A stretch of DNA of 64,000 nucleotides, taken from NCBI GenBank assembly GCA_020348925.1, contig CP070758.1:1072469-1136468 (forward strand). Reading direction: 5' to 3'. The stretch comes from Gemmatimonadota bacterium (lineage in GTDB: Bacteria; JBHIER01; G020348925). Position numbers and translations under genes: made by a program. Below, in pieces: positions 1 through 64,000 of the stretch (positions are counted from its first letter, which is position 1; every line of letters starts with the position of its first letter). The notes below the pieces were generated by a model. The model searched no databases, had not been told where the DNA came from, and worked only from the letters and a program-made list of their open reading frames with translations.

Positions 1-95
1 GGAGTAGTAATCCCGGCGGCTTTTTTAAACCACCCACATGTCAGATCCTCCGAATTGCCGGCATATTCCTCTCTCCAACTCCTAATATTTTTGAC

Positions 96-124
96 TTGAC
101 AGTGACGACAAAATCCACTATCCT
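96..124 (+). promoter_or_regulatory. Putative sigma70 promoter of the cohesin genes
   Basis: TTGACA(96-101)-N17-TATCCT(119-124). Confidence 0.55.
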
Positions 125-207
125 TTCAAGTACTGAAAGCAGAACCAGGTTTGCATCCAATTCACCCTGAACCCGCGACGGCCGATCCTTTTAAAAGGAG
201 GATGAAG

Positions 208-1335
208 ATGAAGGGGAAAACACTCATCCCTATTCCTTTTTGGGGAAAATTGGTGCTACTTGTAACCGCAGGGTTCACTCTCTTTCTCTTCAATAACATC
301 TGGGGTCAGAATGCATTGATCGTAGAGAATGCTGACTACTTCAGGGGATCAATAGGTAATATTCTGACTATCACTATGGTTAACGAGGGTAATGTTGCTG
401 GTATCATGCTTGATATAACTTTCGACCCTGACTGCTTTTCTATTGATCCTGAAAGTTGTTCAAAGACTGACCGAACTATAGATATGAATATTTTCGCAGC
501 AGTCAATCCGGAGCCAGGACTTATCAGATTTACGGCGGCAAGTCTTGGCACATTCATTCCTCCGGGATCAGGTCCTATTGTTCGCTTTACTGTGGGCGTA
601 TCCTCAGAATGTGAACTTGGGCAGTATACCTTTGCCTTATCGAACTCAAAATTTGCTGATCCGGCTGGTAGAGAATATCCTCATGATGTGGTGAATGGAA
701 TCATAACTGTTTGGCCTCCAACGGTATTAAATGTTGAGGATCAGGTTGTCTTTCAAAATTCTCGTGATAATGTCATCAATCTTAATTTGGACGATGAGTC
801 TCAAGATGCGCTAATATGTGCTGCAGAGGTTTCTATTTTGTACGATACAACGTGTTTTGAAGTGATCTCAGTAGAACCAACGAACCGAACAAGAGATCTC
901 AATATTTTTCAATATGCTGATAGAGATAGTGGAATTCAAATCGCTATGACTGGTCTTGGTGCATGTATTTTGAAAGGAACAGGTCCTATTGCAAGAATTA
1001 ATGTAAATGTCAGTAATTGCCCGGAAGGTTTTTTTTCTTGGAATATATCCAATGCAAAATTAGCAGACGGAGGAGGCAATATTATTCCCTTCATCGAGGT
1101 TGATGGCAACATTGCCATCTATACGAGTCCTAAAGGGAATGTAAACGATGACGGCACAATCGATGCCCTTGATGTCGTCCTCACCATCAGAATTGCCATT
1201 GGTCAATACCCTGATCCAAGCGAGAGCGAACTCCAAGCTGCAGACTGCAATTTAGACGGACAGGTTGATGTCTCAGATGTCATCGGTATTGTCAATATTA
1301 TTACAGGACTTGGAATCTGTCTGCCTTTAAATTAA
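208..1335 (+). CDS. Secreted protein with two cohesin-like domains and a C-terminal dockerin (scaffoldin/adaptor-like)
   Basis: AAGGAG RBS before ATG 208 (202 also possible); signal peptide; two ~135-aa beta-rich repeats (..LDITFDPDCF..TDRT..GSGPIVRF / ..ILYDTTCF..TNRT..GTGPIARI); duplicated Ca-loop GNVNDDGTIDALDV..ADCNLDGQVDVSDV. Confidence 0.75.
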   Translation: MKGKTLIPIPFWGKLVLLVTAGFTLFLFNNIWGQNALIVENADYFRGSIGNILTITMVNEGNVAGIMLDITFDPDCFSIDPESCSKTDRTIDMNIFAAVNPEPGLIRFTAASLGTFIPPGSGPIVRFTVGVSSECELGQYTFALSNSKFADPAGREYPHDVVNGIITVWPPTVLNVEDQVVFQNSRDNVINLNLDDESQDALICAAEVSILYDTTCFEVISVEPTNRTRDLNIFQYADRDSGIQIAMTGLGACILKGTGPIARINVNVSNCPEGFFSWNISNAKLADGGGNIIPFIEVDGNIAIYTSPKGNVNDDGTIDALDVVLTIRIAIGQYPDPSESELQAADCNLDGQVDVSDVIGIVNIITGLGICLPLN

Positions 1336-1350
1336 TTATTGGAAGGATTG

Positions 1351-1668
1351 ATGTTAAAAAAATTGTTCATATTTTTTATTACAGTACATATCATCTTTGT
1401 AGCTGGGGAAATTTGGAGCCAGAATACATTTAGCGTAGAGAATGCTATTTTCTTATTGGGATCGACTGACAACATTCTGACTATCAGCTTGAATGTTGAC
1501 TCCTATGTTGCTGCCATTCAGTTTGATCTCTCGTATGACTCAAACTGCTTTATTATCGATCCACAAAGTTTAACACGAACCGATCGAACTGTAGATTTGA
1601 CTGTTTTTCAGGCCAGCAATCCCGAGCCAGGCCTGATCATGTTTGCAGGGACCGGTATTGGTACGACC
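1351..1668 (+). CDS. Secreted cohesin-domain protein, paralogue of the upstream gene (3' part lost in gap)
   Basis: Signal peptide then VENA..NILTISL..AIQFDLSYDSNCF..RTDRT..NPEPGLI, highly similar to cohesin 1 of 208-1335. Confidence 0.7.
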
Positions 1669-1768
1669 NNNNNNNNNNNNNNNNNNNNNNNNNNNNNNNN
1701 NNNNNNNNNNNNNNNNNNNNNNNNNNNNNNNNNNNNNNNNNNNNNNNNNNNNNNNNNNNNNNNNNNNN
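1669..1768. other. Assembly gap (100 N)
   Basis: Run of N; true length unknown. Confidence 1.
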
Positions 1769-2987
1769 CTGCCCAACCCGAGTAATCCCCCTCATCATCG
1801 CCCAAGATAACCACGTCCTCATCATCATCCAGCCAGATTTCATCGATTTCATCCCCCAGATCCTCCGAGCCCAGAATGATGTACGTCTTTCCTTCCTCAC
1901 TCGGCTGTTCCGTATCAGCACCAGGAGCGCCGATGACGATGTCATCGATCCCGTCGCCGTTGACATCACCGGTGGCTAGGGCCGAGCCTGAATGGCCATA
2001 CTCATCATCGCCCAGGATGAGGACGTCCTCATCATCATCCAGCCAGATTGTTTCATCGTACAGCGCATACTCCGAGCCCAAAATTACGTACGTCTTCCCT
2101 TCTTCACTTCTTACTTCCGTATCAGCACCGGGAGCGCCGATGATGATGTCATCGATCCCGTCGCCGTTGACGTCACCACTGGCTAACGCCCAGCCCGAAT
2201 TGGCCTCATCGCCATTGCCCACGATGAGCACGTCCTCATCACTATCTAAATAAATATCTGACGGCAGGCTGGCCGATCCGAAGATGACGTATGTTTCCCC
2301 CTCGTCACTATCGGTCACTACATCAACACCAGGAGCCCCGACAATAATATCACCCACCCCGTCCCCGTTGACGTCACCGGTGGCCACGGCCTGTCCCACA
2401 CGGCCCCCATTATAAAAACCCCAGATGACGACATAGCCATTATTTTCAATGCCCGGGACACCCTTCTCCGATCCATGCCACCCATAGACTTCTATGGTAT
2501 CCGGCAGACTGGCCGAGCCGAAGATGACGTACGCCGCACCTTCGTCACTCAGATCATTCACATCAACACCTGGGGCTCCGATGATGATATCATCGATCCC
2601 GTCGCCGTTCACGTCACCACAGGCCACTGAAGCGCCAAACTCGTCACCTTCATAAGCTCCCATGATGCGCACGCTCACCTTGCCCCCCAGGCCGATCTTA
2701 TCCGGCAGATTGGCTTTCCCATAAATGACGTATACCTCACCCTCATCACTCCTTCCATCCGTGTCCCCATTAGGAGCTCCTATAATGATATCGTCGATCC
2801 CGTCGCCGTTGACATCACCACTGGCCACGGCTGCGCCTGAATATCCTGCATAATCATCGCCCAGGATGCGCACATCCTCCTCGCCCTCATCCAGATCAAT
2901 CGTATGCGGCAATTGAGCCTGGATCTCACCGAATCCAAAGCCCACTAAGAATGCGGCGAAAACTGATAAAAATAGAATCCTTCTCAT
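1769..2987 (-). CDS. Secreted FG-GAP (integrin-alpha beta-propeller) repeat protein, 3' part in gap
   Basis: GGAGGT RBS, signal peptide MRRILFLSV..AQ, five A(S/T/C)GDVNGDG(I/V)xDIIxGAP..G..Y(V/I)I.G repeats, very acidic. Confidence 0.85.
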
Positions 2988-3293
2988 ACCTACCACCTCC
3001 TTTGACATCGAAAGGGACACCCTAAAAAGGGCATATTCCCCACTGGTTTCACATGCACTGCATCTTCTTGTACCATTCCGCTTATAGGATCACCTCCTTT
3101 CAAAGCCATAGGTATACATGAACATGAGCATCCTGAATCGCTGCTTCGAGGGAAACAAAAAAGGAATTTGTAACATAGAATGAGAAAAAACATGAGATGA
3201 ATTGAAAAGATCTCACAATTAAAGACGGTTCAGAGTAAACATCCCCTCCTGTGTGCACTCCTACCAGCATACTACCAGCTTTCTCCGACAACT

Positions 3294-3322
3294 AAAGTAT
3301 TGACTGCGCGTCATTATGTCAA
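3294..3322 (-). promoter_or_regulatory. Putative sigma70 promoter ~300 nt upstream of the FG-GAP gene
   Basis: TTGACA-N17-TACTTT on the minus strand. Confidence 0.4.
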
Positions 3323-3525
3323 GGAATTTCTTTTTATTTCCGATGGATTTTTATATAGTAGGGCCGCGCGAGTATTCCCATCACAGGATGGATATCTTTT
3401 ACAGGCCTTGAAGAACCCTTAGGGTGGATCGTCTCGGGTAGGAAACCGAAGAGACCCATGGCGGGTTTGATATCCACTGGGATCAATATTTACGTCGCTG
3501 AGTGGAAGATTTTCATGGGCAATTA

Positions 3526-6423
3526 TTACGAAGATCCACACTCGCCCATACCCAATATTGCATTTATCATACCCACCGCATCAAGAATGTCGATGAGCCC
3601 ATCGCCGCTGCAATCGGCCGCCCACTCTTCCGATGCGGTCGGGGTCTCAAGCCCCAACAGAATGTTCACAGCACGAACGACATCGACGATGTTGACATAT
3701 CCATCAGCGTTGACATCACCCTTCAGTCTCTGAGAAACAGAGATCGAAAAATCTTGGGTGTCCCTGGCCAGTACGGCATCCGTCACCTCAATGGTGATGA
3801 ACGTGCTCTCCGCAGCAGTCGGTGTGCCAAAGATCATCCCGGCAAGGCTGTCAAGCCCTAATCCATCAGGCAAAAACCCTGATATGACATCCCACCTGTA
3901 AGGAGCTGTCCCACCGACGGCCAAGAGGGCCTCACTGTATGCGAAACCGACAAATCCATCGCAGAGAACAGTGCTCACAACGACCAGAGATGGCATGTAC
4001 TCAATAGTGTCCTGGAAACAATCGGACCAGTTGCCGGCCGCATCCTGGAATTGGACAAAAACCGTTTTCGTCCCTGCGAAAGGCGTCCCACCATACTCCC
4101 CGGCTGTCAGGTCCCAGTCGCTCCTGACATCGGCGTAATCCTCGGCCTCAGACCATGAGACCCCGTCGTTGCTAAACCGCATCCGGGCCCCTGACCCCAG
4201 ACCGCTGAACTCATCAACAGCGCCCAGCTTATCGAGAGTGACCACGTTGGTGAACGTCGTCTCGGCACCACTATTGATGGAAATGCTTCCGTCGACCGGT
4301 CCGGACCTATCGATGCAGAAGGGCCCCACATGAACGGGGCTCCCCCAATTCCCGGCACGATCCACACACCGAATATGAAAATAGTGATCGCTGCCATCGC
4401 TCAGGGGCGACGATGTCACTGACCCCACACCCCCCTCAACACAAACGGTCGAGTCCGGCAGAGTGAGCGGAGACTTGTCCCACAGCGTCGCATACCCATC
4501 CAGGCCGGCACCTGGACCGGGATCCGTTGCATCGGTCCAGGCGATCTCCACGGTGGGGGCATTCGACCAGACGCCGGGCTGATGGCTGGCACTGGTCACA
4601 TTCGTTGGACCATCGGGGAACACCGTATCCTTGAAAAACTGCCAGCTCCAACGACATCCCCCAGCCTCATTACCGGCACGATCTCGGACCTTGAAGTAAA
4701 TCGTATTGCTCCCCTGAGGGAGATCACCAAATCCGGGTATGGCCCAACCGTCACTGTCCCAAAAGAAACCACCCACATTGAGAAAAAGGTTGATCCACTG
4801 ACCGCTACAGGAATTTATCTGGTACCAGCCGTCGTCCAGATCGCCGTCGTCGTCAAACCCAAAGTTGGAGAAGCTGGGCGCGGTGTTGTACCATCGGCCC
4901 TGGGGCTCTGCGATCCGTTCCATGGTGGGACAGGGCAGATCATCGGTTTGGGAGGCGGAATAGGTAAATGTGAGACCCGTACCCTCAGAAGACAGGACGA
5001 CCGGAATGAGAACGATCCTGTCGTAATCTTCCCAGCTTACGGCCATGGTTCCCGCACCGTCGCCGTCCAGTTGTATCTCGGTAAATTCGGTTCCCGGATA
5101 AAAGGCCACCATCGCTGCCCAATCGTATCCATCCTGGCCGTCGAAGGTTATGCTCAGGCCCCGCTGTCCCTCAGCTTCCGGGTAGTCAAACTGAATAAAA
5201 CTTGTTCCATAGAAATCGAGCGGATGATCCCCCTCATCCCCACTCGCCGGATACGTGCTGTGGATGTGGGAGGGCTTGATGTAAGGACCATTTACCCAGT
5301 TACCGCCAAATGAGAAGTGTTGCCCGTCGTCGTTCGGACCTGTAAAATAACGCCAGATGCAATATTCCTTGAGAGCCTGGTTGAAACTGCTCCCGTAAGA
5401 GGCGGCGAGAACATAATCAATGTCGGCGATGGTGTGTTCCCCCCAGTTGGTGCTGTTTCGGACCCAAATCCGTCTCGGCAGGTCTATGTCGCTGTACCTC
5501 TCGGTCAGAAAGAAGACCCACGCGCATCCCGAATACATATATCTGTTGTAAAGCGCCGTGATGGACAGCCAGGGATTTGACAGCGGATTTTCATTCCCCG
5601 AAGTTGTCATAGTAAAAGATTCAAGAAGCTCACTGTAGACCGTATACGCCATCCAGTTTGCGCAGTTTTCTAACCAGAAAAAATGCTCGGACCAGCTGTA
5701 ACTGATCTCACAGGCGTGATTGAATTCGTGAGCCACTATTTTCTTGTACTGTGAAGATTTAGCTTCATTAGTAACAACAATATAACTGGTCCAATCCTCT
5801 TGATCGGGATCAGGCCCTTCTTGCTCAGGGGAAACATATCCATACACTTTTATGTTCTTGATATAAATATCATAGAGATCATCGCCACCCAGACCGTAGT
5901 CCGAAGGCGGCTCATCCCAATGCATCTCAGTGCATTGTTGACTCCAATTATGCTCGGCGTACATCCCCACAATAAGGGCAAGTGAGTCAGGGAAAGCATC
6001 GACTAGCTGGTGGGTGTAATGAATCCTGAAATGGGTGGTTTTGAGTATTATCTCAGGACCGCTCAAAGTCGGCCTTTCAAGATGACGCTTCAATGTCCGC
6101 TGCGCCGCCGTGCTCAGCCTGCCCCAATTCCTCCGCACCTCCAAAAAAGTCGGCGTCCCGCACACAGCAGATCCATCATCCTCGGACACACCGGCCCTGT
6201 ACTCCTCGGGCAGTCTCTCAAAATCATCGATCGCATAGACCTTGTACATGAGGGCAGTTTCGTAGTCAATCTCCCCCGATTGATAGGACCTCTCTATTTT
6301 CGTCAACACGGTCCCATGAGATTTTTTCTCACTTCCCGTAGCACGTCCTGAGGAGTGAGAACTGCCGGAGAGAAACAGAACCATGAGGCCGAGAGAGACA
6401 ACGGTTCCATATCGCTTTCCCAT
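3526..6423 (-). CDS. Secreted HEXXH metallopeptidase-like protein (MXAN_6640-like) with Ig-like domains, putative-Ig (He_PIG) repeat and C-terminal dockerin
   Basis: AAAGGAG RBS; signal peptide; CGT cysteine-switch-like motif, HFRIHY, VAHEFNHA..WLE; D.AGN Ig-like motifs; GGTAPYRW..LPDGL..GTPT; GDVNADGYVNIVDV..ADCSGDGLIDILD. Confidence 0.75.
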   Translation of the reverse strand: MGKRYGTVVSLGLMVLFLSGSSHSSGRATGSEKKSHGTVLTKIERSYQSGEIDYETALMYKVYAIDDFERLPEEYRAGVSEDDGSAVCGTPTFLEVRRNWGRLSTAAQRTLKRHLERPTLSGPEIILKTTHFRIHYTHQLVDAFPDSLALIVGMYAEHNWSQQCTEMHWDEPPSDYGLGGDDLYDIYIKNIKVYGYVSPEQEGPDPDQEDWTSYIVVTNEAKSSQYKKIVAHEFNHACEISYSWSEHFFWLENCANWMAYTVYSELLESFTMTTSGNENPLSNPWLSITALYNRYMYSGCAWVFFLTERYSDIDLPRRIWVRNSTNWGEHTIADIDYVLAASYGSSFNQALKEYCIWRYFTGPNDDGQHFSFGGNWVNGPYIKPSHIHSTYPASGDEGDHPLDFYGTSFIQFDYPEAEGQRGLSITFDGQDGYDWAAMVAFYPGTEFTEIQLDGDGAGTMAVSWEDYDRIVLIPVVLSSEGTGLTFTYSASQTDDLPCPTMERIAEPQGRWYNTAPSFSNFGFDDDGDLDDGWYQINSCSGQWINLFLNVGGFFWDSDGWAIPGFGDLPQGSNTIYFKVRDRAGNEAGGCRWSWQFFKDTVFPDGPTNVTSASHQPGVWSNAPTVEIAWTDATDPGPGAGLDGYATLWDKSPLTLPDSTVCVEGGVGSVTSSPLSDGSDHYFHIRCVDRAGNWGSPVHVGPFCIDRSGPVDGSISINSGAETTFTNVVTLDKLGAVDEFSGLGSGARMRFSNDGVSWSEAEDYADVRSDWDLTAGEYGGTPFAGTKTVFVQFQDAAGNWSDCFQDTIEYMPSLVVVSTVLCDGFVGFAYSEALLAVGGTAPYRWDVISGFLPDGLGLDSLAGMIFGTPTAAESTFITIEVTDAVLARDTQDFSISVSQRLKGDVNADGYVNIVDVVRAVNILLGLETPTASEEWAADCSGDGLIDILDAVGMINAILGMGECGSS

Positions 6424-6787
6424 GCAGGATCACTCCTTTCCTATAAAATTGTAATTATTATTTTTAGTCATGACACGTGTGCAAAAAGCAAAATGTTGAT
6501 GCTCTGGATATGTCTTCACCCCCAAGTGAACACCCCAACCTCTCCAAAAGCACACGGCTCGACGTCGTCTCGTGCTCCCTTTATAAAATGTTAGTCGCTT
6601 TTGTTATCCGGAAGGTTTCATACGTTGGGATGGATCTTTTTCATGGGCTGTGAAGCCCTTGAAAATAGACTCGGGGAAGATATCCGAGGCGATCAATTTG
6701 GAGTACCCCGGGCAAACAGCTTAGGCGATCAAACAACATAGAAAAACATACACAAGGTGTCCTTTCACTTTATTTTTTATCTCATCT

Positions 6788-8341
6788 TTATCTTTCTTCC
6801 CCATTCAACGGGCTCATGATGTTTTCGAGCCCTTCTTGTTCTATATTTTTCAAAGCCTTCGACATGCGAAAAGCCAGATAATTCTTATTCACGCTCCGAA
6901 CATAATACACCGGTTCCGGTCCGACGTGTTTCAATGTTCCGAGCTCACAATTCCCGAACCACTTCGTTGCATCATAACCCATGTCTGCAGTAACGTTGCG
7001 AGACTCTCGAATTTTTTTGGGACCTGCATTGTACGCCGCAAGAGCAAAACGGATGCGGTCATCGGCAGAAACCTCCTTCTCGGTGAAATAATTCTCCATA
7101 ATCCAATTAAAGTACTTCACTCCGGCATGAATATTATTTTCAGGGATATGGAGATTTCCAATTTCCATTTCACGAGCCGTCTTCGGAAGAACCTGCATCA
7201 GTCCTATCGCACCGGCGGACGAGCGGGCCCGAGGATTAAAACGCGATTCCTGATAAGCCTGCGCAGCCAGCAGCATCCAATCGATACCATAGAATTCACC
7301 GTATTTTTTGAAGAGAGGGACATACTGGCAGCATTGATCCAAATCCTCACGTTTGAGCGCCGCTTCCTCCCACGGATTCTCTTCGAAGTATCGCTCAAAA
7401 TAGATGTTCCCTTTCAATGTCCCCTTCTTGATCGTCTTGATGAATCGATTCAGGTTGGCTCGAAGTTGGGGATTGTTCTTCCGGACCATCCAGCCGTATC
7501 GAACATTGTCATTCAGCACAATGTGATCGTTTATTTTCAAATTCGGTAAAAGATCATGAGCAATGGCAGCGATATGACTGTCAGCTATGGTCATTTGTAT
7601 AACACCCGCACTCACCATCTCTAAAATGTCACTGGTATGTATGACACCGGTCAATGTCACGACATCAACGGGATGTAGCCTCTTATGGACCAATTTGGCG
7701 TTCAATTCTCTCAGACTCATATGATAGCTGCTGCCTTCTCGAACATGTATCCTTCGACCGCTGAGCTGCTCTCTATTTCTCATGTCTTTTATGTCCCGGT
7801 TGCTGACCAGAATTTCACGGATATTCCACTGGTACGGATCGGTAAAATCCACCTCCCTCATTCGCTCCGGGTGGATGGTCATATTCGCCGCCACAATATC
7901 ACCGTATCCTTTCTTAAGTGCGGGAATGAGCAGATCATAGGGCAGAGGGATGTAATACATTTCTATTTTCAGGCCATCTCGGTCAAGGCTTGAATTTAGA
8001 AAATCTTGATATTCCTCCATCAAATTATATTCGTAGCCATAAGTTTTCCCCTTGTGGGTAAAAAAATTGTTATATGTGTAGGTGGTGAGAACACGAATTC
8101 TACCGACATCCATCATTCCCTCAAGGTCTGTTGTAGACGTGTCGAAGATATCGGAAGCCAAATCCAGATTCCTCGGAATCCGGTCTTGAAGAGATGTCTC
8201 CTGATCTTCCGATGCACCTGTTTCTGGAAATGCTTCAAGGATAGGAGTTCTCCATGATTTCCGAATTCCAGCAAAGAGCCCGACACTGACAATAATGAAA
8301 ACGCAAACACGCAATAACACGTAGAGTTTCCCCCGACTCAT
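6788..8341 (-). CDS. MltF-like membrane-bound lytic transglycosylase (SBP domain + SLT domain)
   Basis: N-terminal TM; G.EY..GDIVAANMTI..ER..VDF SBP fold; SLT motifs QESRF, GLMQV, AAYNAG. Confidence 0.85.
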   Translation of the reverse strand: MSRGKLYVLLRVCVFIIVSVGLFAGIRKSWRTPILEAFPETGASEDQETSLQDRIPRNLDLASDIFDTSTTDLEGMMDVGRIRVLTTYTYNNFFTHKGKTYGYEYNLMEEYQDFLNSSLDRDGLKIEMYYIPLPYDLLIPALKKGYGDIVAANMTIHPERMREVDFTDPYQWNIREILVSNRDIKDMRNREQLSGRRIHVREGSSYHMSLRELNAKLVHKRLHPVDVVTLTGVIHTSDILEMVSAGVIQMTIADSHIAAIAHDLLPNLKINDHIVLNDNVRYGWMVRKNNPQLRANLNRFIKTIKKGTLKGNIYFERYFEENPWEEAALKREDLDQCCQYVPLFKKYGEFYGIDWMLLAAQAYQESRFNPRARSSAGAIGLMQVLPKTAREMEIGNLHIPENNIHAGVKYFNWIMENYFTEKEVSADDRIRFALAAYNAGPKKIRESRNVTADMGYDATKWFGNCELGTLKHVGPEPVYYVRSVNKNYLAFRMSKALKNIEQEGLENIMSPLNGEER

Positions 8342-8754
8342 TTGACAAGTCCTTTGGTGTAGTGTTGAGAATGCCACGCGGCATCTCTTTGTATAATTAA
8401 TGACGAAATATTTCCTAAAGCAACCATTTTGAGCCGAACGGAAGAGATATCTTTCAAATGTACCACCGTTCCCATCGTTTCATTGTCTCGGGCCTTCGAA
8501 GCCGGATATATTTCTCGAATGCCTGCTCTTGGAACGGTAACCGTTGGTCCAAGCAACCTTGAAACATAACCGCCAATCATCAAAATAGAACCACCAGTAG
8601 AAAAAAAGTACCGTCAATCATAAAAAGGTAAACATTTCTACCGTACACGAAGTCACACCTTATGAAAGATCAAAACAATGATCTTCTTCTTCGACCGAGA
8701 GACACACAGTGACTTGAGCGGGATAGAGGGATGGCCGAAAATGTATGATAGAAG

Positions 8755-10500
8755 GTGATGGAAATGCTGAACAAATTAATGACATTGAATTTTCCTCACG
8801 TGATCGTCACACTTTTTCTTGTGACCTCTGCTTTCGGAAACGCCGGTCTCACGAACACATCCGGCATTATAGTCGATATCCGTAATATCGGTCATCGCAA
8901 TTGGGAGATGGCATCCTTTTCACTTGATAAGAAACTTGATCTCCATATTGAGGCTCGCGGGACCGAACCACAACGGGATGATTTCGTCTATTCCTACGCC
9001 TGGATACTGGATGCTCGATCAAGAGACGTCGTGTGGGAGATGAACTTGGATAAGACATCACGAAAAAGACGTCTCAAGAAATTTACCTACGAAAGGATGA
9101 TTACGCTTTCAGAGGGTGATTACGAGGTCTATTACGCCACTTCTACTTTTTTTATGGACATGAACATAGAAGGGTTGGGTGATCTCTTCGAAAGTATTAT
9201 ACACGGTCTCCAAGACAAGCGATACACTGCAGACCGCGGTATTACGATCAAGGCCAAAGATTCAAGGGACATGAAATATGTCCACGAATACGATCCACAT
9301 AAAAGAGACAAGAACGTGATTCTCCAAATGACCTGCGTGGGAGATGACGAGTTTCACAAAGAAGGCTTTACTTTGAAGAAACCTGCGGCCGTTCGTATCT
9401 ATGCCCTTGGGGAAGGGAGCCTGAACGACCGTGAGATGAGCGATTACGGTTGGATTATGAACACCAAGACCCGCGAGCGAATCTGGGAGATGACGACCCG
9501 AAACACCGATCACGCCGGTGGTGCAGACAAGAACCTGCTTTATAACGATCGCTTCACCCTGCCTGCCGGTAGTTACATGGTCTCCTATGTCACTGATGGC
9601 TCCCATTCGTACGAACGATGGAACGCTCGACCTCCGTATGACCCGAACCATTGGGGCATTACACTGTGGTCAGAAGATTCAAGTTTTATCCAACAGGACG
9701 TTGTTCCACATGTTGCAACACAGGAGAAGGAGCCCGTCATCAAAATGGTTCGTATGCAAGACGATGAATTTAGAAGTCAGGGCTTTTCTCTTTTGAAGCC
9801 GGCGGATCTTCACATTTACGCGCTGGGTGAATATGCAAGTGACACGTTTTACGATTACGGTATTATTTTGGACGCCCATACACGTGAAAAAGTATGGAGC
9901 ATGACTTTTTACAATACGAAGCATGCGGGTGGTGGAAAAAAGAATCGTATTCATGACGACATCGTTCGATTTCCTGCCGGTGACTATATCGTGTATTACA
10001 TTACCGATGAATCCCATTCCTTACACGAATGGAATGCGGGTCCCCCGTATGACCCGGAAGCATGGGGTATCACCATCTGGGTGGCGGAGGACAATTTTGA
10101 ACCGAATAGCATTCAAAAGTACACGGTTCGTGAAGATCCTAATGTTCTGACGAATTTAACCGGGCTGGGGGATCAAGAGCAAGGGGTTGAACGATTCTCC
10201 TTAGACCAAAGCACGCGGGTTCGCATCTATGCTGTTGGTGAGGGTGATCGATACGACATGTACGATTACGGATGGAATGAGGATGAAAGAGGACGGATGG
10301 TTTGGGAGATGACTTATCGGAATACCGGGCACGCTGGTGGTGCTCAAAAGAATCGTCTCTTCAACGATGTTATCGTGTTGGGTGAAGGAGAGTACACGGT
10401 ACATTTCGTCACGGACGGCTCACACTCATTCAAAAAATGGAACAGCACTCCACCTTACGATCCGTTCCATTGGGGTATCTTGGTGATGAAGGAGGAGTGA
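8755..10500 (+). CDS. Secreted hypothetical protein with four ~135-aa tandem repeats
   Basis: Signal peptide; recurring IYALGE..DYG.I..VW.M...NT.HAGG..KN..G.Y.V...TD.SHS...WN..PPYDP..WGI. Confidence 0.8.
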   Translation: MMEMLNKLMTLNFPHVIVTLFLVTSAFGNAGLTNTSGIIVDIRNIGHRNWEMASFSLDKKLDLHIEARGTEPQRDDFVYSYAWILDARSRDVVWEMNLDKTSRKRRLKKFTYERMITLSEGDYEVYYATSTFFMDMNIEGLGDLFESIIHGLQDKRYTADRGITIKAKDSRDMKYVHEYDPHKRDKNVILQMTCVGDDEFHKEGFTLKKPAAVRIYALGEGSLNDREMSDYGWIMNTKTRERIWEMTTRNTDHAGGADKNLLYNDRFTLPAGSYMVSYVTDGSHSYERWNARPPYDPNHWGITLWSEDSSFIQQDVVPHVATQEKEPVIKMVRMQDDEFRSQGFSLLKPADLHIYALGEYASDTFYDYGIILDAHTREKVWSMTFYNTKHAGGGKKNRIHDDIVRFPAGDYIVYYITDESHSLHEWNAGPPYDPEAWGITIWVAEDNFEPNSIQKYTVREDPNVLTNLTGLGDQEQGVERFSLDQSTRVRIYAVGEGDRYDMYDYGWNEDERGRMVWEMTYRNTGHAGGAQKNRLFNDVIVLGEGEYTVHFVTDGSHSFKKWNSTPPYDPFHWGILVMKEE

Positions 10501-11039
10501 ACGATTACCGCCAGCAAACCACGGCTTGGTAACCCGGTGGCACGCCGTCCGAGAGACTGAGGGATCACATCAGTGAATCAGGACTACGAAATCTGCCTCG
10601 TCCAACCGATTCCTATTTTGAGTCATCATGTCGACCCCTGCATTCGCAGGGACGAATATTGTGCTTCACAACCGAAACCACGAACTGACATTTTCAACGC
10701 AACCGTGGCATAGAACCTGACAAGAAAAGGTCAAACAGTGGTCTTCGTCGAAAAACGAGTGGTTTTTTCCGCTACCAAGGAGAACACCACATCCGACGAA
10801 ATTCCTATGGAGCGTAAAAGAGCCTACTGCAGAAGGCAGCTGGTTTTCATACGGGATTGTATCTTATTTCCTCTGTTTCCTCAATTCATCCAATTTGCAT
10901 GAAAACAAACTCTGATCCCTTGCCGGCCTATAACTGTATAAAATACAATGCTCCGTTTTTATGAATATTCCCGGAGTTCAGAGGCAAGAATGGCTTATCT
11001 CTTGACAACCTCTACTTTCCTGTCTCCCCCTCTCTTCTT

Positions 11040-11249
11040 CTATTCGGTTGACAGTTTCACACTCACTGCCTTGGGACCTTTGGTTCCCTTCTCAACATCG
11101 AATTGGACCTGTTGCTCTTCTTCCAATGAATCGAACTCTACATCTATCAGGTCTGTCTGATGGAAGAAAATCTCTCTGCCGTCTTCTGCACTGATGAAAC
11201 CATACCCGCGACCGCGAATCAGCGTCTTAATCGTTCCTTTCAAATCCAT
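11040..11249 (-). CDS. Cold-shock domain protein
   Basis: RNP1 GYGFI, RNP2 IFFH, C-terminal KGPKA; start may be 11252, 11249 or 11243. Confidence 0.9.
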   Translation of the reverse strand: MDLKGTIKTLIRGRGYGFISAEDGREIFFHQTDLIDVEFDSLEEEQQVQFDVEKGTKGPKAVSVKLSTE

Positions 11250-11353
11250 CACCCCCTTCCTTAGGTATCAGGAGTTCTTCACCCCGAAAGATCTCTGCTC
11301 GTTCCTCAGTCAATGCATAAGGTCCCGCAGAAAAATTAAACTTACGACAACTA

Positions 11354-11545
11354 TTAATTTCTGCCCCCGTTTTTCTGTCGTCGTAACTCTGCACACCGCC
11401 TGGCGATTTTTCTCTTCTCGCTGGGCTTGATAAAGTGCCTGGACCTTTGAGCATCCCGTAAAATACCAGATCGCTTTACCTGTGTTCGAAAACGACGCAG
11501 AACGCGATCGATAGGCTCACCAGGTTTCACCTTCACTTCTACCAT
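11354..11545 (-). CDS. rpsU: 30S ribosomal protein bS21
   Basis: EPIDRVLRRF..G.L....R.HF.KPSEKRK; start overlaps the stop of the upstream gene. Confidence 0.9.
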   Translation of the reverse strand: MVEVKVKPGEPIDRVLRRFRTQVKRSGILRDAQRSRHFIKPSEKRKIARRCAELRRQKNGGRN

Positions 11546-11745
11546 CGGTTATACCCACCTTGTCCACGAGGACTACGTCCGCTGCTCCGTCTTTCACCGC
11601 TCGTGTTCTGCCTCTTTCGAGCGTTGCGGCACGATTTACATCGCTTTGGATCCTGGAAACCTCTCTGGGTGTAATAGTTCTGTTCTTCCTCAGTGAACAT
11701 GAACTCCCTTCCACAGTCTTGACAGCTAATGGTTTTGTCCGCCAT
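11539..11745 (-). CDS. Zinc-ribbon (zf-trcl-like) protein with R/G-rich tail
   Basis: MADKTI.C.DCG.EF.FT.EEQ.YY..RGF..PKRC..CR; AAGAGAGG RBS. Confidence 0.88.
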   Translation of the reverse strand: MADKTISCQDCGREFMFTEEEQNYYTQRGFQDPKRCKSCRNARKRQNTSGERRSSGRSPRGQGGYNRW

Positions 11746-11975
11746 GAGATGATACCTCTCTTAAGATGAACGGTGAAACCCATGATTCAGTAAGATCACA
11801 ATTCAGGGAGTTACAATAATCACAATTCCAGGGAAAGTTCTGCGATTGTCTTTGATGGAAAATCAAAAAAGATTTTAACGACAGGCAAAAGTAAAATTTG
11901 AACATCGCGCCATCAAACAATTGTAAAGCACCTCACGATCCACTGGCAACATAGGCAGTATCTTGTACCGAATTG

Positions 11976-12005
11976 AATATAGATATGATCGAATATAAAA
12001 GTCAA
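11976..12005 (-). promoter_or_regulatory. Putative sigma70 promoter of the zinc-ribbon/rpsU/csp operon
   Basis: TTGACT-N18-TATATT; same hexamers and spacing as at 26315-26344. Confidence 0.6.
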
Positions 12006-12169
12006 GGTTAAAATCTGCAGAAGTGATCGCGACTTTTCCTTGCTTTCGTACAATCAAAATAATCATCGATTTCTTGAAATAACGAACGACTCGCAAGAAA
12101 CATGCACAACGAGCACCGCAGCCATTACATTGCGTAGAATACCTCAACAAATCGATACCCATCTACAGC

Positions 12170-13834
12170 TCATCGCAACTTTCCTACCTCCATATCTTGC
12201 ATGGTGTTTGTTTTGGAGTGCCAAAATTCTTGAAACACTGACTCCTGGTAGTTTTCCTCCCCAAATCTCGTGATATATTCAATCTCCATCAGGGTTAAAT
12301 CAATAATGAATTTGGATTGTTTCTGAAAATGTATGAACATTGCCGCCAGATTGACAGCTGACTCAAGTGCTCCCGGATTTTTGAAAAGAACAGTGAAGAA
12401 CATTTTCCAGTATAGCCAACCGGTTGTTCTGTTGAATCCTACTTTACGGCACAGTTTCAAAAAGGCTTTGCCAGTCTTGAACAATTTTCTAAGACCCGGT
12501 TTATACTTATTGCTCGGTCTCAAATGGAGAGCTGTATTGATTATTCTTTTATAATAGTGTACAGGATTATATATGTATGTTAACACATAAATAAAATCTT
12601 TTAAAATATTCGACCTTGGTCTTCCGGTCATAAAGTTTAAGCCACTTGTCGTCTGATCAATTTCAACGCGAATATCCTTCAAGGTCGATCCCTCCTCGAA
12701 CAATCTCCCTTCCCTTTTCAGGCGCCGAGTTAACTGTGTATTTGGTAATGCGTAGAGTGTCCCCAGCATAGCCATACATATCCCAGAATCTTGAATGCAA
12801 GTGATCATAGTCTCAGCGGTTCGATCATTTTCAGTATCGAAACCGATAATGAAACCCGCATTGACAATGATACCAAAGGAATGAATCTTCCGAATGGCTT
12901 CTGAAACTGATTTATTCACATTTTGCTTCTTACTTGTCAGGCTCAATACGTCGTTCTCTGGTGTTTCAATTCCGATAAAAACGAAACGAAAATCCACATC
13001 CCTCATCATTTGCAAGAGGTTCTCGTCATCCGCAAGATTGATCGAAGCCTCGGTTGAAAAATAGAAAGGATATCCCTTTGGTTGAGACCACTCCCTGACG
13101 GCGGGAAGAAGTCCCTTGACATCTTTTTTATTCCCAATGAAATTATCGTCCACAAAATCTATATGCCCCCGATAGCCAAGATCGTAAAGCGTTTGGAGTT
13201 CCTGTATTATTTGATCGGAGGTCTTCGCTCGTGGTACCCTGCCGTAAAGCTCAATGATGTCACAAAATTCGCAATTGAAGGGACACCCCCTGGAGTATTG
13301 TATTCCAACCTGGATATAATTCTTGAATTCTATCAAGTCAAACCTGGGGACTATCGCTTTCTTCATGTCTGCCCTATCATGGGAAGCATATACGCCACTG
13401 GCAGAACCCTTGGCGAAATCCTCCACCAGCATTGGAATCGTCACCTCACCTTCACCAAGGACCAAATAATCTGCGGATTGGTATACATCGGGTTGTGATG
13501 AAGGATCCGGACCGCCGACAATAACCGGACAATTACTCTGATGTGCTCTGTCAATTATGGAAAGGATACCCAACTGTTGGGACAGCATTCCTCCAGTACA
13601 TACCACATCTGCCCAGGCAAAGTATTCATCCTGCAACGGTTCGACATTTGCATCCACGAGTTTAAACTCCCACTGCTGGGGGAGAAGCCCTGCCACTGTC
13701 ATGAGACCGAGAGGTGTCGCCGGATACTTTGCTCCAACTATCTTGCACACATCGACGTAATTCCAGAAACTAAATGTTGAAAATTTCGACTGTACGAGAA
13801 GACATCTTGTTCCATTTTCTAATAGATTTTTCAT
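12170..13834 (-). CDS. B12-binding radical SAM protein (DUF4070-type C-terminus)
   Basis: PLGLMTVA, GGP, GEGE B12-binding region; RGCPFNCEFC; FVDDNF; GIET; FIIGFD. Confidence 0.9.
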   Translation of the reverse strand: MKNLLENGTRCLLVQSKFSTFSFWNYVDVCKIVGAKYPATPLGLMTVAGLLPQQWEFKLVDANVEPLQDEYFAWADVVCTGGMLSQQLGILSIIDRAHQSNCPVIVGGPDPSSQPDVYQSADYLVLGEGEVTIPMLVEDFAKGSASGVYASHDRADMKKAIVPRFDLIEFKNYIQVGIQYSRGCPFNCEFCDIIELYGRVPRAKTSDQIIQELQTLYDLGYRGHIDFVDDNFIGNKKDVKGLLPAVREWSQPKGYPFYFSTEASINLADDENLLQMMRDVDFRFVFIGIETPENDVLSLTSKKQNVNKSVSEAIRKIHSFGIIVNAGFIIGFDTENDRTAETMITCIQDSGICMAMLGTLYALPNTQLTRRLKREGRLFEEGSTLKDIRVEIDQTTSGLNFMTGRPRSNILKDFIYVLTYIYNPVHYYKRIINTALHLRPSNKYKPGLRKLFKTGKAFLKLCRKVGFNRTTGWLYWKMFFTVLFKNPGALESAVNLAAMFIHFQKQSKFIIDLTLMEIEYITRFGEENYQESVFQEFWHSKTNTMQDMEVGKLR

Positions 13835-14260
13835 TGAAATGATTACTTAACCATCATATTGTCGAATGTGAAAGCGACTTTGTATTAACGGATTGAATGG
13901 ATTGGGATTGCTCTGCCTCTCGATGTCCACGGATTTGTGTAACTCACGACGGACAACATTACTTTCCTAAATTGAGCGATTCCTGGCAAACACCATGCCT
14001 TCTTCATTCTCGGTCCGATGCATCGGGTGAAGCATCTTACGCCAGAATGATGAGATGCTTCACTCCGCGCCGCGGAGCCAGCCTCGATTTTGATTTGAGA
14101 TTCTGAATGACACATCCGGCTATTGTTCTGAAAAGTCGCTCAGCTTAGGTCTTTCGAATCGAAAAAAGAATGGCTCCTCTCATTTTCCCGGGGAGTAAGG
14201 AGCCGCAGCCTTAACCACCTCATGCTCTTGGATTGTTTCCTTCCTCAAGTCCCTGATATA

Positions 14261-14305
14261 AAAACGGGCCTCAAAGCCAAAGAGTAATACGACAAAGAGG
14301 CCCGC
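14261..14305 (-). terminator. Intrinsic terminator downstream of csp
   Basis: CGGGCCTC..GAGGCCCG stem followed by a T-run on the minus strand. Confidence 0.65.
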
Positions 14306-14324
14306 TTCGATTGAAAAGTCGGAT

Positions 14325-14525
14325 CTATAACTTCACCACCTTCTCCGCCTTCAAACCCTTTGAGTCCTCAATGATCTCAAATTCGACTTTCTCACCCTCG
14401 TAGAGAGTTTTGAAACCCTCACTCTGAATAGCGGAATGGTGGACAAAGACATCATCTCCAGACTCCTGTCCAATGAACCCAAAACCTTTACGGTCATTGA
14501 ACCATTTTACATGTCCTACTGGCAT
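14325..14525 (-). CDS. Cold-shock protein (CspA family)
   Basis: G.VKWFN..KGFGFI..DVFVH.SAI...GFKTL.EG; AAAGGAGGTGA RBS. Confidence 0.95.
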
Positions 14526-14558
14526 CTATCTTTCACCTCCTTTCGTTTCAAATTTCGG

Positions 14559-14608
14559 TAAGAAAAAACGGACGATGATCGAATTTGCCTATCATCGTCC
14601 GTTTCTTT
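14559..14608 (-). terminator. Terminator-like hairpin in the csp 5' leader
   Basis: AAACGGACGATGAT/ATCATCGTCCGTTT 14-bp inverted repeat ending in TTTTTTCTT, ~35 nt upstream of the csp ATG. Confidence 0.6.
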
Positions 14609-14646
14609 ATCCGTCGATGTCCTTACACTTTTCGATAATCAACGCA

Positions 14647-14674
14647 AATGTACACCTTTTTTTCGAAAAGTCAA
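14647..14674 (-). promoter_or_regulatory. Putative sigma70 promoter of csp
   Basis: TTGACT-N16-TACATT. Confidence 0.5.
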
Positions 14675-14996
14675 GAGAAATTTTTACTACAGCTGTCCGC
14701 GGCAACCAAAAAGTACCCAGGAATGGTGGGAGGTCTTTTCGTGTGAGCGCGTGGCAACAGGTATTTGGGTTCTGGAAGAGGAGTTCTTAAGGGGTGGGAA
14801 ACCGGGATGATTGCCATCCTCGCGATGCGCGTCATCATCTTTGAACGCTCATTGTCCGTTGGCGTTTGATAGGAATGAAGATAGGTATGCGCGTCGGCAG
14901 CATTTGCACAGTATGGGGTGAAGTTACATGAAGGGGTGTTCGGACGGAAACGATACGACTCCCGTGATATCTTCTTAGATCTTCTGGGAGAATGCG

Positions 14997-15815
14997 TTAG
15001 GTGATTCCATGAGGTTGTTTCGATCGCGCAAGCAGGTACGTTCCGTACGCGCTTACTAAAGAAATGAGAAAAGCGAGCAACGTCCCAAGACCAATCCCGA
15101 CGGAAAGATACAAATAACGCACACACACGGCATAGACCACAACATTTATCATGCCGCTTATCATCATGGGTTTCGTCAGAGCTCTCGAGAACTCGAGTCC
15201 TCGAACTTGATAGGCGATGACTAGCGTGGAGATGAAAACGGCGGGGAAGACCGAGAACATCCCGCCAATCGTGGGATTACTTACCCTACTGAGCCAGACG
15301 GCCAGGGCGATAATACCCCCGCTGAACAGTGCCCGCAGGGAAAGCTGACCGGGTGAGACCAAAATGTTTCGACCTTGAAAAATAGGAACGTGCAGGAGCC
15401 GTTGAAATGTGAAGTAGCAGAGAGACAGGAGAAAAAAATAGCATGCCAACGAAACTGCAAATCCAACCGGGTCGATCCGTACGGCAAGAAACGACAGAGT
15501 TCCCCAGACAAGAAACGCAGTACACAATCCGACAGCAAAACCACGCCGTGCGAATGCAGCGTAAGCGACAAGAAACAGGCCGTTGAACCCTACGATGAGA
15601 GGGATGATTTCTGTCGCACGGGAAGCAACGTGTGGTGATTCGACGAGGCCAATGAAGAACAGGGTCACAACCACCGTCGAGGGGATCCCCCCGATAATGC
15701 CACCTACGGCACTCCCGAAGCGCTCGGCCGCCACCGTGCAAGCCGTTACAAACAACCCCCCGACAACGAAGCTCAAGACAACTTTCAGAAAAAAGAGTGT
15801 ATTCAATGGTGCCAC
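14997..15815 (-). CDS. Integral membrane protein (DUF3147-like, internal duplication)
   Basis: ~8 TM segments; duplicated GG..V.....AER.G..VGGII.G.P / GG..A......S..P..GG..S.FP halves. Confidence 0.65.
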   Translation of the reverse strand: MAPLNTLFFLKVVLSFVVGGLFVTACTVAAERFGSAVGGIIGGIPSTVVVTLFFIGLVESPHVASRATEIIPLIVGFNGLFLVAYAAFARRGFAVGLCTAFLVWGTLSFLAVRIDPVGFAVSLACYFFLLSLCYFTFQRLLHVPIFQGRNILVSPGQLSLRALFSGGIIALAVWLSRVSNPTIGGMFSVFPAVFISTLVIAYQVRGLEFSRALTKPMMISGMINVVVYAVCVRYLYLSVGIGLGTLLAFLISLVSAYGTYLLARSKQPHGIT

Positions 15816-15852
15816 CTAACAGGGCTACTAATCCACAAGTGGACGGCTTTGA

Positions 15853-16284
15853 TTAAGATAGAGCTTCTCCGCTTCTTTCCTTCTCCCGGGCTATGATCTG
15901 ACGTATTGGATCGTTATCGGCGTAGACGCGCCATTCGGCAACAAGGTCATCCTGAATGACGGCGTACCATGCAGCGGGTATCTCCCATTTATTTTCAGGT
16001 TTCAACGTCCCATCCGAGGTGTAAGTACCGCCCGCAGTGCCGAACATACCGAAACTATTTTCATCCTTAAATATTCTTTCAATCTTGATCCAGTAATCCG
16101 GAACCATCGTATAGTAACCTTTCCAACCATTTCTCATAGTTTCCCGACCGCGCACTTTCTGTCCGAGGCCGTCCACGAAACAGTGATCCTCAGTCATGAG
16201 TTTGCACAGCCCATCGACATCTTGTGCACTGATCCTGTCGGCAAATGCCTGTACGACTTCAACACCCTTCATTTTATTCTCCAA
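15853..16284 (-). CDS. NTF2/SnoaL-like family protein
   Basis: F.D.I.AQDVDGL..LMTEDH.FVD..G..V.GR..W..Y; WRVYADN; exact start uncertain. Confidence 0.8.
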   Translation of the reverse strand: MENKMKGVEVVQAFADRISAQDVDGLCKLMTEDHCFVDGLGQKVRGRETMRNGWKGYYTMVPDYWIKIERIFKDENSFGMFGTAGGTYTSDGTLKPENKWEIPAAWYAVIQDDLVAEWRVYADNDPIRQIIAREKERSGEALS

Positions 16285-16309
16285 TCATAACCATGGTTAA
16301 GCGATTATC

Positions 16310-16708
16310 CTACTTCGATGGAACGAGGGTTCTCCACACAGCGAGCCAATTCCCCTCATCTCGAATGAAAACGAACACATCTTGGCCTGAATCGCTGTGC
16401 TCTTCACCATTCATCTCGTAATCGATCTCGTACGTATAGCTTGCGACCGCCGTATCCCGCCAGACATCTATAGTGTGATCCGACTCCGTAATTTTTTTGA
16501 CAACTGCCCGGTTAATAAAGTCTTCATAACTTTGAATACACGCCTGACGTCCTATTCCTATCCTTCCGATTCCTAACTGGGAGATCACCATATCATCATG
16601 GAAATAGTCCTGCAATCTTTCCGGATGTCCATTCATCCAAGCTCCGTTTATCCTTTTTAATATCTGTCTGATCTCTTCCCGGGCTTGTTGCTCAGCGTTA
16701 AAGATCAT
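16310..16708 (-). CDS. NTF2/DUF4440-like protein
   Basis: GGAGG RBS; AW..G..E.L.DYFHDD; DTAVA.Y.Y; G.D.FVF.R..G.W.AVWR. Confidence 0.75.
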   Translation of the reverse strand: MIFNAEQQAREEIRQILKRINGAWMNGHPERLQDYFHDDMVISQLGIGRIGIGRQACIQSYEDFINRAVVKKITESDHTIDVWRDTAVASYTYEIDYEMNGEEHSDSGQDVFVFIRDEGNWLAVWRTLVPSK

Positions 16709-16745
16709 TCGAATCCTCCTCCATGATAATAATTCACAATTTGTA

Positions 16746-17167
16746 CTACCGTTTTGAACGAAAGCTTTCAAGGCGATTTATGTGCCAAGCCGGAAATCCA
16801 AACTCCTTAGCCGGTTGGACGATTCGATCGACGTAGCTGTTGGCTGGTGACCCTAACTCCATTGGAAGGGCAATATAACAAAGTGCTGGCCTCCATGTAC
16901 CACCCATCGTTTCAACCAGCACTGCTTCTGGAAGATATATTCCACCCAAAATGTTCCGGGCATGAGTGTACAATCGTTTAAGTTCCTCGTGGGCGGCCGT
17001 AGCTACGATCCCGTATACACAATGTTTATCTGTTGGACAAGATTAGCCAACGGTTGAATTTGAATATCAAAACCGCTCAGTTTCGCCATTTCGTATTTTT
17101 TAGGAACAAGATCTACCTCTTTCAGAACATCAAAATTCGTGTATGCTCCGTTGAAAAATATCCACAC
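16746..17167 (-). pseudogene. Frameshifted gamma-glutamylcyclotransferase-like gene
   Basis: VWIFFNGAYTNFDVLKEVDL..AKLSGFDIQIQPLANLV in one frame continues after a 1-nt shift near 17035 as TDKHCVYGIV..ELKRLY..YLPEAVLV..ALCYI..Y..RIV..A...GFP.W. Confidence 0.6.
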
Positions 17168-17229
17168 CTTTTTCGTTGTTCTAAATATATATGAAAGATT
17201 TTGTTTTGGAAGGAATAATACACTGAGCC

Positions 17230-17598
17230 TTATGACTCGGATCTCTGGGAAAACAATCTGACCGTCTCATCATGCAGAAGAACCCAAATCGAATAAACAC
17301 CAATGGCCGTTCCGATGGGTATAAAAATGAGGTCTGTTGCAGCCAGAATCAGGACCAGAATCCTCGCCCAAGACTTGCGCTTCAACAAGCCGAGACTTCC
17401 TATTATCTCAGGTACCGACAGGACGATAAAAAATCCAGCGATAGTAGTGCCAACCGTCGAGGTTAGAGCCATGGCCTGGGGATCACCGGAGAGTATTCCA
17501 CCTCCCACAGCTGCAACAAAAACGCTCATTCCAATAAGAATGCACAGAGCACCAAATCCTATATAGATGGCTGCAACAAGGGTCACATGCTTTTCCAT
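17230..17598 (-). CDS. Small hypothetical membrane protein
   Basis: GGAAGG RBS; 3-4 TMs; GLLKRKSWARIL..PIGTAIGVYSIWVL motif. Confidence 0.75.
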   Translation of the reverse strand: MEKHVTLVAAIYIGFGALCILIGMSVFVAAVGGGILSGDPQAMALTSTVGTTIAGFFIVLSVPEIIGSLGLLKRKSWARILVLILAATDLIFIPIGTAIGVYSIWVLLHDETVRLFSQRSES

Positions 17599-17764
17599 TA
17601 TTCAACCTTCCCAGGTTCCAATTATTTACTATTGTACAAAAGCCACATGCAAACTTCATCAGTGGACAATGCTTACTTTTATCAGGTTTCATATCGACGC
17701 CGCATTCTGAGTATCGCTGAGAAATACCCGCAAAGAAAATATACTATTGTCATGCCTTGGCTCT

Positions 17765-17958
17765 TCAATGCCCTGAAGCCTGAGCCGTTAGACAGACAGG
17801 CGAACACAGCGACCGTTTTTTCCGTGTCTGAATCCCCCGCCTTAGCGGGGGATGAGTTTGGAAAAAACAGCGTAGTGAGCCGTTGTCGTTCTCGGCGAAG
17901 GCTTTGGGCTGGCTTTTCTTTTTGTTCTTTTTCTTTGGCCAGCAAAGAAAAAGAAGAT
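17765..17958. repeat. Putative interspersed palindromic (MITE/REP-like) element
   Basis: Nested inverted repeats (GTTTTTTCC..GGAAAAAAC; ATCCCCCGC-CTTA-GCGGGGGAT; TTCTTTTTCTTTG..CAAAGAAAAAGAA). Confidence 0.5.
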
Positions 17959-18224
17959 GAATAATTTTCTTATTTCTCTCAAATGGTACCCATTGCTCAA
18001 ATATTTCCTCTGACTTGATTTCCCTCACTCCCACGATCCATGATTTAGAGTATCACCAAAACAAATGAGAGAACGTATCCACATATTCTTGCGCCAAGCC
18101 GGTTTTTTCTTGCTTTTTCCACATAAAATCATATCATAATGAATGGTATTACAAACTATAAGGCCATGAAATTGATGTCAAGAGGATATGCTTTTACAGT
18201 CAACTATTTCGGGGAGAAAAAAAT

Positions 18225-19535
18225 ATGGAATCGTATAATTTTTTGAGCTTTGGAGGAATTTTCTTACTGCTCATCTTTGCCTGGCTATTCTCCGCTGATC
18301 GGAGAGTTATCAACTGGAGAATCATCCTCTGGGGCATCGGGCTTCAGCTCTTCTTCGGTGTCTTTATCTTCATCATCCCGGTGGGAACGAAAATCTTCCT
18401 CATTGTCAATGATCTTGTCATAAAAATCTTGGACAGCGCCAGTGCCGGAACGCGTTTCCTCTTCGGGCGGCTGGCCCTTCCACCCGGGACTGTCAACGAA
18501 GACGGGGAGACGTCTCTGGGAGCCATTTTAGCCTTCCAGGTTTTTCCTGCGGTGGTCTTTTTCTCGAGTCTCATGGGTGCGCTCTACTATCTGAAAATCA
18601 TGCCGCTCCTCATCCGGGCTTTTGCCTTCATCTTCACAAAACTTATGCGCCTCAGCGGAGCCGAATCCCTGTGCGCCTCGAGCAACATCTTCGTCGGTAT
18701 TGAATCGCCCTTGACCATCAAACCTCACTTAGACGATATGACCCGATCGGAACTGTGCACCATTCTCACGGCCTGCATGGCCACCATCGCCTCCAGTGTG
18801 CTGGCTTTGTATGTCTTTATGTTGAAAGCTCAGTTCCCCACCATTGCCGGCCATCTTGTCTCCGCCTCGGTTCTCTCGGCACCGGCGGCCCTCGTCATAT
18901 CCAAAATCCTTCTCCCCGAAACGGATGTTCCGAAGACGCTGGGAACCGACGTCAAACCCCATTACGAGCGTGAGAACAATGTCATCGAAGCCATTATCAA
19001 CGGCTCGATGGCAGGGGTGAAGTTAGCGGTAGGAATCGGTGCCTTGCTTCTTGCCTTCCTCGGCCTTGTCGAGCTCCTCGATCTGATACTTGAATCGATC
19101 GGGGGGAAGGTGAACCTCTGGCTGGGATTGTCCGTCGACTGGTCGCTCCGCGGGCTCCTCGGCTATATCTTCTATCCCTTCACGATTATCATCGGCATCC
19201 CACCTTCAGACGCCGGAGCCATAGCCAGGATCATCGGGGAGCGTACTGTTGCCACTGAGGTTGAATCTTACCAGGATCTCGCCCGACTCATTGCGGCCAA
19301 CGGTATTCAGAATCCCAGATCCATCGTCGTCGCAACCTATGCTCTGTGCGGCTTTGCCCACATCGCATCACTCGCCATATTCGTCGGAGGCATCTCGACC
19401 CTGGCCCCGAAACGGATCAAAGACCTCTCCGAACTCGGCTTCCGCGCCCTGCTCGGCGCCACCCTGGCCTGCCTCATGACCGCCTGCGTGGCAGGTATGT
19501 TCTTTACCAAGGGCTCGATACTGTTGGGGCGATGA
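18225..19535 (+). CDS. nupC: Concentrative nucleoside transporter (NupC/CNT family)
   Basis: AFQVFPAVVFFSSL, GAESL..SNIFVG, MATIA, YALCGFAH. Confidence 0.9.
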   Translation: MESYNFLSFGGIFLLLIFAWLFSADRRVINWRIILWGIGLQLFFGVFIFIIPVGTKIFLIVNDLVIKILDSASAGTRFLFGRLALPPGTVNEDGETSLGAILAFQVFPAVVFFSSLMGALYYLKIMPLLIRAFAFIFTKLMRLSGAESLCASSNIFVGIESPLTIKPHLDDMTRSELCTILTACMATIASSVLALYVFMLKAQFPTIAGHLVSASVLSAPAALVISKILLPETDVPKTLGTDVKPHYERENNVIEAIINGSMAGVKLAVGIGALLLAFLGLVELLDLILESIGGKVNLWLGLSVDWSLRGLLGYIFYPFTIIIGIPPSDAGAIARIIGERTVATEVESYQDLARLIAANGIQNPRSIVVATYALCGFAHIASLAIFVGGISTLAPKRIKDLSELGFRALLGATLACLMTACVAGMFFTKGSILLGR

Positions 19536-19589
19536 AGATCAATACAAGTCACTCAGGCATATTTTACGAGTAATCTAATTCGTACGCAG

Positions 19590-19670
19590 TGGATTCCCGC
19601 TAACAAACTGCGGGAATGACAGTTGTTGTTAGGGCAGAGTTATTCCTGAATTTCGTTGTCAGGAATCTAG
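19590..19670. repeat. REP-like palindrome pair between convergent genes
   Basis: GGATTCCCGC-N9-GCGGGAATGAC and degenerate GTTATTCCTGA..TCAGGAATC. Confidence 0.65.
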
Positions 19671-19699
19671 GAACGGTAAAATCAAACTTCATTTCATAA

Positions 19700-20305
19700 T
19701 CAGCTTTCATTTTGTATCAAAGCCAAAGTATAATCCATACCAACATGAATATTTTTCTTGTCCTTAAATTCAAAAATCCTTGAGACCGACGGCTCACCAA
19801 GCACCTTGATCTTATCATAAAGCTCCTGGTAGTCAGAGAATTTCTGCACCGCATGATACATCCTCTCCCTCGATATCCCGAATCTCTTTACAGCGTTCCA
19901 GCTCGCAGTCGCTTTTTCAGTTTCAGCGGTGAACCAGGCCCATTGTGATTCCGGTGCGTGATCGAGGATGAGAACTTCCGCTGCCATTTCCAAGGCTTTA
20001 CCAAGGGCAGCACCCGGATCCTCAATTTCATGCAGACAGAATTCAAAAAAGACGACGTCGCCTGAAGCGTCAACATCAGAGAAATCACTCTGTAGTGTGG
20101 ATACGTTCGTCAACCTCAGATTTTCCACTACCGATTTTAGGAATTTGATGGTATCACTGTTATCGTCGATGGCAAAAATCCGTTTCGCCCCCACGGCATA
20201 ACCCATCAACTGCCCACCGCCCGCCCCGACATGAACTACCGTTTTCCCGGAGAAATCATAGAATGCCTCAAGGGTTCGAATGATTTGCTGAATATCGGTG
20301 GCCAT
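19700..20305 (-). CDS. Class I SAM-dependent methyltransferase
   Basis: AAGGAGG RBS; VVHVGAGGG motif I, AIDD, F..CLHE. Confidence 0.8.
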   Translation of the reverse strand: MATDIQQIIRTLEAFYDFSGKTVVHVGAGGGQLMGYAVGAKRIFAIDDNSDTIKFLKSVVENLRLTNVSTLQSDFSDVDASGDVVFFEFCLHEIEDPGAALGKALEMAAEVLILDHAPESQWAWFTAETEKATASWNAVKRFGISRERMYHAVQKFSDYQELYDKIKVLGEPSVSRIFEFKDKKNIHVGMDYTLALIQNES

Positions 20306-20628
20306 TGTGGAATCCTCCTTGCGGGAACACACATACAGACACGCTTCATTTGAATAATCTCAATATCATCATTGATCTATCAAACATTTGACTGAAAAAT
20401 ATGACTCATGTTTCGTTTCAAGTATCCTACCCATTCTAAAATGTCAGAGAAGCGGCATTCACATCCATCAATACTGTAATATCTGTTTTTCTTTGGTGTT
20501 ACGGGAGGTTGATATGAGTGAATGGATATGTTTTGGCCTTTCCATCGAACATCAACTCCTTCGACGGTTTGATCATCTGACAAAAGTAAAAAATCAGTCC
20601 TTGAGAAGTGAAACATTTTCGTGATTTA

Positions 20629-20655
20629 GTAGCACTAATATAAAAATAGTGTTAC
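20629..20655. promoter_or_regulatory. Inverted-repeat operator candidate (NikR-like)
   Basis: GTAGCAC-N13(AT-only)-GTGTTAC ~60 nt upstream of the TonB-dependent receptor. Confidence 0.45.
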
Positions 20656-20716
20656 GATAAACGAGGAATGGACCTCTTCCTCTATCTGAGATCTTTCTAT
20701 AAGCACGGAGGTTCCT

Positions 20717-22588
20717 GTGGTGAAATCGATACTATGCGGACTGATTCTTTTCATGCTTTTTCCCTTTTCGGTGCCGCGTGTACTTGCCTTGCAAGAGCAA
20801 GAAGGTTACGATTCCATTAGGGTTTACTTCGATCCCATTGTTGTCACCGGGCAGCGCTACGAGATGACACTAAAGGACGTGGCGGCCAGCATCTCCGTCA
20901 TCTCGCCATCACACCTTAAACACACCGGTTTCTCAACAGTAGCCGACGCCGTATCATTGTTGACCCCAAGTGTATTTACGACAAGAAAATCAACAATCGG
21001 CTACGGTGTTGCTGCGCTGGCGGCTGGAACTGTGACCGTCCGAGGGGTGGGAGGCAAACCAAACGCTCAAGTCCTGGTGCTCATCGACGGACGACCCGAT
21101 TTTCAGGGCATTTTCAGCCATCCGATAAACGACGGCTATCTTCTCAGCACTGTCGATCACATTGAAGTCCTGCGGGGACCGGCTTCCGGCGTATACGGTA
21201 CCAACGCCCTGGGAGGTGTCATCAATATCATAACGAAAAAGCTGCCCCACTCCGGATTTCATTCGAATCTCAGCATCGATTACGGCAGTCATCATACGCA
21301 AAAATACCTGCTCCAGCAGTCAGGCTGTATCAACGACTTCCGCTACGCTCTCAGTGCAGGGCTTCATAAATCCGACGGCCACAGAGACAATGCTGCCTTT
21401 GACAGCCAGAACTACGGAGCCAAAATTGGATATCGATTCAACAAGCACTTCGACGTCACCTTTAATGGCCATATGACACCATACCAGTTTCAAGATCCCG
21501 GTCCTAAGGACCTCGATCTGATGGGGTATTTTGAGGAAGGCGATATCACCCGATACTCGATGGATCTCACCCTTCGCAACACCTTCACCTCAACGGACGG
21601 GACGGTGAAAATCCACGGTAATTTCGGGAAGCATAAACTGTCGGATGGATGGGAATCGGAGGACCAGACCGTGGGAGTACTCATCTTTCAAAATGTCAGT
21701 TTTCGCAACGAGACGAAAGCAACGTTCGGTATTGATATGAAACGGTACGGCGGGGAATCATATTCCAGCGGAACCGACCTGGGAACATACTACAATGATG
21801 AATATGCCGCCTACCTTCACGTCCAAAAAGTGATTCGAGAAAGACTGATCGCCGCCACGGGCCTGCGTCTTGAGAGCAATTCTCATTTCGGATCAGAGTG
21901 GGTCCCCAAATTCGGTCTGGTCTACCATGCCTTTCCCAATACTTCACTGAGAACCTCGGTCACCAAGGGTTTCCGAACCCCTTCAATCCGGGACCTGTAC
22001 CTCTTTCCCCCGGCCAATGCAAACCTGAATCAGGAACGATTATGGAATTATGAGATCGGGGTGAGCCGGTCGATTGGGAAAGCACTCTCACTGGACCTTT
22101 GTGGGTTTTCCTATGAAGGGGATCAGTGGATTGAAACCATACTTATTGCCCCGGGAGTGACACAGAATCAGAATTCAGGATCGAACAGTGCGCAGGGTCT
22201 GGAGATGACGGCGCAGAGGCAGCCCACCGACCACATCGCAGCCTATGTCGCCCTTTCGTATATTGACTCTGATGAAAGGCTCCCCTTCGCACCAAATACA
22301 ATCGGTTTCCTCACTTCATACATTGAAAAAAAGGTGAGTCTCTCCCTCTACGGCGAGCACATCGCTCACCTTCTTTCAAGCTATCAATTGAACCAGTACC
22401 CCATCAAGACGATCATCGAGAGACAGCCACCCTATACCCTCATCAACGCAAAGATCCAACTGCAGCTATCGCACCACCTCGGTCTCTCTCTGACAGTGGA
22501 GAACCTTTTCGACGAAACATATGAAATCCTGAAAGAATACCCCATGCCCGGGAGAACTTTTTCGAGTGGGTTGCAGTGCCGCTTTTGA
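20717..22588 (+). CDS. TonB-dependent receptor (BtuB/CirA-like)
   Basis: GGAGG RBS, signal peptide, IVVTG TonB box, plug VRG..LVLIDGRP..IEVLRGP.S..YG..ALGGVINIIT, ENLFD..Y..PGR and terminal Phe. Confidence 0.92.
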   Translation: MVKSILCGLILFMLFPFSVPRVLALQEQEGYDSIRVYFDPIVVTGQRYEMTLKDVAASISVISPSHLKHTGFSTVADAVSLLTPSVFTTRKSTIGYGVAALAAGTVTVRGVGGKPNAQVLVLIDGRPDFQGIFSHPINDGYLLSTVDHIEVLRGPASGVYGTNALGGVINIITKKLPHSGFHSNLSIDYGSHHTQKYLLQQSGCINDFRYALSAGLHKSDGHRDNAAFDSQNYGAKIGYRFNKHFDVTFNGHMTPYQFQDPGPKDLDLMGYFEEGDITRYSMDLTLRNTFTSTDGTVKIHGNFGKHKLSDGWESEDQTVGVLIFQNVSFRNETKATFGIDMKRYGGESYSSGTDLGTYYNDEYAAYLHVQKVIRERLIAATGLRLESNSHFGSEWVPKFGLVYHAFPNTSLRTSVTKGFRTPSIRDLYLFPPANANLNQERLWNYEIGVSRSIGKALSLDLCGFSYEGDQWIETILIAPGVTQNQNSGSNSAQGLEMTAQRQPTDHIAAYVALSYIDSDERLPFAPNTIGFLTSYIEKKVSLSLYGEHIAHLLSSYQLNQYPIKTIIERQPPYTLINAKIQLQLSHHLGLSLTVENLFDETYEILKEYPMPGRTFSSGLQCRF

Positions 22589-22627
22589 ACTGCACTACTT
22601 AAAACACCACGAATATGACTGCACGAA

Positions 22628-22840
22628 TCAACAAATACGCAGCAGGGGTTCGCCGGTTAGCATATCGATAATCCTCGTCCCCCCGATGGCGGTATCCATA
22701 ATAACTTTTTTTGGATAGTCCTCAACCACTTCACCTGTAATACACTCGTCTTTCCCATAAGGATTTGATTGAATGATTTCCAAAACTTTGTCTGCATCTT
22801 CAGGACTGACGCAGGCCAAAAGTTTTCCCTTAACGAAACC
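22628..22840 (-). pseudogene. hypE: C-terminal remnant of hydrogenase maturation protein HypE
   Basis: GKLLACV.PEDADKVLE.....PYGKD...GEV....KVIM.T.IGGTRIIDML.GE.L.RIC; only ~70 aa, N-terminal part missing. Confidence 0.75.
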
Positions 22841-23723
22841 CAAAAATTTTACTGCCGGCACGAATCGCCTGCAGATTCCAATCGTACGCTTTGGAGATCT
22901 CGGTGTGAGCGGCGAAACCGCACTTCGCGCATGAGATATCGGCTCGATTTTTCAAGTAACAGCCGTAGTTGATACTGCCGTCCGGCTCGGCATTGGCAAT
23001 GAGCCAGGAGTGGCAGCGCCACGTATTCTCCTTCAAGGCTTCAAGCGTAATGTATGAATCGAGAATGGCGTAGCCTTCTCCCTTCAGCCGCATCAACTCA
23101 TCCAGAACCCACACTCTTTCCGGCCGTTCCACCCACAGGTCCTGTGTGCCTTCATAGGGGTAATAGAACTGAATCGTAATACCTTTCACTCTTCCGTCCA
23201 GAAATTCGATGAGCTCCGGAATTTCCTTACAATTGACACGATTGATGGTGATGTTGGCCAGAATTTTCGGATGCGAAGAGGATTCGATATTGGCCATGAC
23301 CCGATCGAAGCTATTTCCACGATTGTAGTTGTGGGTATCACGCAGGCCATCGACGCTCACCCAGACCGTATCGGCCGAGGTCTCCAGAGGAAGAAGGCCG
23401 TTCGTTGTCACGCCTGTACAGAAGAAACGAGTTTTGGCTTCCCGCACCAAATCTTCAAACACTTTGTCCTCGTCTTTCCATATCAAGGGCTCGCCCCCCT
23501 CGAGGATGAGCAGCCGCACGCCCCCAGCGTACAGTTTGTCCATAACGCCAAGGGCGAGCGTATAAGGGACATTGTCATCCGCCATTTTCCAGAAAGGACA
23601 GACGCGGCAGCGGAGATTGCACCGGTTGGTGATTTTGAAACCGGCCAACAGCGGTCTTCGCCGCTTCAACAACCGAGCCTCGAGGTTGTGCTTTAAGAAA
23701 TAGAGATATTGATGTCCGAACAT
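22830..23723 (-). CDS. Radical SAM protein
   Basis: ITNRCNLRCRVC, GGEP, TTNG, VSVDG, Cys-rich C-terminus; start approximate. Confidence 0.88.
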   Translation of the reverse strand: MFGHQYLYFLKHNLEARLLKRRRPLLAGFKITNRCNLRCRVCPFWKMADDNVPYTLALGVMDKLYAGGVRLLILEGGEPLIWKDEDKVFEDLVREAKTRFFCTGVTTNGLLPLETSADTVWVSVDGLRDTHNYNRGNSFDRVMANIESSSHPKILANITINRVNCKEIPELIEFLDGRVKGITIQFYYPYEGTQDLWVERPERVWVLDELMRLKGEGYAILDSYITLEALKENTWRCHSWLIANAEPDGSINYGCYLKNRADISCAKCGFAAHTEISKAYDWNLQAIRAGSKIFGFR

Positions 23724-23828
23724 TGACTTTTCATACTTCCGAAAGAGAATCCCACCTGACCCGGTCTGGGAAGAGCAGCTCGTATTTTTCCGAAGGTGGC
23801 ATCCGAAACTCTGCAATTACAATGAAAA

Positions 23829-24701
23829 CTACGACGATCCCATAATCTCATCCTCCAACGTCCTGATTTTCGAAAGTCCGACCAACTCATTGAACTCATC
23901 AAACAGCATGAGTTGATCGATGAGCGGCATGCTGTCCCCTGCCCGCTTTAATTCGAAAAGAAAATCTTTCACCTGCCGGGCGATACAATACGTCACGATA
24001 CATGGATGAATGACAATACTGAAGCCAAGTTCCTTGAGACGTATGTGTGGCACAAGTGGTGTCTTGCCACCCTCAATCATATTGACGACGGTTGGAACAG
24101 ATATTTCACGGTTGACCTGTTCCATCTGCTCTTCGCTTCTCAGCGCCTCAATGAAGATAATGTCAGCACCGAAATCGACGGCAGCTTTCCCTCTGGTTAT
24201 TGCTTCCTCGAAAGAAATGGCTTCACCTGCATCGGTTCGGGCTACGATGAGCATTTCATTACGGGCATGTAAGGCTGCCTTCAGTTTCGCAAGCCATTCA
24301 TTACGGGAAATAACCTGCTTCCCGGCCATGTGGCCGCACCGTTTGGGCATGATCTGATCTTCCAGTTGAATGCAGGCGGCTCCCGCTTTTTCATATTCCT
24401 CCACCGTCCGCATTACGTTCGTCACATTGCCGAAACCTGTCTCCCCATCAGCGTAAATGGGTAGGTTTGTAACTGAAGCAACTGCCTGTAATCTCGCCAA
24501 CATGGAATCAAAGCCCAAGAGATCAATATCAGGCTTGCCTAAAATACTGGCACTGGCCGAATAGCCGCCGACGACGACCATATCGAATCCTGCTTCTTCA
24601 ATAAGAATGGCCGTCAGAGGATCATGCGTCCCGACAGCGATCAGGAATTCGTCTCGCTCCAACTTTTCTCGAAGAGTGTTTCCATCAGATCGATTTTGCA
24701 T
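23829..24701 (-). CDS. Isocitrate lyase/PEP mutase family C-C lyase (PrpB/2,3-dimethylmalate lyase-like)
   Basis: D.ETGFG, LEDQ..PKRCGH, ARTDA, GAD.IF.EA, NM.EGGKTP. Confidence 0.9.
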   Translation of the reverse strand: MQNRSDGNTLREKLERDEFLIAVGTHDPLTAILIEEAGFDMVVVGGYSASASILGKPDIDLLGFDSMLARLQAVASVTNLPIYADGETGFGNVTNVMRTVEEYEKAGAACIQLEDQIMPKRCGHMAGKQVISRNEWLAKLKAALHARNEMLIVARTDAGEAISFEEAITRGKAAVDFGADIIFIEALRSEEQMEQVNREISVPTVVNMIEGGKTPLVPHIRLKELGFSIVIHPCIVTYCIARQVKDFLFELKRAGDSMPLIDQLMLFDEFNELVGLSKIRTLEDEIMGSS

Positions 24702-24926
24702 TCTCAAACCTCTCTCTATGAATAGCAAAAACTTCGACAGCCCTCCAATAAAGTTCTAATCGCTTTGATTGCAGAAAGGGAAATGTATGTATAACATAGG
24801 AAGGAAGTCAAGAGTAAAGAGCGGCATTCAGAGATTTCCTCGCTACCTGTCGATGTACAATGGGGGTATGGCCTTGAATCGTAAATACATGCTTACTCAG
24901 AAACTATTCCATGGGTCCCCGTTATA

Positions 24927-25319
24927 TTATTCCGATGTCACTTCAATATACTTTTTCTTCAATTCTGTCTCCTGGCGAGGGACGGAATCATCCGGGACAT
25001 GATAGAGAACAGTCAGAGAAACATCGTATTCACCCGGTTTGTTATATATTACCGTAGGCTCTATCTCTTTCGATTTGTCGGGTGTCCCTCCGGGGAACGC
25101 CCAGTCCCATTGGATTATTAATGCCGTGGATAAATCACCGAATTGGACTTCAAGAGGTGCTTTTCCGGAAGTGGGATGCCCACCGAATTCTGCCGGTCCC
25201 GGCCAGCTGTCTCGCCCCTGAAACAATCGGGTACTGCAACTCAGAGACAGAAAGACAATCAGAAAGAGAACGAGGAAACAACGTCCGAAAAGGTCATGAA
25301 CAATTGCTATCCTTCTCAT
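24927..25319 (-). CDS. PKD-domain lipoprotein
   Basis: AAAGGAG RBS; lipobox LSLSC; PTSG.APL.V.F.DLS....WDW.F..G.P..Y..PGEYDVSLTV. Confidence 0.8.
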   Translation of the reverse strand: MRRIAIVHDLFGRCFLVLFLIVFLSLSCSTRLFQGRDSWPGPAEFGGHPTSGKAPLEVQFGDLSTALIIQWDWAFPGGTPDKSKEIEPTVIYNKPGEYDVSLTVLYHVPDDSVPRQETELKKKYIEVTSE

Positions 25320-25866
25320 GGTTTCTCTCCTTTCGTATTGATATGCTTTCAATCCAGGATGTCTTTGAAGGCCTGAACCCCCACTATTCGATACGTTGTG
25401 CACTTGGAGCGTTCTCAGAACAGATCGCAGACCCTTCCTGCCGTCCTGTTTCTGCCGGAGACGGTTCCTGATCCCAGACCTTCGAGTAGACAACACGATG
25501 TGCACCTGTGTCATACAGTCCTCGGACAACCATTCGCACCCATTCCCTCATTTCTTCAGAGATGCCGTCATCGGATTGAGGAACAACAGGACTCTACAGT
25601 TTCGTTTATATCTTTATATTTTCAAAACTTAGGATTCGGTACATTCTTCCCCATATTGAAGCCAACAATCATGGGTTTTTCTAAGAGATCCATTGAAAGA
25701 CGAAACATTCACCTACCGGTATGCATGTATGCCCACCTTGTGAGCAAATTTCCGTTCCCAACAGGTCCCAGGGCACTCCTTGCCGACCAGTTGGGGTGGT
25801 TTCCCGAACTTGCGGATCTGTTCTTCCTGAAAGCCTTCTGCTATTATCTACCCCCTCTCGTCCGAA

Positions 25867-26082
25867 CTACCGATTGTATCCACCACCTCCGCGAGGTCCA
25901 CGATGACCGCCCCGCCTATCCCCCCCCATTCCGCCCTTGGGATTCCTTCTCTTACGGGCCATCCGACACGATTTGCACCGTTTCGGATCTTGAAATCCCT
26001 TCTCGGCGTAATAGTTCTGCTCCTCCTCGGTAAAGACAAAGTCTTTATCGCAATCCTGACAAGTGATGGTCTTGTCCGCCAT
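25867..26082 (-). CDS. Zinc-ribbon (zf-trcl-like) protein with RGG tail, paralogue of 11539-11745
   Basis: MADKTITCQDC..F.FTEEEQNYY..GFQDPKRCKSCR; GGGAGG RBS. Confidence 0.88.
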   Translation of the reverse strand: MADKTITCQDCDKDFVFTEEEQNYYAEKGFQDPKRCKSCRMARKRRNPKGGMGGDRRGGHRGPRGGGGYNR

Positions 26083-26314
26083 GAGAAATACACCTCCCTC
26101 TTGGTAAAGAATAATGCCGTGGGCTCAGCGATCACTGCCTATGGAGTTACAAAAAACCGCAAAATGAGCGAAAGTTTGCGATTTGCCTATGATTAAAGGA
26201 CGTTGTGAAATCATGACGAAAATCAAAAGCAGAACTTAAACGCCGTGTAAACGGAAAATTGTACTTCACCTTTCGATCCACTGGCACCGCAGCCCCTTGG
26301 ATTCCTATAGATGA

Positions 26315-26344
26315 AATATACACGAAAACCAATCGAAAAGTCAA
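26315..26344 (-). promoter_or_regulatory. Putative sigma70 promoter of the second zinc-ribbon gene
   Basis: TTGACT-N18-TATATT. Confidence 0.6.
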
Positions 26345-26588
26345 GGATAAAATAACATGAAGAAAATGGCAAGCGATACAGAACGACGGTCGTTATCGGC
26401 GGTACATTCGAGCGTTCTCTCACTCAAACACAACTGACACATTGAAACAGAGTTTTCGGTTGACACCCACCGTCATTCTCCTTATTTTTAGTCTTCGCTT
26501 TGCAAGACTGTGTACGCAACAACGAAATGTGTGAACCACGCTTTTCGCCCAGTATAATCTGGGCGTTACATTATTTGATGGAGACAAC

Positions 26589-27911
26589 ATGGGCGTAATT
26601 GAACCCAGAGTTTTTAAGGGGACTCGGGACTTTCTCCCCGAGGAGATGATCCACCGCGACCGCATCATAGACGTCATGAAGTCAACGTTTGAAACGTACG
26701 GCTTCGAACCTCTTGAAACACCGGCTCTCGAATATTGGGACATACTCACAGGAAAATATGGCGAGGAGGGTGAAAAGCTCATCTATCGCTTAGACTATAA
26801 AGGTGGACACGAGGTTGCCTTGCGTTATGATCTCACAGTGCCTTTGTCACGGGTAATCGCCCTTTACCCTCACCTGCCCAAACCGTTTAAGCGTTACCAG
26901 ATGCAGCCGGTATGGAGGGCGGATAAACCCCAGCTTCGGCAAGGGCGATTCCGAGAATTCTATCAGTGCGATGTCGACACCGTCGGATCCGGCTCAATGC
27001 TGGCCGATGCGGAGATCATTATCGTGACGCACGCGATATTGTCGAGTCTCGGTTTTCAAACCTTTCGCATCCGAATCAACAACCGGAAGGTCCTGGCGGG
27101 TATTGTCGAATATACCTGCGGCGATCAATCACGAAGTGCCGACATATGCCGCTGCATCGACAAACTCGACAAGATCGGAATGGATGGCGTCAAGCATGAG
27201 CTCGAAAGGTGTGACATTCCGGACGGCTCAGCCCAGAAAGTTTTAAAAATCTTAGAAATATCCGGTAACAATGAGACGGTTTTGAGAGACTTGGAAAGGG
27301 AACTCAGCGTCTCACAAATGGGCTTGGCAGGTTTAAGCGAATTGAAAGAGGTGTTCGCCTTTCTTCAAAACAACGGACTTCCACAAGATCGGTATACATT
27401 CGATCTGCATCTTGCCCGCGGATTGGATTATTATACTGGACCGATTTTTGAGACGGTCTTGACGGATCAACCCCACATCGGGAGTTTGGCCGGAGGTGGA
27501 CGTTACGACGAATTGATCGGTCTGTTCAGCGGTATCGATGAACCGGCAACGGGGACGACGATCGGTCTCGATCGAATTTACACGGCTATGCAACAGTTGA
27601 ATATGCTGGAGAACGTCAAAACAAAAACTCAGGTTCTCGTCACTCTTTTCGATGACACAACGTTCAAACAGAGCATGAGTGTCGCTCAGGAGCTGCGAGA
27701 CAATGGGATAAATACCGACACCTATTTCGAGCAACACAGTATGAAGAAGCAATTCACATACGCCCATAAAAAAGGGATCCCTTATGTTGTTATTCTTGGA
27801 CCGGACGAGTGTGCAAAAGATGAGATCAGTGTCAAGGATATGGAATCCGGGGAACAAAAGACCATTTCCCGAAACGCCCTCATCATCTATCTGCAAGAAC
27901 TTACCGGCTGA
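26589..27911 (+). CDS. hisS: Histidine--tRNA ligase
   Basis: KGTRDF, LRYDLTVP, GRFREFYQCD, RGLDYYTG, GGGRYD. Confidence 0.97.
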   Translation: MGVIEPRVFKGTRDFLPEEMIHRDRIIDVMKSTFETYGFEPLETPALEYWDILTGKYGEEGEKLIYRLDYKGGHEVALRYDLTVPLSRVIALYPHLPKPFKRYQMQPVWRADKPQLRQGRFREFYQCDVDTVGSGSMLADAEIIIVTHAILSSLGFQTFRIRINNRKVLAGIVEYTCGDQSRSADICRCIDKLDKIGMDGVKHELERCDIPDGSAQKVLKILEISGNNETVLRDLERELSVSQMGLAGLSELKEVFAFLQNNGLPQDRYTFDLHLARGLDYYTGPIFETVLTDQPHIGSLAGGGRYDELIGLFSGIDEPATGTTIGLDRIYTAMQQLNMLENVKTKTQVLVTLFDDTTFKQSMSVAQELRDNGINTDTYFEQHSMKKQFTYAHKKGIPYVVILGPDECAKDEISVKDMESGEQKTISRNALIIYLQELTG

Positions 27912-27951
27912 ACGGTTACATCAAACAGCACAAAACTGAAACGGATATACA

Positions 27952-29742
27952 ATGCATACAGAAACGAAAAAGAGACTAAAGCGTACACATACCTGCGGTG
28001 ATTTGCAGGCTCAGCACGAAGGCCAGGAGGTCGTTCTCATGGGATGGGTGCACCGACGTCGGGATCATGGCGGGCTTATTTTTATAGATCTTCGGGACCG
28101 ATACGGCCTGACGCAAATTGTGTTCAATCCGCAGGAGAGTGAGGATATGCATGAACTGGCCAGCACCCTCGGGACCGAATATGTTATCGCAGTCAAGGGT
28201 ATCGTGCGCCCACGGCCGGAGGGCATGGTCAATCCCAACATGCAGACCGGCGAAATTGAAGTTTTAGCCAAAGATTTGAAAGTTTTAAATCCTTCCAAAA
28301 CACCACCTTTTCTTATCGATGACGACTCAGGCGCCAAGGAGGACCTGCAGTTAAAATACCGATATCTCGATCTCAGGCGACCTCCCCTGCAACAGGCCAT
28401 TCTGTGCAGGCACAAGGTCTATCAGGCCGTTCGTGGCTTTCTGGACAACGACGGCTTTATTGAAATCGAGACTCCGATTCTGATGAAGAGCACTCCGGAG
28501 GGGGCCAGGGACTATCTTGTGCCCAGCCGGAATTTCAAAGGGAAATTCTACGCCTTGCCGCAATCCCCCCAGACTTACAAACAGATCCTCATGATTTCCG
28601 GTTTTGACAAGTATTACCAAATCGCCAAATGTTTTCGCGATGAGGATCTTCGGGCTGACCGCCAACCGGAGTTTACCCAGATCGATATCGAAATGTCCTT
28701 TGTCGAGCCCGAGGATATCTTTGACATGGTTGAGCGGATGATGGTGTACATTTTTAAGGAAGTTTTAGGAAGAGCCATCGATCGTCCCTTTCCCAGGCTG
28801 TCGTATGATGAGGCTATGGCTCAATACGGTACGGATCGTCCGGATATTCGATTCGATATGCCCTTAATCGATATCAGCCATGTGGCGCGCAGGTGCGATT
28901 TTCGAGTCTTCACCCAGGTTCTGGAGGGTGGGGGTCACATCAAGGGAATCAAGGTGAGCGGTGGCGCCTCTCTGTCCCGGAAACAGATTGACGCACTTGC
29001 TGAAGAAATGAAGCCATTTGGTGCGAAAGGCTTATCAACAATCAAAAGGAGTGATACCGGTATCGACTCCTCTTTAGCAAAATTCTTTTCACAGGAAGAC
29101 CTTGAGGAAATCGTCCGGACTTTTGATGCCCAGCCCGGGGACGTGTGTCTCATCGTTGCCGACCAACCGCACATTGTGGCGAGCAGCCTCTCTTTTCTAC
29201 GAACGAAGTTAGCCCAAGAGAGGGGCCTTATTCCGGAGAATGCATTTCAGCACTGTTGGATTACCCAATTCCCCCTCTTGGAATACGACGAGGACCGGGA
29301 CAGGTACGTGGCTGCTCATCACCCTTTCACAGCACCCCGGCAAGAGGACATCGAACTCCTCGCAACACAACCGGAAAAAGCGAAGGCCAAAGCGTACGAT
29401 CTCGTCCTCAATGGTCACGAAATAGCCGGGGGATCGATCAGGATCCACACGAGCGAAATCCAGAATCGGATGTTTCGAGCGCTCGGCATCGATGAACACG
29501 AGGCGAAGGAGAAGTTCGGTTTTCTCTTGGATGCCTTCGAATACGGCGCTCCTCCTCACGGTGGTATCGCCTTCGGATTCGATCGGTTGGTCATGATTCT
29601 CGCCGGTAAAACATCGATCCGGGATGTCATCGCTTTCCCAAAAACAACGAGCGCATCATCACTTATGGATGATTCACCATCGAAAGTGAGCGAGGAACAA
29701 TTGAAGGAACTGGGACTCTGCCTGCGCCCCGAGATTGGGTAA
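27952..29742 (+). CDS. aspS: Aspartate--tRNA ligase
   Basis: RTHTCG, RRRDHGG, PEGARDY, LPQSPQ, FRDEDLRADRQPEFTQ, GAPPHGG, VIAFPKT. Confidence 0.97.
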   Translation: MHTETKKRLKRTHTCGDLQAQHEGQEVVLMGWVHRRRDHGGLIFIDLRDRYGLTQIVFNPQESEDMHELASTLGTEYVIAVKGIVRPRPEGMVNPNMQTGEIEVLAKDLKVLNPSKTPPFLIDDDSGAKEDLQLKYRYLDLRRPPLQQAILCRHKVYQAVRGFLDNDGFIEIETPILMKSTPEGARDYLVPSRNFKGKFYALPQSPQTYKQILMISGFDKYYQIAKCFRDEDLRADRQPEFTQIDIEMSFVEPEDIFDMVERMMVYIFKEVLGRAIDRPFPRLSYDEAMAQYGTDRPDIRFDMPLIDISHVARRCDFRVFTQVLEGGGHIKGIKVSGGASLSRKQIDALAEEMKPFGAKGLSTIKRSDTGIDSSLAKFFSQEDLEEIVRTFDAQPGDVCLIVADQPHIVASSLSFLRTKLAQERGLIPENAFQHCWITQFPLLEYDEDRDRYVAAHHPFTAPRQEDIELLATQPEKAKAKAYDLVLNGHEIAGGSIRIHTSEIQNRMFRALGIDEHEAKEKFGFLLDAFEYGAPPHGGIAFGFDRLVMILAGKTSIRDVIAFPKTTSASSLMDDSPSKVSEEQLKELGLCLRPEIG

Positions 29743-29838
29743 GTTAGTGTAATATATTGTTTTTCAATATATTAACTAAGAAAATACGCGTGAAACATCA
29801 TTCTCTGACAGGGGAAAAAATTTTTTTAAAGATTTCCC

Positions 29839-29867
29839 TTGACAAGAGATAGCAATTGTGTTAATAT
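29839..29867 (+). promoter_or_regulatory. Putative sigma70 promoter with extended -10
   Basis: TTGACA-N17-TAATAT, -10 preceded by TGn. Confidence 0.65.
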
Positions 29868-29947
29868 TAATTAAAATTTTCAGGGGTTTGGATTGAAATG
29901 AGTGAACGTTTTACTATCCACTTTTTCTGAAGAGGAGGTGTTCTCGC

Positions 29948-30238
29948 ATGTTCAAGGGAAAAGCGGCAAGAGTGCTGATGTTGACCCTGTTAGGTTTCTC
30001 CTTGATCCTTCTGCCACTCATCTCAGGCTGTGCCAAACGCCCTTCCAAAGAGGAGTTAAGCAAACTGGAAGAGGCAAAAATGGCTGCACAAGCCGCGGAG
30101 AGGGAACTTGAGGCGAAAAAATCAGAGCGTATGGATCTTGAAAAAGAGTTGGATGAGAAGCAAAGAGAACTGAACGATCTGAAAACAGAACGGGATGAAG
30201 TTGAAAAATGCGTCCAATCCAAAAAGAAGAATCAGTAA
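29948..30238 (+). CDS. Small coiled-coil lipoprotein
   Basis: AGGAGG RBS, lipobox ISGC, heptad-rich E/K/L body. Confidence 0.8.
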   Translation: MFKGKAARVLMLTLLGFSLILLPLISGCAKRPSKEELSKLEEAKMAAQAAERELEAKKSERMDLEKELDEKQRELNDLKTERDEVEKCVQSKKKNQ

Positions 30239-30263
30239 TTGTAAGAAAGGAGCTTCGAAAACG

Positions 30264-31094
30264 ATGAGAACTCAATACATAATATTGGGCTTGGTCGCAT
30301 TGGGATTGATCATCCTCTCAGCAACTCCCGGAGTTGCACAGGAAACGATCTGTAAGAACATGGAGGAGTACCGAGCCCAGTTAGCAGAATGGCAGAAAAG
30401 GGAGGCGGATGCAAAGGCAGCGATTGCGGAGGAAGAAGCCAAAATTGCCGATTTGAAAAAGCAGATCGCTAATACCGAGTCTGAGAAGGAGTCTGTCCAA
30501 AAGGAAATTTTCAGCCTTGTCGGAACCGATAAAGCAGGGATTGCCGCTTTCGAAAGAAATCTGGACGATTTGCGGGGGGATATCCGCATGCTGAAAGGCC
30601 TCTCGGATGAAGAGAGAGGCACACGGTATGAGGACATCATGGCAGCGGATAAGAAGTTGAAAAAATATTCGATGTCCCCTATTGCCTGTCTTCCGGAAAT
30701 GAAGGCGAAAATAGCCGACCTCGAAAGAATGATGGCCGGTATCCCAAAACTGCCAGGCACGTATACAGTCATTCGCGGTGATTGCCTGTGGACGATATCC
30801 GGGAAACCGATTATCTATAACGATCCTGTCAAATGGCCGCGAATCTATCGAGCCAACCGCGATCAGATACAAGATCCTGATCTCATTTACCCCGATCAAG
30901 TTTTTAAGATCCCCAGGGGGTATCCCACGACGCATATAGTTGTGCCCGGAGAATGGTTGTGTAAGATCGCCGGTTATTGGGAGATTTACGGCGATTGGAG
31001 GAAATGGACAAACATTTACGAAGCCAATCGTGACCAGATCAAAGATCCTGATCTGATCTATCCCGATCAAGTTTTGAGTATTCCGAGGGATTAA
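30264..31094 (+). CDS. Secreted coiled-coil protein with two LysM domains
   Basis: AAAGGAG RBS; YTV.RGDCLW.I..W..IY.ANRDQI.DPDLIYPDQV..IP twice. Confidence 0.9.
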   Translation: MRTQYIILGLVALGLIILSATPGVAQETICKNMEEYRAQLAEWQKREADAKAAIAEEEAKIADLKKQIANTESEKESVQKEIFSLVGTDKAGIAAFERNLDDLRGDIRMLKGLSDEERGTRYEDIMAADKKLKKYSMSPIACLPEMKAKIADLERMMAGIPKLPGTYTVIRGDCLWTISGKPIIYNDPVKWPRIYRANRDQIQDPDLIYPDQVFKIPRGYPTTHIVVPGEWLCKIAGYWEIYGDWRKWTNIYEANRDQIKDPDLIYPDQVLSIPRD

Positions 31095-31221
31095 AGACAC
31101 TGGAATAGAACATAGACTGCTGATGAAGCCCTCGGCGGAATCGGGAAGAGCCAACCGGCGTCCAAGGGGCTGCTTGTCGTTGGCTCGACAGACAATCAAC
31201 AATTGAGGACGGAAGTATAGA

Positions 31222-31269
31222 CAAGCTCTTGGTTTCTGCATGTTTTCAGAGGCTGAGAGCTTTTCTTTT
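31222..31269 (+). terminator. Intrinsic terminator
   Basis: AAGCTCTTGGTTTCTG..CAGAGGCTGAGAGCTT stem running into TTTTTCTTT. Confidence 0.65.
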
Positions 31270-31346
31270 AAGTGTGAAGCGTGTCACGTCACTTTTCTTC
31301 TTCATTTGTATGTGACATGTACGCACAAAAGGAATGAACTGAACGA

Positions 31347-32372
31347 GTGAGCGAGACAATATCAGAAACATTTTCCCTCGATGGTATCGATCCTCTTTTA
31401 TTTTACGGTGCCAATGACGCCCATCTGTTGCTTATCGAAGAGGCCTTTCAGACGAAAATTGCAGCTCGCGGTGACACGATTCGTATCACGGGTAATGCTA
31501 CTGACGTGATGGGAGTACTATGCCTTTTTGAACATCTCTCGGAACTGGTGCTCAAAGGCAAACATCTCCATAAGAAAGATGTGAAAGCGCTTATCGATAT
31601 GGTCCGGGACAATACAGGAGAAGAGTCCCCGGATCCTGCCACAAACACAATCGTAGTATCCACAAAGAAAGAATGCATCAGACCGAGGTCCCGGGGACAG
31701 AAGCTCTATGTCCAGGCGGTGAAGCAATATGACGTTGTGTTTGCTATCGGTCCGGCTGGGACGGGAAAAACGTATCTTGCTGTGGCCATGGCAGTCGCTG
31801 CATTAAAAAAGGAGGACGTAAGGCGTATTATTTTAGCCAGACCGGCTGTCGAAGCCGGTGAGACCCTCGGCTTTTTACCGGGAGACCTGAAGGAGAAGAT
31901 CGATCCCTATCTCAGACCGATCTACGATGCACTCTATGAAATGATACCTCCTCTAAAACTTAAGAAACTAATCGATGAAAAAATCATAGAGATTGTTCCG
32001 CTTGCCTACATGAGGGGCAGAACCTTGAATAATGCTTATGTCATTCTGGACGAAGCCCAAAACAGCACTCTCATGCAGATGAAAATGTTTTTAACCCGTC
32101 TTGGCGTTCGCTCCAAAGCTATTATTACCGGCGATATTACTCAAGTCGATCTGCCGGAACATAAAATTTCTGGCCTCATCCAAATCCAACACATTCTTTC
32201 AGAGCTTCAAGGCGTTAAGTTCATCTATCTCACAGAGAAAGACGTGGTCCGACACATTCTCGTCCAGGAGATTATTAAAGCCTTTAAGGAATATGAACAG
32301 AACAGACTGAACTCCGATACTGCCCAGTCGGTAGAAAAAGTGAAGGATGTAACTCTTGCTCAAGAAGGATAA
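31347..32372 (+). CDS. phoH: PhoH family ATPase
   Basis: GPAGTGKT, RPAVEAGE.LGFLPGDL, AYMRGRT, DEAQN, GDITQ.DL. Confidence 0.95.
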   Translation: MSETISETFSLDGIDPLLFYGANDAHLLLIEEAFQTKIAARGDTIRITGNATDVMGVLCLFEHLSELVLKGKHLHKKDVKALIDMVRDNTGEESPDPATNTIVVSTKKECIRPRSRGQKLYVQAVKQYDVVFAIGPAGTGKTYLAVAMAVAALKKEDVRRIILARPAVEAGETLGFLPGDLKEKIDPYLRPIYDALYEMIPPLKLKKLIDEKIIEIVPLAYMRGRTLNNAYVILDEAQNSTLMQMKMFLTRLGVRSKAIITGDITQVDLPEHKISGLIQIQHILSELQGVKFIYLTEKDVVRHILVQEIIKAFKEYEQNRLNSDTAQSVEKVKDVTLAQEG

Positions 32373-34677
32373 GACAAAGAAACGCTCAACGAAGGGTTCC
32401 TTTCTGCAGAGCTTTAACAACTCCACGATCCAAAAGGGCTTCATTGGAATCGTAGTCGTGGGGCTTGTAACATTTCTATTCCCCGGTGAAAAAGCACATG
32501 AATTCCCAGAATTAAAAGTGGGAGATTTTTCGACCCAGGAGATCATTGCCCCTTTCACCTTCGCAATTCAAAAGAACGACGCCGATCTGAAAAGGGAGAG
32601 GAAAGCCGCCAGGGACAAGGTTCCTCCTCTTCTCGTTCACAATGGAAAATTGACCAACCGAAAGGTTGCGCAACTGGATTCCTTCTTTACACAAATTCAA
32701 GAATTATACCTCAGCGACGCTTCCGATTCTGCAAAAATGGAGACGATTCAAAGTTCGAACTTAAAATTTACGGAAGAAGGTCTCAACTTATTGTTGAACG
32801 GTGCCGTCTGGAAAAGCAACGGTGAAGCAGCGGATCACTCAAAAAACGATTCCTCTTTTCCCATCGAGTTATTGGTTCAGCTTCATACTTCCTGTCGAAA
32901 AGTCATCTGGAATATCTACGACCAAGGGTTCGTTAGAACAACTCGCGATATTATTCCACTGGCACAGGGAAGCGTTACTATTCAAAAACGAGGGGAGGAA
33001 GAACGGCTCCCTCTGGAGAACCTAAGAGATACTGAAATGGTAAAAGCCGAAATTATAGAAACCTTAAGCGCAGATCTCACCCAGAACATGAAATCCGTTC
33101 GTCTCGGTTATGAGATCTGCACAGCCATGCTGACACCCAACCTTATTTTCAATCAAGCCGAGACCGAAGTAAGACGTCAAGAAGCGGAAGCTTCTGTCTC
33201 AACAACGAAAGGACTCATTCTTGCGGGGCAAAGAATCATTGACTCTCATGTTATGGTAACTCAGGACCATGTCGATGCCATCAACTCCTTTATCAAAGAG
33301 AAAATGTCAAGGGAGCCACAGAAAGGGGTCTGGAAACGCTTCACCCCCCTTGTGGGTAGAATAGCCCTGATCTGTCTTCTTGTGGGCATTTTCGCTCTCT
33401 ACCTTGGGATGTACAGAACTCGAATATTCGACAACAATAGACTTCTTTTGGCCATAGGACTTATCTCCATCCTCATGACGGCAGCAGCGTCTTTCATCTT
33501 TCGAAGTTCTGCCCTCTCTGAATATCTCATACCTGTCACCATTGGTTCGATGTTGTTGACCATTCTGTTCGATGCCGAGGTTGCCATTGTGGGCACAGTC
33601 ATCAATGGGCTCTTGATTGCTTCTCTGTGGCGATTCGAATTCTCTCTCGCGCTTGTTTGTCTCTTCACGGGAATCGCAGCAATCTTCAGTGTTATGAATG
33701 TTCGACACCGCCATGATTTCTATAAACCTATGTTGTATATACCTCTCACATACATCGTCTCGATTACGGCCTTCAATCTTCTGCGCTTCGCACCAGCTGC
33801 TAAAATTCTCACTGACTGCGGTTACGGAATTGCGAACGGGATTCTCTCGCCCCTTTTGACCATAGGCCTCCTTCCTATCTTTGAGACAGTATTTCATCCC
33901 ACCACTGCTATTACTCTCCTGGAAATATCAGACCTGAACCGTCCACTGTTACGAAGGCTCTCCCTCGAAGCTCCCGGTTCGTACAACCACAGTATTTGGG
34001 TGGGTGATTTGGCGGAAGCAGCCTCCGATGCTATTGGAGCCAATTCTCTTCTCGCCAGAGCCGGCGCCTACTATCATGACATTGGAAAACTAACAAAGCC
34101 GAAGTACTTTCGTGAAAATTTAGAATACAAGGAGAGAAATCCCCACGATAAACTCTCCCCGACAATGAGCAGTTTAATTTTAGCATCGCATGTTAAAGAG
34201 GGCTGTGATCTCGCGAAAAAAAACAAACTGCCCCACATCATTGGCGATTTTATAAAGCAGCATCACGGCACGAGCCTCATGGTTCTATTCTACCAAAAAA
34301 CTCTTTCCCAGGGAGGTGACATAACCATAGATGACTCGAAGTTCCGTTACGCTGGCCCAAAACCCCAGACGAAAGAGGCGGGTGTTGTCATGTTGGCCGA
34401 TGCCGTCCACGCCGCTGTTATCAGTTTGAAAGAAAAAGATCGAACTCCAGGCCGGATCAAAGGTGTCGTCAACACTGTTTTCGAAAACAAATTCAGCGAC
34501 GGGCAACTCAATGAATCAGACTTGACCCTTAAGGATTTAGCCATTATCGAAAAAACGTTTCTCTTAAAATTGAAAGGAATTCTGCACGAACGGGAGGAAT
34601 ACCCCAACCAAAAACCGTCGTTATCTCAAACGAAGACAGAAAACCTACAGTTTGTGGCAGAGTCGTCTCTGGACTGA
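32356..34677 (+). CDS. 7TM-HD (HDIG) phosphohydrolase, PgpH-like
   Basis: Extracellular domain, 7 TMs, APGSYNHS, YYHDIGK, HHGT, LAD. Confidence 0.92.
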   Translation: MLKKDKTKKRSTKGSFLQSFNNSTIQKGFIGIVVVGLVTFLFPGEKAHEFPELKVGDFSTQEIIAPFTFAIQKNDADLKRERKAARDKVPPLLVHNGKLTNRKVAQLDSFFTQIQELYLSDASDSAKMETIQSSNLKFTEEGLNLLLNGAVWKSNGEAADHSKNDSSFPIELLVQLHTSCRKVIWNIYDQGFVRTTRDIIPLAQGSVTIQKRGEEERLPLENLRDTEMVKAEIIETLSADLTQNMKSVRLGYEICTAMLTPNLIFNQAETEVRRQEAEASVSTTKGLILAGQRIIDSHVMVTQDHVDAINSFIKEKMSREPQKGVWKRFTPLVGRIALICLLVGIFALYLGMYRTRIFDNNRLLLAIGLISILMTAAASFIFRSSALSEYLIPVTIGSMLLTILFDAEVAIVGTVINGLLIASLWRFEFSLALVCLFTGIAAIFSVMNVRHRHDFYKPMLYIPLTYIVSITAFNLLRFAPAAKILTDCGYGIANGILSPLLTIGLLPIFETVFHPTTAITLLEISDLNRPLLRRLSLEAPGSYNHSIWVGDLAEAASDAIGANSLLARAGAYYHDIGKLTKPKYFRENLEYKERNPHDKLSPTMSSLILASHVKEGCDLAKKNKLPHIIGDFIKQHHGTSLMVLFYQKTLSQGGDITIDDSKFRYAGPKPQTKEAGVVMLADAVHAAVISLKEKDRTPGRIKGVVNTVFENKFSDGQLNESDLTLKDLAIIEKTFLLKLKGILHEREEYPNQKPSLSQTKTENLQFVAESSLD

Positions 34678-34678
34678 T

Positions 34679-35101
34679 ATGGCCATTCACATTGAAACGA
34701 TCCATCCACACCTAAGCATCAACACCGAAACGTTGAACCGGATAGGCGACAAAGTACTTCAAGATGCACATCGAAGTAATTGGCCACTCTCCGTAACTTT
34801 TGTTGACGATCAATATATACAACAATTAAACAAAACCTATTTAGATCGTGATTATCCAACAGATGTTCTTGCCTTTCCCATCGATGAAATCACGAGTCCC
34901 CATAACAATCAGGAAAAGATTTTGGGAGATATATATATTTCACTAGATCGAGCCAAAGCACAAAGCCAGGAATACAGAGTTTCTTTTGATGAGGAAGTCG
35001 TTCGTTTATTTCTCCATGCTATTTTTCATCTCCTCGGAGACAGCCACGAGGAAATGGCTTCGAAAGTGGAGCACTATCTCCGTGAATTGAAAACAGTCTA
35101 A
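34679..35101 (+). CDS. ybeY: rRNA maturation endoribonuclease YbeY
   Basis: LN..Y..D.PTDVLAF, LGDIYIS, H...HLLG..H; in the phoH neighbourhood. Confidence 0.92.
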   Translation: MAIHIETIHPHLSINTETLNRIGDKVLQDAHRSNWPLSVTFVDDQYIQQLNKTYLDRDYPTDVLAFPIDEITSPHNNQEKILGDIYISLDRAKAQSQEYRVSFDEEVVRLFLHAIFHLLGDSHEEMASKVEHYLRELKTV

Positions 35102-35113
35102 GTTTTTATTCAT

Positions 35114-36445
35114 ATGGTTTCTATGAATACTTTTATAATCTTTGAATTCGCAGTTTTCCTCTTGCTCCTCGCTTTTTCGGCGTTCTTCTCAGGATCTGAA
35201 ATGGCCTTTTTCTCACTCTCCAAAGCAACCTTGCGAAGAATGCGAGAGGAAAAGCTTCATGGAAGTGAACTTATCTCCTCTTTACTAAGCAGACCGAAGC
35301 GCCTTTTAGTCACAATATTAATTGGAAACACCTTGGTCAACGTCGCTGCTGCCTCACTTGCCGCTTTCATCGCTATAGATCTCGCAAACCAACACGGCTG
35401 GAATGAAGTGATTGCACTTGTCATCGAAGTCTTCGGAGTCACGGCTCTTATCCTCGTATTCGGAGAGGTGACACCGAAAGTTTACGCGGTCAAATATCCG
35501 GAGAAATTCTCCCAGTTCGTGGCCGGGCCAATAAGAATAGTATCAATCATTTTTTTCCCTCTCACTTCGGTCTTAACTTCACTCACGAAAACTGTTACAG
35601 AATTGAGAGGGAAACAAGTGTCTTCGGTATCAGTTACGGAAGAAGAACTCAAGACGATGGTCGAAGTTGGGAGAGAAGAGGGAGCCCTCGACAAAGATGA
35701 ACAGGAGATGATCCACAGTATCTTTGCATTCGGTGAGACAGCGGTCCGGGAAGTAATGATCCCCCGGATCGACATGATCTGTGTGGAGATTGAAACGGAA
35801 CGGGATGAGGTTCTGCAACTTATTTCATCGGCGGGCCATACCCGAATTCCAGTCTTTCAAGAAAATGTTGACAATATCCTTGGAATTTTACATGCCAAGG
35901 ACCTACTCAAGGGAATGAGTCGATCTCCTGAAAACATCGATCTTTTAACGACTGCGCGAAAACCGTACTTTGTCCCGGAGACAAAAAAGATTGATGATTT
36001 GCTGCGGGAATTTCAAAGAAAGAAGATTCATATGGCCATCGTTGTTGATGAATACGGTGGTACCTCCGGATTGGTGACTCTTGAAGACCTCTTAGAGGAA
36101 ATTGTGGGTGAGATCCATGATGAATTTGATGTCGAGGAACCACTCTTTTCTCGAATAGACGAGAATACCATCGAAGCGGATGCTCGGATTAATATTCACG
36201 ATCTCAACGAATTGTTGGAAGTGGAATTACCGTCCGACGGATTCGAGACCTTGGGAGGATTCATTTTCAATCAAATGGGCAAAGTGCCTCAGGTGGAAGA
36301 CAGGATTGAATACGATGATCTCACATTCATCATTAAGGAAGTATCAAGACAGCGCATCTCAAAGGTTCGCATCCAGAGAAAATCACAATCACAGAGAAAA
36401 TCAGATACAGGACCTGACACAAAAGAGTACTTACCTCCAACCTAA
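35114..36445 (+). CDS. CorC/CNNM (hemolysin family) transporter: DUF21-CBS-CorC
   Basis: FFSGSEMAFFSL, GEVTPK, VMIPR, HTRIPV, VVDEYGG. Confidence 0.93.
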   Translation: MVSMNTFIIFEFAVFLLLLAFSAFFSGSEMAFFSLSKATLRRMREEKLHGSELISSLLSRPKRLLVTILIGNTLVNVAAASLAAFIAIDLANQHGWNEVIALVIEVFGVTALILVFGEVTPKVYAVKYPEKFSQFVAGPIRIVSIIFFPLTSVLTSLTKTVTELRGKQVSSVSVTEEELKTMVEVGREEGALDKDEQEMIHSIFAFGETAVREVMIPRIDMICVEIETERDEVLQLISSAGHTRIPVFQENVDNILGILHAKDLLKGMSRSPENIDLLTTARKPYFVPETKKIDDLLREFQRKKIHMAIVVDEYGGTSGLVTLEDLLEEIVGEIHDEFDVEEPLFSRIDENTIEADARINIHDLNELLEVELPSDGFETLGGFIFNQMGKVPQVEDRIEYDDLTFIIKEVSRQRISKVRIQRKSQSQRKSDTGPDTKEYLPPT

Positions 36446-36465
36446 CTTTCAGAGATCTTTCACCA

Positions 36466-37692
36466 ATGTACGAGCCTATCATTATCATCCTCAGCTTTCT
36501 CCTCACCGCTTTCTTTACCGGATCGGAAACCGCCCTCATTTCGGTACATAAAATTCGCCTCAAACACTGGTCAAAAATTAAGGGCAATTTGGGGAAAGAA
36601 GCTGCAGAATTTCTGACGAAACCAGAGATCATGCTGAGTACGCTGTTGGTAGGTACAAATGTGATGGAAGTTACGTTCGCCTCCTTCACTTCCGCCTATC
36701 TTGGACCCCACTTTCAAAAGGCGGTTGTTCTCTTCATCAATACTTCATTAATACTCGTATTGGGTGAAATCATACCGAAAGCGTTCTTTCGGGATCATGC
36801 AACGGTCATTGCCCAGCGTGTGCTCATTCCCCTAAAAATTTGGTACTATATTTTCTTCCCAATCACAGTGTCTTCGTCATTCATCGCCAACTCTCTGACA
36901 AGACTTACCCACGGCGACCATCTGAAAAAAAATCTCCTCTTCACAAAAAGAGAGATGCTCGCACTCATGGCCGAGGGTGAAAGCGAAGGAAGTATTGAGA
37001 AAAATACGCGCAGATTGGTTTCAGCTATTTTCGCTTTCAGCGAAGCTCCCGTTCGAGAGGCGATGACTCCAAGGACGGAAATTGTTGCCGTGGAAAAAGG
37101 ATCGACGGTCTCTTCGGTCATGGAGTTGGTCTCTGAAAAAGGATTTTCACGAATCCCAGTATATGAGGAAAATCTTGACAACATTATTGGCTTCGTGAAC
37201 GTGCTAGACATCATGGGCACCACTGACCCGGCATACAAAATCGACAGTATTATTCGGCCCATACCTTATGTTCCCGAAACCAAGAAATGCGACGAACTAT
37301 TACTCGAACTCCGTGGAAAAAAAGGCCACATAGCTGTGGTTATTGACGAATATGGCGGAACGGCCGGATTAATCACTCTCGAGGATTTGCTTGAGGAAGT
37401 AGTGGGCGATATTTATGACGAATTTGACAAACACGAACAGATGTACTGGAAGATCAGTGATCGCTCATTTATTATTGATGCCCGGATGAGGATTGATGAT
37501 ATCAATAAAATCATGAAATTGAACTTACCCCAGGGAGACTACGAGACGCTCGGCGGACTTCTCTTAGAACACTTGGAGAGAATCCCCAAAGCCGGTGAGG
37601 AACTCACCATTAAAAATCTTCGATGTATCGTAGCAAGGGCGAATGACAAGAAAATTGATAGAGTCAAGATCATCGTCTTAAGTTCCGATTAA
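36466..37692 (+). CDS. CorC/CNNM (hemolysin family) transporter, second paralogue
   Basis: [31 protein letters not shown]. Confidence 0.93.
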
Positions 37693-37838
37693 TCAAATAT
37701 TTTGAGATACTTTGTCCTGCCAATGCCTTTGCCGAAGAAAGCGCATCATTCCCTTTGAAAGCAGTGCGAGGTAATTTTTCCATTGTTCTTAAAGGGTATT
37801 TATGAAATATACTATATTCAAACACGAAAGGAGATTCG

Positions 37839-38228
37839 ATGATGAGCTACTATTTTACAAAGGTTGTAGATTTGTCTTTCGAGAATGCCGTGTCCAGGGT
37901 CACCTCAGAATTGAAAAAGGAGGGCTTTGGCATTCTGACTGAAATTGATGTCAAGGAGACACTGAAAAAGAAACTGGACGTCGATTTCCGTAAATACAAG
38001 ATCCTCGGTGCCTGCAATCTTCCTTTTGCCTACAAAGCGCTTCAGGCGGAACGAATGATTGGTACCATGCTTCCCTGCAATGTAATTGTTCAGGAAGTTG
38101 ACGAGGAGAAGGCCGAGGTTTCGGCTGTCGATCCCATCGCTTCCATGCAGGCCATTAGGAATCCGAATCTCGGGGAGGTGGCGACGGAAGTCCAGGCCAA
38201 GCTAAAGAAAGTAATAGATAGTCTGTAA
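37839..38228 (+). CDS. DUF302 family protein
   Basis: GFGILTEID, YKILGAC, MLPCNV. Confidence 0.88.
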   Translation: MMSYYFTKVVDLSFENAVSRVTSELKKEGFGILTEIDVKETLKKKLDVDFRKYKILGACNLPFAYKALQAERMIGTMLPCNVIVQEVDEEKAEVSAVDPIASMQAIRNPNLGEVATEVQAKLKKVIDSL

Positions 38229-38263
38229 TCTTCAGGTATAAGCATACAATGTATCCACCCATG

Positions 38264-38290
38264 GTAGGGGTTCAATATATTGAACCCTAC
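38264..38290. repeat. GTAG-type REP palindrome
   Basis: GTAGGGGTTCAAT-AT-ATTGAACCCTAC between convergent genes. Confidence 0.6.
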
Positions 38291-38328
38291 TCTATATCAT
38301 CCTGCCCATCTCACAATATTTAACTGCC

Positions 38329-39171
38329 TCATTTCGGCTCCCCAGCGAAATAATCCACCACCGCCTGGTAAAATGCCCGTGTCAGCATCCGCCGATACTC
38401 CTCCTCCGCCAGCAGATCCATGTCATGTCTGTCGGTCATGAAGCCAACTTCGACCAACACCGTCGGCATCCGCGCCGTCCCCGGTACCCACAGATCGGCA
38501 CCGTAGATCTCTCCCTTCTTCGTAATGCGCCTGCCATTATAGCTCAATTGAGCAAGGCGGTAGTCTATTTTTCGGGCCAGTTCGAGACTTTTGGTAAATT
38601 TTTCCGAGGTTCTATCCGGATAACAGCCAGAGGAATCGATCGGCAGCGGTGTATTCCCTTCATGGATTGAATCGACACCGGTACAGTGAATGATTAACAG
38701 GTACCCTGAATCCGCCGGGCTGGAACTCCCGTTGGCGTGGATGTCGATGAGCACATCGGCCTCAGCCTTGTTTGCCTTTTCGGCTCTCGCCTTTAAATTC
38801 CTTTCCCTTCCTTCAGGAGTTGCTTCGATCTCATCGAGCCTCGTCCAGACCGTTTTCCCTCCGGCAGTCTCAATCAAGCGTTTCAGTTTGCGTCCAATAT
38901 CCTCGGTGAGAGCATGCTCCGGAACGGCTCCGTTCGGACAGGCAAGAGGATTTCCAGGATAGGTCAGTCTCTCAGCCCCATTGAAGGAACTGGTCCCCAC
39001 ACCTCCCCCGTTGGTATGGCAGGGCTGGCCAGGCAAGGAGGGTTCGTGGCCGGCTTCGATGGCGATGACTCGGCCTTTCAATGGTAGCGTATCATTTTCA
39101 TGCACAGAGCAGCCGACCAATATGAAAGACCATATTAAGACAGCGAACAGAATAGGTATGTGTCCTCTCAT
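38329..39171 (-). CDS. N-acetylmuramoyl-L-alanine amidase (Amidase_3) lipoprotein
   Basis: Lipobox LVGC; IAIEAGH, E, R...AN, IHAN, VLVEVGFM zinc/catalytic motifs. Confidence 0.88.
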   Translation of the reverse strand: MRGHIPILFAVLIWSFILVGCSVHENDTLPLKGRVIAIEAGHEPSLPGQPCHTNGGGVGTSSFNGAERLTYPGNPLACPNGAVPEHALTEDIGRKLKRLIETAGGKTVWTRLDEIEATPEGRERNLKARAEKANKAEADVLIDIHANGSSSPADSGYLLIIHCTGVDSIHEGNTPLPIDSSGCYPDRTSEKFTKSLELARKIDYRLAQLSYNGRRITKKGEIYGADLWVPGTARMPTVLVEVGFMTDRHDMDLLAEEEYRRMLTRAFYQAVVDYFAGEPK

Positions 39172-39294
39172 CACACTCCAATAGAATATGAAAAAGGGCG
39201 GTATCTCGTATTGCATTGAAGTTGGCAAAGAGACCCGCCCTCTTGATTTGTGTTTTCAAGACCGAATTTTGTTATGAAGAAGACCTTTGATCTA

Positions 39295-40857
39295 TCAGTC
39301 CGGCAACACCTGATGCACCACATCAATAACAGTCCCGTCCACCCACTTGATGGCGGCCACGACCTTGTCGCCCAGTTTGGGCTTGGCCGGCACCCCGCCA
39401 CAGATGGTCTCAACCTCTTTCTTGAGATCTTCGATGGAGCGAATTGGCAGACTCGATCCCGAAAGGGCTTTCATAAGATCTTTCCGCAGTGGATTGATGG
39501 CAATACCCCGTTCCGTTACGACCACGTCGATGAGTTCTCCGGGTCCGCAGAGCGTTGTGACCTCATCGACGATCACCGGAATCCGGTCACGAAAGGAGGG
39601 GATGGGGAGAATGGTGCATTTGGAGAACAGACAGTTCTGCCAGCCGCCGATCCCGTGCAGCAGCTTCCCGTCGGAATGGGTGACCACATTGGCGTTAAAA
39701 TTCACGTCCACCTCCGTCGCACCAAGAACAACCACGTCCACCATGGAGGCGAAATTTCCCTTGCCGTGATAATTGTAACTCGTGAAGGGGCTCGTGTTCA
39801 CATGATTGGGATTCTCCCTCATAGACCGCACCCCCTCCAAATCAAATGTCTGGCCATCGAGAATATAGTCGGTCAATCCCTCCTCAAGCATCTTCACCGT
39901 GTACTGGGTGCTTCCCGCCCTGACGAAGCGAGCCTTGACCCCTTCCTCCCTCATCATCTGCTCGAGGAAGATGGAGAAGGATAAAGCCGTCCCGCCGGCT
40001 CCGGCCTGATAGGAAAATCCGTCTTTGAGAATACCTGCCTCTTTGACAAATTTGGCCGTCAGCTCGGCAATCAGAAGCCGATCCGGACTCTTGGTAATTT
40101 TGGTCGTGCCGGATATGATCTTCTCCGGCTCGCCGATCTTGTCCATGACGACGACGAAATCGACATAATTGCCCTGAATCTGCCAAGGAACGCAGGGAAA
40201 TGGGACGAGATTGTCGGTGACGACGATCACCTGATCCGCGTACTGCGAATCGGCCAGGGCGAAACCCAGAAGCCCACAGGCGGAGGGGCCCCGATCCCCC
40301 GTGGCATTGCCGAAGGGATCGGCTGTGGGGGCGGCGATGATGGCGATGTCGATGTGGACCTCTCCGTCCTGAACAGCCTGATACCGACCCCCGTGTGAAC
40401 GGAGCACACCCAGGCCTTTCATTTTCCCGTAGCTGCAATACTCGCCCAATGGGCCATTCAGACTCCCCTCAATGTGGTGAACCACGCCGTTTTCCATGTG
40501 ATCGATGAGGGGTTTGTGACAGGGAAAGGCCGCGCTCGGAAACCACATGAGATCCTTGATCCCAAGCTCGGCCGCGGCCTCGAAAACGGCATTGGCCACG
40601 AGGTCGCCGTTGCGGAAGTGATGATGGCTGGATATGGTCATTCCGTCCTTCACTCCGGCCTTCTCCAGAGCCGTCTTGATGTCTTTGACCACCTTGTTTC
40701 CGTCCGCAGGATAGCAGGCACAGGAACTTATGGGCGGAGCCGCCTTTCGACCTTCAGGGATATATTGAGCAACGCCTTTGTACGGGATAGCGGGTTTCCC
40801 GTTGATTTCGGTCACAACGGCGCGTCCGGCTGCATTTTCAACAAGTTTCTGTCCCAT
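39295..40857 (-). CDS. citF: Citrate lyase alpha subunit-like (CoA/ACP transferase)
   Basis: GMTIS.HHHFRNGD, RSHGGR, Q.GAGG, ATEVDVNFNANV, VTERGIAINP. Confidence 0.92.
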   Translation of the reverse strand: MGQKLVENAAGRAVVTEINGKPAIPYKGVAQYIPEGRKAAPPISSCACYPADGNKVVKDIKTALEKAGVKDGMTISSHHHFRNGDLVANAVFEAAAELGIKDLMWFPSAAFPCHKPLIDHMENGVVHHIEGSLNGPLGEYCSYGKMKGLGVLRSHGGRYQAVQDGEVHIDIAIIAAPTADPFGNATGDRGPSACGLLGFALADSQYADQVIVVTDNLVPFPCVPWQIQGNYVDFVVVMDKIGEPEKIISGTTKITKSPDRLLIAELTAKFVKEAGILKDGFSYQAGAGGTALSFSIFLEQMMREEGVKARFVRAGSTQYTVKMLEEGLTDYILDGQTFDLEGVRSMRENPNHVNTSPFTSYNYHGKGNFASMVDVVVLGATEVDVNFNANVVTHSDGKLLHGIGGWQNCLFSKCTILPIPSFRDRIPVIVDEVTTLCGPGELIDVVVTERGIAINPLRKDLMKALSGSSLPIRSIEDLKKEVETICGGVPAKPKLGDKVVAAIKWVDGTVIDVVHQVLPD

Positions 40858-40858
40858 A

Positions 40859-42076
40859 TTATTCCTCCTCTTCCCGCCAATTCTCGGCTAACTTGCCGGT
40901 GGCCACGGCGAGCTCGATGGTCTTGAGAGCGCGCTTGACAACCGGAGGATCGATCATCTTGCTCCCCAAGGAGACAACGCCCAAACCCTGAGCCTGGGCC
41001 TCGTCGAAAGCCCGCACGATTCGTTTCGCCTTTGTGATTTCGGTCTCCGCAGGAGCAAAGGCCTCGTTGACCACGGCTATCTGCCGGGGGTGGATGCACC
41101 CTTTGCCGTCAAAGCCGAGGGATTTGGCCTCCAAAACGCTCTGCCGCAGACCCTCCATGTCACCCACATCGGAGAAGACGGTGTCGATAGGCTGTACCCC
41201 TGCGGCCCGCGCGGCGTTCACCACCTGACTGCGCATCCAAAAGCTCTCGCGCCCCTCCGGAGTTCGCTGTGTTCCAATATCCGCCGTGTAATCCTCCAGT
41301 CCCACAGCCAGAGCCACGACGCTGTCGGAGGCCGTGGCAATCTCGTACGATTTGATCGCCCCCAGAGCACTCTCAATAATGGGCATGAGATAGATCGGTT
41401 TTGATATTTTGTGCTCTTTGAGGAGGTTTTTCGCTCTTTCGTCCACCTGCACGACCTGATCCACGTTCTCGCACTTGGGTATGAGGATGACGTGGACATT
41501 ATGAGGGACGATATACTCGAGATCCTCGAGACCGCGCGGCACCTGATTGATCCGCACCATGCGCTCGGCCCCGTAAAAGTTGACCTGCCTGAGTCCGTTT
41601 CTGACCAGAGTCTGGGCCGCATCCTTGTGAGGGGGAGCAACGCTGTCCTCCAGGTCGAGGATGATCCCGTCCGGCTTGTGGATGCCCGCATTGATCATAA
41701 ACTTCGGCTCGTCGCCCGGCAGATAGAGCCGGGAGCGGCGAAATCGGTCCCTCCTCGTATCGTATGTACAGAAGGGCTGCATATCGGGAAGGAGTTCTTT
41801 TGTCAAATCGGGGCGTACCCGTCTGAGGACGGTCTCGAGGCGGGCCATGAGGGTGAAGGGGAGTGCTCCATAATCTTCGACCGTCACCTTCGCATGTTCA
41901 ACGCCCAAATGGTCCAGACCCTTTTGACAGAGTTCCACGAGGGACTCACCATACATCACATCAACTTTGCTGGTCAGGGACACCTGGATACCGCCCGAAT
42001 CCGTCAGCTCCAATGACATCCAACAATCCGAGCGAATATCCTTCCCCCTGTTCCCAGCCTCACTCTTCTTTCCCAT
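40859..42076 (-). CDS. citE: Fused citrate lyase ACP (CitD) + beta subunit (CitE)
   Basis: N-terminal AG....RSD..G + D.GAL...ARL ACP; RRSRLY.PG, LDLEDSV, VRIN, IESA, G.EDY, GK..IHP.Q. Confidence 0.88.
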   Translation of the reverse strand: MGKKSEAGNRGKDIRSDCWMSLELTDSGGIQVSLTSKVDVMYGESLVELCQKGLDHLGVEHAKVTVEDYGALPFTLMARLETVLRRVRPDLTKELLPDMQPFCTYDTRRDRFRRSRLYLPGDEPKFMINAGIHKPDGIILDLEDSVAPPHKDAAQTLVRNGLRQVNFYGAERMVRINQVPRGLEDLEYIVPHNVHVILIPKCENVDQVVQVDERAKNLLKEHKISKPIYLMPIIESALGAIKSYEIATASDSVVALAVGLEDYTADIGTQRTPEGRESFWMRSQVVNAARAAGVQPIDTVFSDVGDMEGLRQSVLEAKSLGFDGKGCIHPRQIAVVNEAFAPAETEITKAKRIVRAFDEAQAQGLGVVSLGSKMIDPPVVKRALKTIELAVATGKLAENWREEEE

Positions 42077-42566
42077 GTTCACTCTTCCTTTCTTTCAATT
42101 TCATCCTCGTGTATGGAAGAAGCCCGCCGGCATCCCGGACGGCCATAATCTCCCGAGGCAGCGGTGGGAATTGATACGTTCGATCGCCGATGACCAATTC
42201 CCCTTCACCTAAATTCAATTGGACCTCCTGCCCCTTCTCATACTCTTTCACTGCTTCAGGGCATTCAATAAGCAGAAGCCCCTGGTTGATGGCCGCCCGA
42301 TAAAAGATGCGGGCGAAGCTCTCGGCCACCACCGCGACAATGCCGACGGCTTTGAGACCAATGACAGGTTGCTCTCGCGAGCTGCCGCAACCGAAGTTTT
42401 TTCCGGCAAAGATGATATCTCCTTCCTTCACATTGTTGGCAAAATCGGGATCAAGATCTTCCAGGAGATGCGGCCGAATCTCCTGGGGTGTGCTGCACGT
42501 ATACGTGTACTTGCCGGGAAAGAGCATGTCGGTGTTGATATCATCCCCGTATTTCCAAACGTTCAT
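42060..42566 (-). CDS. LeuD/HacB-like hydratase small subunit
   Basis: DDINTD..PG.Y, NFGCGSSRE, SFARIFYR..IN.G, GGLL. Confidence 0.92.
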   Translation of the reverse strand: MNVWKYGDDINTDMLFPGKYTYTCSTPQEIRPHLLEDLDPDFANNVKEGDIIFAGKNFGCGSSREQPVIGLKAVGIVAVVAESFARIFYRAAINQGLLLIECPEAVKEYEKGQEVQLNLGEGELVIGDRTYQFPPLPREIMAVRDAGGLLPYTRMKLKERKSEHGKEE

Positions 42567-42609
42567 CGAGTTGCCTCTCTTAGTGCTTTCCTCAACAGCA
42601 TTTTCAGTG

Positions 42610-42688
42610 TGTCATTCCGGCCGGAGTGCCGGAATCTCAATCGCGTTACATCATATTTGGAGATTGCCGCATTCGCGGGGGAGTGACG
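42610..42688. repeat. REP-like palindrome pair within the operon
   Basis: GTCATTCCGGC..GCCGGAATCTC plus degenerate inverted partner GAGATTGCCGC..GCGGGGGAGTGAC. Confidence 0.6.
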
Positions 42689-42777
42689 ACAAGACGAAGC
42701 CATGTGATTGTCGAGCCGGAAAATGCAGGCTTCTCCAAGTTTTCTGGGCGATATGAAAATAAATTCTCAAGTTCACA

Positions 42778-44037
42778 TCAAATGTCTCTCGGATCCGTAA
42801 TTCTGCCTGTCAACGCCGACGCCGCCACTGTTGCCGGGCTGGCCAGATAAATTTCCGCCTCCTTACATCCCATACGGCCTTTGAAATTACGATTGGCCGT
42901 ACTCAGACACCGCTCGCCTGGGGCCAGAACCCCCTGATGCGCCCCGAGGCAAGGACCGCAGCCCGGCGGCAAGAGAATACCACCGGCTGCTACGAGGATT
43001 TGAAGAGTACCCTTCTCCAGCGCCGTGTCAAGCTCCGACCGGGAAGCCGGAAGAATGAGCAACCTGACCCTGGATGAAATGTGCTTTCCTTCAAGAATAC
43101 TGGCAGCTGCCTCTAAGTCCGACGCCCGACCGTTGGTACATGTCCCGATGAGGCATTGCTGAATTTCTGTGGCTTTCAGTTCGCCGGCAGGCTTCACATT
43201 ATCCACGGTATGAGGGCAGGCGACCTGAGGTTCTAAAGTGGAAAGATCGTACTTCAACTCCTGAACATAGGTCGCATCCGGATCGGCCCACAGGGCCTCA
43301 TACGATCCGGGCTTTACAGCTATTGACGCGAAATAGTCCTCAACAACCTTATCGGCGGGAAACGCTGCAACTTTCGCGCCCATCTCCACACCCATATTGG
43401 ACACTGTCAACCGATCGTCCATCGAAAGGTTGGGAAGGTCGCCGTGGAACTCAACGGAGCAATAATTGGCCCCGTCCGCTCCAATATCACCGATGATGTG
43501 AAGTATGAGATCCTTGGCACTGACAGGCGGCTTCAACGCCCCCTTCAGCGTCATCTTGATCGACTGCGGAACCTTGAACCACGTTTCGCCGGTCAACATC
43601 AATGCCGCGGCCTCCGTCCTATCGATGCCGGTGGCAAAGGCCCCCACTGCACCGTAGGTGCAGGTGTGTGAGTCGCTCCCAACGATGATATTCCCCGGCA
43701 GGGCCAGCCCTTTTTCCATCAATACCTGGTGACATATACCAGTACCCACGTCGAAGAAATTACGGATGCCGAAGCGTTCTACAAATTCCCTGATTGCCTT
43801 ATGGTTGGTCGCCGTCTTTTCATTCGCTGCCGGAATAACGTGATCGAGGACGATCACCGGCACCTCATGACTCGCCACCCCGAACTCATTCAATTCCTCT
43901 GAGATTTTGGAAATGATGGGAGCAGTATTGTCATGGGTTAAGAGACGATCGGGCTTTACGGTCACAATCTGGCTCGGCTCCACCTTGCTCTGACCAGATT
44001 TTGTCGCCAGGATTTTTTCAGCAAATGTCATTCCCAT
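42778..44037 (-). CDS. LeuC/HacA-like [4Fe-4S] hydratase large subunit
   Basis: HD, DH, GICHQ, GSDSHTCT.GA, IGTCTNGR, CGPCLG, NRNFKGRMG, ASPA; start approximate (up to 44052). Confidence 0.92.
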   Translation of the reverse strand: MGMTFAEKILATKSGQSKVEPSQIVTVKPDRLLTHDNTAPIISKISEELNEFGVASHEVPVIVLDHVIPAANEKTATNHKAIREFVERFGIRNFFDVGTGICHQVLMEKGLALPGNIIVGSDSHTCTYGAVGAFATGIDRTEAAALMLTGETWFKVPQSIKMTLKGALKPPVSAKDLILHIIGDIGADGANYCSVEFHGDLPNLSMDDRLTVSNMGVEMGAKVAAFPADKVVEDYFASIAVKPGSYEALWADPDATYVQELKYDLSTLEPQVACPHTVDNVKPAGELKATEIQQCLIGTCTNGRASDLEAAASILEGKHISSRVRLLILPASRSELDTALEKGTLQILVAAGGILLPPGCGPCLGAHQGVLAPGERCLSTANRNFKGRMGCKEAEIYLASPATVAASALTGRITDPRDI

Positions 44038-44048
44038 ACTCTTCACCC

Positions 44049-45872
44049 TCAATTCTTCAGAAGCCCGCCCCTCTGATAGATTTCCATCTGCGTATCAGAG
44101 AAAGGGGTTCCGTTCACACTTTTACCTCCAGAAAGACGCTCGATTTTTCCTGAAACAAGGTCCACCGTAATTTCCTCGCCGCTCTCAATATCCGTCCGAG
44201 TGAGGTCGGCAGCCATAATGGGCATGGCGGCGTTGATGGCATTGCGCTCGTAGATGGCCCCAAAGGATTCAGCGATGATAAGTGTAATACCAAGGCTCTT
44301 GAAACAATCCACAGCCTGCTGGCGCGAACTGCCTGCGCCGAAATTTTTGCCCGTCACCACAATGTCTCCGGGTTTCGCCTTTTTTGAAAAATCTTCCCAA
44401 CCCGGGAGATTATCGAAGGTATATTGACCCATCTGTTCGATATCAGTAATAGTCAGATACCGATTGTGAAAGATAATATCCGTGTCGATGTTATCCTGGC
44501 GGATGATCCACACGCGCCCCTTGATCTCAGTCGGTCTGGCCGGTTTTATTTCGGTCGGCTCGATAGCTTCCGTAGGCCTCTTCTCCATACCTGCGGTCTC
44601 CAGTGGTTGGGTGAAGAAAACCACCTCCTGCGGGATCTGATCTGCAGTGACAATGACACCTGCTACGGCTGATGCGGCAACTGTCGCAGGCGAGGCCAAA
44701 TAGACATCACCCTTGCCCTGTTTCCCGGCGAAATTGCGATTCCCCGTGCTGACGGTCACTTCACCCGGACCGTTCTGGCCGATCTGTCCGGCAGCGCAGC
44801 CGGCGCAGCCCGGATTGCCCACCAGGGCTCCGGCCTCCTTGAAGAGAGTGATCAATCCTTCGTCAAGACATCGCATCCAGATGCGGTCGGTCGATGGGAC
44901 GATTTTCAACACCACTCCCTGAGCCACCTTTCTACCCCTCAATGTCTCTGCAGCGGCCTTCATATCTTCATAGCGCCCGTTGGTACAGGACCCAATGAAG
45001 GCCGAGTCGATCTTGGTACCCTTCACCTCCTGAACTTGAACCACATCCTCAGGGTGACCTGGTCGAGAAATGAGCGGCTCGAGACTGCTCATGTCAATGT
45101 CTACTACTTGAGAATAATAGGCATCCTGGTCTGCATGCACCGGTGTGAATTCAACGTCGGAAGCCCTGGTGCAGTACGCAACGACCTCATCATTCGGCGG
45201 TAAAAAGACAATGATACCGCCCATCTCCGTGGCCATTGAGGCTATTGTGATCCGCCCATCCAGACTCATGTCATCAATTACGGGACCATAGACTTCAGCG
45301 GAAAATCCCAACAGCCCATTGGCCCCAAAGTGTCGTAAGAGAGCCAAAGTAATATCCTTGGCCGTTACTCCCTTGTGGGGTTTCCCTTTAAGTATAACCT
45401 TAATTGAAGGAGGTACTTTGAACCAAACTCGTCCGAAAGCAAAGGCTGCGGCAATATCCTGATCACCCATCCCCTGTCCGAAGGCACCGATGGCCCCTAA
45501 AATGTTGGCATGGGAATCCGTCGAGACCAGGGTCCCCCCGGGGACGAGCAGGCCGTGATCAATGGCGATATGAGTTCCAATGCCTCTGTTGATATCGAAG
45601 ATTTTGATGCCCCGTTTCCTGGCGAAGAGACGGCAGATGTGCTGATTCGTGGCGTACTTCTGGTCGGACCCGCCAGGATTGCAGTCGAAGGTGAAAAAAG
45701 TCTTGGTCGGATCTTCGATATCGAGATTGTTGTTCTCCAAATTCTTTACGACATTCGCCCCGCCGAAATCACGGGCTACACGAACATCGATGGCCACATC
45801 CACGATCTGACCCGGCTCGACATCGCAACCGGCATGATTTCCAATAATTTTCTCAAGAATCGTTTTTCCCAT
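44049..45872 (-). CDS. Fused LeuC+LeuD-like aconitase-family hydratase
   Basis: TDSH, GSCTNGR, CAGCAAG, NRNF.GKQG, then NIDTD, NFGAGSSRQ, GGLL. Confidence 0.9.
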   Translation of the reverse strand: MGKTILEKIIGNHAGCDVEPGQIVDVAIDVRVARDFGGANVVKNLENNNLDIEDPTKTFFTFDCNPGGSDQKYATNQHICRLFARKRGIKIFDINRGIGTHIAIDHGLLVPGGTLVSTDSHANILGAIGAFGQGMGDQDIAAAFAFGRVWFKVPPSIKVILKGKPHKGVTAKDITLALLRHFGANGLLGFSAEVYGPVIDDMSLDGRITIASMATEMGGIIVFLPPNDEVVAYCTRASDVEFTPVHADQDAYYSQVVDIDMSSLEPLISRPGHPEDVVQVQEVKGTKIDSAFIGSCTNGRYEDMKAAAETLRGRKVAQGVVLKIVPSTDRIWMRCLDEGLITLFKEAGALVGNPGCAGCAAGQIGQNGPGEVTVSTGNRNFAGKQGKGDVYLASPATVAASAVAGVIVTADQIPQEVVFFTQPLETAGMEKRPTEAIEPTEIKPARPTEIKGRVWIIRQDNIDTDIIFHNRYLTITDIEQMGQYTFDNLPGWEDFSKKAKPGDIVVTGKNFGAGSSRQQAVDCFKSLGITLIIAESFGAIYERNAINAAMPIMAADLTRTDIESGEEITVDLVSGKIERLSGGKSVNGTPFSDTQMEIYQRGGLLKN

Positions 45873-45924
45873 ATCAAAATCCCTCGCATAAATGTACTGT
45901 TGACCGTATTGACTTTGAAAACAA

Positions 45925-45953
45925 AGTATAAGGCAAAAAAAGTACAGTGTCAA
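45925..45953 (-). promoter_or_regulatory. Sigma70 promoter of the hydratase/lyase operon
   Basis: TTGACA-N17-TATACT. Confidence 0.7.
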
Positions 45954-46470
45954 TAGTATTGTGCAGAAAAAATAAAACTCTTTCTGAGCTGGGCGAGAAT
46001 ACTTAAAAGAAGTATGTTAACAAAAGTTCGAAGAGCATAAGTCCCTAAAATATAATAATTACATCCTGTGCAGCTCTTCTGTACTCTCAAACCATTTCTC
46101 TTGCGAAACTCACGTTTTGGGCGAAGATGAAATGTAATGCATTTAGGCAGGATACAATCAGTATTTGGTTCAAAAAGATTTTATGCATGTCTAAGATATT
46201 CTTTCAAGAGTGGCATTTGTATTTTCGATTCTCAAAGATCATGATCGTACTGAGAATCAACTCATTTCCAACATTTTGTCAAAAATGAATGTTATCCAAG
46301 AGAATCGTTACTTTCACTGCAAAAAAGACAGAATTAAACCATAGAAAATCATCCCCCCATCAAATTCAATATTACAGATTTAGGGAGAAATGTCCCTGCA
46401 ATAGACAGTGGTGTTTCAAAATACAATTCCACTTTCTTTATTATAAAAAGACTCTCACCTCGTAATTAGC

Positions 46471-46563
46471 TTTTCCACTTGCTTTTAGACAAGAAACTGA
46501 ATAGCTTACATAGAGATCTATCTATCGCTGGATTCCTCTTAACAGGAGGTTTATAAGCAAGTT
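46471..46563 (+). promoter_or_regulatory. Kinase promoter/leader, copy 1
   Basis: TTGCTT-N17-TAGCTT, AGGAGG; about 80/93 ungapped identity (hand count) to 59253-59345. Confidence 0.7.
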
Positions 46564-49146
46564 ATGATCGGTGAGACCATTTCCCATTACAAAATCCTCG
46601 AAAAGCTTGGTGAAGGCGGCATGGGCGTGGTGTACAAAGCCCAGGACACCAAGCTCGATCGTACAGTAGCTTTAAAATTTCTCCCACCCGAACTCACCAG
46701 AGATCCAGAGGCAAAGGAACGCTTCGTTCAAGAGGCCAAGGCAGCGGCGGCTCTTAAACAACACAACATCTGCACCATCCATGAGATTAATGAAACCAGA
46801 GATGGTCAGACATTTATAGCCATGGACTGCTACGAGGGCCTGACGCTGAAGGGAAAAATTGAAAGTGGGTCGTTAAAACTGGAGGAAGCCGTCGATATCG
46901 CTATGCAGGTTGCCCAAGGCCTGACCAAGGCGCACGAACAGGAGATTGTACATCGGGACATTAAACCTGCAAATATCATCCTTGACGAGGATGGTGTGGC
47001 AAAGATCCTTGACTTCGGTCTTGCCAAATTGAAAGGGCAAGCCAGGATCACCCGTACTGGTACTACTGTTGGGACGGTAGCCTACATGTCGCCTGAACAA
47101 GCACAAGGGATAGATGTTGATCATCGCACAGACATCTGGTCCCTCGGTGTTGTGCTTTATGAAATGCTCACTGGGAAGACTCCTTTTTCCGGAGAACATG
47201 AAGCTGCAATAATGTATTCAATCATCAACGAAGAACCAGAACCCATTCAGAAGTATCGGTCGGATCTGTCGTCGGAGCTACTGCATGTGCTGAGCAGGGC
47301 ATTGGAGAAAAATCCTGAGGAGCGTTACCAGTCCGTAAATGACATGCTCATCGATCTCAAGCGGTTGAAGCGGGATACGGATCGGGTTTCTCGAGAATCG
47401 ATTTCCGAGATGACCGTTCCATCAAGACCCGAGTCAGTCAAGGGGCCGCGTCTTTCAAAAAGGTTGTGGATCGCCGGTATCGGCGTTGTTGCCGTACTCG
47501 CCATCGTTCTTGCTGTTTGGAGGACTTGGTTCGACCGGGAAGCTGAACCGGCGCAACCCCGTGTCGTGGTCTCCGTGTTCGAGAATCGCACGGGAGATTC
47601 TTCGCTCGATGCGTTGGGAAGCATGGCCATGGACTGGATCACTCAGGGATTAGCACAGTCGGGTGTGGCCGATGTCGTCCCCACCGTATCGGTCATGCAA
47701 TACGCCCGTACCTATGATTCAGCGGAGGGCAAACCCTTAATTCAAACGCTCATCTTACAAACCGGCGCCACCATCGCGGTTTCGGGCGCTTATTATGTGC
47801 ACGGGGACAACCTGCAATTCCAGGCCGAGGTGACCGACGCGTTGCGTGATGAACTCATCCATACGATACCGCCCGTCATCGGATCCAGGGAGAATCCGAT
47901 AGCCGGTATCGATGAGCTGCGTCAACGCGTCATGGGTGTCGTGGCCGGGCATATCGATCCGAGTTTTCAGCTGCGTATGCTATCTGAACCTCCCAGTTTC
48001 GATGTCTACCGCGAGTACGTGACCGGCACGGACCTTTTCGGTACGGATTATCCGCGGGCCATCGGTCACTTTGAACGGGCGGCCGAGCTTGATTCGATGT
48101 TCATGCCGGCACGTATGCGTATTGCTGTTGCCTACGGGAATCAGGGGCAATGGGCCAGGGCAGACTCCATTTGTCGCTTCATCAACCGACACCGGGAGCG
48201 TCTGAGTCCGTTTATGCGGCTTTACCTGGACTGGTACAGGGCCGTTATCCGAGGAAATGACGCCGAAGCCTACCGGTTCATCCGTCAGGCTGGTGAAATG
48301 GCGCCCAATGATTGGGTGACCAACTATCTTATCGGGTTTTTCGCAAGAAATGTGAATCGCCCCGGTGAGACCGTGGAGGTATATTCACAAATAGATTATG
48401 TGCGTACCGGTCATATCGTTGGTTCGTGGCGATTTGGTGTCCTCTGCGAGGCGCACCATATGCTGGGGGATTATGAGAGGGAATTGCAAGAAGCGCGACG
48501 TGGACAGGAGTATTTCCCGGATCTTCTATCGTTACGCGAGGACGAGGTGCGCGCCCTGGCAGGCTTGGGCCGGATCGAAGAAATCAACAAAGTGATCGAC
48601 GAGAGCCTTTCCATCTCTTCCTCTTCTTCATCTTGGAGCCCAGGCTTGGTCATGTGTGGGGCGGCTGCTGAGCTGCGGGTCCGTGGTTATAAGGAAGAAG
48701 CAAAGGCAATCGCAGAACGGGCCGTGGCCTGGTATCAAAACCGTGGAACGGGTGATAATCGTTATAGCCTTGCGCGTTCACTCTATTTGGCCGAACGCTG
48801 GCAGGAAGCCGAAGCCATCTTTGAAGGGCTATCTGCGGAGGAGCCAGATGACATCGATTACATGGGGTTTCTGGGAACCCTGGCGGCACGCAGAGGGAAT
48901 CGAGAAGGGGCACGACAGATTTCAGAAGAACTCAAACGTATCGAACGGCCTTATCTGTATGGCGATCATACGTATTGGAGGGCCTGCATTGCCGCGCTAC
49001 TCGGTGAACGCGAACAGGCCGTGGCCCTGCTGAGGGAATCCTTCGCCCAGGGCTATAATTATGGCGTTCTCCTCCATAATGACATGGATCTGGAACCCTT
49101 GCGTGATTACCGACCTTTCCAGGAGCTGATACGACCGAAAGGATAG
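46564..49146 (+). CDS. Ser/Thr protein kinase - TM - TolB-like - TPR receptor 1
   Basis: GEGGMG, VALK, HRDIKPAN, DFG, YMSPEQ; TM ~aa 300-320; FENRTGD; helical repeats; LR....FQEL. Confidence 0.93.
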   Translation: MIGETISHYKILEKLGEGGMGVVYKAQDTKLDRTVALKFLPPELTRDPEAKERFVQEAKAAAALKQHNICTIHEINETRDGQTFIAMDCYEGLTLKGKIESGSLKLEEAVDIAMQVAQGLTKAHEQEIVHRDIKPANIILDEDGVAKILDFGLAKLKGQARITRTGTTVGTVAYMSPEQAQGIDVDHRTDIWSLGVVLYEMLTGKTPFSGEHEAAIMYSIINEEPEPIQKYRSDLSSELLHVLSRALEKNPEERYQSVNDMLIDLKRLKRDTDRVSRESISEMTVPSRPESVKGPRLSKRLWIAGIGVVAVLAIVLAVWRTWFDREAEPAQPRVVVSVFENRTGDSSLDALGSMAMDWITQGLAQSGVADVVPTVSVMQYARTYDSAEGKPLIQTLILQTGATIAVSGAYYVHGDNLQFQAEVTDALRDELIHTIPPVIGSRENPIAGIDELRQRVMGVVAGHIDPSFQLRMLSEPPSFDVYREYVTGTDLFGTDYPRAIGHFERAAELDSMFMPARMRIAVAYGNQGQWARADSICRFINRHRERLSPFMRLYLDWYRAVIRGNDAEAYRFIRQAGEMAPNDWVTNYLIGFFARNVNRPGETVEVYSQIDYVRTGHIVGSWRFGVLCEAHHMLGDYERELQEARRGQEYFPDLLSLREDEVRALAGLGRIEEINKVIDESLSISSSSSSWSPGLVMCGAAAELRVRGYKEEAKAIAERAVAWYQNRGTGDNRYSLARSLYLAERWQEAEAIFEGLSAEEPDDIDYMGFLGTLAARRGNREGARQISEELKRIERPYLYGDHTYWRACIAALLGEREQAVALLRESFAQGYNYGVLLHNDMDLEPLRDYRPFQELIRPKG

Positions 49147-49149
49147 ATA

Positions 49150-51798
49150 ATGATCCACCAAAAAGACGGCGGACAAGTCGGCAAAACCATATCCCATTAC
49201 AAAATCCTCGAAAAGCTCGGTGAGGGTGGAATGGGTGTGGTGTATAAGGCCGAGGATACGAAGCTTAAACGAACTGTGGCCCTGAAGTTTCTCCCACCCG
49301 AACTTACCCGTGATCCTGAGGCGAAGAAGCGCTTCATCCACGAAGCACAGGCTGCGGCGGCACTCAGTCATCCCAATATCTGCACGATTTTCGAAATCAA
49401 CGAATCGGAGGATCAACTCTTCATCGCCATGGAGTACATTGAGGGTCAGGACCTGAAAGAGAAGATCGCTGCTGGTCCGATGAAAATGAGCGATGCTATA
49501 GATGTCGCCACTCAGGTTGCAGAGGGGCTCCACGAGGCCCATGAGAAGAGCATCGTTCACAGGGACATCAAGCCGGCCAATATCATGATGACGAGCAAAT
49601 CCCAGGTGAAGATCATGGATTTCGGGCTGGCAAAGCTGAGAGGGCAGACGAAGCTGACCAAAGAAGGGACAACTCTCGGTACAATAGCATACATGTCACC
49701 GGAGCAAACACGGGGCGAGGAGGTCGATCGTCGGTCGGACATCTGGTCCATTGGCGCTGTTTTGTATGAAATGATCACCGGGCAACTGCCCTTCAAAGGG
49801 GACTACGAGCAGGCAGTGATGTATTCCATCATAAACGAAATCCCGGAGCCCATTACCGGCCTTCGAACCGGCGTGCCATTGGAGGTAGAAAAAATCATCA
49901 CGAAATGCCTGGATAAAGATCCGTCCACTCGGTACCAGCACGTGGAAGAGCTGATTGTGGATTTGCGCAGGTTCTCAAAAGAGTCGGAGTTAAAAGGAGC
50001 TTATTCCGGAACAGACGTGAGACAAAGAACACCGAAAAAGAAAATTTTACCATATGTGATAGTGGGAATTGTCCTGGCTGCAATAGTATTGATGGTTATG
50101 CGATATCAATTTTTCGCTCCGGGGAAAGAGGATTTCATCTCGCAAAGAAAAATGATGGTTGTGTTACCTTTCGAAAACCTGGGTGCTGCAGATGATGAAT
50201 ATTTTGCCGACGGTATAACCGAGGAAATTACCAGTCGGCTTGCCTCCATAAAAAGTTTGGGTGTCATATCGCGCAAGAGTGCCCTCGTATACGGGAGAAC
50301 GGATAAAACCATCAGAGAGATTGGTGAGGAGTTGAATGTTGAGTACGTGCTTGAAGGAACCGTCCGCTGGGCTCGCGCTCCTGACGCTCCTGATCGGGTT
50401 CGAATTACCCCTCAGCTCATTCGGGTCTCCGATGACACCCATCTCTGGGCAGAAACCTACGAGCGCATCATAGATGATATTTTCACCATCCAATCGGACA
50501 TTGCTCAAAAGGTCACAGAGCAATTGGGGATCACACTCCTCGATTCGGAACGCAGATCCGTTGAAGCAAAACCGACCGGGAACCTCGAAGCCTACCAGGC
50601 TTACCTTCGTGGCCGATACTTCGCAGAAAGACCCCATTTCTCTTTGGAAAACTGGAATCAGGTGATACGGAATTACCAGCAGGCAGTGGACCTTGATCCC
50701 AGTTTTGCACAAGCTTGGGCAGAGCTGTCCAGAGCTCACGCAAGGCTTCATTTCTTTCGGCACGATCTGTCTGAGGAGCGACAGGAGATGGCCAGACATG
50801 CCGCGGATCAGGCCCTCGAACTGGCCCCGGAAACTTCGGAGGTACACATCGCCCTGAGTTACTACTATCTCTGGTCTTTGAGGGATTCCGAGCAGGCACT
50901 CAAAGAGCTGGAGATTGCCGAGAAGGGTTTACCCAATAATGCGGAAATCTTGAAAGCGAAAGCTTACATCTTTGAGCTTCACGGGCGCTATGAGGAAGCT
51001 CAGAATGCCTTTGAAAGGGCCTTCGAGCTCAGCCCTCGAGACGCATCGCTTCCCACCGAGCTCACATTAGTCTTGTGGGTTACTCGCAATTACCCGCAGG
51101 CGGTGGAAGTCGCCAATCAGGCGATCGCCTTGGCGCCAGATGAAGCCTGGCCTTATCTTGGAAAAACCTTTACTTACTGGAGCTGGAAAGGCCCAACGGA
51201 AGAAGCGCGAACTGCGCTCGAGGCCATTCCGGTAGAGCACAGCTGGGTGCCATGGACCTGGTTCTGGCAGGAGATGTATGAAGGAAGGTATCGGGAAGCT
51301 CTTAAGCGTCTCTCTACCACTTCGGGTGAATGGATTCGACTGAAAACGTGGGCCAGGCCGATATGCTTATTAGAGGCCTTCGCATTCGATTTTATGGGTG
51401 AATCGCAGCGTGCCCGTTCGAATTACAAAAAGGCAAGGATATTACTGGAGAAGGAGGTCGAGGTGTGGCCCGAAGATCCTCGGCTCCACAGCTCTCTGGG
51501 CATCGCTTACGCGGCCCTGGGTCACAAGGAAGATGCGATTCGTGAGGGGAAACGAGCCGTGGAGCTTCTTCCAATCACTGAGGACGCTTTTTACGGCCTG
51601 CCTTACCTCCATGATCTTGCGCACATTTATACGCTGTCGGGAGAGCATGAGGCGGCTCTGGACCAGATAGAGCATCTTCTTACGATACCTTCGTGGATAT
51701 CGATTTCCTGGCTTAAAATGGATCCCCGTTTTCGTGCGTTACGGGATCATCCCAGATTTCAAATTCTGGTGGAGAAATATTCAAGAGACGCAGGATGA
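49150..51798 (+). CDS. Ser/Thr protein kinase - TM - TolB-like - TPR receptor 2
   Basis: Intact kinase motifs; TM; VLPFENL..YFADGITEEI..VISR; TPRs; DP..LRDHPRF. Confidence 0.93.
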   Translation: MIHQKDGGQVGKTISHYKILEKLGEGGMGVVYKAEDTKLKRTVALKFLPPELTRDPEAKKRFIHEAQAAAALSHPNICTIFEINESEDQLFIAMEYIEGQDLKEKIAAGPMKMSDAIDVATQVAEGLHEAHEKSIVHRDIKPANIMMTSKSQVKIMDFGLAKLRGQTKLTKEGTTLGTIAYMSPEQTRGEEVDRRSDIWSIGAVLYEMITGQLPFKGDYEQAVMYSIINEIPEPITGLRTGVPLEVEKIITKCLDKDPSTRYQHVEELIVDLRRFSKESELKGAYSGTDVRQRTPKKKILPYVIVGIVLAAIVLMVMRYQFFAPGKEDFISQRKMMVVLPFENLGAADDEYFADGITEEITSRLASIKSLGVISRKSALVYGRTDKTIREIGEELNVEYVLEGTVRWARAPDAPDRVRITPQLIRVSDDTHLWAETYERIIDDIFTIQSDIAQKVTEQLGITLLDSERRSVEAKPTGNLEAYQAYLRGRYFAERPHFSLENWNQVIRNYQQAVDLDPSFAQAWAELSRAHARLHFFRHDLSEERQEMARHAADQALELAPETSEVHIALSYYYLWSLRDSEQALKELEIAEKGLPNNAEILKAKAYIFELHGRYEEAQNAFERAFELSPRDASLPTELTLVLWVTRNYPQAVEVANQAIALAPDEAWPYLGKTFTYWSWKGPTEEARTALEAIPVEHSWVPWTWFWQEMYEGRYREALKRLSTTSGEWIRLKTWARPICLLEAFAFDFMGESQRARSNYKKARILLEKEVEVWPEDPRLHSSLGIAYAALGHKEDAIREGKRAVELLPITEDAFYGLPYLHDLAHIYTLSGEHEAALDQIEHLLTIPSWISISWLKMDPRFRALRDHPRFQILVEKYSRDAG

Positions 51799-54416
51799 TA
51801 GGCAGAATTATCTCTCACTATAGAATTTTGGAAAAGCTCGGTGAAGGCGGCATGGGTGTGGTGTATAAGGCTGAGGACAACAAACTTGACCGCATTGTTG
51901 CTCTGAAGTTTCTTCCACCTGAGTTAACCAGGGATCCGGAAGCCAAGGAACGCTTTGTGCATGAAGCGAAAGCCGCTTCGTCCTTCGAGCACAATAACAT
52001 CTGCACCATTTACGAGATAGATGAGACCAATGACGGTCAATTATTCATTGCCATGGCCTGTTACGATGGGGAAACGTTGGAAGAAAAAATCCGGCGCGGT
52101 CCTCTGAAAATTGAAGAAGCTGTTCATCTTGCCATGCAGATGGCTGAAGGCCTGAAAGATGCCCATGAAAAGGACATCATCCACAGGGACATGAAACCTG
52201 CCAACATCATGGTAACCTCAAAAGGGCAGGTGAAAATCATGGACTTCGGTCTGGCTAAATTACGAGGACAGACAAAGCTTACAAAGGAGGGGACGACTTT
52301 AGGTACCGTCGCATACATGTCCCCGGAGCAAGCACGAGGAGGTGAGGTCGATCAACGGTCTGATATATGGTCACTGGGTGTCATGCTGTATGAAATGGTT
52401 ACAGGGCAGCGTCCGTTCGAAGGAGAATACAATCAAGCAGTGATGTATGCCATCATGAATAACGATCCTGAACCGATAACTGGCTTGCGAACCGGCGTGC
52501 CTATGGAACTTGAAAGGATCATCCATAAGTGTATCGAAAAAAATCCTGCTGAGAGATACCAGACCGGGGCCGACCTGTTAGCCGATTTTCATCATCTTCA
52601 AAGAATCTCTTCCACACAGACCATTCCATCTAAAACGCGAATTTCCAAACCACCAGTGAGATCAATGGCAAGAAAATTAACCGGGCTTGCTGCTCTTGTG
52701 ATAGTAGCAACCGTTGCCATTGTTCTGCTCGTACGCCAATTCACACCTTCCGTACACGAGGTAATACCTGAAAGAAAAATGCTGGTGGTTCTGCCCTTCG
52801 AGAACCTCGGTCCGCCAGAGGACGAGTATTTCGCCGACGGAATTACAGAAGAGATCACGAGCCGGCTGGCAGCCCTTCACGGGCTTGGAGTGATTTCTCG
52901 CACCAGTGCCTTTTATTACAAGGATACGAAGAAGACATTGAAGCAAATCGGTGATGAGTTGAAGGTCGACTATGTGCTTTAAGGGACTGTACGGTGGGAA
53001 CGTGCAACTGATAAACCGAGTCGTGTCCGGGTCACGCCCCAGCTCATCCGTGTTTCGGACGACACCCATCTCTGGACCTCTCGCTATGATGAACAACTGG
53101 ATGAAATCTTTTCTGTCCAATCGAGCATTGCTGAGGAAGTAGTCCGAGAGTTAAACGTCAGCTTACTCGAGCCGGAGAAACAGGCCATCCAGGAAAAGCC
53201 GACGGAGAATCTTGAAGCATACCAGGCGTATCTCCGGGCTATGAGCTATTGGGCACAACCTGGATATGATCCAGAACGATTTGACCTGGCCATACAGATG
53301 TTCGAGAGGGCGGTGGAGCTTGACTCTACCTTTGTCCTGGCATATGTTGAACTTGTCGATGGTCATGGCGGGCTCTATTATCACCTCGATCCCCGTGAGG
53401 AGCGCCTGGCCAAAGCGAAAAAGGCTCTGGACCGGGCATTGACCCTTCAACCCGAACTGTCGAAGGTTCGTCTGGCGAAGGGATATTTTCACTATTACTG
53501 TTTCAAGGAGTACGATCTCGCTCTCGAGATATTTCATGCCGTGGAAAGGGATTTACCCAATAACTCGGATATACAGGCGGCCATCGGATACATATACAGA
53601 CGGCAGGGGAAAATAGATAAAGCGGTCGATCGCCTTGAACGGGCTCTTGATCTCGATCCTCAGAGTGCTCACTTACATTCTGAATTAGGCGAAACGTACG
53701 AAGCGCTTCGAGTATACGACAGGGCCGATCAGTATTTCACTCAGGCCATTGCACTGGCGCCTGATACCCGTCAGACGTATGAGATGAAAGCACAGAACTC
53801 ACTCAGGTGGAAGGGAAATACAAATGAGGCTCGTTCCATACTCGCCCAGTCGCCTGGGAATGAACAATCCATTAGTTGGATCGAATTCGATCTTTATGAC
53901 CGGGAATTCAATGATGTATTGGATCGTATTTCCTCAATATCGCCAATATTGGTTGATCAACCGGTGTTCCAGGGACTCCTTCTTGTATATAAAGGTGTAA
54001 GCCATCACTATCTGAACCAGCCCGAACTCCGCCATGCCGCCTTCGACGAAGCGCGTATCCTCATGGAAAACAGGTTGAATGAGGTACCGGAGAGCCATTA
54101 TTGCCATGCTATTCTGGGTATTGCCTTATGTGGATTGGGCCGGAAGGAGGAAGCAATCCGTGAAGGGGAAATTGCTGTGGAATTGATATCCGACGACCGG
54201 TTCCTCGGACCTTCATTATTAGAGAGCTTGGCCAGAATTTATGCATGTGTGGATGAAGGGGATAAGGCTATAGATATCCTTCAACAGCTCATGGAGACCC
54301 ATTATGATGGAGCTATTTCAGTGTGGAACCTGAAAAAAAGTGTATCGTGGGATCCCCTTCGTGACAACCCGCGCTTTCAAAGATTGATCGAGAAGTATTC
54401 CGTGGTGGAATCATGA
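51795..54416 (+). pseudogene. Ser/Thr kinase - TM - TolB-like - TPR receptor 3 interrupted by in-frame TAA
   Basis: TAA at 52980-52982 replaces E of YVLEGTVRW; frame continues unbroken to 54416. Confidence 0.85.
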
Positions 54417-54463
54417 TCGACAAAACCATATCTCACTACAAAATCCTCGAAAAGCTCGATGAA
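54413..54463 (+). pseudogene. 5' stub of a further kinase gene
   Basis: ATGA overlap then MIDKTISHYKILEKLDE, matching the kinase N-termini; similarity ends abruptly. Confidence 0.75.
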
Positions 54464-54477
54464 GAGAGGATCTCGTT

Positions 54478-56562
54478 ATGTTTAAGAAGTTAAACGTAAT
54501 TTCGGTAATTATAATTACATCAATTTGTATGACCAGTCCAAGGGCATCTGAACACTTTACCGATCAAAGAGCGGTGCATCCTATTATAGAACTTTCAAAA
54601 AGTAAATTTTACAATTCTGGAATATTACCAATTACTTCAACTCCCCTTTACGGATCCGAAACGGACTGGTGTGAAATAATTGACTCGACATGGGGAGAAG
54701 GTGCACCCACTGAAGAAAAACTCAGAATTTTCGATATGTTTTGGGAGACGATCGATCATAATTTTGCGTGTTTTCAAGGTTTGGATATTGAGTGGGATGA
54801 TTTGCGGGCAAGATACAGACCCGAAATCGAGGGTGGAGTGAGCCGGGGCCGCTTTTGTGCAATTATGAATCATCTTGCTTTGACATTGAGAGAATCCCAT
54901 ACGGCAATTATTGATACAGTAGTCAATTACACTTACCCACAACCTGGCATTCCGCTAATGCTACTTTATACCAGGAAAATTAGCTCCGAATATGCCAATC
55001 ACTTTTCTGGGCATTTTGGGGCCGGCCTGTCTCCCCTTCCTGATAGTACTCTGCTCGTATATAATACTGTAGAATCACATCCTTTAGGGCTCAGACCCGG
55101 TGATATTGTTCTTGGTTATGATGGAATTCCCTGGCATCAGCTTTTGCAGGAGTTATTGGAGGCCCAACTCCCCATATATGGTTCCTCGGGAAGTACAGAG
55201 AGTTCATATACTCATATTCTTCAAAAGAGTGCAGGTTTGAACTGGCATTTGTTTAATACCATTGATGTCGTTAAGTATGATACTGGTGATACACTTCATC
55301 TTGATACAAGTCCGCTAATAAATCAAGACATGGAGTTTGTTGACTCAGAGTCAATGGATATTCCCGGTGTTCCAAAACCAGACATAATGAATAATGATCC
55401 CGTAAGCTATGGAATTATCGAAGGGACAAAAATCGGCTATATTTACGTTTGGATATGGTATTTTGATGCTGATTCACAGTTTTATGATGCTGTCTATGAC
55501 TTACTGGACAATTATGAGACTATCGGACTTATAATAGATATTCGCAACAACACAGGTGGAAATATGTTTTTGTTTGATAAAGGATTATCACTACTCTTCA
55601 ATTCTTCTGTAAGCACGATTGGGTTTGCTTCCAGATGTAATCCTAACGATCATTTTGCGATGTGCAACGCCTGGGGTCCTGAATATTATGAGCTCCAACC
55701 TGATCCGACGACTTACTATGACAGACCAATTGCCGTGCTTATCGGACCATTATGTATAAGTGCAGGCGATATGCTTGCATTGTGGATGAAATTTCATCCG
55801 AAGTGTCGGTTCTTTGGGAAACCAACGATGGGAGCTTTCAATGGTCCAACTGGACTATCTTTGGAGAATGAAGATTGGAGATGCAGATATGCTGAATTCG
55901 AGGCCTATTTAGCAGATGATCCTGAGCATTATTTAACGCGTGAAGAATTGAATGTAGACGTACCTGTGTGGCTTGAACCTGATGATGTGGTCCAAGAATT
56001 GGATACAGTTGTTGAAGAGGCCAAGGCATGGATTCTCAATCAACCACATATCCGCACGTCCAGCCTTTCTCTTGATTTTGGGGTAGTTACGGTGTGTGGG
56101 TCAACTAGCCAAACACTAACTATTTATAATGATGGTTTCGTGACATTAGAGGTGAATCCACTTTCATCGAGTGATCCACAATTTGAGGTTTCATCCAAAT
56201 TTCTTAGCATTGCAGGATCAGGATCAACAGATGTGGAAATAATTTTTACACCAAGAAGTGAGAACTCGGTTGAAGCATCTCTAACCCTATTATGCAATGA
56301 TTCAAACCGACCACAACCTCAAATAAATCTTTATGGAGTGGGAATTTTGGAAATCGAAATCCAATTTGGTGATGTAAATAGAGATTCAGTTATTAATGTG
56401 CTGGATGTTTTGTCCGTGGTGAACCATATTCTGGGCACTGCAGAGTTCACTGATACGGAGGTGATGTGTCGGGCTGATTGCAATGCAGATGGACAAGTTA
56501 ATGTCTTGGATGCCTTGGGTATTGTGAATGTAATTCTCGGAATAGGTGAGTGTGAAACGTGA
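54478..56562 (+). CDS. Secreted S41 family peptidase with Ig-like domain and C-terminal dockerin
   Basis: Signal peptide; L.ESH, GL.PGD, IGYI, LIIDIRNNTGG, ISAGD, GKPTMG; LDFG.V..IYNDG...L Ig-like; GDVNRDSVINVLDV..ADCNADGQVNVLD. Confidence 0.88.
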   Translation: MFKKLNVISVIIITSICMTSPRASEHFTDQRAVHPIIELSKSKFYNSGILPITSTPLYGSETDWCEIIDSTWGEGAPTEEKLRIFDMFWETIDHNFACFQGLDIEWDDLRARYRPEIEGGVSRGRFCAIMNHLALTLRESHTAIIDTVVNYTYPQPGIPLMLLYTRKISSEYANHFSGHFGAGLSPLPDSTLLVYNTVESHPLGLRPGDIVLGYDGIPWHQLLQELLEAQLPIYGSSGSTESSYTHILQKSAGLNWHLFNTIDVVKYDTGDTLHLDTSPLINQDMEFVDSESMDIPGVPKPDIMNNDPVSYGIIEGTKIGYIYVWIWYFDADSQFYDAVYDLLDNYETIGLIIDIRNNTGGNMFLFDKGLSLLFNSSVSTIGFASRCNPNDHFAMCNAWGPEYYELQPDPTTYYDRPIAVLIGPLCISAGDMLALWMKFHPKCRFFGKPTMGAFNGPTGLSLENEDWRCRYAEFEAYLADDPEHYLTREELNVDVPVWLEPDDVVQELDTVVEEAKAWILNQPHIRTSSLSLDFGVVTVCGSTSQTLTIYNDGFVTLEVNPLSSSDPQFEVSSKFLSIAGSGSTDVEIIFTPRSENSVEASLTLLCNDSNRPQPQINLYGVGILEIEIQFGDVNRDSVINVLDVLSVVNHILGTAEFTDTEVMCRADCNADGQVNVLDALGIVNVILGIGECET

Positions 56563-56600
56563 TTATTTTTGGTGAATATCTTAAGAGGGAGGTGTTTGAT

Positions 56601-59045
56601 ATGCTTCATCATATGATCTCAAAGTTGGGGATAATCAGTGCAATAATGGGTCTTGTTTCTTCTGTGCTGTTGGCAGAGAATTTGACTCTGAACTTAAGCT
56701 CAAAGGATTATTCCATAGTTGAATTGGAAGATGGCCAACAGACGATCCAAATGGAAGACTTTGGGTATCTTCTGGATCCAGGGAAACCCCTGCTGCCGGC
56801 AAAAGTATTCATGATCGCTCTACCGCCTGGGGCAGAGGTGCTGAATGCAGCTATTACTGGAATGAGTCCCATCGAACTCCCTGGAACATATAGAATAGAG
56901 CCAGCTCCGCCAATCGTGCCTTCGGATAACAGAAGGGAGTTGGTGAAAAGGTTGATACGAGAATGGAAAGAAAACTATGATGCTACGTATTCATCTGATC
57001 AAATCTACCCTGAAAAAGTTGGAGAATATCTGGGACCGGGAGGCTTGAGGAAATATACCTTTGCTAAGATAAGTTTCTTCCCCTTTGCCTTTCGACCAGT
57101 ATCAGGAAAACTTGTGTACTACCCTTCTGCTATTGTATCCATAGACTATACATTACCTTTGTCAGACAACTCAAAAGCTCTTGAAGTAGGACGACTCCTT
57201 TCGGACACATTAGGAGACGATCGTGCTTCTCGGTTATTGGTCAATTTTTCTCAAGCGAGCCGTTGGTATGCTCCGGAGAAGAGAGATGAAGTTCAAAACA
57301 CAACCTATGACTATGTGATCATCACCACTCCTGAATTGGAAGATGCGGTTGAACCTTTGATGAAATGGAAACAAGGAATAGGTTTCAGTGTAAAGGTGAT
57401 CACTATTGCCTGGATTGATGAAAACTATACCGGATTTGATATGGCTGAGATGATTAGGAATTTTCTCAAGGATAAGTATCCTGCATCTGAGTGGGGAATT
57501 CAATATGTTCTTATTGTGGGAGACATAAGCGATATTCCCATGAGATACTGTTTTCCTGATCCTGATAATCATGTATTTACACCGGACGATCTTTATGATA
57601 ATGCCTATATTAGTGGAGAAGTTCCTACCGATTATTATTATGCTGATTTGACTGGAAACTGGGACTCAGATGGAGATGGATATTATGGAGAGTTTCGTCA
57701 AGATGAAGAAGTAGATTTTGTTTCTGAGGTTTGGATTGGACGAATACCGTTAAGCGATTGGTTGACTGTTAATAATATCTGTAAGAAAATTGCACTATTT
57801 GAGAGCGACGTTGGTTCTTGGAAAAACAATGCTCTACTTCTTGGTGCAATAACGTTCTATAACTTCGAAGACGGCGATCCACACTATAGCAAAACTGATG
57901 AAGCCGGTGTGATGGAAGACATGAAAACATTTTTATTAGAGGGATGGAATTGCACACGGATGTATGAAAAAGATGGATTAGATCCATCGTCATTTACATG
58001 TGAGACTCCGCTGACTCAAGACAATGTAGTATCATATTGGTCAACAAATCAATATGGTATTGTAACTTGGTCGTCGCATGGATGGGTAAATAACGCTGCT
58101 CGTGTAGTCTGGGAACAGGATAATGGAAATGGCTTTCCTGAATGGGCAGAGGATGAATTGCATGGATATCCATTTATTGAAAACGCAAATACAGCCTCAT
58201 TAGATGATGACTATCCCTCAATAGTTTTCGGCTCGGCTTGTATGAATTCATATCCTGAAGTTGACAATCTCGGTACAAGATTATTGGAAAGGGGTTCTTC
58301 AAGCATAGTGGCGGCTACCCGTGCTGTGGCAGGTCCTTTTGGTAGACAACACAAGGATGTAGGTGGGAATATCTCATGTAACTACTATTTCTTTCATTAT
58401 ATTATTAGTGAGGAGAATAAAGTTGGAGAAGCACTCTTCAACTCAAAAAACTATTACCATGACCATTTCTTATCTTCAGGTTTCTGGGACTATCAGAATC
58501 TGTACGCAAATTGTTTATACGGTGATCCGGCATTGGTTAGGGAAGGTATACCAAAAGATTCTCAATCACTCACTATTCTCAATAATTTCATGCCTCCAGC
58601 TTTTGTTGGTTTTGCGTATAGCGAGCCCCTTCTGGCTGTGGGTGGAACACCTCCGTATCACTGGAATTTGACTGATGGATCCGTGCCCGATGGAATATCG
58701 CTTGATACTCTTTCAGGGGTCATTTTAGGAACACCAACAGTTGTCGAAACGACTACCTTCACTATTGAGGTAACAGACGCCGAACACAAAACAGACTTTC
58801 AAGATTTCTCTATGACTACTTCTATTGGAAAGAAGGGCGATGTAAATGCAGACATGCAGATTAACGCTGTCGATATGCTTCAGGCAGTAAATATACTGAC
58901 AAGAAGTTACTCACCGACTCATTTTGAAATGTGGGCTGCTGATTGTAATGGTCCAGTTGGAAATTGTGACGGTGATGGAGTAATTAATGTATTAGATATT
59001 GTTAAATTTGTGAGATTTATTTTAACTTTGGAGGAATGTCCTTAA
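56601..59045 (+). CDS. Secreted C25 (gingipain-like) cysteine peptidase with propeptide, putative-Ig repeat and dockerin
   Basis: GGAGG RBS; PGKP.LP propeptide; YVIIT, YVLIVGD, TDYYY, IGRIP, SHG, SAC, YGDP; GGTPPY.W..GTPT; GDVNAD..GDGVINVLD. Confidence 0.9.
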   Translation: MLHHMISKLGIISAIMGLVSSVLLAENLTLNLSSKDYSIVELEDGQQTIQMEDFGYLLDPGKPLLPAKVFMIALPPGAEVLNAAITGMSPIELPGTYRIEPAPPIVPSDNRRELVKRLIREWKENYDATYSSDQIYPEKVGEYLGPGGLRKYTFAKISFFPFAFRPVSGKLVYYPSAIVSIDYTLPLSDNSKALEVGRLLSDTLGDDRASRLLVNFSQASRWYAPEKRDEVQNTTYDYVIITTPELEDAVEPLMKWKQGIGFSVKVITIAWIDENYTGFDMAEMIRNFLKDKYPASEWGIQYVLIVGDISDIPMRYCFPDPDNHVFTPDDLYDNAYISGEVPTDYYYADLTGNWDSDGDGYYGEFRQDEEVDFVSEVWIGRIPLSDWLTVNNICKKIALFESDVGSWKNNALLLGAITFYNFEDGDPHYSKTDEAGVMEDMKTFLLEGWNCTRMYEKDGLDPSSFTCETPLTQDNVVSYWSTNQYGIVTWSSHGWVNNAARVVWEQDNGNGFPEWAEDELHGYPFIENANTASLDDDYPSIVFGSACMNSYPEVDNLGTRLLERGSSSIVAATRAVAGPFGRQHKDVGGNISCNYYFFHYIISEENKVGEALFNSKNYYHDHFLSSGFWDYQNLYANCLYGDPALVREGIPKDSQSLTILNNFMPPAFVGFAYSEPLLAVGGTPPYHWNLTDGSVPDGISLDTLSGVILGTPTVVETTTFTIEVTDAEHKTDFQDFSMTTSIGKKGDVNADMQINAVDMLQAVNILTRSYSPTHFEMWAADCNGPVGNCDGDGVINVLDIVKFVRFILTLEECP

Positions 59046-59252
59046 ATTTTTTCTGTTATTTTTGGAGATATCTATCAACATCGTTTACATTCCGGGATTG
59101 AAGGATAACTTTGAAAAAAAGTGCTTTCTATCAATATAATGCGTATCTATCTTACCCAATATACTGTGCTGTTCTCCGTCAATACTTTATACGTGAAATG
59201 TGGATTACATATGTTATAATGAGGCTGTCTCAAATGTCTTAAATGTCCGTAT

Positions 59253-59345
59253 TTTTCCCCTTGTTTTTAAACAAGAAAATGAATAGCTTACGAATAGATC
59301 TATCTATCGCTAACTTCCTTTTAACAGGAGGTTTATAAGCAAGCC
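59253..59345 (+). promoter_or_regulatory. Kinase promoter/leader, copy 2
   Basis: TTGTTT-N17-TAGCTT; near-copy of 46471-46563. Confidence 0.7.
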
Positions 59346-61577
59346 ATGATCGGCGAAACTATCTCTCACTATAAAATACTGAAAAAACTGGGTGAAGGTG
59401 GCATGGGAGTGGTATATAAAGCTAAAGATACCAAACTTGACCGCACAGTTGCACTAAAATTTCTTCCTCCAGAACTCACCAAAGATCCTAATGCAAAGGA
59501 GCGCTTTATTCAAGAGGCAAAAACTGCTTCAGCCCTGCAACACAACAACGTCTCCACTATCCATGAAATTGATGAAACTGCTGATGGCCAAATATTCATA
59601 AGCATGGACTTCTATGAGGGAGAATCCTTACAAGAGAAGATTGAAAAAGGGTCGCTCGATATAGAAGAAGCGATTGATATTGGCACTCAGATAGCCGAGG
59701 GTCTTCATGAAGCCCATGAAAAGGGAATCGTCCATCGAGATATCAAATCTGCCAATATTATGATCACATCCAAAGGGCAGGCGAAGATCATGGACTTCGG
59801 TCTGGCCAAGTTGAGAGGGCAGAAAAAACTAACAAAAGAAGGGACGACTGTCGGGACGGTTGCCTACATGTCTCCCGAGCAAGCGCGGGGTGATGAAGTC
59901 GATCATCGGACGGATGTCTGGTCTCTTGGTGTGGTGCTCTATGAGATGTTGACGGGACATATGCCGTTCAAGGGTGATTACGACCAGGCACTAATATACT
60001 CAATATTGAATGAAGATCCAAAACCACCTTCTTTCTATCGCACAGAAATACCGCCCTACTTAGAACAGATCCTCATAAAAATGTTAGAGAAGGAGTCGAA
60101 AAATAGGTACCAGACTATGCAGGAGGTACTTGTAGAGTTAAATAAAACAGGTGTTGATTCTTCAACATCACAAGAGTGTCAAAAGTCGATAGTCGTTCTG
60201 CCCTTTAAAAATATGAGCCCTGACAAAGAAAACGAGTATTTCAGTGATGGCCTTACTGAAGAAATTATTACGGACCTTTCAAAGATACATGCACTCCGAG
60301 TTATTTCCCGTAATTCTGCAATGATGCTGAAAGGATCTCGAAAATCCACAAAAAATATCGCACGAGAGTTAAACGTTCAATACGTCTTGGAAGGGAGTGT
60401 ACGGAAAGCCGGGAATAATCTCCGAATCACTGCGCAGTTGATTGATGCAAAAGATGATACACATCTATGGGCAGACAAATATAGTGGGACGCTGGATGAT
60501 GTTTTTGTGATTCAGGAGAAAGTCTCGAACGAAATCGTTAAAGGCTTGCAGATAAAGTTGAGTCCGGAAGAAAAAAAAGAAATCGGACAACATCCTATCC
60601 AGGATATGCGTGTCATGGAGTGCTGGCTCAGGGCGAAACAGGAGATTCACCACTATACGAAAGAATCTCTTGATAGGGCTGTTTCCATGATCGAAGATGG
60701 TCTGGAAGTAGTCGGTGATAATGCTCTCCTTTACTGGGGCCTCGGATATATTAACTGGTTTTATGTCAATTTGGGAATTCATTTGGATACAAAATATTTA
60801 AATAGAGCAGAAGAATATGTCAACAGAATATTTGAATTGGACTCTAATTCCTTTTATGGATTTCAATTACAGGTTTTGATTGCTTATAAGAGAGGTGATT
60901 TTAAAAAGTCGATTGAATACACAAAGCGGGCGCTTGAACTTGAACCGACCAACCCTGAAGCTCTGGACCACATTATCTGGATGTATGCAGATGTGGGAAA
61001 AACAGAGAATTCTGCTAAATTAATTGACAGGTTATTATCTGTGGATCCTTTGACACCTCACAACCACTGGGCGGAGGGATTTACCTTGATGGTGAGCGGA
61101 CACTTAGAGGATTCAGTCAAATCTTTCCGAAAATGCTATGAATTGGAATCTGGAAATTATGTCTGGAGATGGGCGTATGCATCAGCACTTTATATGAATA
61201 AAGAGTACGATAACGCAGATGCAATAGCAGATCTTGTGGAAAAAGAGGCCTCTAATGATCTTTTGAGCAGCTTGTTATTATTCACCAAATATGCGATAAG
61301 AAGAGATAGTGATAAAGCACTGCGAATGGTTACAGATGATCATCAAGCATTTAGCGATTGGGATGAGTTGGTGGCCTGGGCACTTGCACAAGGCTATGCG
61401 CTAATTAATGAAAAAGAAAAGTCATTGAACTTTCTTGGAAAAGCGGTTAACCGTGGATTTATAAATTATCCATTTTTCTCCAGATATGATCCCTTTCTTG
61501 AGAACATCCGCGATGAGGAGAGATTCAAGAAATTGATGGAAAAAGTAAAATATGAATGGGAGCATTTTGAGATATAA
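59346..61577 (+). CDS. Ser/Thr protein kinase - TolB-like - TPR protein (no TM, cytoplasmic)
   Basis: Intact kinase motifs; SIVVLPF.NMS..EYFSDGLTEEII directly after the kinase with no hydrophobic span; TPRs; DP.L..IR..ERF. Confidence 0.93.
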   Translation: MIGETISHYKILKKLGEGGMGVVYKAKDTKLDRTVALKFLPPELTKDPNAKERFIQEAKTASALQHNNVSTIHEIDETADGQIFISMDFYEGESLQEKIEKGSLDIEEAIDIGTQIAEGLHEAHEKGIVHRDIKSANIMITSKGQAKIMDFGLAKLRGQKKLTKEGTTVGTVAYMSPEQARGDEVDHRTDVWSLGVVLYEMLTGHMPFKGDYDQALIYSILNEDPKPPSFYRTEIPPYLEQILIKMLEKESKNRYQTMQEVLVELNKTGVDSSTSQECQKSIVVLPFKNMSPDKENEYFSDGLTEEIITDLSKIHALRVISRNSAMMLKGSRKSTKNIARELNVQYVLEGSVRKAGNNLRITAQLIDAKDDTHLWADKYSGTLDDVFVIQEKVSNEIVKGLQIKLSPEEKKEIGQHPIQDMRVMECWLRAKQEIHHYTKESLDRAVSMIEDGLEVVGDNALLYWGLGYINWFYVNLGIHLDTKYLNRAEEYVNRIFELDSNSFYGFQLQVLIAYKRGDFKKSIEYTKRALELEPTNPEALDHIIWMYADVGKTENSAKLIDRLLSVDPLTPHNHWAEGFTLMVSGHLEDSVKSFRKCYELESGNYVWRWAYASALYMNKEYDNADAIADLVEKEASNDLLSSLLLFTKYAIRRDSDKALRMVTDDHQAFSDWDELVAWALAQGYALINEKEKSLNFLGKAVNRGFINYPFFSRYDPFLENIRDEERFKKLMEKVKYEWEHFEI

Positions 61578-61672
61578 TGAATGATCGATGAGACTGTAAA
61601 CTGCGCTTAAATATCTGATATGTTATGTGGTAAAGCAATTGAGGATACATCGCAATTTAATGGGAGGACAAA

Positions 61673-62215
61673 ATGATAAAATTTCTCATGATTATTCCTT
61701 TGGCTCTGATACTCTCTTTTATGATCGGCTGTCAGGACAGGGAAACAATAGCCACACTTGAAGAATTCAAAGCCAAGGCAGAGGTTGAAAAGCAGAATAA
61801 GGAGATTGTTCGTAAATGGATAGAAGAAGTCAATAAAGAAAATTTTGAACAACTGTTCAGTGAATTATGGGCTGAGGACTGTAGACAATATATGAATTCA
61901 AATCCAGAACCCATAGACAATGAACAATTTAAACAAATGATTGAACATTTCTATTCAAATTTCCCAGTCACCACACATGAAATACATGATCTCATAGCGA
62001 AGGGAGATATGGTCGTAGCAAGGTTTTCGGCACGAACAACTCATGATGTGGAGTCGTATGGGGTACCGGCTACCGGCAGGGAACTCGAGTGGAGAGCCAT
62101 ATCCATATTCCAGATATCTGACGGTAAGATACAAACAAGATGGGAAGTTGCGGATATACTAAGCATGTACGAACAACTTGGCATGGAGCTTCAAATGAAG
62201 AAAGCCAAAAAATAA
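61673..62215 (+). CDS. SnoaL-like ester cyclase family lipoprotein
   Basis: GGGAGG RBS; lipobox IGC; NKEIVR..E; FP....IHDLIA.GD.VV.R; G.PATGR; DGKI; QLG. Confidence 0.88.
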   Translation: MIKFLMIIPLALILSFMIGCQDRETIATLEEFKAKAEVEKQNKEIVRKWIEEVNKENFEQLFSELWAEDCRQYMNSNPEPIDNEQFKQMIEHFYSNFPVTTHEIHDLIAKGDMVVARFSARTTHDVESYGVPATGRELEWRAISIFQISDGKIQTRWEVADILSMYEQLGMELQMKKAKK

Positions 62216-62370
62216 AGAGTTGTTTTAGATTTGTGTACGTCACATACTTCTTTAGCCTGTATTATTCATAGAATTGGTCTGAATATAAATTAACATGCCT
62301 CTTTTATTTGACTTATGAAAGTTAATGGATTTGAACTCCGTTGGTTTATGTTTTCCAAAGAAACCCTGCA

Positions 62371-62482
62371 TGTCATTCCGGTTTTATACCGGAATCTCCT
62401 TCGTAGAGAAGAAGTTGAGCCCACCGAGGAGATTCCGGCACGGAGTTTACCCCGTATTCTTTTACGGGGGCCGGAATGACAG
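62371..62482. repeat. Inverted REP-like pair with nested palindrome
   Basis: TGTCATTCCGG..CCGGAATCTCC and GGAGATTCCGGC..GCCGGAATGACA. Confidence 0.7.
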
Positions 62483-62570
62483 CTTGTGAATAGAGCAGGT
62501 TAGAGACAAGAAATTGAAAAAAACACATAATCATGGCTGCACCCGACTGGCGAGCGGTATTGCGATTTGG

Positions 62571-62670
62571 NNNNNNNNNNNNNNNNNNNNNNNNNNNNNN
62601 NNNNNNNNNNNNNNNNNNNNNNNNNNNNNNNNNNNNNNNNNNNNNNNNNNNNNNNNNNNNNNNNNNNNNN
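62571..62670. other. Assembly gap (100 N)
   Basis: Run of N. Confidence 1.
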
Positions 62671-63007
62671 CGTCTATGATAAAAGGACCGCTGGCAAAAC
62701 TGAGTACCCCACTGGTCGTGGAGATATTCACCAGATCGTACTGCTCATAGATCTTCGGGTCCCGAATGACCCACTCCGGATAGATCCCCACATTCACCAG
62801 GGCGAACATCAACTCGTACCCATCATACACCGCATTGGCACTCATGCCCGGGTTGTTCGCCGTGACGTTGCCGCCAAAGGTCAGATCGATGATCAAATCA
62901 CCCGCACAATAATCCTTCGTCTGGGAATAGCTCATGCCAGTGACCGAGACAGTACAAACTAAAAGAAAAAATAGCAGGCATCCTATCTTCGCTGATATTT
63001 TCATCAT
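62671..63007 (-). CDS. Secreted hypothetical protein, 5' part (continues into gap)
   Basis: GAGGAG RBS; signal peptide MMKISAKIGCLLFFLLV. Confidence 0.65.
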
Positions 63008-63140
63008 ATTATCTCCTCAATTTTCGTAAAGGAAACATGTTCAAAATCGTATTCTTCAAATCACTTGTTTTTTGAGCATCTATTTTTAATGTATGACTAT
63101 TATTGAGTCAAGAAAAATTATAGTATCATCAAAGTGGCAA

Positions 63141-64000
63141 CTACTTCATGAGTATCATGCGCTTTGTTTCCGACCACCGGTCACTGTCAACGGACAACCT
63201 GTAAAGGTAAACCCCGCTGGATACCGGCTGACCGTCACGGTCCCGGCCGTCCCAGGTGACCGTGTAATATCCCGGCTCCTGTTCTCCATCAACCAGCGTC
63301 CTCACCTCCTGCCCCATGATGTTGTATATTTTCAGGGTCATGTGAACGGAAGACCTGCCATCTCCTATCTGATATCCAATATCTGTCTTGGGATTAAAGG
63401 GATTCGGATAATTCTCGGAGAGAAGACATGCCTCAGGCAGCAGGTTTTTGAGAATCAGAGAGCCGGACGTGATCCGGACCGGAAGCCGGTGCACACAATC
63501 CTCGGCCAACAGGACCTCTTCGAACCACATCAATGGCTCTGTTCGTGATCCTTGCCCATCATGCATTCGAAACGGGATCACGAATACCGGATCCCGGCCG
63601 GCAGGAACCGCCCTTCCCTCCGCACTGTACACGAGGATCACCATTTCACCCTGGGCGGCGCGTGATGCGATCGTCATTCCCTCCGTTCGATCCGTGGGCT
63701 GTGGTTCCGCGAGCATCAGGCAATCACCGTTGTACCCGAGCCGCAGCTCCATTCCCGGAACGTCCGAATCGGTTCGCAGGGCGATCGGCAAGGCGAAGGT
63801 CCGGCCCTCCGCAGGGGACACCTCGGAAAAACCGATTTCCCCAACGGACTGAGCCTTTTTCGGGGTACTGAAAACAGGCGGACATGTATTGACCATCAGG
63901 ATGACATTGGCCACACCCAAAATGTCGAGCACGTCGACCACGCCATCGATATTGCAATCGGCGGCCTGGAGCTGTTCAGGCGTGGGTTCGATCTGCTCCA
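63141..64000 (-). CDS. 3' part of a secreted protein: dockerin - cohesin-like - FlgD-Ig/T9SS-type C-terminal domain
   Basis: PTPEQLQAADCNIDGVVDVLD dockerin; L.L.Y..D....TDRT..I..G..PV..IPF cohesin-like; NYPNPFNP.T..KIYNI.GQ.V..WDGRD..G..VSSGVYLY. Confidence 0.85.
   Translation of the reverse strand, partial: EQIEPTPEQLQAADCNIDGVVDVLDILGVANVILMVNTCPPVFSTPKKAQSVGEIGFSEVSPAEGRTFALPIALRTDSDVPGMELRLGYNGDCLMLAEPQPTDRTEGMTIASRAAQGEMVILVYSAEGRAVPAGRDPVFVIPFRMHDGQGSRTEPLMWFEEVLLAEDCVHRLPVRITSGSLILKNLLPEACLLSENYPNPFNPKTDIGYQIGDGRSSVHMTLKIYNIMGQEVRTLVDGEQEPGYYTVTWDGRDRDGQPVSSGVYLYRLSVDSDRWSETKRMILMK

Follow-up and report, generated by a model that had tools for sequence, protein, structure and literature searches.

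Do the cohesin-like and dockerin-bearing genes at this locus encode a multi-protease complex of their own, as the first-pass annotation proposed, or do they belong to something larger? The window, which is the whole stretch analysed here, covers 64,000 nt of a Gemmatimonadota bacterium (contig CP070758.1 of GCA_020348925.1, positions 1,072,469-1,136,468, forward strand). The source organism is an uncultured sediment bacterium of a phylum that is almost unsampled. The window is a sample of a genome-wide system and no local gene cluster, and the reading that we favour, with a probability of about 65%, is that this system is a cohesin-dockerin surface-display network anchored by the T9SS.

Table 1. 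Features of the window. ORF calling was crude (minimum length 80 aa, earliest start codon); residues of the adaptor are numbered from the TTG at nt 151.
Feature	Position (nt)	Strand	Residues	Content
Adaptor scaffoldin	151/208-1335	+		signal-peptide-like N-terminus, two cohesins, dockerin, no tail
Adaptor cohesin 1	304-717	+	52-189	
Adaptor cohesin 2	733-1119	+	195-323	
Adaptor dockerin	1132-1308	+	328-386	
Cut cohesin paralogue	1339-1668	+		110-aa N-terminal piece: signal peptide, start of cohesin
N spacer	1669-1768			100 N
FG-GAP repeat protein	1769-3020	-		signal-peptide-like N-terminus; FG-GAP E 8.8e-51 (Pfam)
Putative HEXXH metalloprotease	3526-6423	-		N-terminal domain, Ig-like modules, He_PIG, C-terminal dockerin
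Its dockerin	3547-3723	-	901-959	W-type
S41 serine peptidase	54478-56562	+		Tricorn_C1 and S41 core, Ig-like domain, C-terminal dockerin
Its dockerin	56362-56544	+	629-689	H-type
Gingipain-like C25 cysteine peptidase	56559/56601-59045	+		propeptide, catalytic domain, He_PIG, C-terminal dockerin
Its dockerin	58830-59027	+		W-type
N spacer	62571-62670			100 N
Tail-bearing scaffoldin, C-terminal end	63144-64000	-		dockerin, diverged cohesin, T9SS type-A tail
Its type-A tail	63144-63398	-		
Its diverged cohesin	63453-63839	-		
Its dockerin	from 63891	-		cut at window end

The adaptor scaffoldin, which had been annotated with two cohesins and a dockerin, matches the Pfam Cohesin model in two stretches (55 bits, cut-off 24.1) and Dockerin_1 (30.5 bits, cut-off 22.9), and custom HMMs agree. 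A search of 5.8 billion proteins gave only two homologues; each has cohesin and dockerin, and the dockerin is nearly invariant. The ORF that follows, also called a cohesin protein, is 45% identical to adaptor cohesin 1 (BLASTP, E 3e-30) and ends at the contig end. The scaffoldin at the other end of the window keeps the dockerin, cohesin and T9SS tail first assigned to it, while its gene is corrected to a minus-strand gene of 1116 aa that extends to window position 66491. Within the window its ORF (63141-63998) matches FlgD_ig with 47.8 bits and has part of a dockerin; the tail passes the NCBIfam type-A model TIGR04183 (26.5 bits, cut-off 23), the full dockerin scores 41.9 bits, and more cohesins lie upstream, beyond the window, with a Pfam cohesin at genome positions 1136599-1136931. 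The module between dockerin and tail has no Pfam match. A profile of 23 such post-dockerin modules matches the profile of the neighbouring bona fide cohesins (hhalign 99.1%, E 1.3e-18) and those of solved cohesins (3l8q, E 1.8e-9; 3ul4, E 2.3e-5), and by these comparisons the module is a diverged cohesin. In an AF2 model of the cassette (mean pLDDT 83.7), residues 6-151 superpose on solved type I cohesins with Z 20 and an rmsd of 1.4 Å over 134 residues. The cohesins are thus genuine by homology and predicted fold, as the first-pass annotation had supposed of these beta domains.

The dockerin ends within about 10 residues of the C-terminus in all three window peptidases, as first annotated, and the two Pfam-classified enzymes were identified correctly. 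The S41 protein matches Peptidase_S41 (50.7 bits) and Dockerin_1 (40.9 bits), and its neighbour, which adjoins it on the same strand, matches Peptidase_C25 over model positions 1-372 of 374 (142.5 bits), with a Propeptide_C25 and a weaker Dockerin_1 (24.6 bits). The cysteine is kept in 11 of 11 C25 paralogues, and the window copy also has a candidate catalytic histidine, which is missing at the aligned position in six of the 11 full paralogues, so that some "peptidases" may be inactive. In the protein annotated as a HEXXH metallopeptidase, the dockerin is clear (36.6 bits) and He_PIG also matches; the metalloprotease identity is only putative. It contains an HEFNH motif, and its N-terminal domain (residues ~135-384) resembles MXAN_6640/DUF6055, although the match to NF045524 (E 4.5e-26) has 92 bits against a cut-off of 140. 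Its Atlas neighbours are DUF6055/MXAN_6640 clusters, some with dockerin or T9SS-tail fusions, and a search for a sequence relative in the PDB found none.

Over the whole genome, the custom HMM finds 306 dockerin modules in 290 ORFs, which form 284 clusters at 90% identity and include 40 short or contig-end fragments. The Pfam model gives 153 dockerin matches, and of 527 candidates 150 were scored, all of them above the cut-off. The aspartates of the two calcium loops are conserved in 276 and 277 of the 277 near-complete modules, which by homology are dockerins of the canonical two-loop type. Cohesin-like modules number 189 in 101 ORFs with a custom HMM that was built from modules of this genome and may be generous; Pfam gives 96 cohesin matches, 73 above the cut-off and 57 with E ≤ 1e-5. 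A T9SS-type tail is found in 254 ORFs and is C-terminal in 250 of them. The union of the three modules is 453 ORFs and 1.05 Mb, or 21% of bases, and about one fifth of the genome is devoted to secreted proteins of plug or socket type. With C for cohesin, D for dockerin and T for tail, the architectures are D (159), DT (62), CT (17), DCT (13), CDCT (11), CCT (10), CD (10) and others, and the cohesin-dockerin-cohesin-tail cassette ends 14 proteins. By sequence the dockerins are H-type (92), W-type (88), HW (30) or other (67), with no H-type among the 17 that sit on tail-less adaptors, and the cohesins cluster by their position within the protein. These classes and positional groups are signs of a specificity hierarchy.

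The genome has a SprA gene and a PorU that scores 738 bits (cut-off 420). By analogy with Porphyromonas and Flavobacterium, and with both genes present, these parts suggest the following route. N-terminal signal peptides would take all components into the periplasm, from which proteins with type-A tails would cross the SprA translocon and be fixed on the surface with the help of PorU. The cohesins that many tail-bearing proteins carry would then be surface sockets. Proteins with a C-terminal dockerin and no tail, including the three window peptidases, would plug into them in a calcium-dependent manner, adaptors with cohesin and dockerin would multiply the sockets, and proteins that end in the cassette could interlink. 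The outcome would be a dense cell-bound coat, with peptidases from many families as its principal enzymes, a small number of alpha-glucan enzymes, nucleases and phosphatases, and numerous propeller, lectin-like and PKD proteins that are non-catalytic. Such a coat, if true, suits the binding and digestion of proteinaceous detritus. A point against this network is that 172 proteins have a dockerin and neither cohesin nor the T9SS tail with which to cross the outer membrane; a secretin search gave a single weak locus (154 bits, GspD cut-off 351).

The cargo of the dockerins was surveyed in the 250 dockerin ORFs whose cargo is 120 aa or longer (Pfam, E ≤ 1e-5), where family counts are lower bounds among the matches listed (the 25 commonest families per batch) and batches A1, A2, A4 and A5 may hold single further glycoside hydrolases or peptidases. 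At least 43 of the 250 carry peptidases, the most numerous enzyme class among dockerin cargos, versus five to seven with carbohydrate-active enzymes. The peptidases are M28 (10), C25 (7), M1 (5), S41, M14 and S8 (4 each), M6 (2, and a further 7 with the InhA-like MAM domain alone), C1 (2) and single examples of M64, M10, DPPIV-like and C39-like, together with the HEXXH protein of the window. Matches of three families lie inside dockerin ORFs in 22 of 38 cases (C25 8/13, M28 10/16, S8 4/9), which bears out the expectation that dockerin partners are rich in peptidases. Two copies of a Porphyromonas-type peptidyl-arginine deiminase also bear dockerins. The window has no dockerin-bearing glycoside hydrolase among its five dockerin ORFs, as first noted, and a protease-only reading fails for the genome, since at least four fifths of the classified cargos are other than peptidases, most of them non-catalytic, and GH31, GH13, GH99 and GH57 occur once each with dockerins, in addition to heparinase-like cargo.

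Since most cargos are non-enzymatic, it may be misleading to stress a "digestive machine". The system could instead be mainly an adhesive or structural coat (S-layer-like, or a glue between cells or between cell and particle), in which cohesin-dockerin pairs cross-link propeller, lectin-like and PKD proteins and enzymes are minority passengers. The commonest cargos (Laminin_G_3 32, FG-GAP_3 31, PKD_4 26 and TSP_3 20 of the 250) are indeed non-catalytic, the 36 ORFs with cohesin, dockerin and tail and the 65 with dockerin and tail would suit cross-linking, and the CDCT cassette is conserved and also found in other lineages. The number of dockerin peptidases and their share of the three families, together with the nucleases, phosphatases and glycoside hydrolases on dockerins, make this reading rather unlikely as the main account, although it is compatible with the T9SS display network and does not exclude it.

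The dedicated complex of the first-pass annotation, in which local cohesins are the specific scaffold of the three local peptidases, is considerably less probable. All the needed parts lie within 64 kb, the S41 and C25 genes adjoin, and four scaffoldin-type genes (DCT, CT, CCD and the cut cohesin gene) do follow one another on one strand of the left-hand contig. However, the two N spacers show that the window is made of three contigs of a MAG whose 206 contigs are joined by spacers without size ordering, so that the assembly does not link the cohesin genes to the peptidase genes. The peptidase genes are interspersed with tRNA synthetase, citrate lyase, aconitase and kinase genes, with ~48 kb of housekeeping genes between them. 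The window has five dockerin ORFs where genome density predicts 3.69 (Poisson P 0.31) and three cohesin ORFs where it predicts 1.28 (P 0.14), and the co-occurrence of modules is no greater than that density predicts. The dockerins of the three peptidases also fall in two sequence classes, and those of the two scaffoldins in a third. What survives of the proposed branching scaffold, by homology, is adaptors that could chain and a tail-bearing subunit.

Only two species-level genomes of this phylum are present in the collection searched. In the sister genome (G001) the Pfam models find at least 121 dockerins and, at E ≤ 1e-5, 56 cohesins, and its PorU is also above the cut-off; by these matches the trait is common to both genomes. 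Cohesins and dockerins have expanded jointly in this lineage, unlike in G063, G189, G020 and G027, where 176, 125, 51 and 74 first-look dockerin candidates accompany one to three Pfam cohesins each (E ≤ 1e-5). Those four genomes, the excess of dockerin modules over the 73-189 cohesin modules and a conserved cysteine pair in 182 of 277 dockerins, which is not known from clostridial type I dockerins, would fit many dockerins being unpaired calcium-binding stabilising or linker modules or a sorting signal, with cohesin-like modules that bind otherwise, but the expansion of both partners here, their fusion in adaptors and cassettes typical of scaffoldins and a cohesin fold close to that of solved dockerin-binding cohesins make this highly improbable.

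The display network shares with cellulose-degrading cellulosomes the cohesin and dockerin families, multi-cohesin scaffoldins, adaptors, anchoring proteins and several sequence classes of both modules, which suggest a hierarchy, and its numbers (~290 dockerin ORFs, 73-189 cohesin modules in ~100 ORFs) are comparable or larger. It differs in that the organism is diderm, the anchor would be a type-A tail and not SLH modules or sortase, the dockerin often precedes cohesin and tail, and most of the cargo consists of peptidases and of propeller and lectin modules that are non-catalytic, with no GH5, GH9 or GH48 among the dockerin-cargo matches listed. Porphyromonas gingivalis has T9SS-anchored surface proteases, with gingipains, PPAD and the PorU sortase, and each enzyme attaches directly by its own tail. 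C25 peptidases, peptidyl-arginine deiminase, type-A tails, PorU and SprA/Sov homologues are common to both systems, whereas here a dockerin replaces the tail on most enzymes, whose attachment would be indirect, via cohesin proteins.

The non-cellulosomal precedent invoked by the first-pass annotation exists, as peptidase-bearing cellulosome-like complexes are already published for Cloacimonadota and Planctomycetes, and the scale here is very large. For 'Ca. Stygibacter' (Cloacimonadota), the account of the complex in PMC8542988 proposes dockerin-bearing enzymes of C25, S8/S53 and GH57, a scaffoldin of 3,755 aa with tandem cohesins, CBMs and a T9SS-type C-terminal domain for surface attachment, and proteinaceous and starch-like substrates, not cellulose. 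Dockerin-bearing C25 and S8 peptidases and GH57 and a tailed scaffoldin also occur here, but that account describes only several dockerin enzymes and a single scaffoldin, and the present genome, of an unrelated phylum, has hundreds of components, including ~100 cohesin proteins, as well as adaptors and the CDCT cassette. The 'Planctosome' of freshwater Planctomycetes (Nemodlikiaceae), as outlined in PMC6461901, is a proposed non-cellulolytic complex that would degrade polypeptides with metallopeptidases (M12B, M14), a simple system that has a single anchor and a single adaptor. Dockerin peptidases and an adaptor with both dockerin and cohesin are shared with the present system; the outline gives a lamin-tail domain as tether, where a T9SS tail is found here, and describes no large paralogue expansion.

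The FG-GAP repeat protein of the window has lost its C-terminus, with any dockerin or tail, in the N spacer; FG-GAP proteins are frequent dockerin cargo elsewhere in the genome.

Dockerin, cohesin and T9SS-type tail modules are spread over 453 ORFs of the genome, which together span 1.05 Mb, or 21% of its bases. The Pfam dockerin model has at least 153 matches, and all 150 listed from the best 150 of 527 first-look candidates, which were those scored, lie above the cut-off. A dockerin HMM of our own, built from 40 of the Pfam matches and searched against roughly called ORFs (80 aa or longer), finds 306 modules on 290 ORFs, and 277 of these modules are near-complete with two canonical calcium loops. 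The loops have the consensus GDVNGDG..D and ADCNGDG..D, and their aspartates are kept in 276 and in all 277 of the aligned modules, respectively. Clustering at 90% identity reduces the 290 ORFs only to 284, so assembly duplicates contribute little. The Pfam cohesin model matches 96 times, with 73 matches above the cut-off, while a genome-specific cohesin HMM finds 189 modules on 101 ORFs. The tail, in an iterated search seeded with that of the 63141 protein (the 1116-aa scaffoldin that runs past the end of the window), is found on 254 ORFs and is C-terminal in 250; it is combined with a dockerin on 101 ORFs and with a cohesin on 74. Written with D for dockerin, C for cohesin and T for tail, the architectures include D (159), DT (62), CT (17), DD (13), DCT (13), CDCT (11), CCT (10) and CD (10), and 172 dockerin ORFs have neither cohesin nor tail. 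A cysteine pair, formed by the Cys of loop 2 (A-D-C-N) and a Cys in a short terminal G-x-C extension, is conserved in 182 of the 277 dockerins and could be a stabilising disulfide. Some dockerins, such as that of the window C25 peptidase, have an additional Cys-rich insertion in loop 2.

The cargo of the dockerin proteins, which is the part outside dockerin, cohesin and tail, was scanned in the 250 of 290 ORFs that have at least 120 such residues, the other 40 being short or contig-end fragments. The Pfam scans were made in five batches at E<=1e-5 and the 25 commonest families were listed per batch, which makes the counts lower bounds; an extra scan of the 57 cargos in which 250 residues or more resemble no other cargo was made to expose single members. 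Single-linkage clustering of the cargos gave one component of 176 through shared Ig-like modules, and was set aside for these censuses. Peptidases account for at least 43 of the 250 cargos, with at least 10 M28, 7 C25, 5 M1, 4 S41, 4 M14, 4 S8, 2 C1 and 2 M6 members, at least one each of M64, M10, DPPIV-like and C39-like peptidases, and the HEXXH protein of the window; at least 7 further proteins, outside this total, match M6 through the InhA-like MAM domain only. Carbohydrate-active cargos are GH31, GH13, GH99 and GH57 (at least one each), heparinase-like proteins (at least one or two) and one weak (alpha/alpha)6 protein; GH5, GH9 and GH48 are absent from the 25 commonest families listed per batch for the 250 cargos. 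The remaining enzymes include peptidyl-arginine deiminases (at least 2), beta-lactamase folds (at least 6), nuclease or phosphatase folds (at least 4), alkaline phosphatase (at least 1) and esterases (at least 2). The commonest non-catalytic matches, for which one protein may count repeatedly, are Laminin_G_3 (at least 32), FG-GAP_3 (at least 31), PKD_4 (at least 26) and TSP_3 (at least 20).

The enrichment of peptidases among dockerin partners, on which the proposal of a multi-protease complex depended, holds across the genome, as 8 of 13 C25, 10 of 16 M28 and 4 of 9 S8 family matches fall in dockerin ORFs; the other S8 matches are four proteins with a tail only and one that is unresolved. 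The census and these shares indicate a strong enrichment of dockerins on peptidases, which greatly exceed the glycoside hydrolases in number and nevertheless make up about one fifth of the cargos. Nine M28 paralogues form a tandem array on one strand, each of about 1000 aa with an M28 aminopeptidase-type domain and a C-terminal dockerin, and two further M28-dockerin genes lie outside it. All 11 C25 paralogues share the Cys, and the window copy also keeps the His of the aligned motif, a candidate catalytic residue, in a His/Cys dyad positioned solely from the alignment of the paralogues. In six of the 11 full-length C25 domains, of which four belong to dockerin proteins of 1573-1720 aa, the Cys is kept but W, F, E, I or V takes the place of the His in the G-H-G motif. 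These six could be homologues without peptidase activity, or else the alignment could be out of register at this site. Two dockerin ORFs carry Porphyromonas-type peptidyl-arginine deiminase domains. The peptidyl-arginine deiminase of P. gingivalis is a T9SS cargo that acts alongside the gingipains.

From 14 proteins that end in the cohesin-dockerin-cohesin-tail cassette (CDCT), the C-terminal 440-570 residues were aligned, with the protein of the window first, and folded with AF2, which gave a model with a mean pLDDT of 83.7. Residues 6-151 of this model superpose on the solved type I cohesin 6kge_A with Z 20.0 and an rmsd of 1.4 A over 134 residues (Foldseek, VIA-align), and match dozens of further solved cohesins at Z 13-20, so that this part of the cassette is predicted to have the nine-stranded beta-sandwich of cohesins. 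The module between dockerin and tail, a diverged cohesin which was assessed by profile only and which is the cassette cohesin that falls within the window, has no Pfam Cohesin match in the 63141 protein; 23 such modules align to the profile of the pre-dockerin cohesins with 99.1% probability in hhalign, and their own profile matches cohesin structures of the PDB with E from 1.8e-9 to 1e-3. A complex prediction of the two cohesins of the adaptor, a cohesin-cohesin-dockerin protein of the window, with the dockerin of the metalloprotease scores 0.13 (mark 0.32) for this one pairing, which speaks neither for nor against binding.

By sequence, the dockerins fall into H-type (92), W-type (88), mixed (30) and other (67) classes. 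H-type dockerins make up 40 of the 61 dockerins that are followed by a tail and none of the 17 on tail-less adaptors. Of the window proteins, the C25 peptidase and the metalloprotease have W-type dockerins and the S41 peptidase an H-type one; a third type is common to the two scaffoldin proteins. Among post-dockerin cohesins, 21 of 29 have their nearest cohesin of another protein in their own positional class, as do 22 of 32 pre-dockerin and 22 of 41 inner-anchor ones. These classes show signs of a hierarchy.

The tail of the 63141 protein scores 26.5 bits with TIGR04183, the NCBIfam T9SS type-A sorting domain (cut-off 23), 47.8 bits with Pfam FlgD_ig (27) and 23.3 bits with Por_Secre_tail, which is under its cut-off of 27. 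The genome encodes the outer-membrane components SprA (SprA_N at E 1.1e-44, in a frame of 2000 aa), the sortase PorU (NF033707, 738 bits against 420) and a TonB-dependent receptor, which lies in the window. In place of the SLH or sortase anchoring of Gram-positive walls, cohesin proteins end in the T9SS type-A tail (74 ORFs), and a search with the GspD model for a T2SS export route gives one weak secretin locus, below the cut-off. A crude signal-peptide pattern, which matches 105 of 147 dockerin-only ORFs and 893 of all 2222 long ORFs, was dropped for lack of discrimination.

A joint reading of these data would be that of a cohesin-dockerin system larger than any seen so far, with a self-linking surface lattice and a hitch-hiker export of dockerin proteins, a combination that we consider improbable as a whole (roughly 15%). 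In the lattice, about 290 dockerin and 100 cohesin proteins, for which one fifth of the genome would encode tagged surface proteins, would be linked through the conserved CDCT cassette. In the export, some 170 enzymes whose C-terminus is a bare dockerin, and which themselves lack an outer-membrane export signal, would bind tail-bearing cohesin proteins in the periplasm and cross with them through the T9SS, so that the dockerin would act as a "hitch-hiker" secretion tag. To our knowledge, cohesin-dockerin assemblies have been studied almost solely as plant-cell-wall machines of Gram-positive bacteria. The present counts suggest that their plug-and-socket logic is scaled beyond any described cellulosome producer, in a double-membraned bacterium with a type IX secretion anchor and mainly with proteases and adhesion modules. 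If binding holds, the system would point to an attack on particulate protein by uncultured sediment bacteria, would be a large natural supply of orthogonal cohesin-dockerin pairs for protein engineering, and would make the outer-membrane crossing of tail-less dockerin proteins a concrete, testable question.

Pfam counts in the sister genome, which is the sole other one of the phylum in the collection searched, are at least 121 for dockerins and, at E<=1e-5, 56 for cohesins against 57 in the source genome. More than 100 first-look dockerin candidates occur in only two of 250 other sampled genomes (G063 and G189), which have 2-3 Pfam cohesins. The adaptor has two homologues among 5.8 billion proteins. 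A search for related loci gives no match for the C25 protein, and for AspRS only an unclassified bacterial MAG at 50% identity and an actinobacterial match at 31%. The cassette is widespread, as judged by profile matches: 91 of the best 150 matches among 1.84 billion representatives cover the whole profile in one stretch at the C-terminus, and, with the best four candidates per genome scored, the full cassette is found in at least 5 of 400 sampled genomes outside the phylum and its dockerin-cohesin-tail part in at least 6 more. The C-terminal He_PIG and dockerin unit of the window C25 peptidase is present with 40-55% identity on at least 12 otherwise differing proteins of the sister genome, where the catalytic domain has no close orthologue (31%), and the Ig and dockerin unit seems to move as a cassette. 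Parts of the S41-C25 stretch are present in 8 sediment-metagenome runs from 3 studies, none of those listed being an RNA data set, and two runs of one study, possibly the source of the genome, contain at least half of its words.

Peptidase-bearing cellulosome-like complexes are already proposed, in the available excerpts, for Planctomycetes (PMC6461901) and for Cloacimonadota (PMC8542988), so the concept is not new. Apart from papers on the mucinolysome, these two are the only such proposals among the literature matches, as far as their excerpts go, and a scaffoldin with a T9SS-type C-terminal domain appears in the excerpts of PMC8542988 only. A Coh-Doc-Coh scaffoldin-like protein of Limihaloglobus is mentioned in an excerpt of PMC11557425, and the word "dockerin" does not occur in the literature on five FCB-type candidate phyla among the matches listed. 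The source genome differs from the known proposals in scale, in the joint expansion of both partners, in the tail-linked cassette and in lineage.

The first-pass annotation had proposed a candidate cellulosome-like multi-protease complex, with three dockerin peptidases on a cohesin scaffold, across the window. Pfam scans of the window ORFs recover every module that it named. The window does not form a single locus. The genome (5.04 Mb, completeness 96.3%, contamination 0.52%) consists of 206 contigs, joined through 100-N spacers in an order that does not follow size, and the window covers the tail of a 10.9-kb contig, all of a 60.8-kb one and the head of one of 43.6 kb, so adjacency across the spacers is no evidence of linkage. 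About 48 kb separate the metalloprotease gene from the S41-C25 pair on the middle contig, with genes for HisRS, AspRS, PhoH, citrate lyase, aconitases, the TonB-dependent receptor and Ser/Thr kinases. The genome density predicts 3.7 dockerin and 1.3 cohesin ORFs per 64-kb window, against 5 (P 0.31) and 3 (P 0.14) observed. On the left contig, four scaffoldin-type genes on one strand do follow each other without a spacer, in the order dockerin-cohesin-tail, cohesin-tail, cohesin-cohesin-dockerin adaptor and cut cohesin gene.

Features of the window and of the C25 and M28 paralogues (window positions unless marked genome)
Feature	Position	Strand	Modules or remarks	Basis
Adaptor	151/208-1335	+	two cohesins, then dockerin	Pfam
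Truncated adaptor paralogue, first 110 residues	1339-1668	+	45% identity to adaptor; cut by N run	
N run	1669-1768		100 N	
Putative metalloprotease	3526-6423	-	He_PIG and other Ig-like modules, dockerin at end; HEFNH motif	
ORF of 581 aa	8755-10500	+	signal-peptide-like N-terminus	
B12-binding radical SAM/DUF4070 gene	12170-13834	-		
PEP-mutase-family gene and adjoining radical SAM gene	22830-24728	-		
Citrate lyase and aconitase-family genes	39295-45953	-	citrate lyase alpha and beta/ACP; two aconitase-family genes	
Four Ser/Thr protein kinase genes	46564-52982; 59346-61577		three with long TPR regions	
TPR protein	53241-54416			
S41 peptidase	54478-56562	+	Ig-like domain and dockerin	Pfam
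C25 peptidase	56559/56601-59045	+	Propeptide_C25, full catalytic domain, He_PIG, dockerin	Pfam
N run	62571-62670			
63141 protein, C-terminal end	63141-63998	-	FlgD_ig / T9SS-type tail and partial dockerin	Pfam
M28 tandem array	genome C1:2574222-2600583			
C25 paralogues without aligned His	genome 91814, 3733902, 4678730, 4668940, 4673991, 3728744			

The adaptor scores 55 bits with Cohesin (PF00963, gathering score 24.1) in two stretches. The window dockerins (PF00404) score 24.6-40.9 bits against 22.9, and that of the 63141 protein, read whole, reaches 41.9 bits. The C25 domain scores 142.5 bits across positions 1-372 of the 374 of the Pfam model, and phmmer against PDB sequences finds no solved-structure relatives of this protein. 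The S41 peptidase, putative by profile, scores 50.7 bits with Peptidase_S41 (gathering score 24), together with Tricorn_C1 and a partial CPAF match. The HEXXH protein is under the curated cut-offs of NF045524 (92.2 bits against 140) and DUF6055 (PF19527, 17 bits against 27), its neighbours by language model (Atlas feature) and by structure are the DUF6055 and MXAN_6640 clusters, and phmmer finds no PDB sequence relatives of its metalloprotease domain. By these profile and neighbour matches, it is a relative of the uncharacterised MXAN_6640/DUF6055 putative metalloproteases that lies outside the family by curated thresholds.

The S41-C25 pair is bordered by the kinase genes and the TPR protein, all in its orientation. 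The 581-aa ORF matches no Pfam or NCBIfam family. The PEP-mutase and radical SAM genes, of which the B12-binding one is separate from the other two, may belong to phosphonate-type chemistry. The stretch with the citrate lyase and aconitase-family genes has a raised G+C content, of 0.554 against about 0.47 in its surroundings.

Follow-up and report, generated by a model that had tools for sequence, protein, structure and literature searches.

The two genes for zinc-ribbon proteins in the 64,000-nucleotide stretch of DNA analysed here (hereafter the window) are each preceded by a long leader, and the conserved islands of the two leaders are predicted to pair with each other as one nested, unbranched and imperfect hairpin. 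Orthologous leaders, which have the promoter, the leader length and the islands in common with those of the window, are found in three related uncultured bacteria (viz. the genome G001 and the metagenome loci L010 and L011), whose zinc-ribbon proteins are 68-83% identical over the domain. With somewhat better than even confidence, we interpret the element as a lineage-restricted, cis-acting structured mRNA leader, which would exert post-transcriptional control by means of this rod-like hairpin (the rod). The leader is absent from Rfam and from the literature that was searched, and it is probably a new RNA element of regulation. The features of the two copies, referred to as A and B, are as follows.

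11976-12016, minus strand: promoter of copy A, an ATTTT..CC upstream element followed by TTGACT-N18-TATATT (10 of 12 matches)
11746-11975, minus strand: leader (5' UTR) of copy A, from the -10 hexamer to the ATG, 230 nt
11778-11956, minus strand: predicted long unbranched hairpin of copy A (columns 22-205 of alignment A3), with 33 of 40 cells paired and helix 6 largely broken
11919-11948, minus strand: 30-nt block of copy A, the 5' strand of helices 2-4, which pairs with 11786-11820 (islands UUGUAACUCC and GUGAUC..CUG)
11886-11891, minus strand: conserved unpaired CUUUUG on the 5' side of the apex in copy A, with UUUUGAUUUUC nearby at 11858-11868
11755-11760, minus strand: Shine-Dalgarno (SD) sequence of copy A, GAGAGG, separated by about 20 nt from the 3' end of the hairpin and lying in the weak 5-bp helix 8
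11539-11745, minus strand: zinc-ribbon gene A, zf_Tbcl (PF13451, E 5.1e-18), 68 aa with an RGG-type tail
11354-11545, minus strand: second S21 (bS21) paralogue (60.4 bits), whose start overlaps the stop of zinc-ribbon gene A
11040-11252, minus strand: divergent cold-shock-domain gene, the last gene of operon A
26315-26355, minus strand: promoter of copy B, ATTTT..CC followed by TTGACT-N18-TATATT (consensus promoter scan)
26083-26314, minus strand: leader of copy B, from the -10 hexamer to the ATG
26116-26294, minus strand: predicted long hairpin of copy B (A3 columns 22-205), with 34 of 39 cells paired
26257-26286, minus strand: 30-nt block of copy B, the 5' strand of its long hairpin
26218-26229, minus strand: U-rich tract CUUUUGAUUUUC, a conserved unpaired run on the 5' side of the apex in copy B
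26091-26098, minus strand: SD sequence GGGAGGUG of copy B, upstream of zinc-ribbon gene B
25867-26082, minus strand: zinc-ribbon gene B, zf_Tbcl (E 1.2e-19), 71 aa, with no S21 or csp gene after it

The promoter TTGACT-N18-TATATT, which the original prediction had placed upstream of both genes, is present exactly as described (12005-11976 for copy A and 26344-26315 for copy B, minus strand), and its measurements of the block were also borne out. The block begins 28 nt (A) or 29 nt (B) past the -10 hexamer, it is identical between the copies at 25 of 30 positions (the differing positions being UG/AA and CUU/AAG), and its end lies 174 nt (A) or 175 nt (B) from the ATG codons at 11745 and 26082. 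In all five leaders (viz. A, B, G001, L010 and L011) both promoter hexamers are identical, with a spacer that is only 22-56% identical, the ATTTT..CC element is found just 5' of the promoter, and the distance from the -10 hexamer to the ATG is 224-238 nt. This arrangement points to a sigma-70-type promoter, with a putative start of transcription that would leave about 225-235 nt as 5' UTR. The claim that further islands are shared in otherwise diverged sequence needs to be qualified: both copies have these islands, but UUUUGAUUUUC (11868-11858 in A and 26228-26218 in B) is off by about 21 alignment columns between them. The exact 13-mer TGCCAGTGGATCG has two copies in the window and three in the 5.04-Mb genome; however, because its chance control was run at up to 2 mismatches, where 1.79 occurrences are expected and 54 of 100 shuffles contained at least 2, this count proves nothing by itself. 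The homology of leaders A and B is shown instead by the alignment of the whole leaders, which are collinear throughout (56% identity over 230 columns), and by the occurrence of the same elements in the three other organisms.

The consensus fold was obtained with RNAalifold on the five leaders (alignment A3), which come from about four related organisms. The hairpin in this fold is about 180 nt long, with about 40 bp in seven helices and, at the apex, about 50 nt of variable sequence. The positions of its helices, in A3 columns, are given below.

Helix 1: 5' GCC (22-24) with 3' GGC (203-205)
Helix 2: 5' GCCAGUGGAUCG of the block (29-42) with 3' YGAUC..CUG.GC (185-200)
Helix 3: 5' 45-47 with 3' 177-179
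Helix 4: 5' UACAA (53-57) with 3' UUGUA (167-171)
Helix 5: 5' 62-65 with 3' 159-161
Helix 6: 5' CGGCG (72-76) with 3' CGCUG (148-152)
Helix 7: 5' AAGUUCUGC (80-88) with 3' GCAAAACUU (138-146)

The local pairings proposed in the original prediction differ from this fold and did not survive the comparison with the orthologues. If the block folded upon itself as an AUC/GGU stem with a GNRA loop, then this stem would have to read AUC/GGC, with an A.C mismatch, in G001, L010 and L011, where only 12 of 15 cells pair and where the loop of L011 is AAAG. In the consensus fold the partner of the block is the long-range GUGAUC island, and the 'GNRA' nucleotides separate helix 2 from helix 3 as a small bulge. 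Similarly, the GGCG island, which had been proposed to pair with the 5' GCC, is paired in the consensus fold with a downstream CGCU instead. The broader claim of a structured leader of about 220 nt common to both paralogues does stand, as a hairpin leader of 224-238 nt is predicted in five sequences. The minimum free energy (MFE) folds of the single sequences recover the rod in A, B, L010 and L011, and the MFE fold of G001 is different in the 5' half. As z-scores, the single-sequence folds have the weak values of -0.78 (A), -0.64 (B) and -0.77 (G001), and L010 (-2.53) and L011 (-2.07) are no more than moderate.

In the aligned leaders 89.2% of the 222 cells are paired, as compared to 37.8-52.1% when the partners are slid by 1-3 columns, and 10 of the 45 pairs have changed on both sides, as compared to 0-4 in the slid controls. 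The observed pairing, both-side changes and covariation score were matched by none of the 500 shuffles, but the measure of 'further pair types' was not significant, as its observed value was reached by 172 of 500 shuffles. Nine of the 45 pairs are invariant and most others vary on one side alone, and in copy A, where helix 6 is broken, 7 of the 40 cells are unpaired. Since the structure was derived from the same rows on which it was tested, a column-shuffle control and hold-out controls were added. Upon shuffling of the columns and refolding, the z-score was -3.39 and none of 300 shuffles was as low. When A and B were used for training, the structure paired 75 of 99 cells of the other three leaders (37-48% when slid), and in the reverse case, the structure trained on the outside leaders paired 71 of 92 cells in A and B (27-47% when slid). 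Due to the shared descent of the five sequences from about four related organisms, the counts of covariation are to be regarded as inflated. In a comparison of the two strands, 176 of 197 cells are paired in the sense orientation, including 25 G.U pairs, versus 158 of 197 (80%) in the antisense, and the columns that are invariant make up 34 of the 80 paired versus 16 of the 100 unpaired ones. The long hairpin, as a predicted structure, is moderately well supported.

That the original prediction did not recognise the leader as a known riboswitch agrees with our searches, as the whole window has no match at gathering thresholds (Rfam 15). At E values up to 10, leader A likewise has no match in Rfam 15 and leader B has just three antisense matches (14.7-17.1 bits, with thresholds of 50-75), and no sense-strand match was seen at permissive thresholds for the leaders of L003, L010 and L011. 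In the literature, the leader element was not found in a search of titles and abstracts, and no paper was found on PF13451 / zf-trcl. Matches to zf_Tbcl are present in 6 of the 41 genomes searched, of which only G001 is from the same family as this genome; the genome set includes just two species of this family and the others are related at the domain level at best. Of the relatives in metagenomes 139 were confirmed, and among the matches listed (80) the only close full-length ones are L010 (71%) and L011 (68%). In the genome collection 97 relatives were confirmed, and among the matches listed (80) the sole close one is again the contig of G001. A covariance model of the leader (R1; 190 positions, 37 pairs and no branch points), when searched against this genome and G001, found its training copies and no further copies. 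Against 157 distant zf_Tbcl loci the model found nothing credible, the best score (15.9 bits) and the others of this kind being partial, AT-rich matches to the variable apex. As far as sampled, the leader appears from these sequences to be restricted to one small lineage.

This genome has exactly two zf_Tbcl paralogues, A and B. The S21 gene follows the zinc-ribbon gene, with stop and start overlapping, in A, G001 and L010, and judging by eye it apparently does so also in L011, where it is possibly frameshifted and where a canonical csp gene lies directly upstream of the locus. Among the distant zf_Tbcl genes an S21 gene comes next at 5 of 78 loci from metagenomes and at none of 79 from genomes, and cold-shock-domain genes within 1.5 kb are found at none of the 157 loci with either query. 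The presumed ancestral arrangement is a zinc-ribbon gene translationally coupled to a second S21 paralogue, and in this genome a Csp-like gene comes after them. Of the two S21 genes in the genome, the one in operon A scores lower (60.4 bits, as compared to 75 bits for that at C1:3921456), and the cold-shock-domain protein of operon A, with 62 bits against a CspA-E cut-off of 120, is far under every CspA-E cut-off. The lower-scoring S21 together with the divergent cold-shock-domain protein suggests a specialised ribosome-associated stress module. The genome also has five canonical csp genes, one of which (14328-14525 of the window) is about 2.5 kb from the locus, and the link of the leader to cold shock is circumstantial. 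An arginine/glycine-rich tail, with the ending GGYNRW or YNR, is present in all five zinc-ribbon proteins compared (viz. A and B of the window, L003, L010 and L011), and a composition of this kind is typical of RNA-binding tails. Among PDB sequences the zinc-ribbon protein has no significant match (best E 0.19) and thus no related solved structure, and in NCBIfam the only match is below threshold (17.5 bits versus a cut-off of 45). At four-fold sites, of which only about 10 could be compared, the identity with the G001 orthologue is 0.70 for copy B, which has lost S21, and 0.30 for copy A; due to this, copy A appears, on this small number of sites, to be the faster-evolving paralogue, and yet it is copy A that retains the ancestral linkage to S21.

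In the interpretation that we favour, the rod heads an operon for a zinc-ribbon/RGG protein, a second S21 and a Csp-like protein, and either the stability or the translation of the mRNA would be set post-transcriptionally. The double-stranded rod may serve as a substrate for RNase III-type processing; helices 2-4 together have 21 pairs with small bulges between them, the criterion for RNase III being about two turns of near-continuous double-stranded RNA. Alternatively, Csp proteins or the RNA-binding proteins that are encoded downstream may use the rod as a platform, in which case they would bind at the apex to the U-rich tract, which is conserved and unpaired, and thereby feed back on expression, as in the cspA leader of S. 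aureus. The conserved unpaired runs of the leaders are short and U-rich (viz. CUUUU(U)G at the apex, UUUU and UUU), and of the eight genomic copies of the 11-mer TTTTGATTTTC, three are in the leaders of zfA, zfB and csp3. Autoregulation is hinted at, indirectly, by the RGG-type tail and by the sequence of the stem, which, given its many invariant paired columns, is conserved beyond the needs of pairing. A riboswitch is not indicated by the helices, terminators and unpaired runs examined: R1 is devoid of branch points, neither leader has a terminator-like site, and the unpaired runs are short and U-rich.

The system to which the leader can best be compared is the S. aureus cspA mRNA, for which it is reported that cleavage of a 5' UTR hairpin by RNase III makes the mRNA more stable and better translated, and that CspA binds to a U-rich motif in this hairpin of its own 5' UTR and opposes the effect of RNase III (PMC5815144). 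Both cases involve a stem-loop in the 5' UTR of an mRNA for a small nucleic-acid-binding stress protein and a U-rich tract, RNase III is encoded in this genome (247.7 bits), and by analogy a similar feedback is plausible here. However, the S. aureus element, at about 50 nt (-95 to -45; PMC5815144), is much shorter than the hairpin of about 180 nt and seven helices described here, the two have no similarity in sequence, and the gene in our case is zf_Tbcl and not csp. It is thus from the anatomy of the leader and the analogy to the S. aureus cspA leader that feedback mediated by a protein or an RNase is favoured, and the mechanism that we infer for this operon of putative cold-shock type is control by a protein or by RNase III.

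The alternative that survives best, and which we regard as possible but on the unlikely side, is a thermoswitch independent of protein, in line with one of the two roles that the original prediction had proposed. According to this explanation the leader has two folds, the balance or the rate of refolding between which would depend on temperature as in leaders of the cspA type, and the block would pair either long-range, giving the rod, or locally with a U-rich tract about 40 nt downstream. In the local helix, formed by A3 columns 40-55 and 82-95, 60 of 69 cells pair, as compared to 29-39 of 67-69 when slid, its column pair 48/87 is U-A, U.G and, in three leaders, C-G, and the helix is formed by the isolated 5' half in B, G001 and L011 and also in the full MFE fold of G001. 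The link of the zinc-ribbon genes to csp genes, and the SD-burying hairpins on the zf_Tbcl leaders of L119, L137, L026, L046 and L081, also speak in its favour. However, the rod is more stable than the split folds by 12-20 kcal/mol in all five leaders, and in duplex energy the local helix clearly surpasses shuffled partners in L010 alone, where 5 of 500 were as good; in B, G001 and L011, with 39-55 of 500, the difference is marginal, and in A, with 408 of 500, the helix is no better than they are. Further, neither of the two folds contains the strong SD sequence, which lies outside the rod, the main hairpin ending about 20 nt 5' of it, and in all five leaders the predicted probability that the SD is unpaired (0.14-0.36 by partition-function folding) stays level between 5 and 45 C. 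Due to this flat accessibility and the position of the SD outside the large hairpin, a simple melting thermometer is without positive in-silico support, and since the hairpin leaves the SD out, it is not obvious how it would control translation. The predicted partners of the SD are local and differ between the sequences; helix 8, which covers half of the SD, is paired in 88% of cells, with both-side changes in two of its five pairs. The CUCC/UCCC pyrimidine island on the 3' strand, which by eye is complementary to the SD, was rejected as its partner, having no weight in the partition function. The local helix between the block and the U-rich tract may be at most a co-transcriptional intermediate.

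Two known kinds of leader bear on the question of temperature. The E. coli cspA thermoregulator (RF01766) and its cold box resemble our case in the conservation of a long leader between paralogues, in a strong promoter whose upstream element is AT-rich and in an association with cold-shock genes, and here a U-rich box is in common with a csp leader of the same genome; they differ in that the E. coli RNA has a multi-hairpin fold that includes the start region, whereas here there is a single rod, with the SD outside it and no predicted effect of temperature. The S. aureus cspB and cspC mRNAs reportedly have thermoswitches, in which, as possibly here, two alternative pairings may compete for one strand. 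It was also observed that distant zf_Tbcl genes (viz. the metagenome loci L026, L046 and L081 and the Dehalococcoidia-type genome contigs L119 and L137) have shorter leaders of about 110-130 nt, in which, unlike in the rod leader, an upstream strand (e.g. CGACGACC or GGAUGGCC) pairs across the SD and the start codon. These leaders belong to the same protein family, are structured and may likewise have a strand that can pair in two ways, but they differ from the rod leader in their length and in the hairpin over the SD and AUG, and they are among those in which R1 finds nothing credible.

It is also conceivable, though we regard it as rather improbable, that the rod is specifically the platform of the zf_Tbcl/RGG protein, as a member of an RNA-binding family not characterised before, which together with an alternative bS21 and the Csp-like protein would form a self-regulating module for the remodelling of ribosomes under cold or stress, the leader being switched by these chaperone-like proteins between the co-transcriptional local fold and the rod. 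That the leader is the site at which the bS21 paralogue, acting alone, represses its own operon is very unlikely. The position of S21 after the zinc-ribbon gene in operon A and its counterparts, and the two S21 genes in the genome, agree with this explanation, and for a bS21 paralogue of Francisella the leader is described as sufficient for repression by bS21 (PMC13374519). However, copy B has the whole leader and no S21 gene after it, the leader tracks the zinc-ribbon gene, and it is due to copy B that a circuit based on S21 only is considered unlikely. The leaders of Francisella rpsU2 (PMC13374519) and of the Flavobacterium rpsU SD circuit (PMC9976891) are similar to ours in that they head an operon with an extra S21 paralogue, and they differ in that copy B here is without S21 and that SD use is general in this genome. 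An SD-like word, most often at about -13 to -9, is present at -18 to -4 of 39.8% of 3169 crude ORF starts, as compared to 12.3% for a control interval, and based on this result ribosomes of the SD-blind Bacteroidia type, with an S21/SD circuit, were ruled out.

If the block were conserved as a signal in the DNA, either as a second promoter (TTGCCA/GTGCCA-N18-TACAAT) or as an operator, then its conservation would serve transcription. The consensus scan indeed finds the block to be promoter-like in both copies, copy A having 10 and copy B having 9 of 12 matches, and a minor start site at the block is possible in this genome. However, the would-be -10 hexamer, TACAAT in A and B, is changed to GACAAT in G001, AGCAAT in L010 and AACAGG in L011, and helix 4 is paired in 100% of cells, with changes on both sides in two of its five pairs, so that the changes in the block are matched in its partner. 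As the '-10' is not kept in the orthologues and the changes are matched in the partner island, the block is better explained as conserved for RNA pairing. The G.U pairs of the sense strand also speak for RNA rather than for a symmetry of the DNA, and the arms, at about 145 nt apart, are unlike those of an operator, which makes a DNA-level signal highly improbable. Lastly, that the leaders are a functionless and unevenly decayed remnant of the gene duplication, as the paralogy of the window copies and their modest overall leader identity might suggest, is scarcely tenable when the islands, promoter and spacing are retained in the three other organisms despite the divergence of their proteins, and when stem columns of A and B are 0.76 identical versus 0.30 for four-fold sites (n=10) and 0.22 for the 45 nt upstream of the promoter element, which contradicts the uniform decay that the original prediction had named as evidence of neutrality. 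Identity between A and B is 0.36 at third codon positions, 0.50 in the promoter spacer and 0.43 at the apex of the hairpin. Since the identity at synonymous and flanking sites is at a random level, in comparison to that in the stem columns, the duplication is inferred to be old and the islands to be under purifying selection.

In E. coli, the leader hairpins of rpsO-pnp and rnc are processed by RNase III. Like the rod, these hairpins are long and imperfect and belong to the leader of an operon that is cold-induced or related to ribosomes; the rod is not homologous to them. In cyanobacteria, rpsU-rbpA1 forms a cold operon.

If functional, the rod leader would represent a structured leader RNA not described before, from a bacterial lineage that has hardly been sampled, and it would also provide a first functional handle on the widespread and uncharacterised zf_Tbcl proteins, tying them to S21 paralogues, Csp and post-transcriptional control. 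The rod leader, together with the differing SD-burying leaders in other phyla, suggests that zf_Tbcl genes may generally be under control at the RNA level, like the classical cold-shock genes.

A separate observation concerns four of the canonical csp genes, which have a common leader of about 125 nt (14526-14674 of the window, minus strand, and upstream of 4004169, 1270967 and 1557134 on C1). Its promoter, CTTGACTTT..GTACATT, is called at 14674-14647, and a 5'-proximal motif (U)GAUUUUCGAAA is present. The csp leader in the window has no Rfam match at gathering thresholds, and a terminator scan of the csp leader found none, its loop of about 11 nt exceeding the limit of the scan. By eye, these leaders have a long perfect hairpin followed by a U-run, resembling an attenuator, and the csp leader of L011 looks alike.
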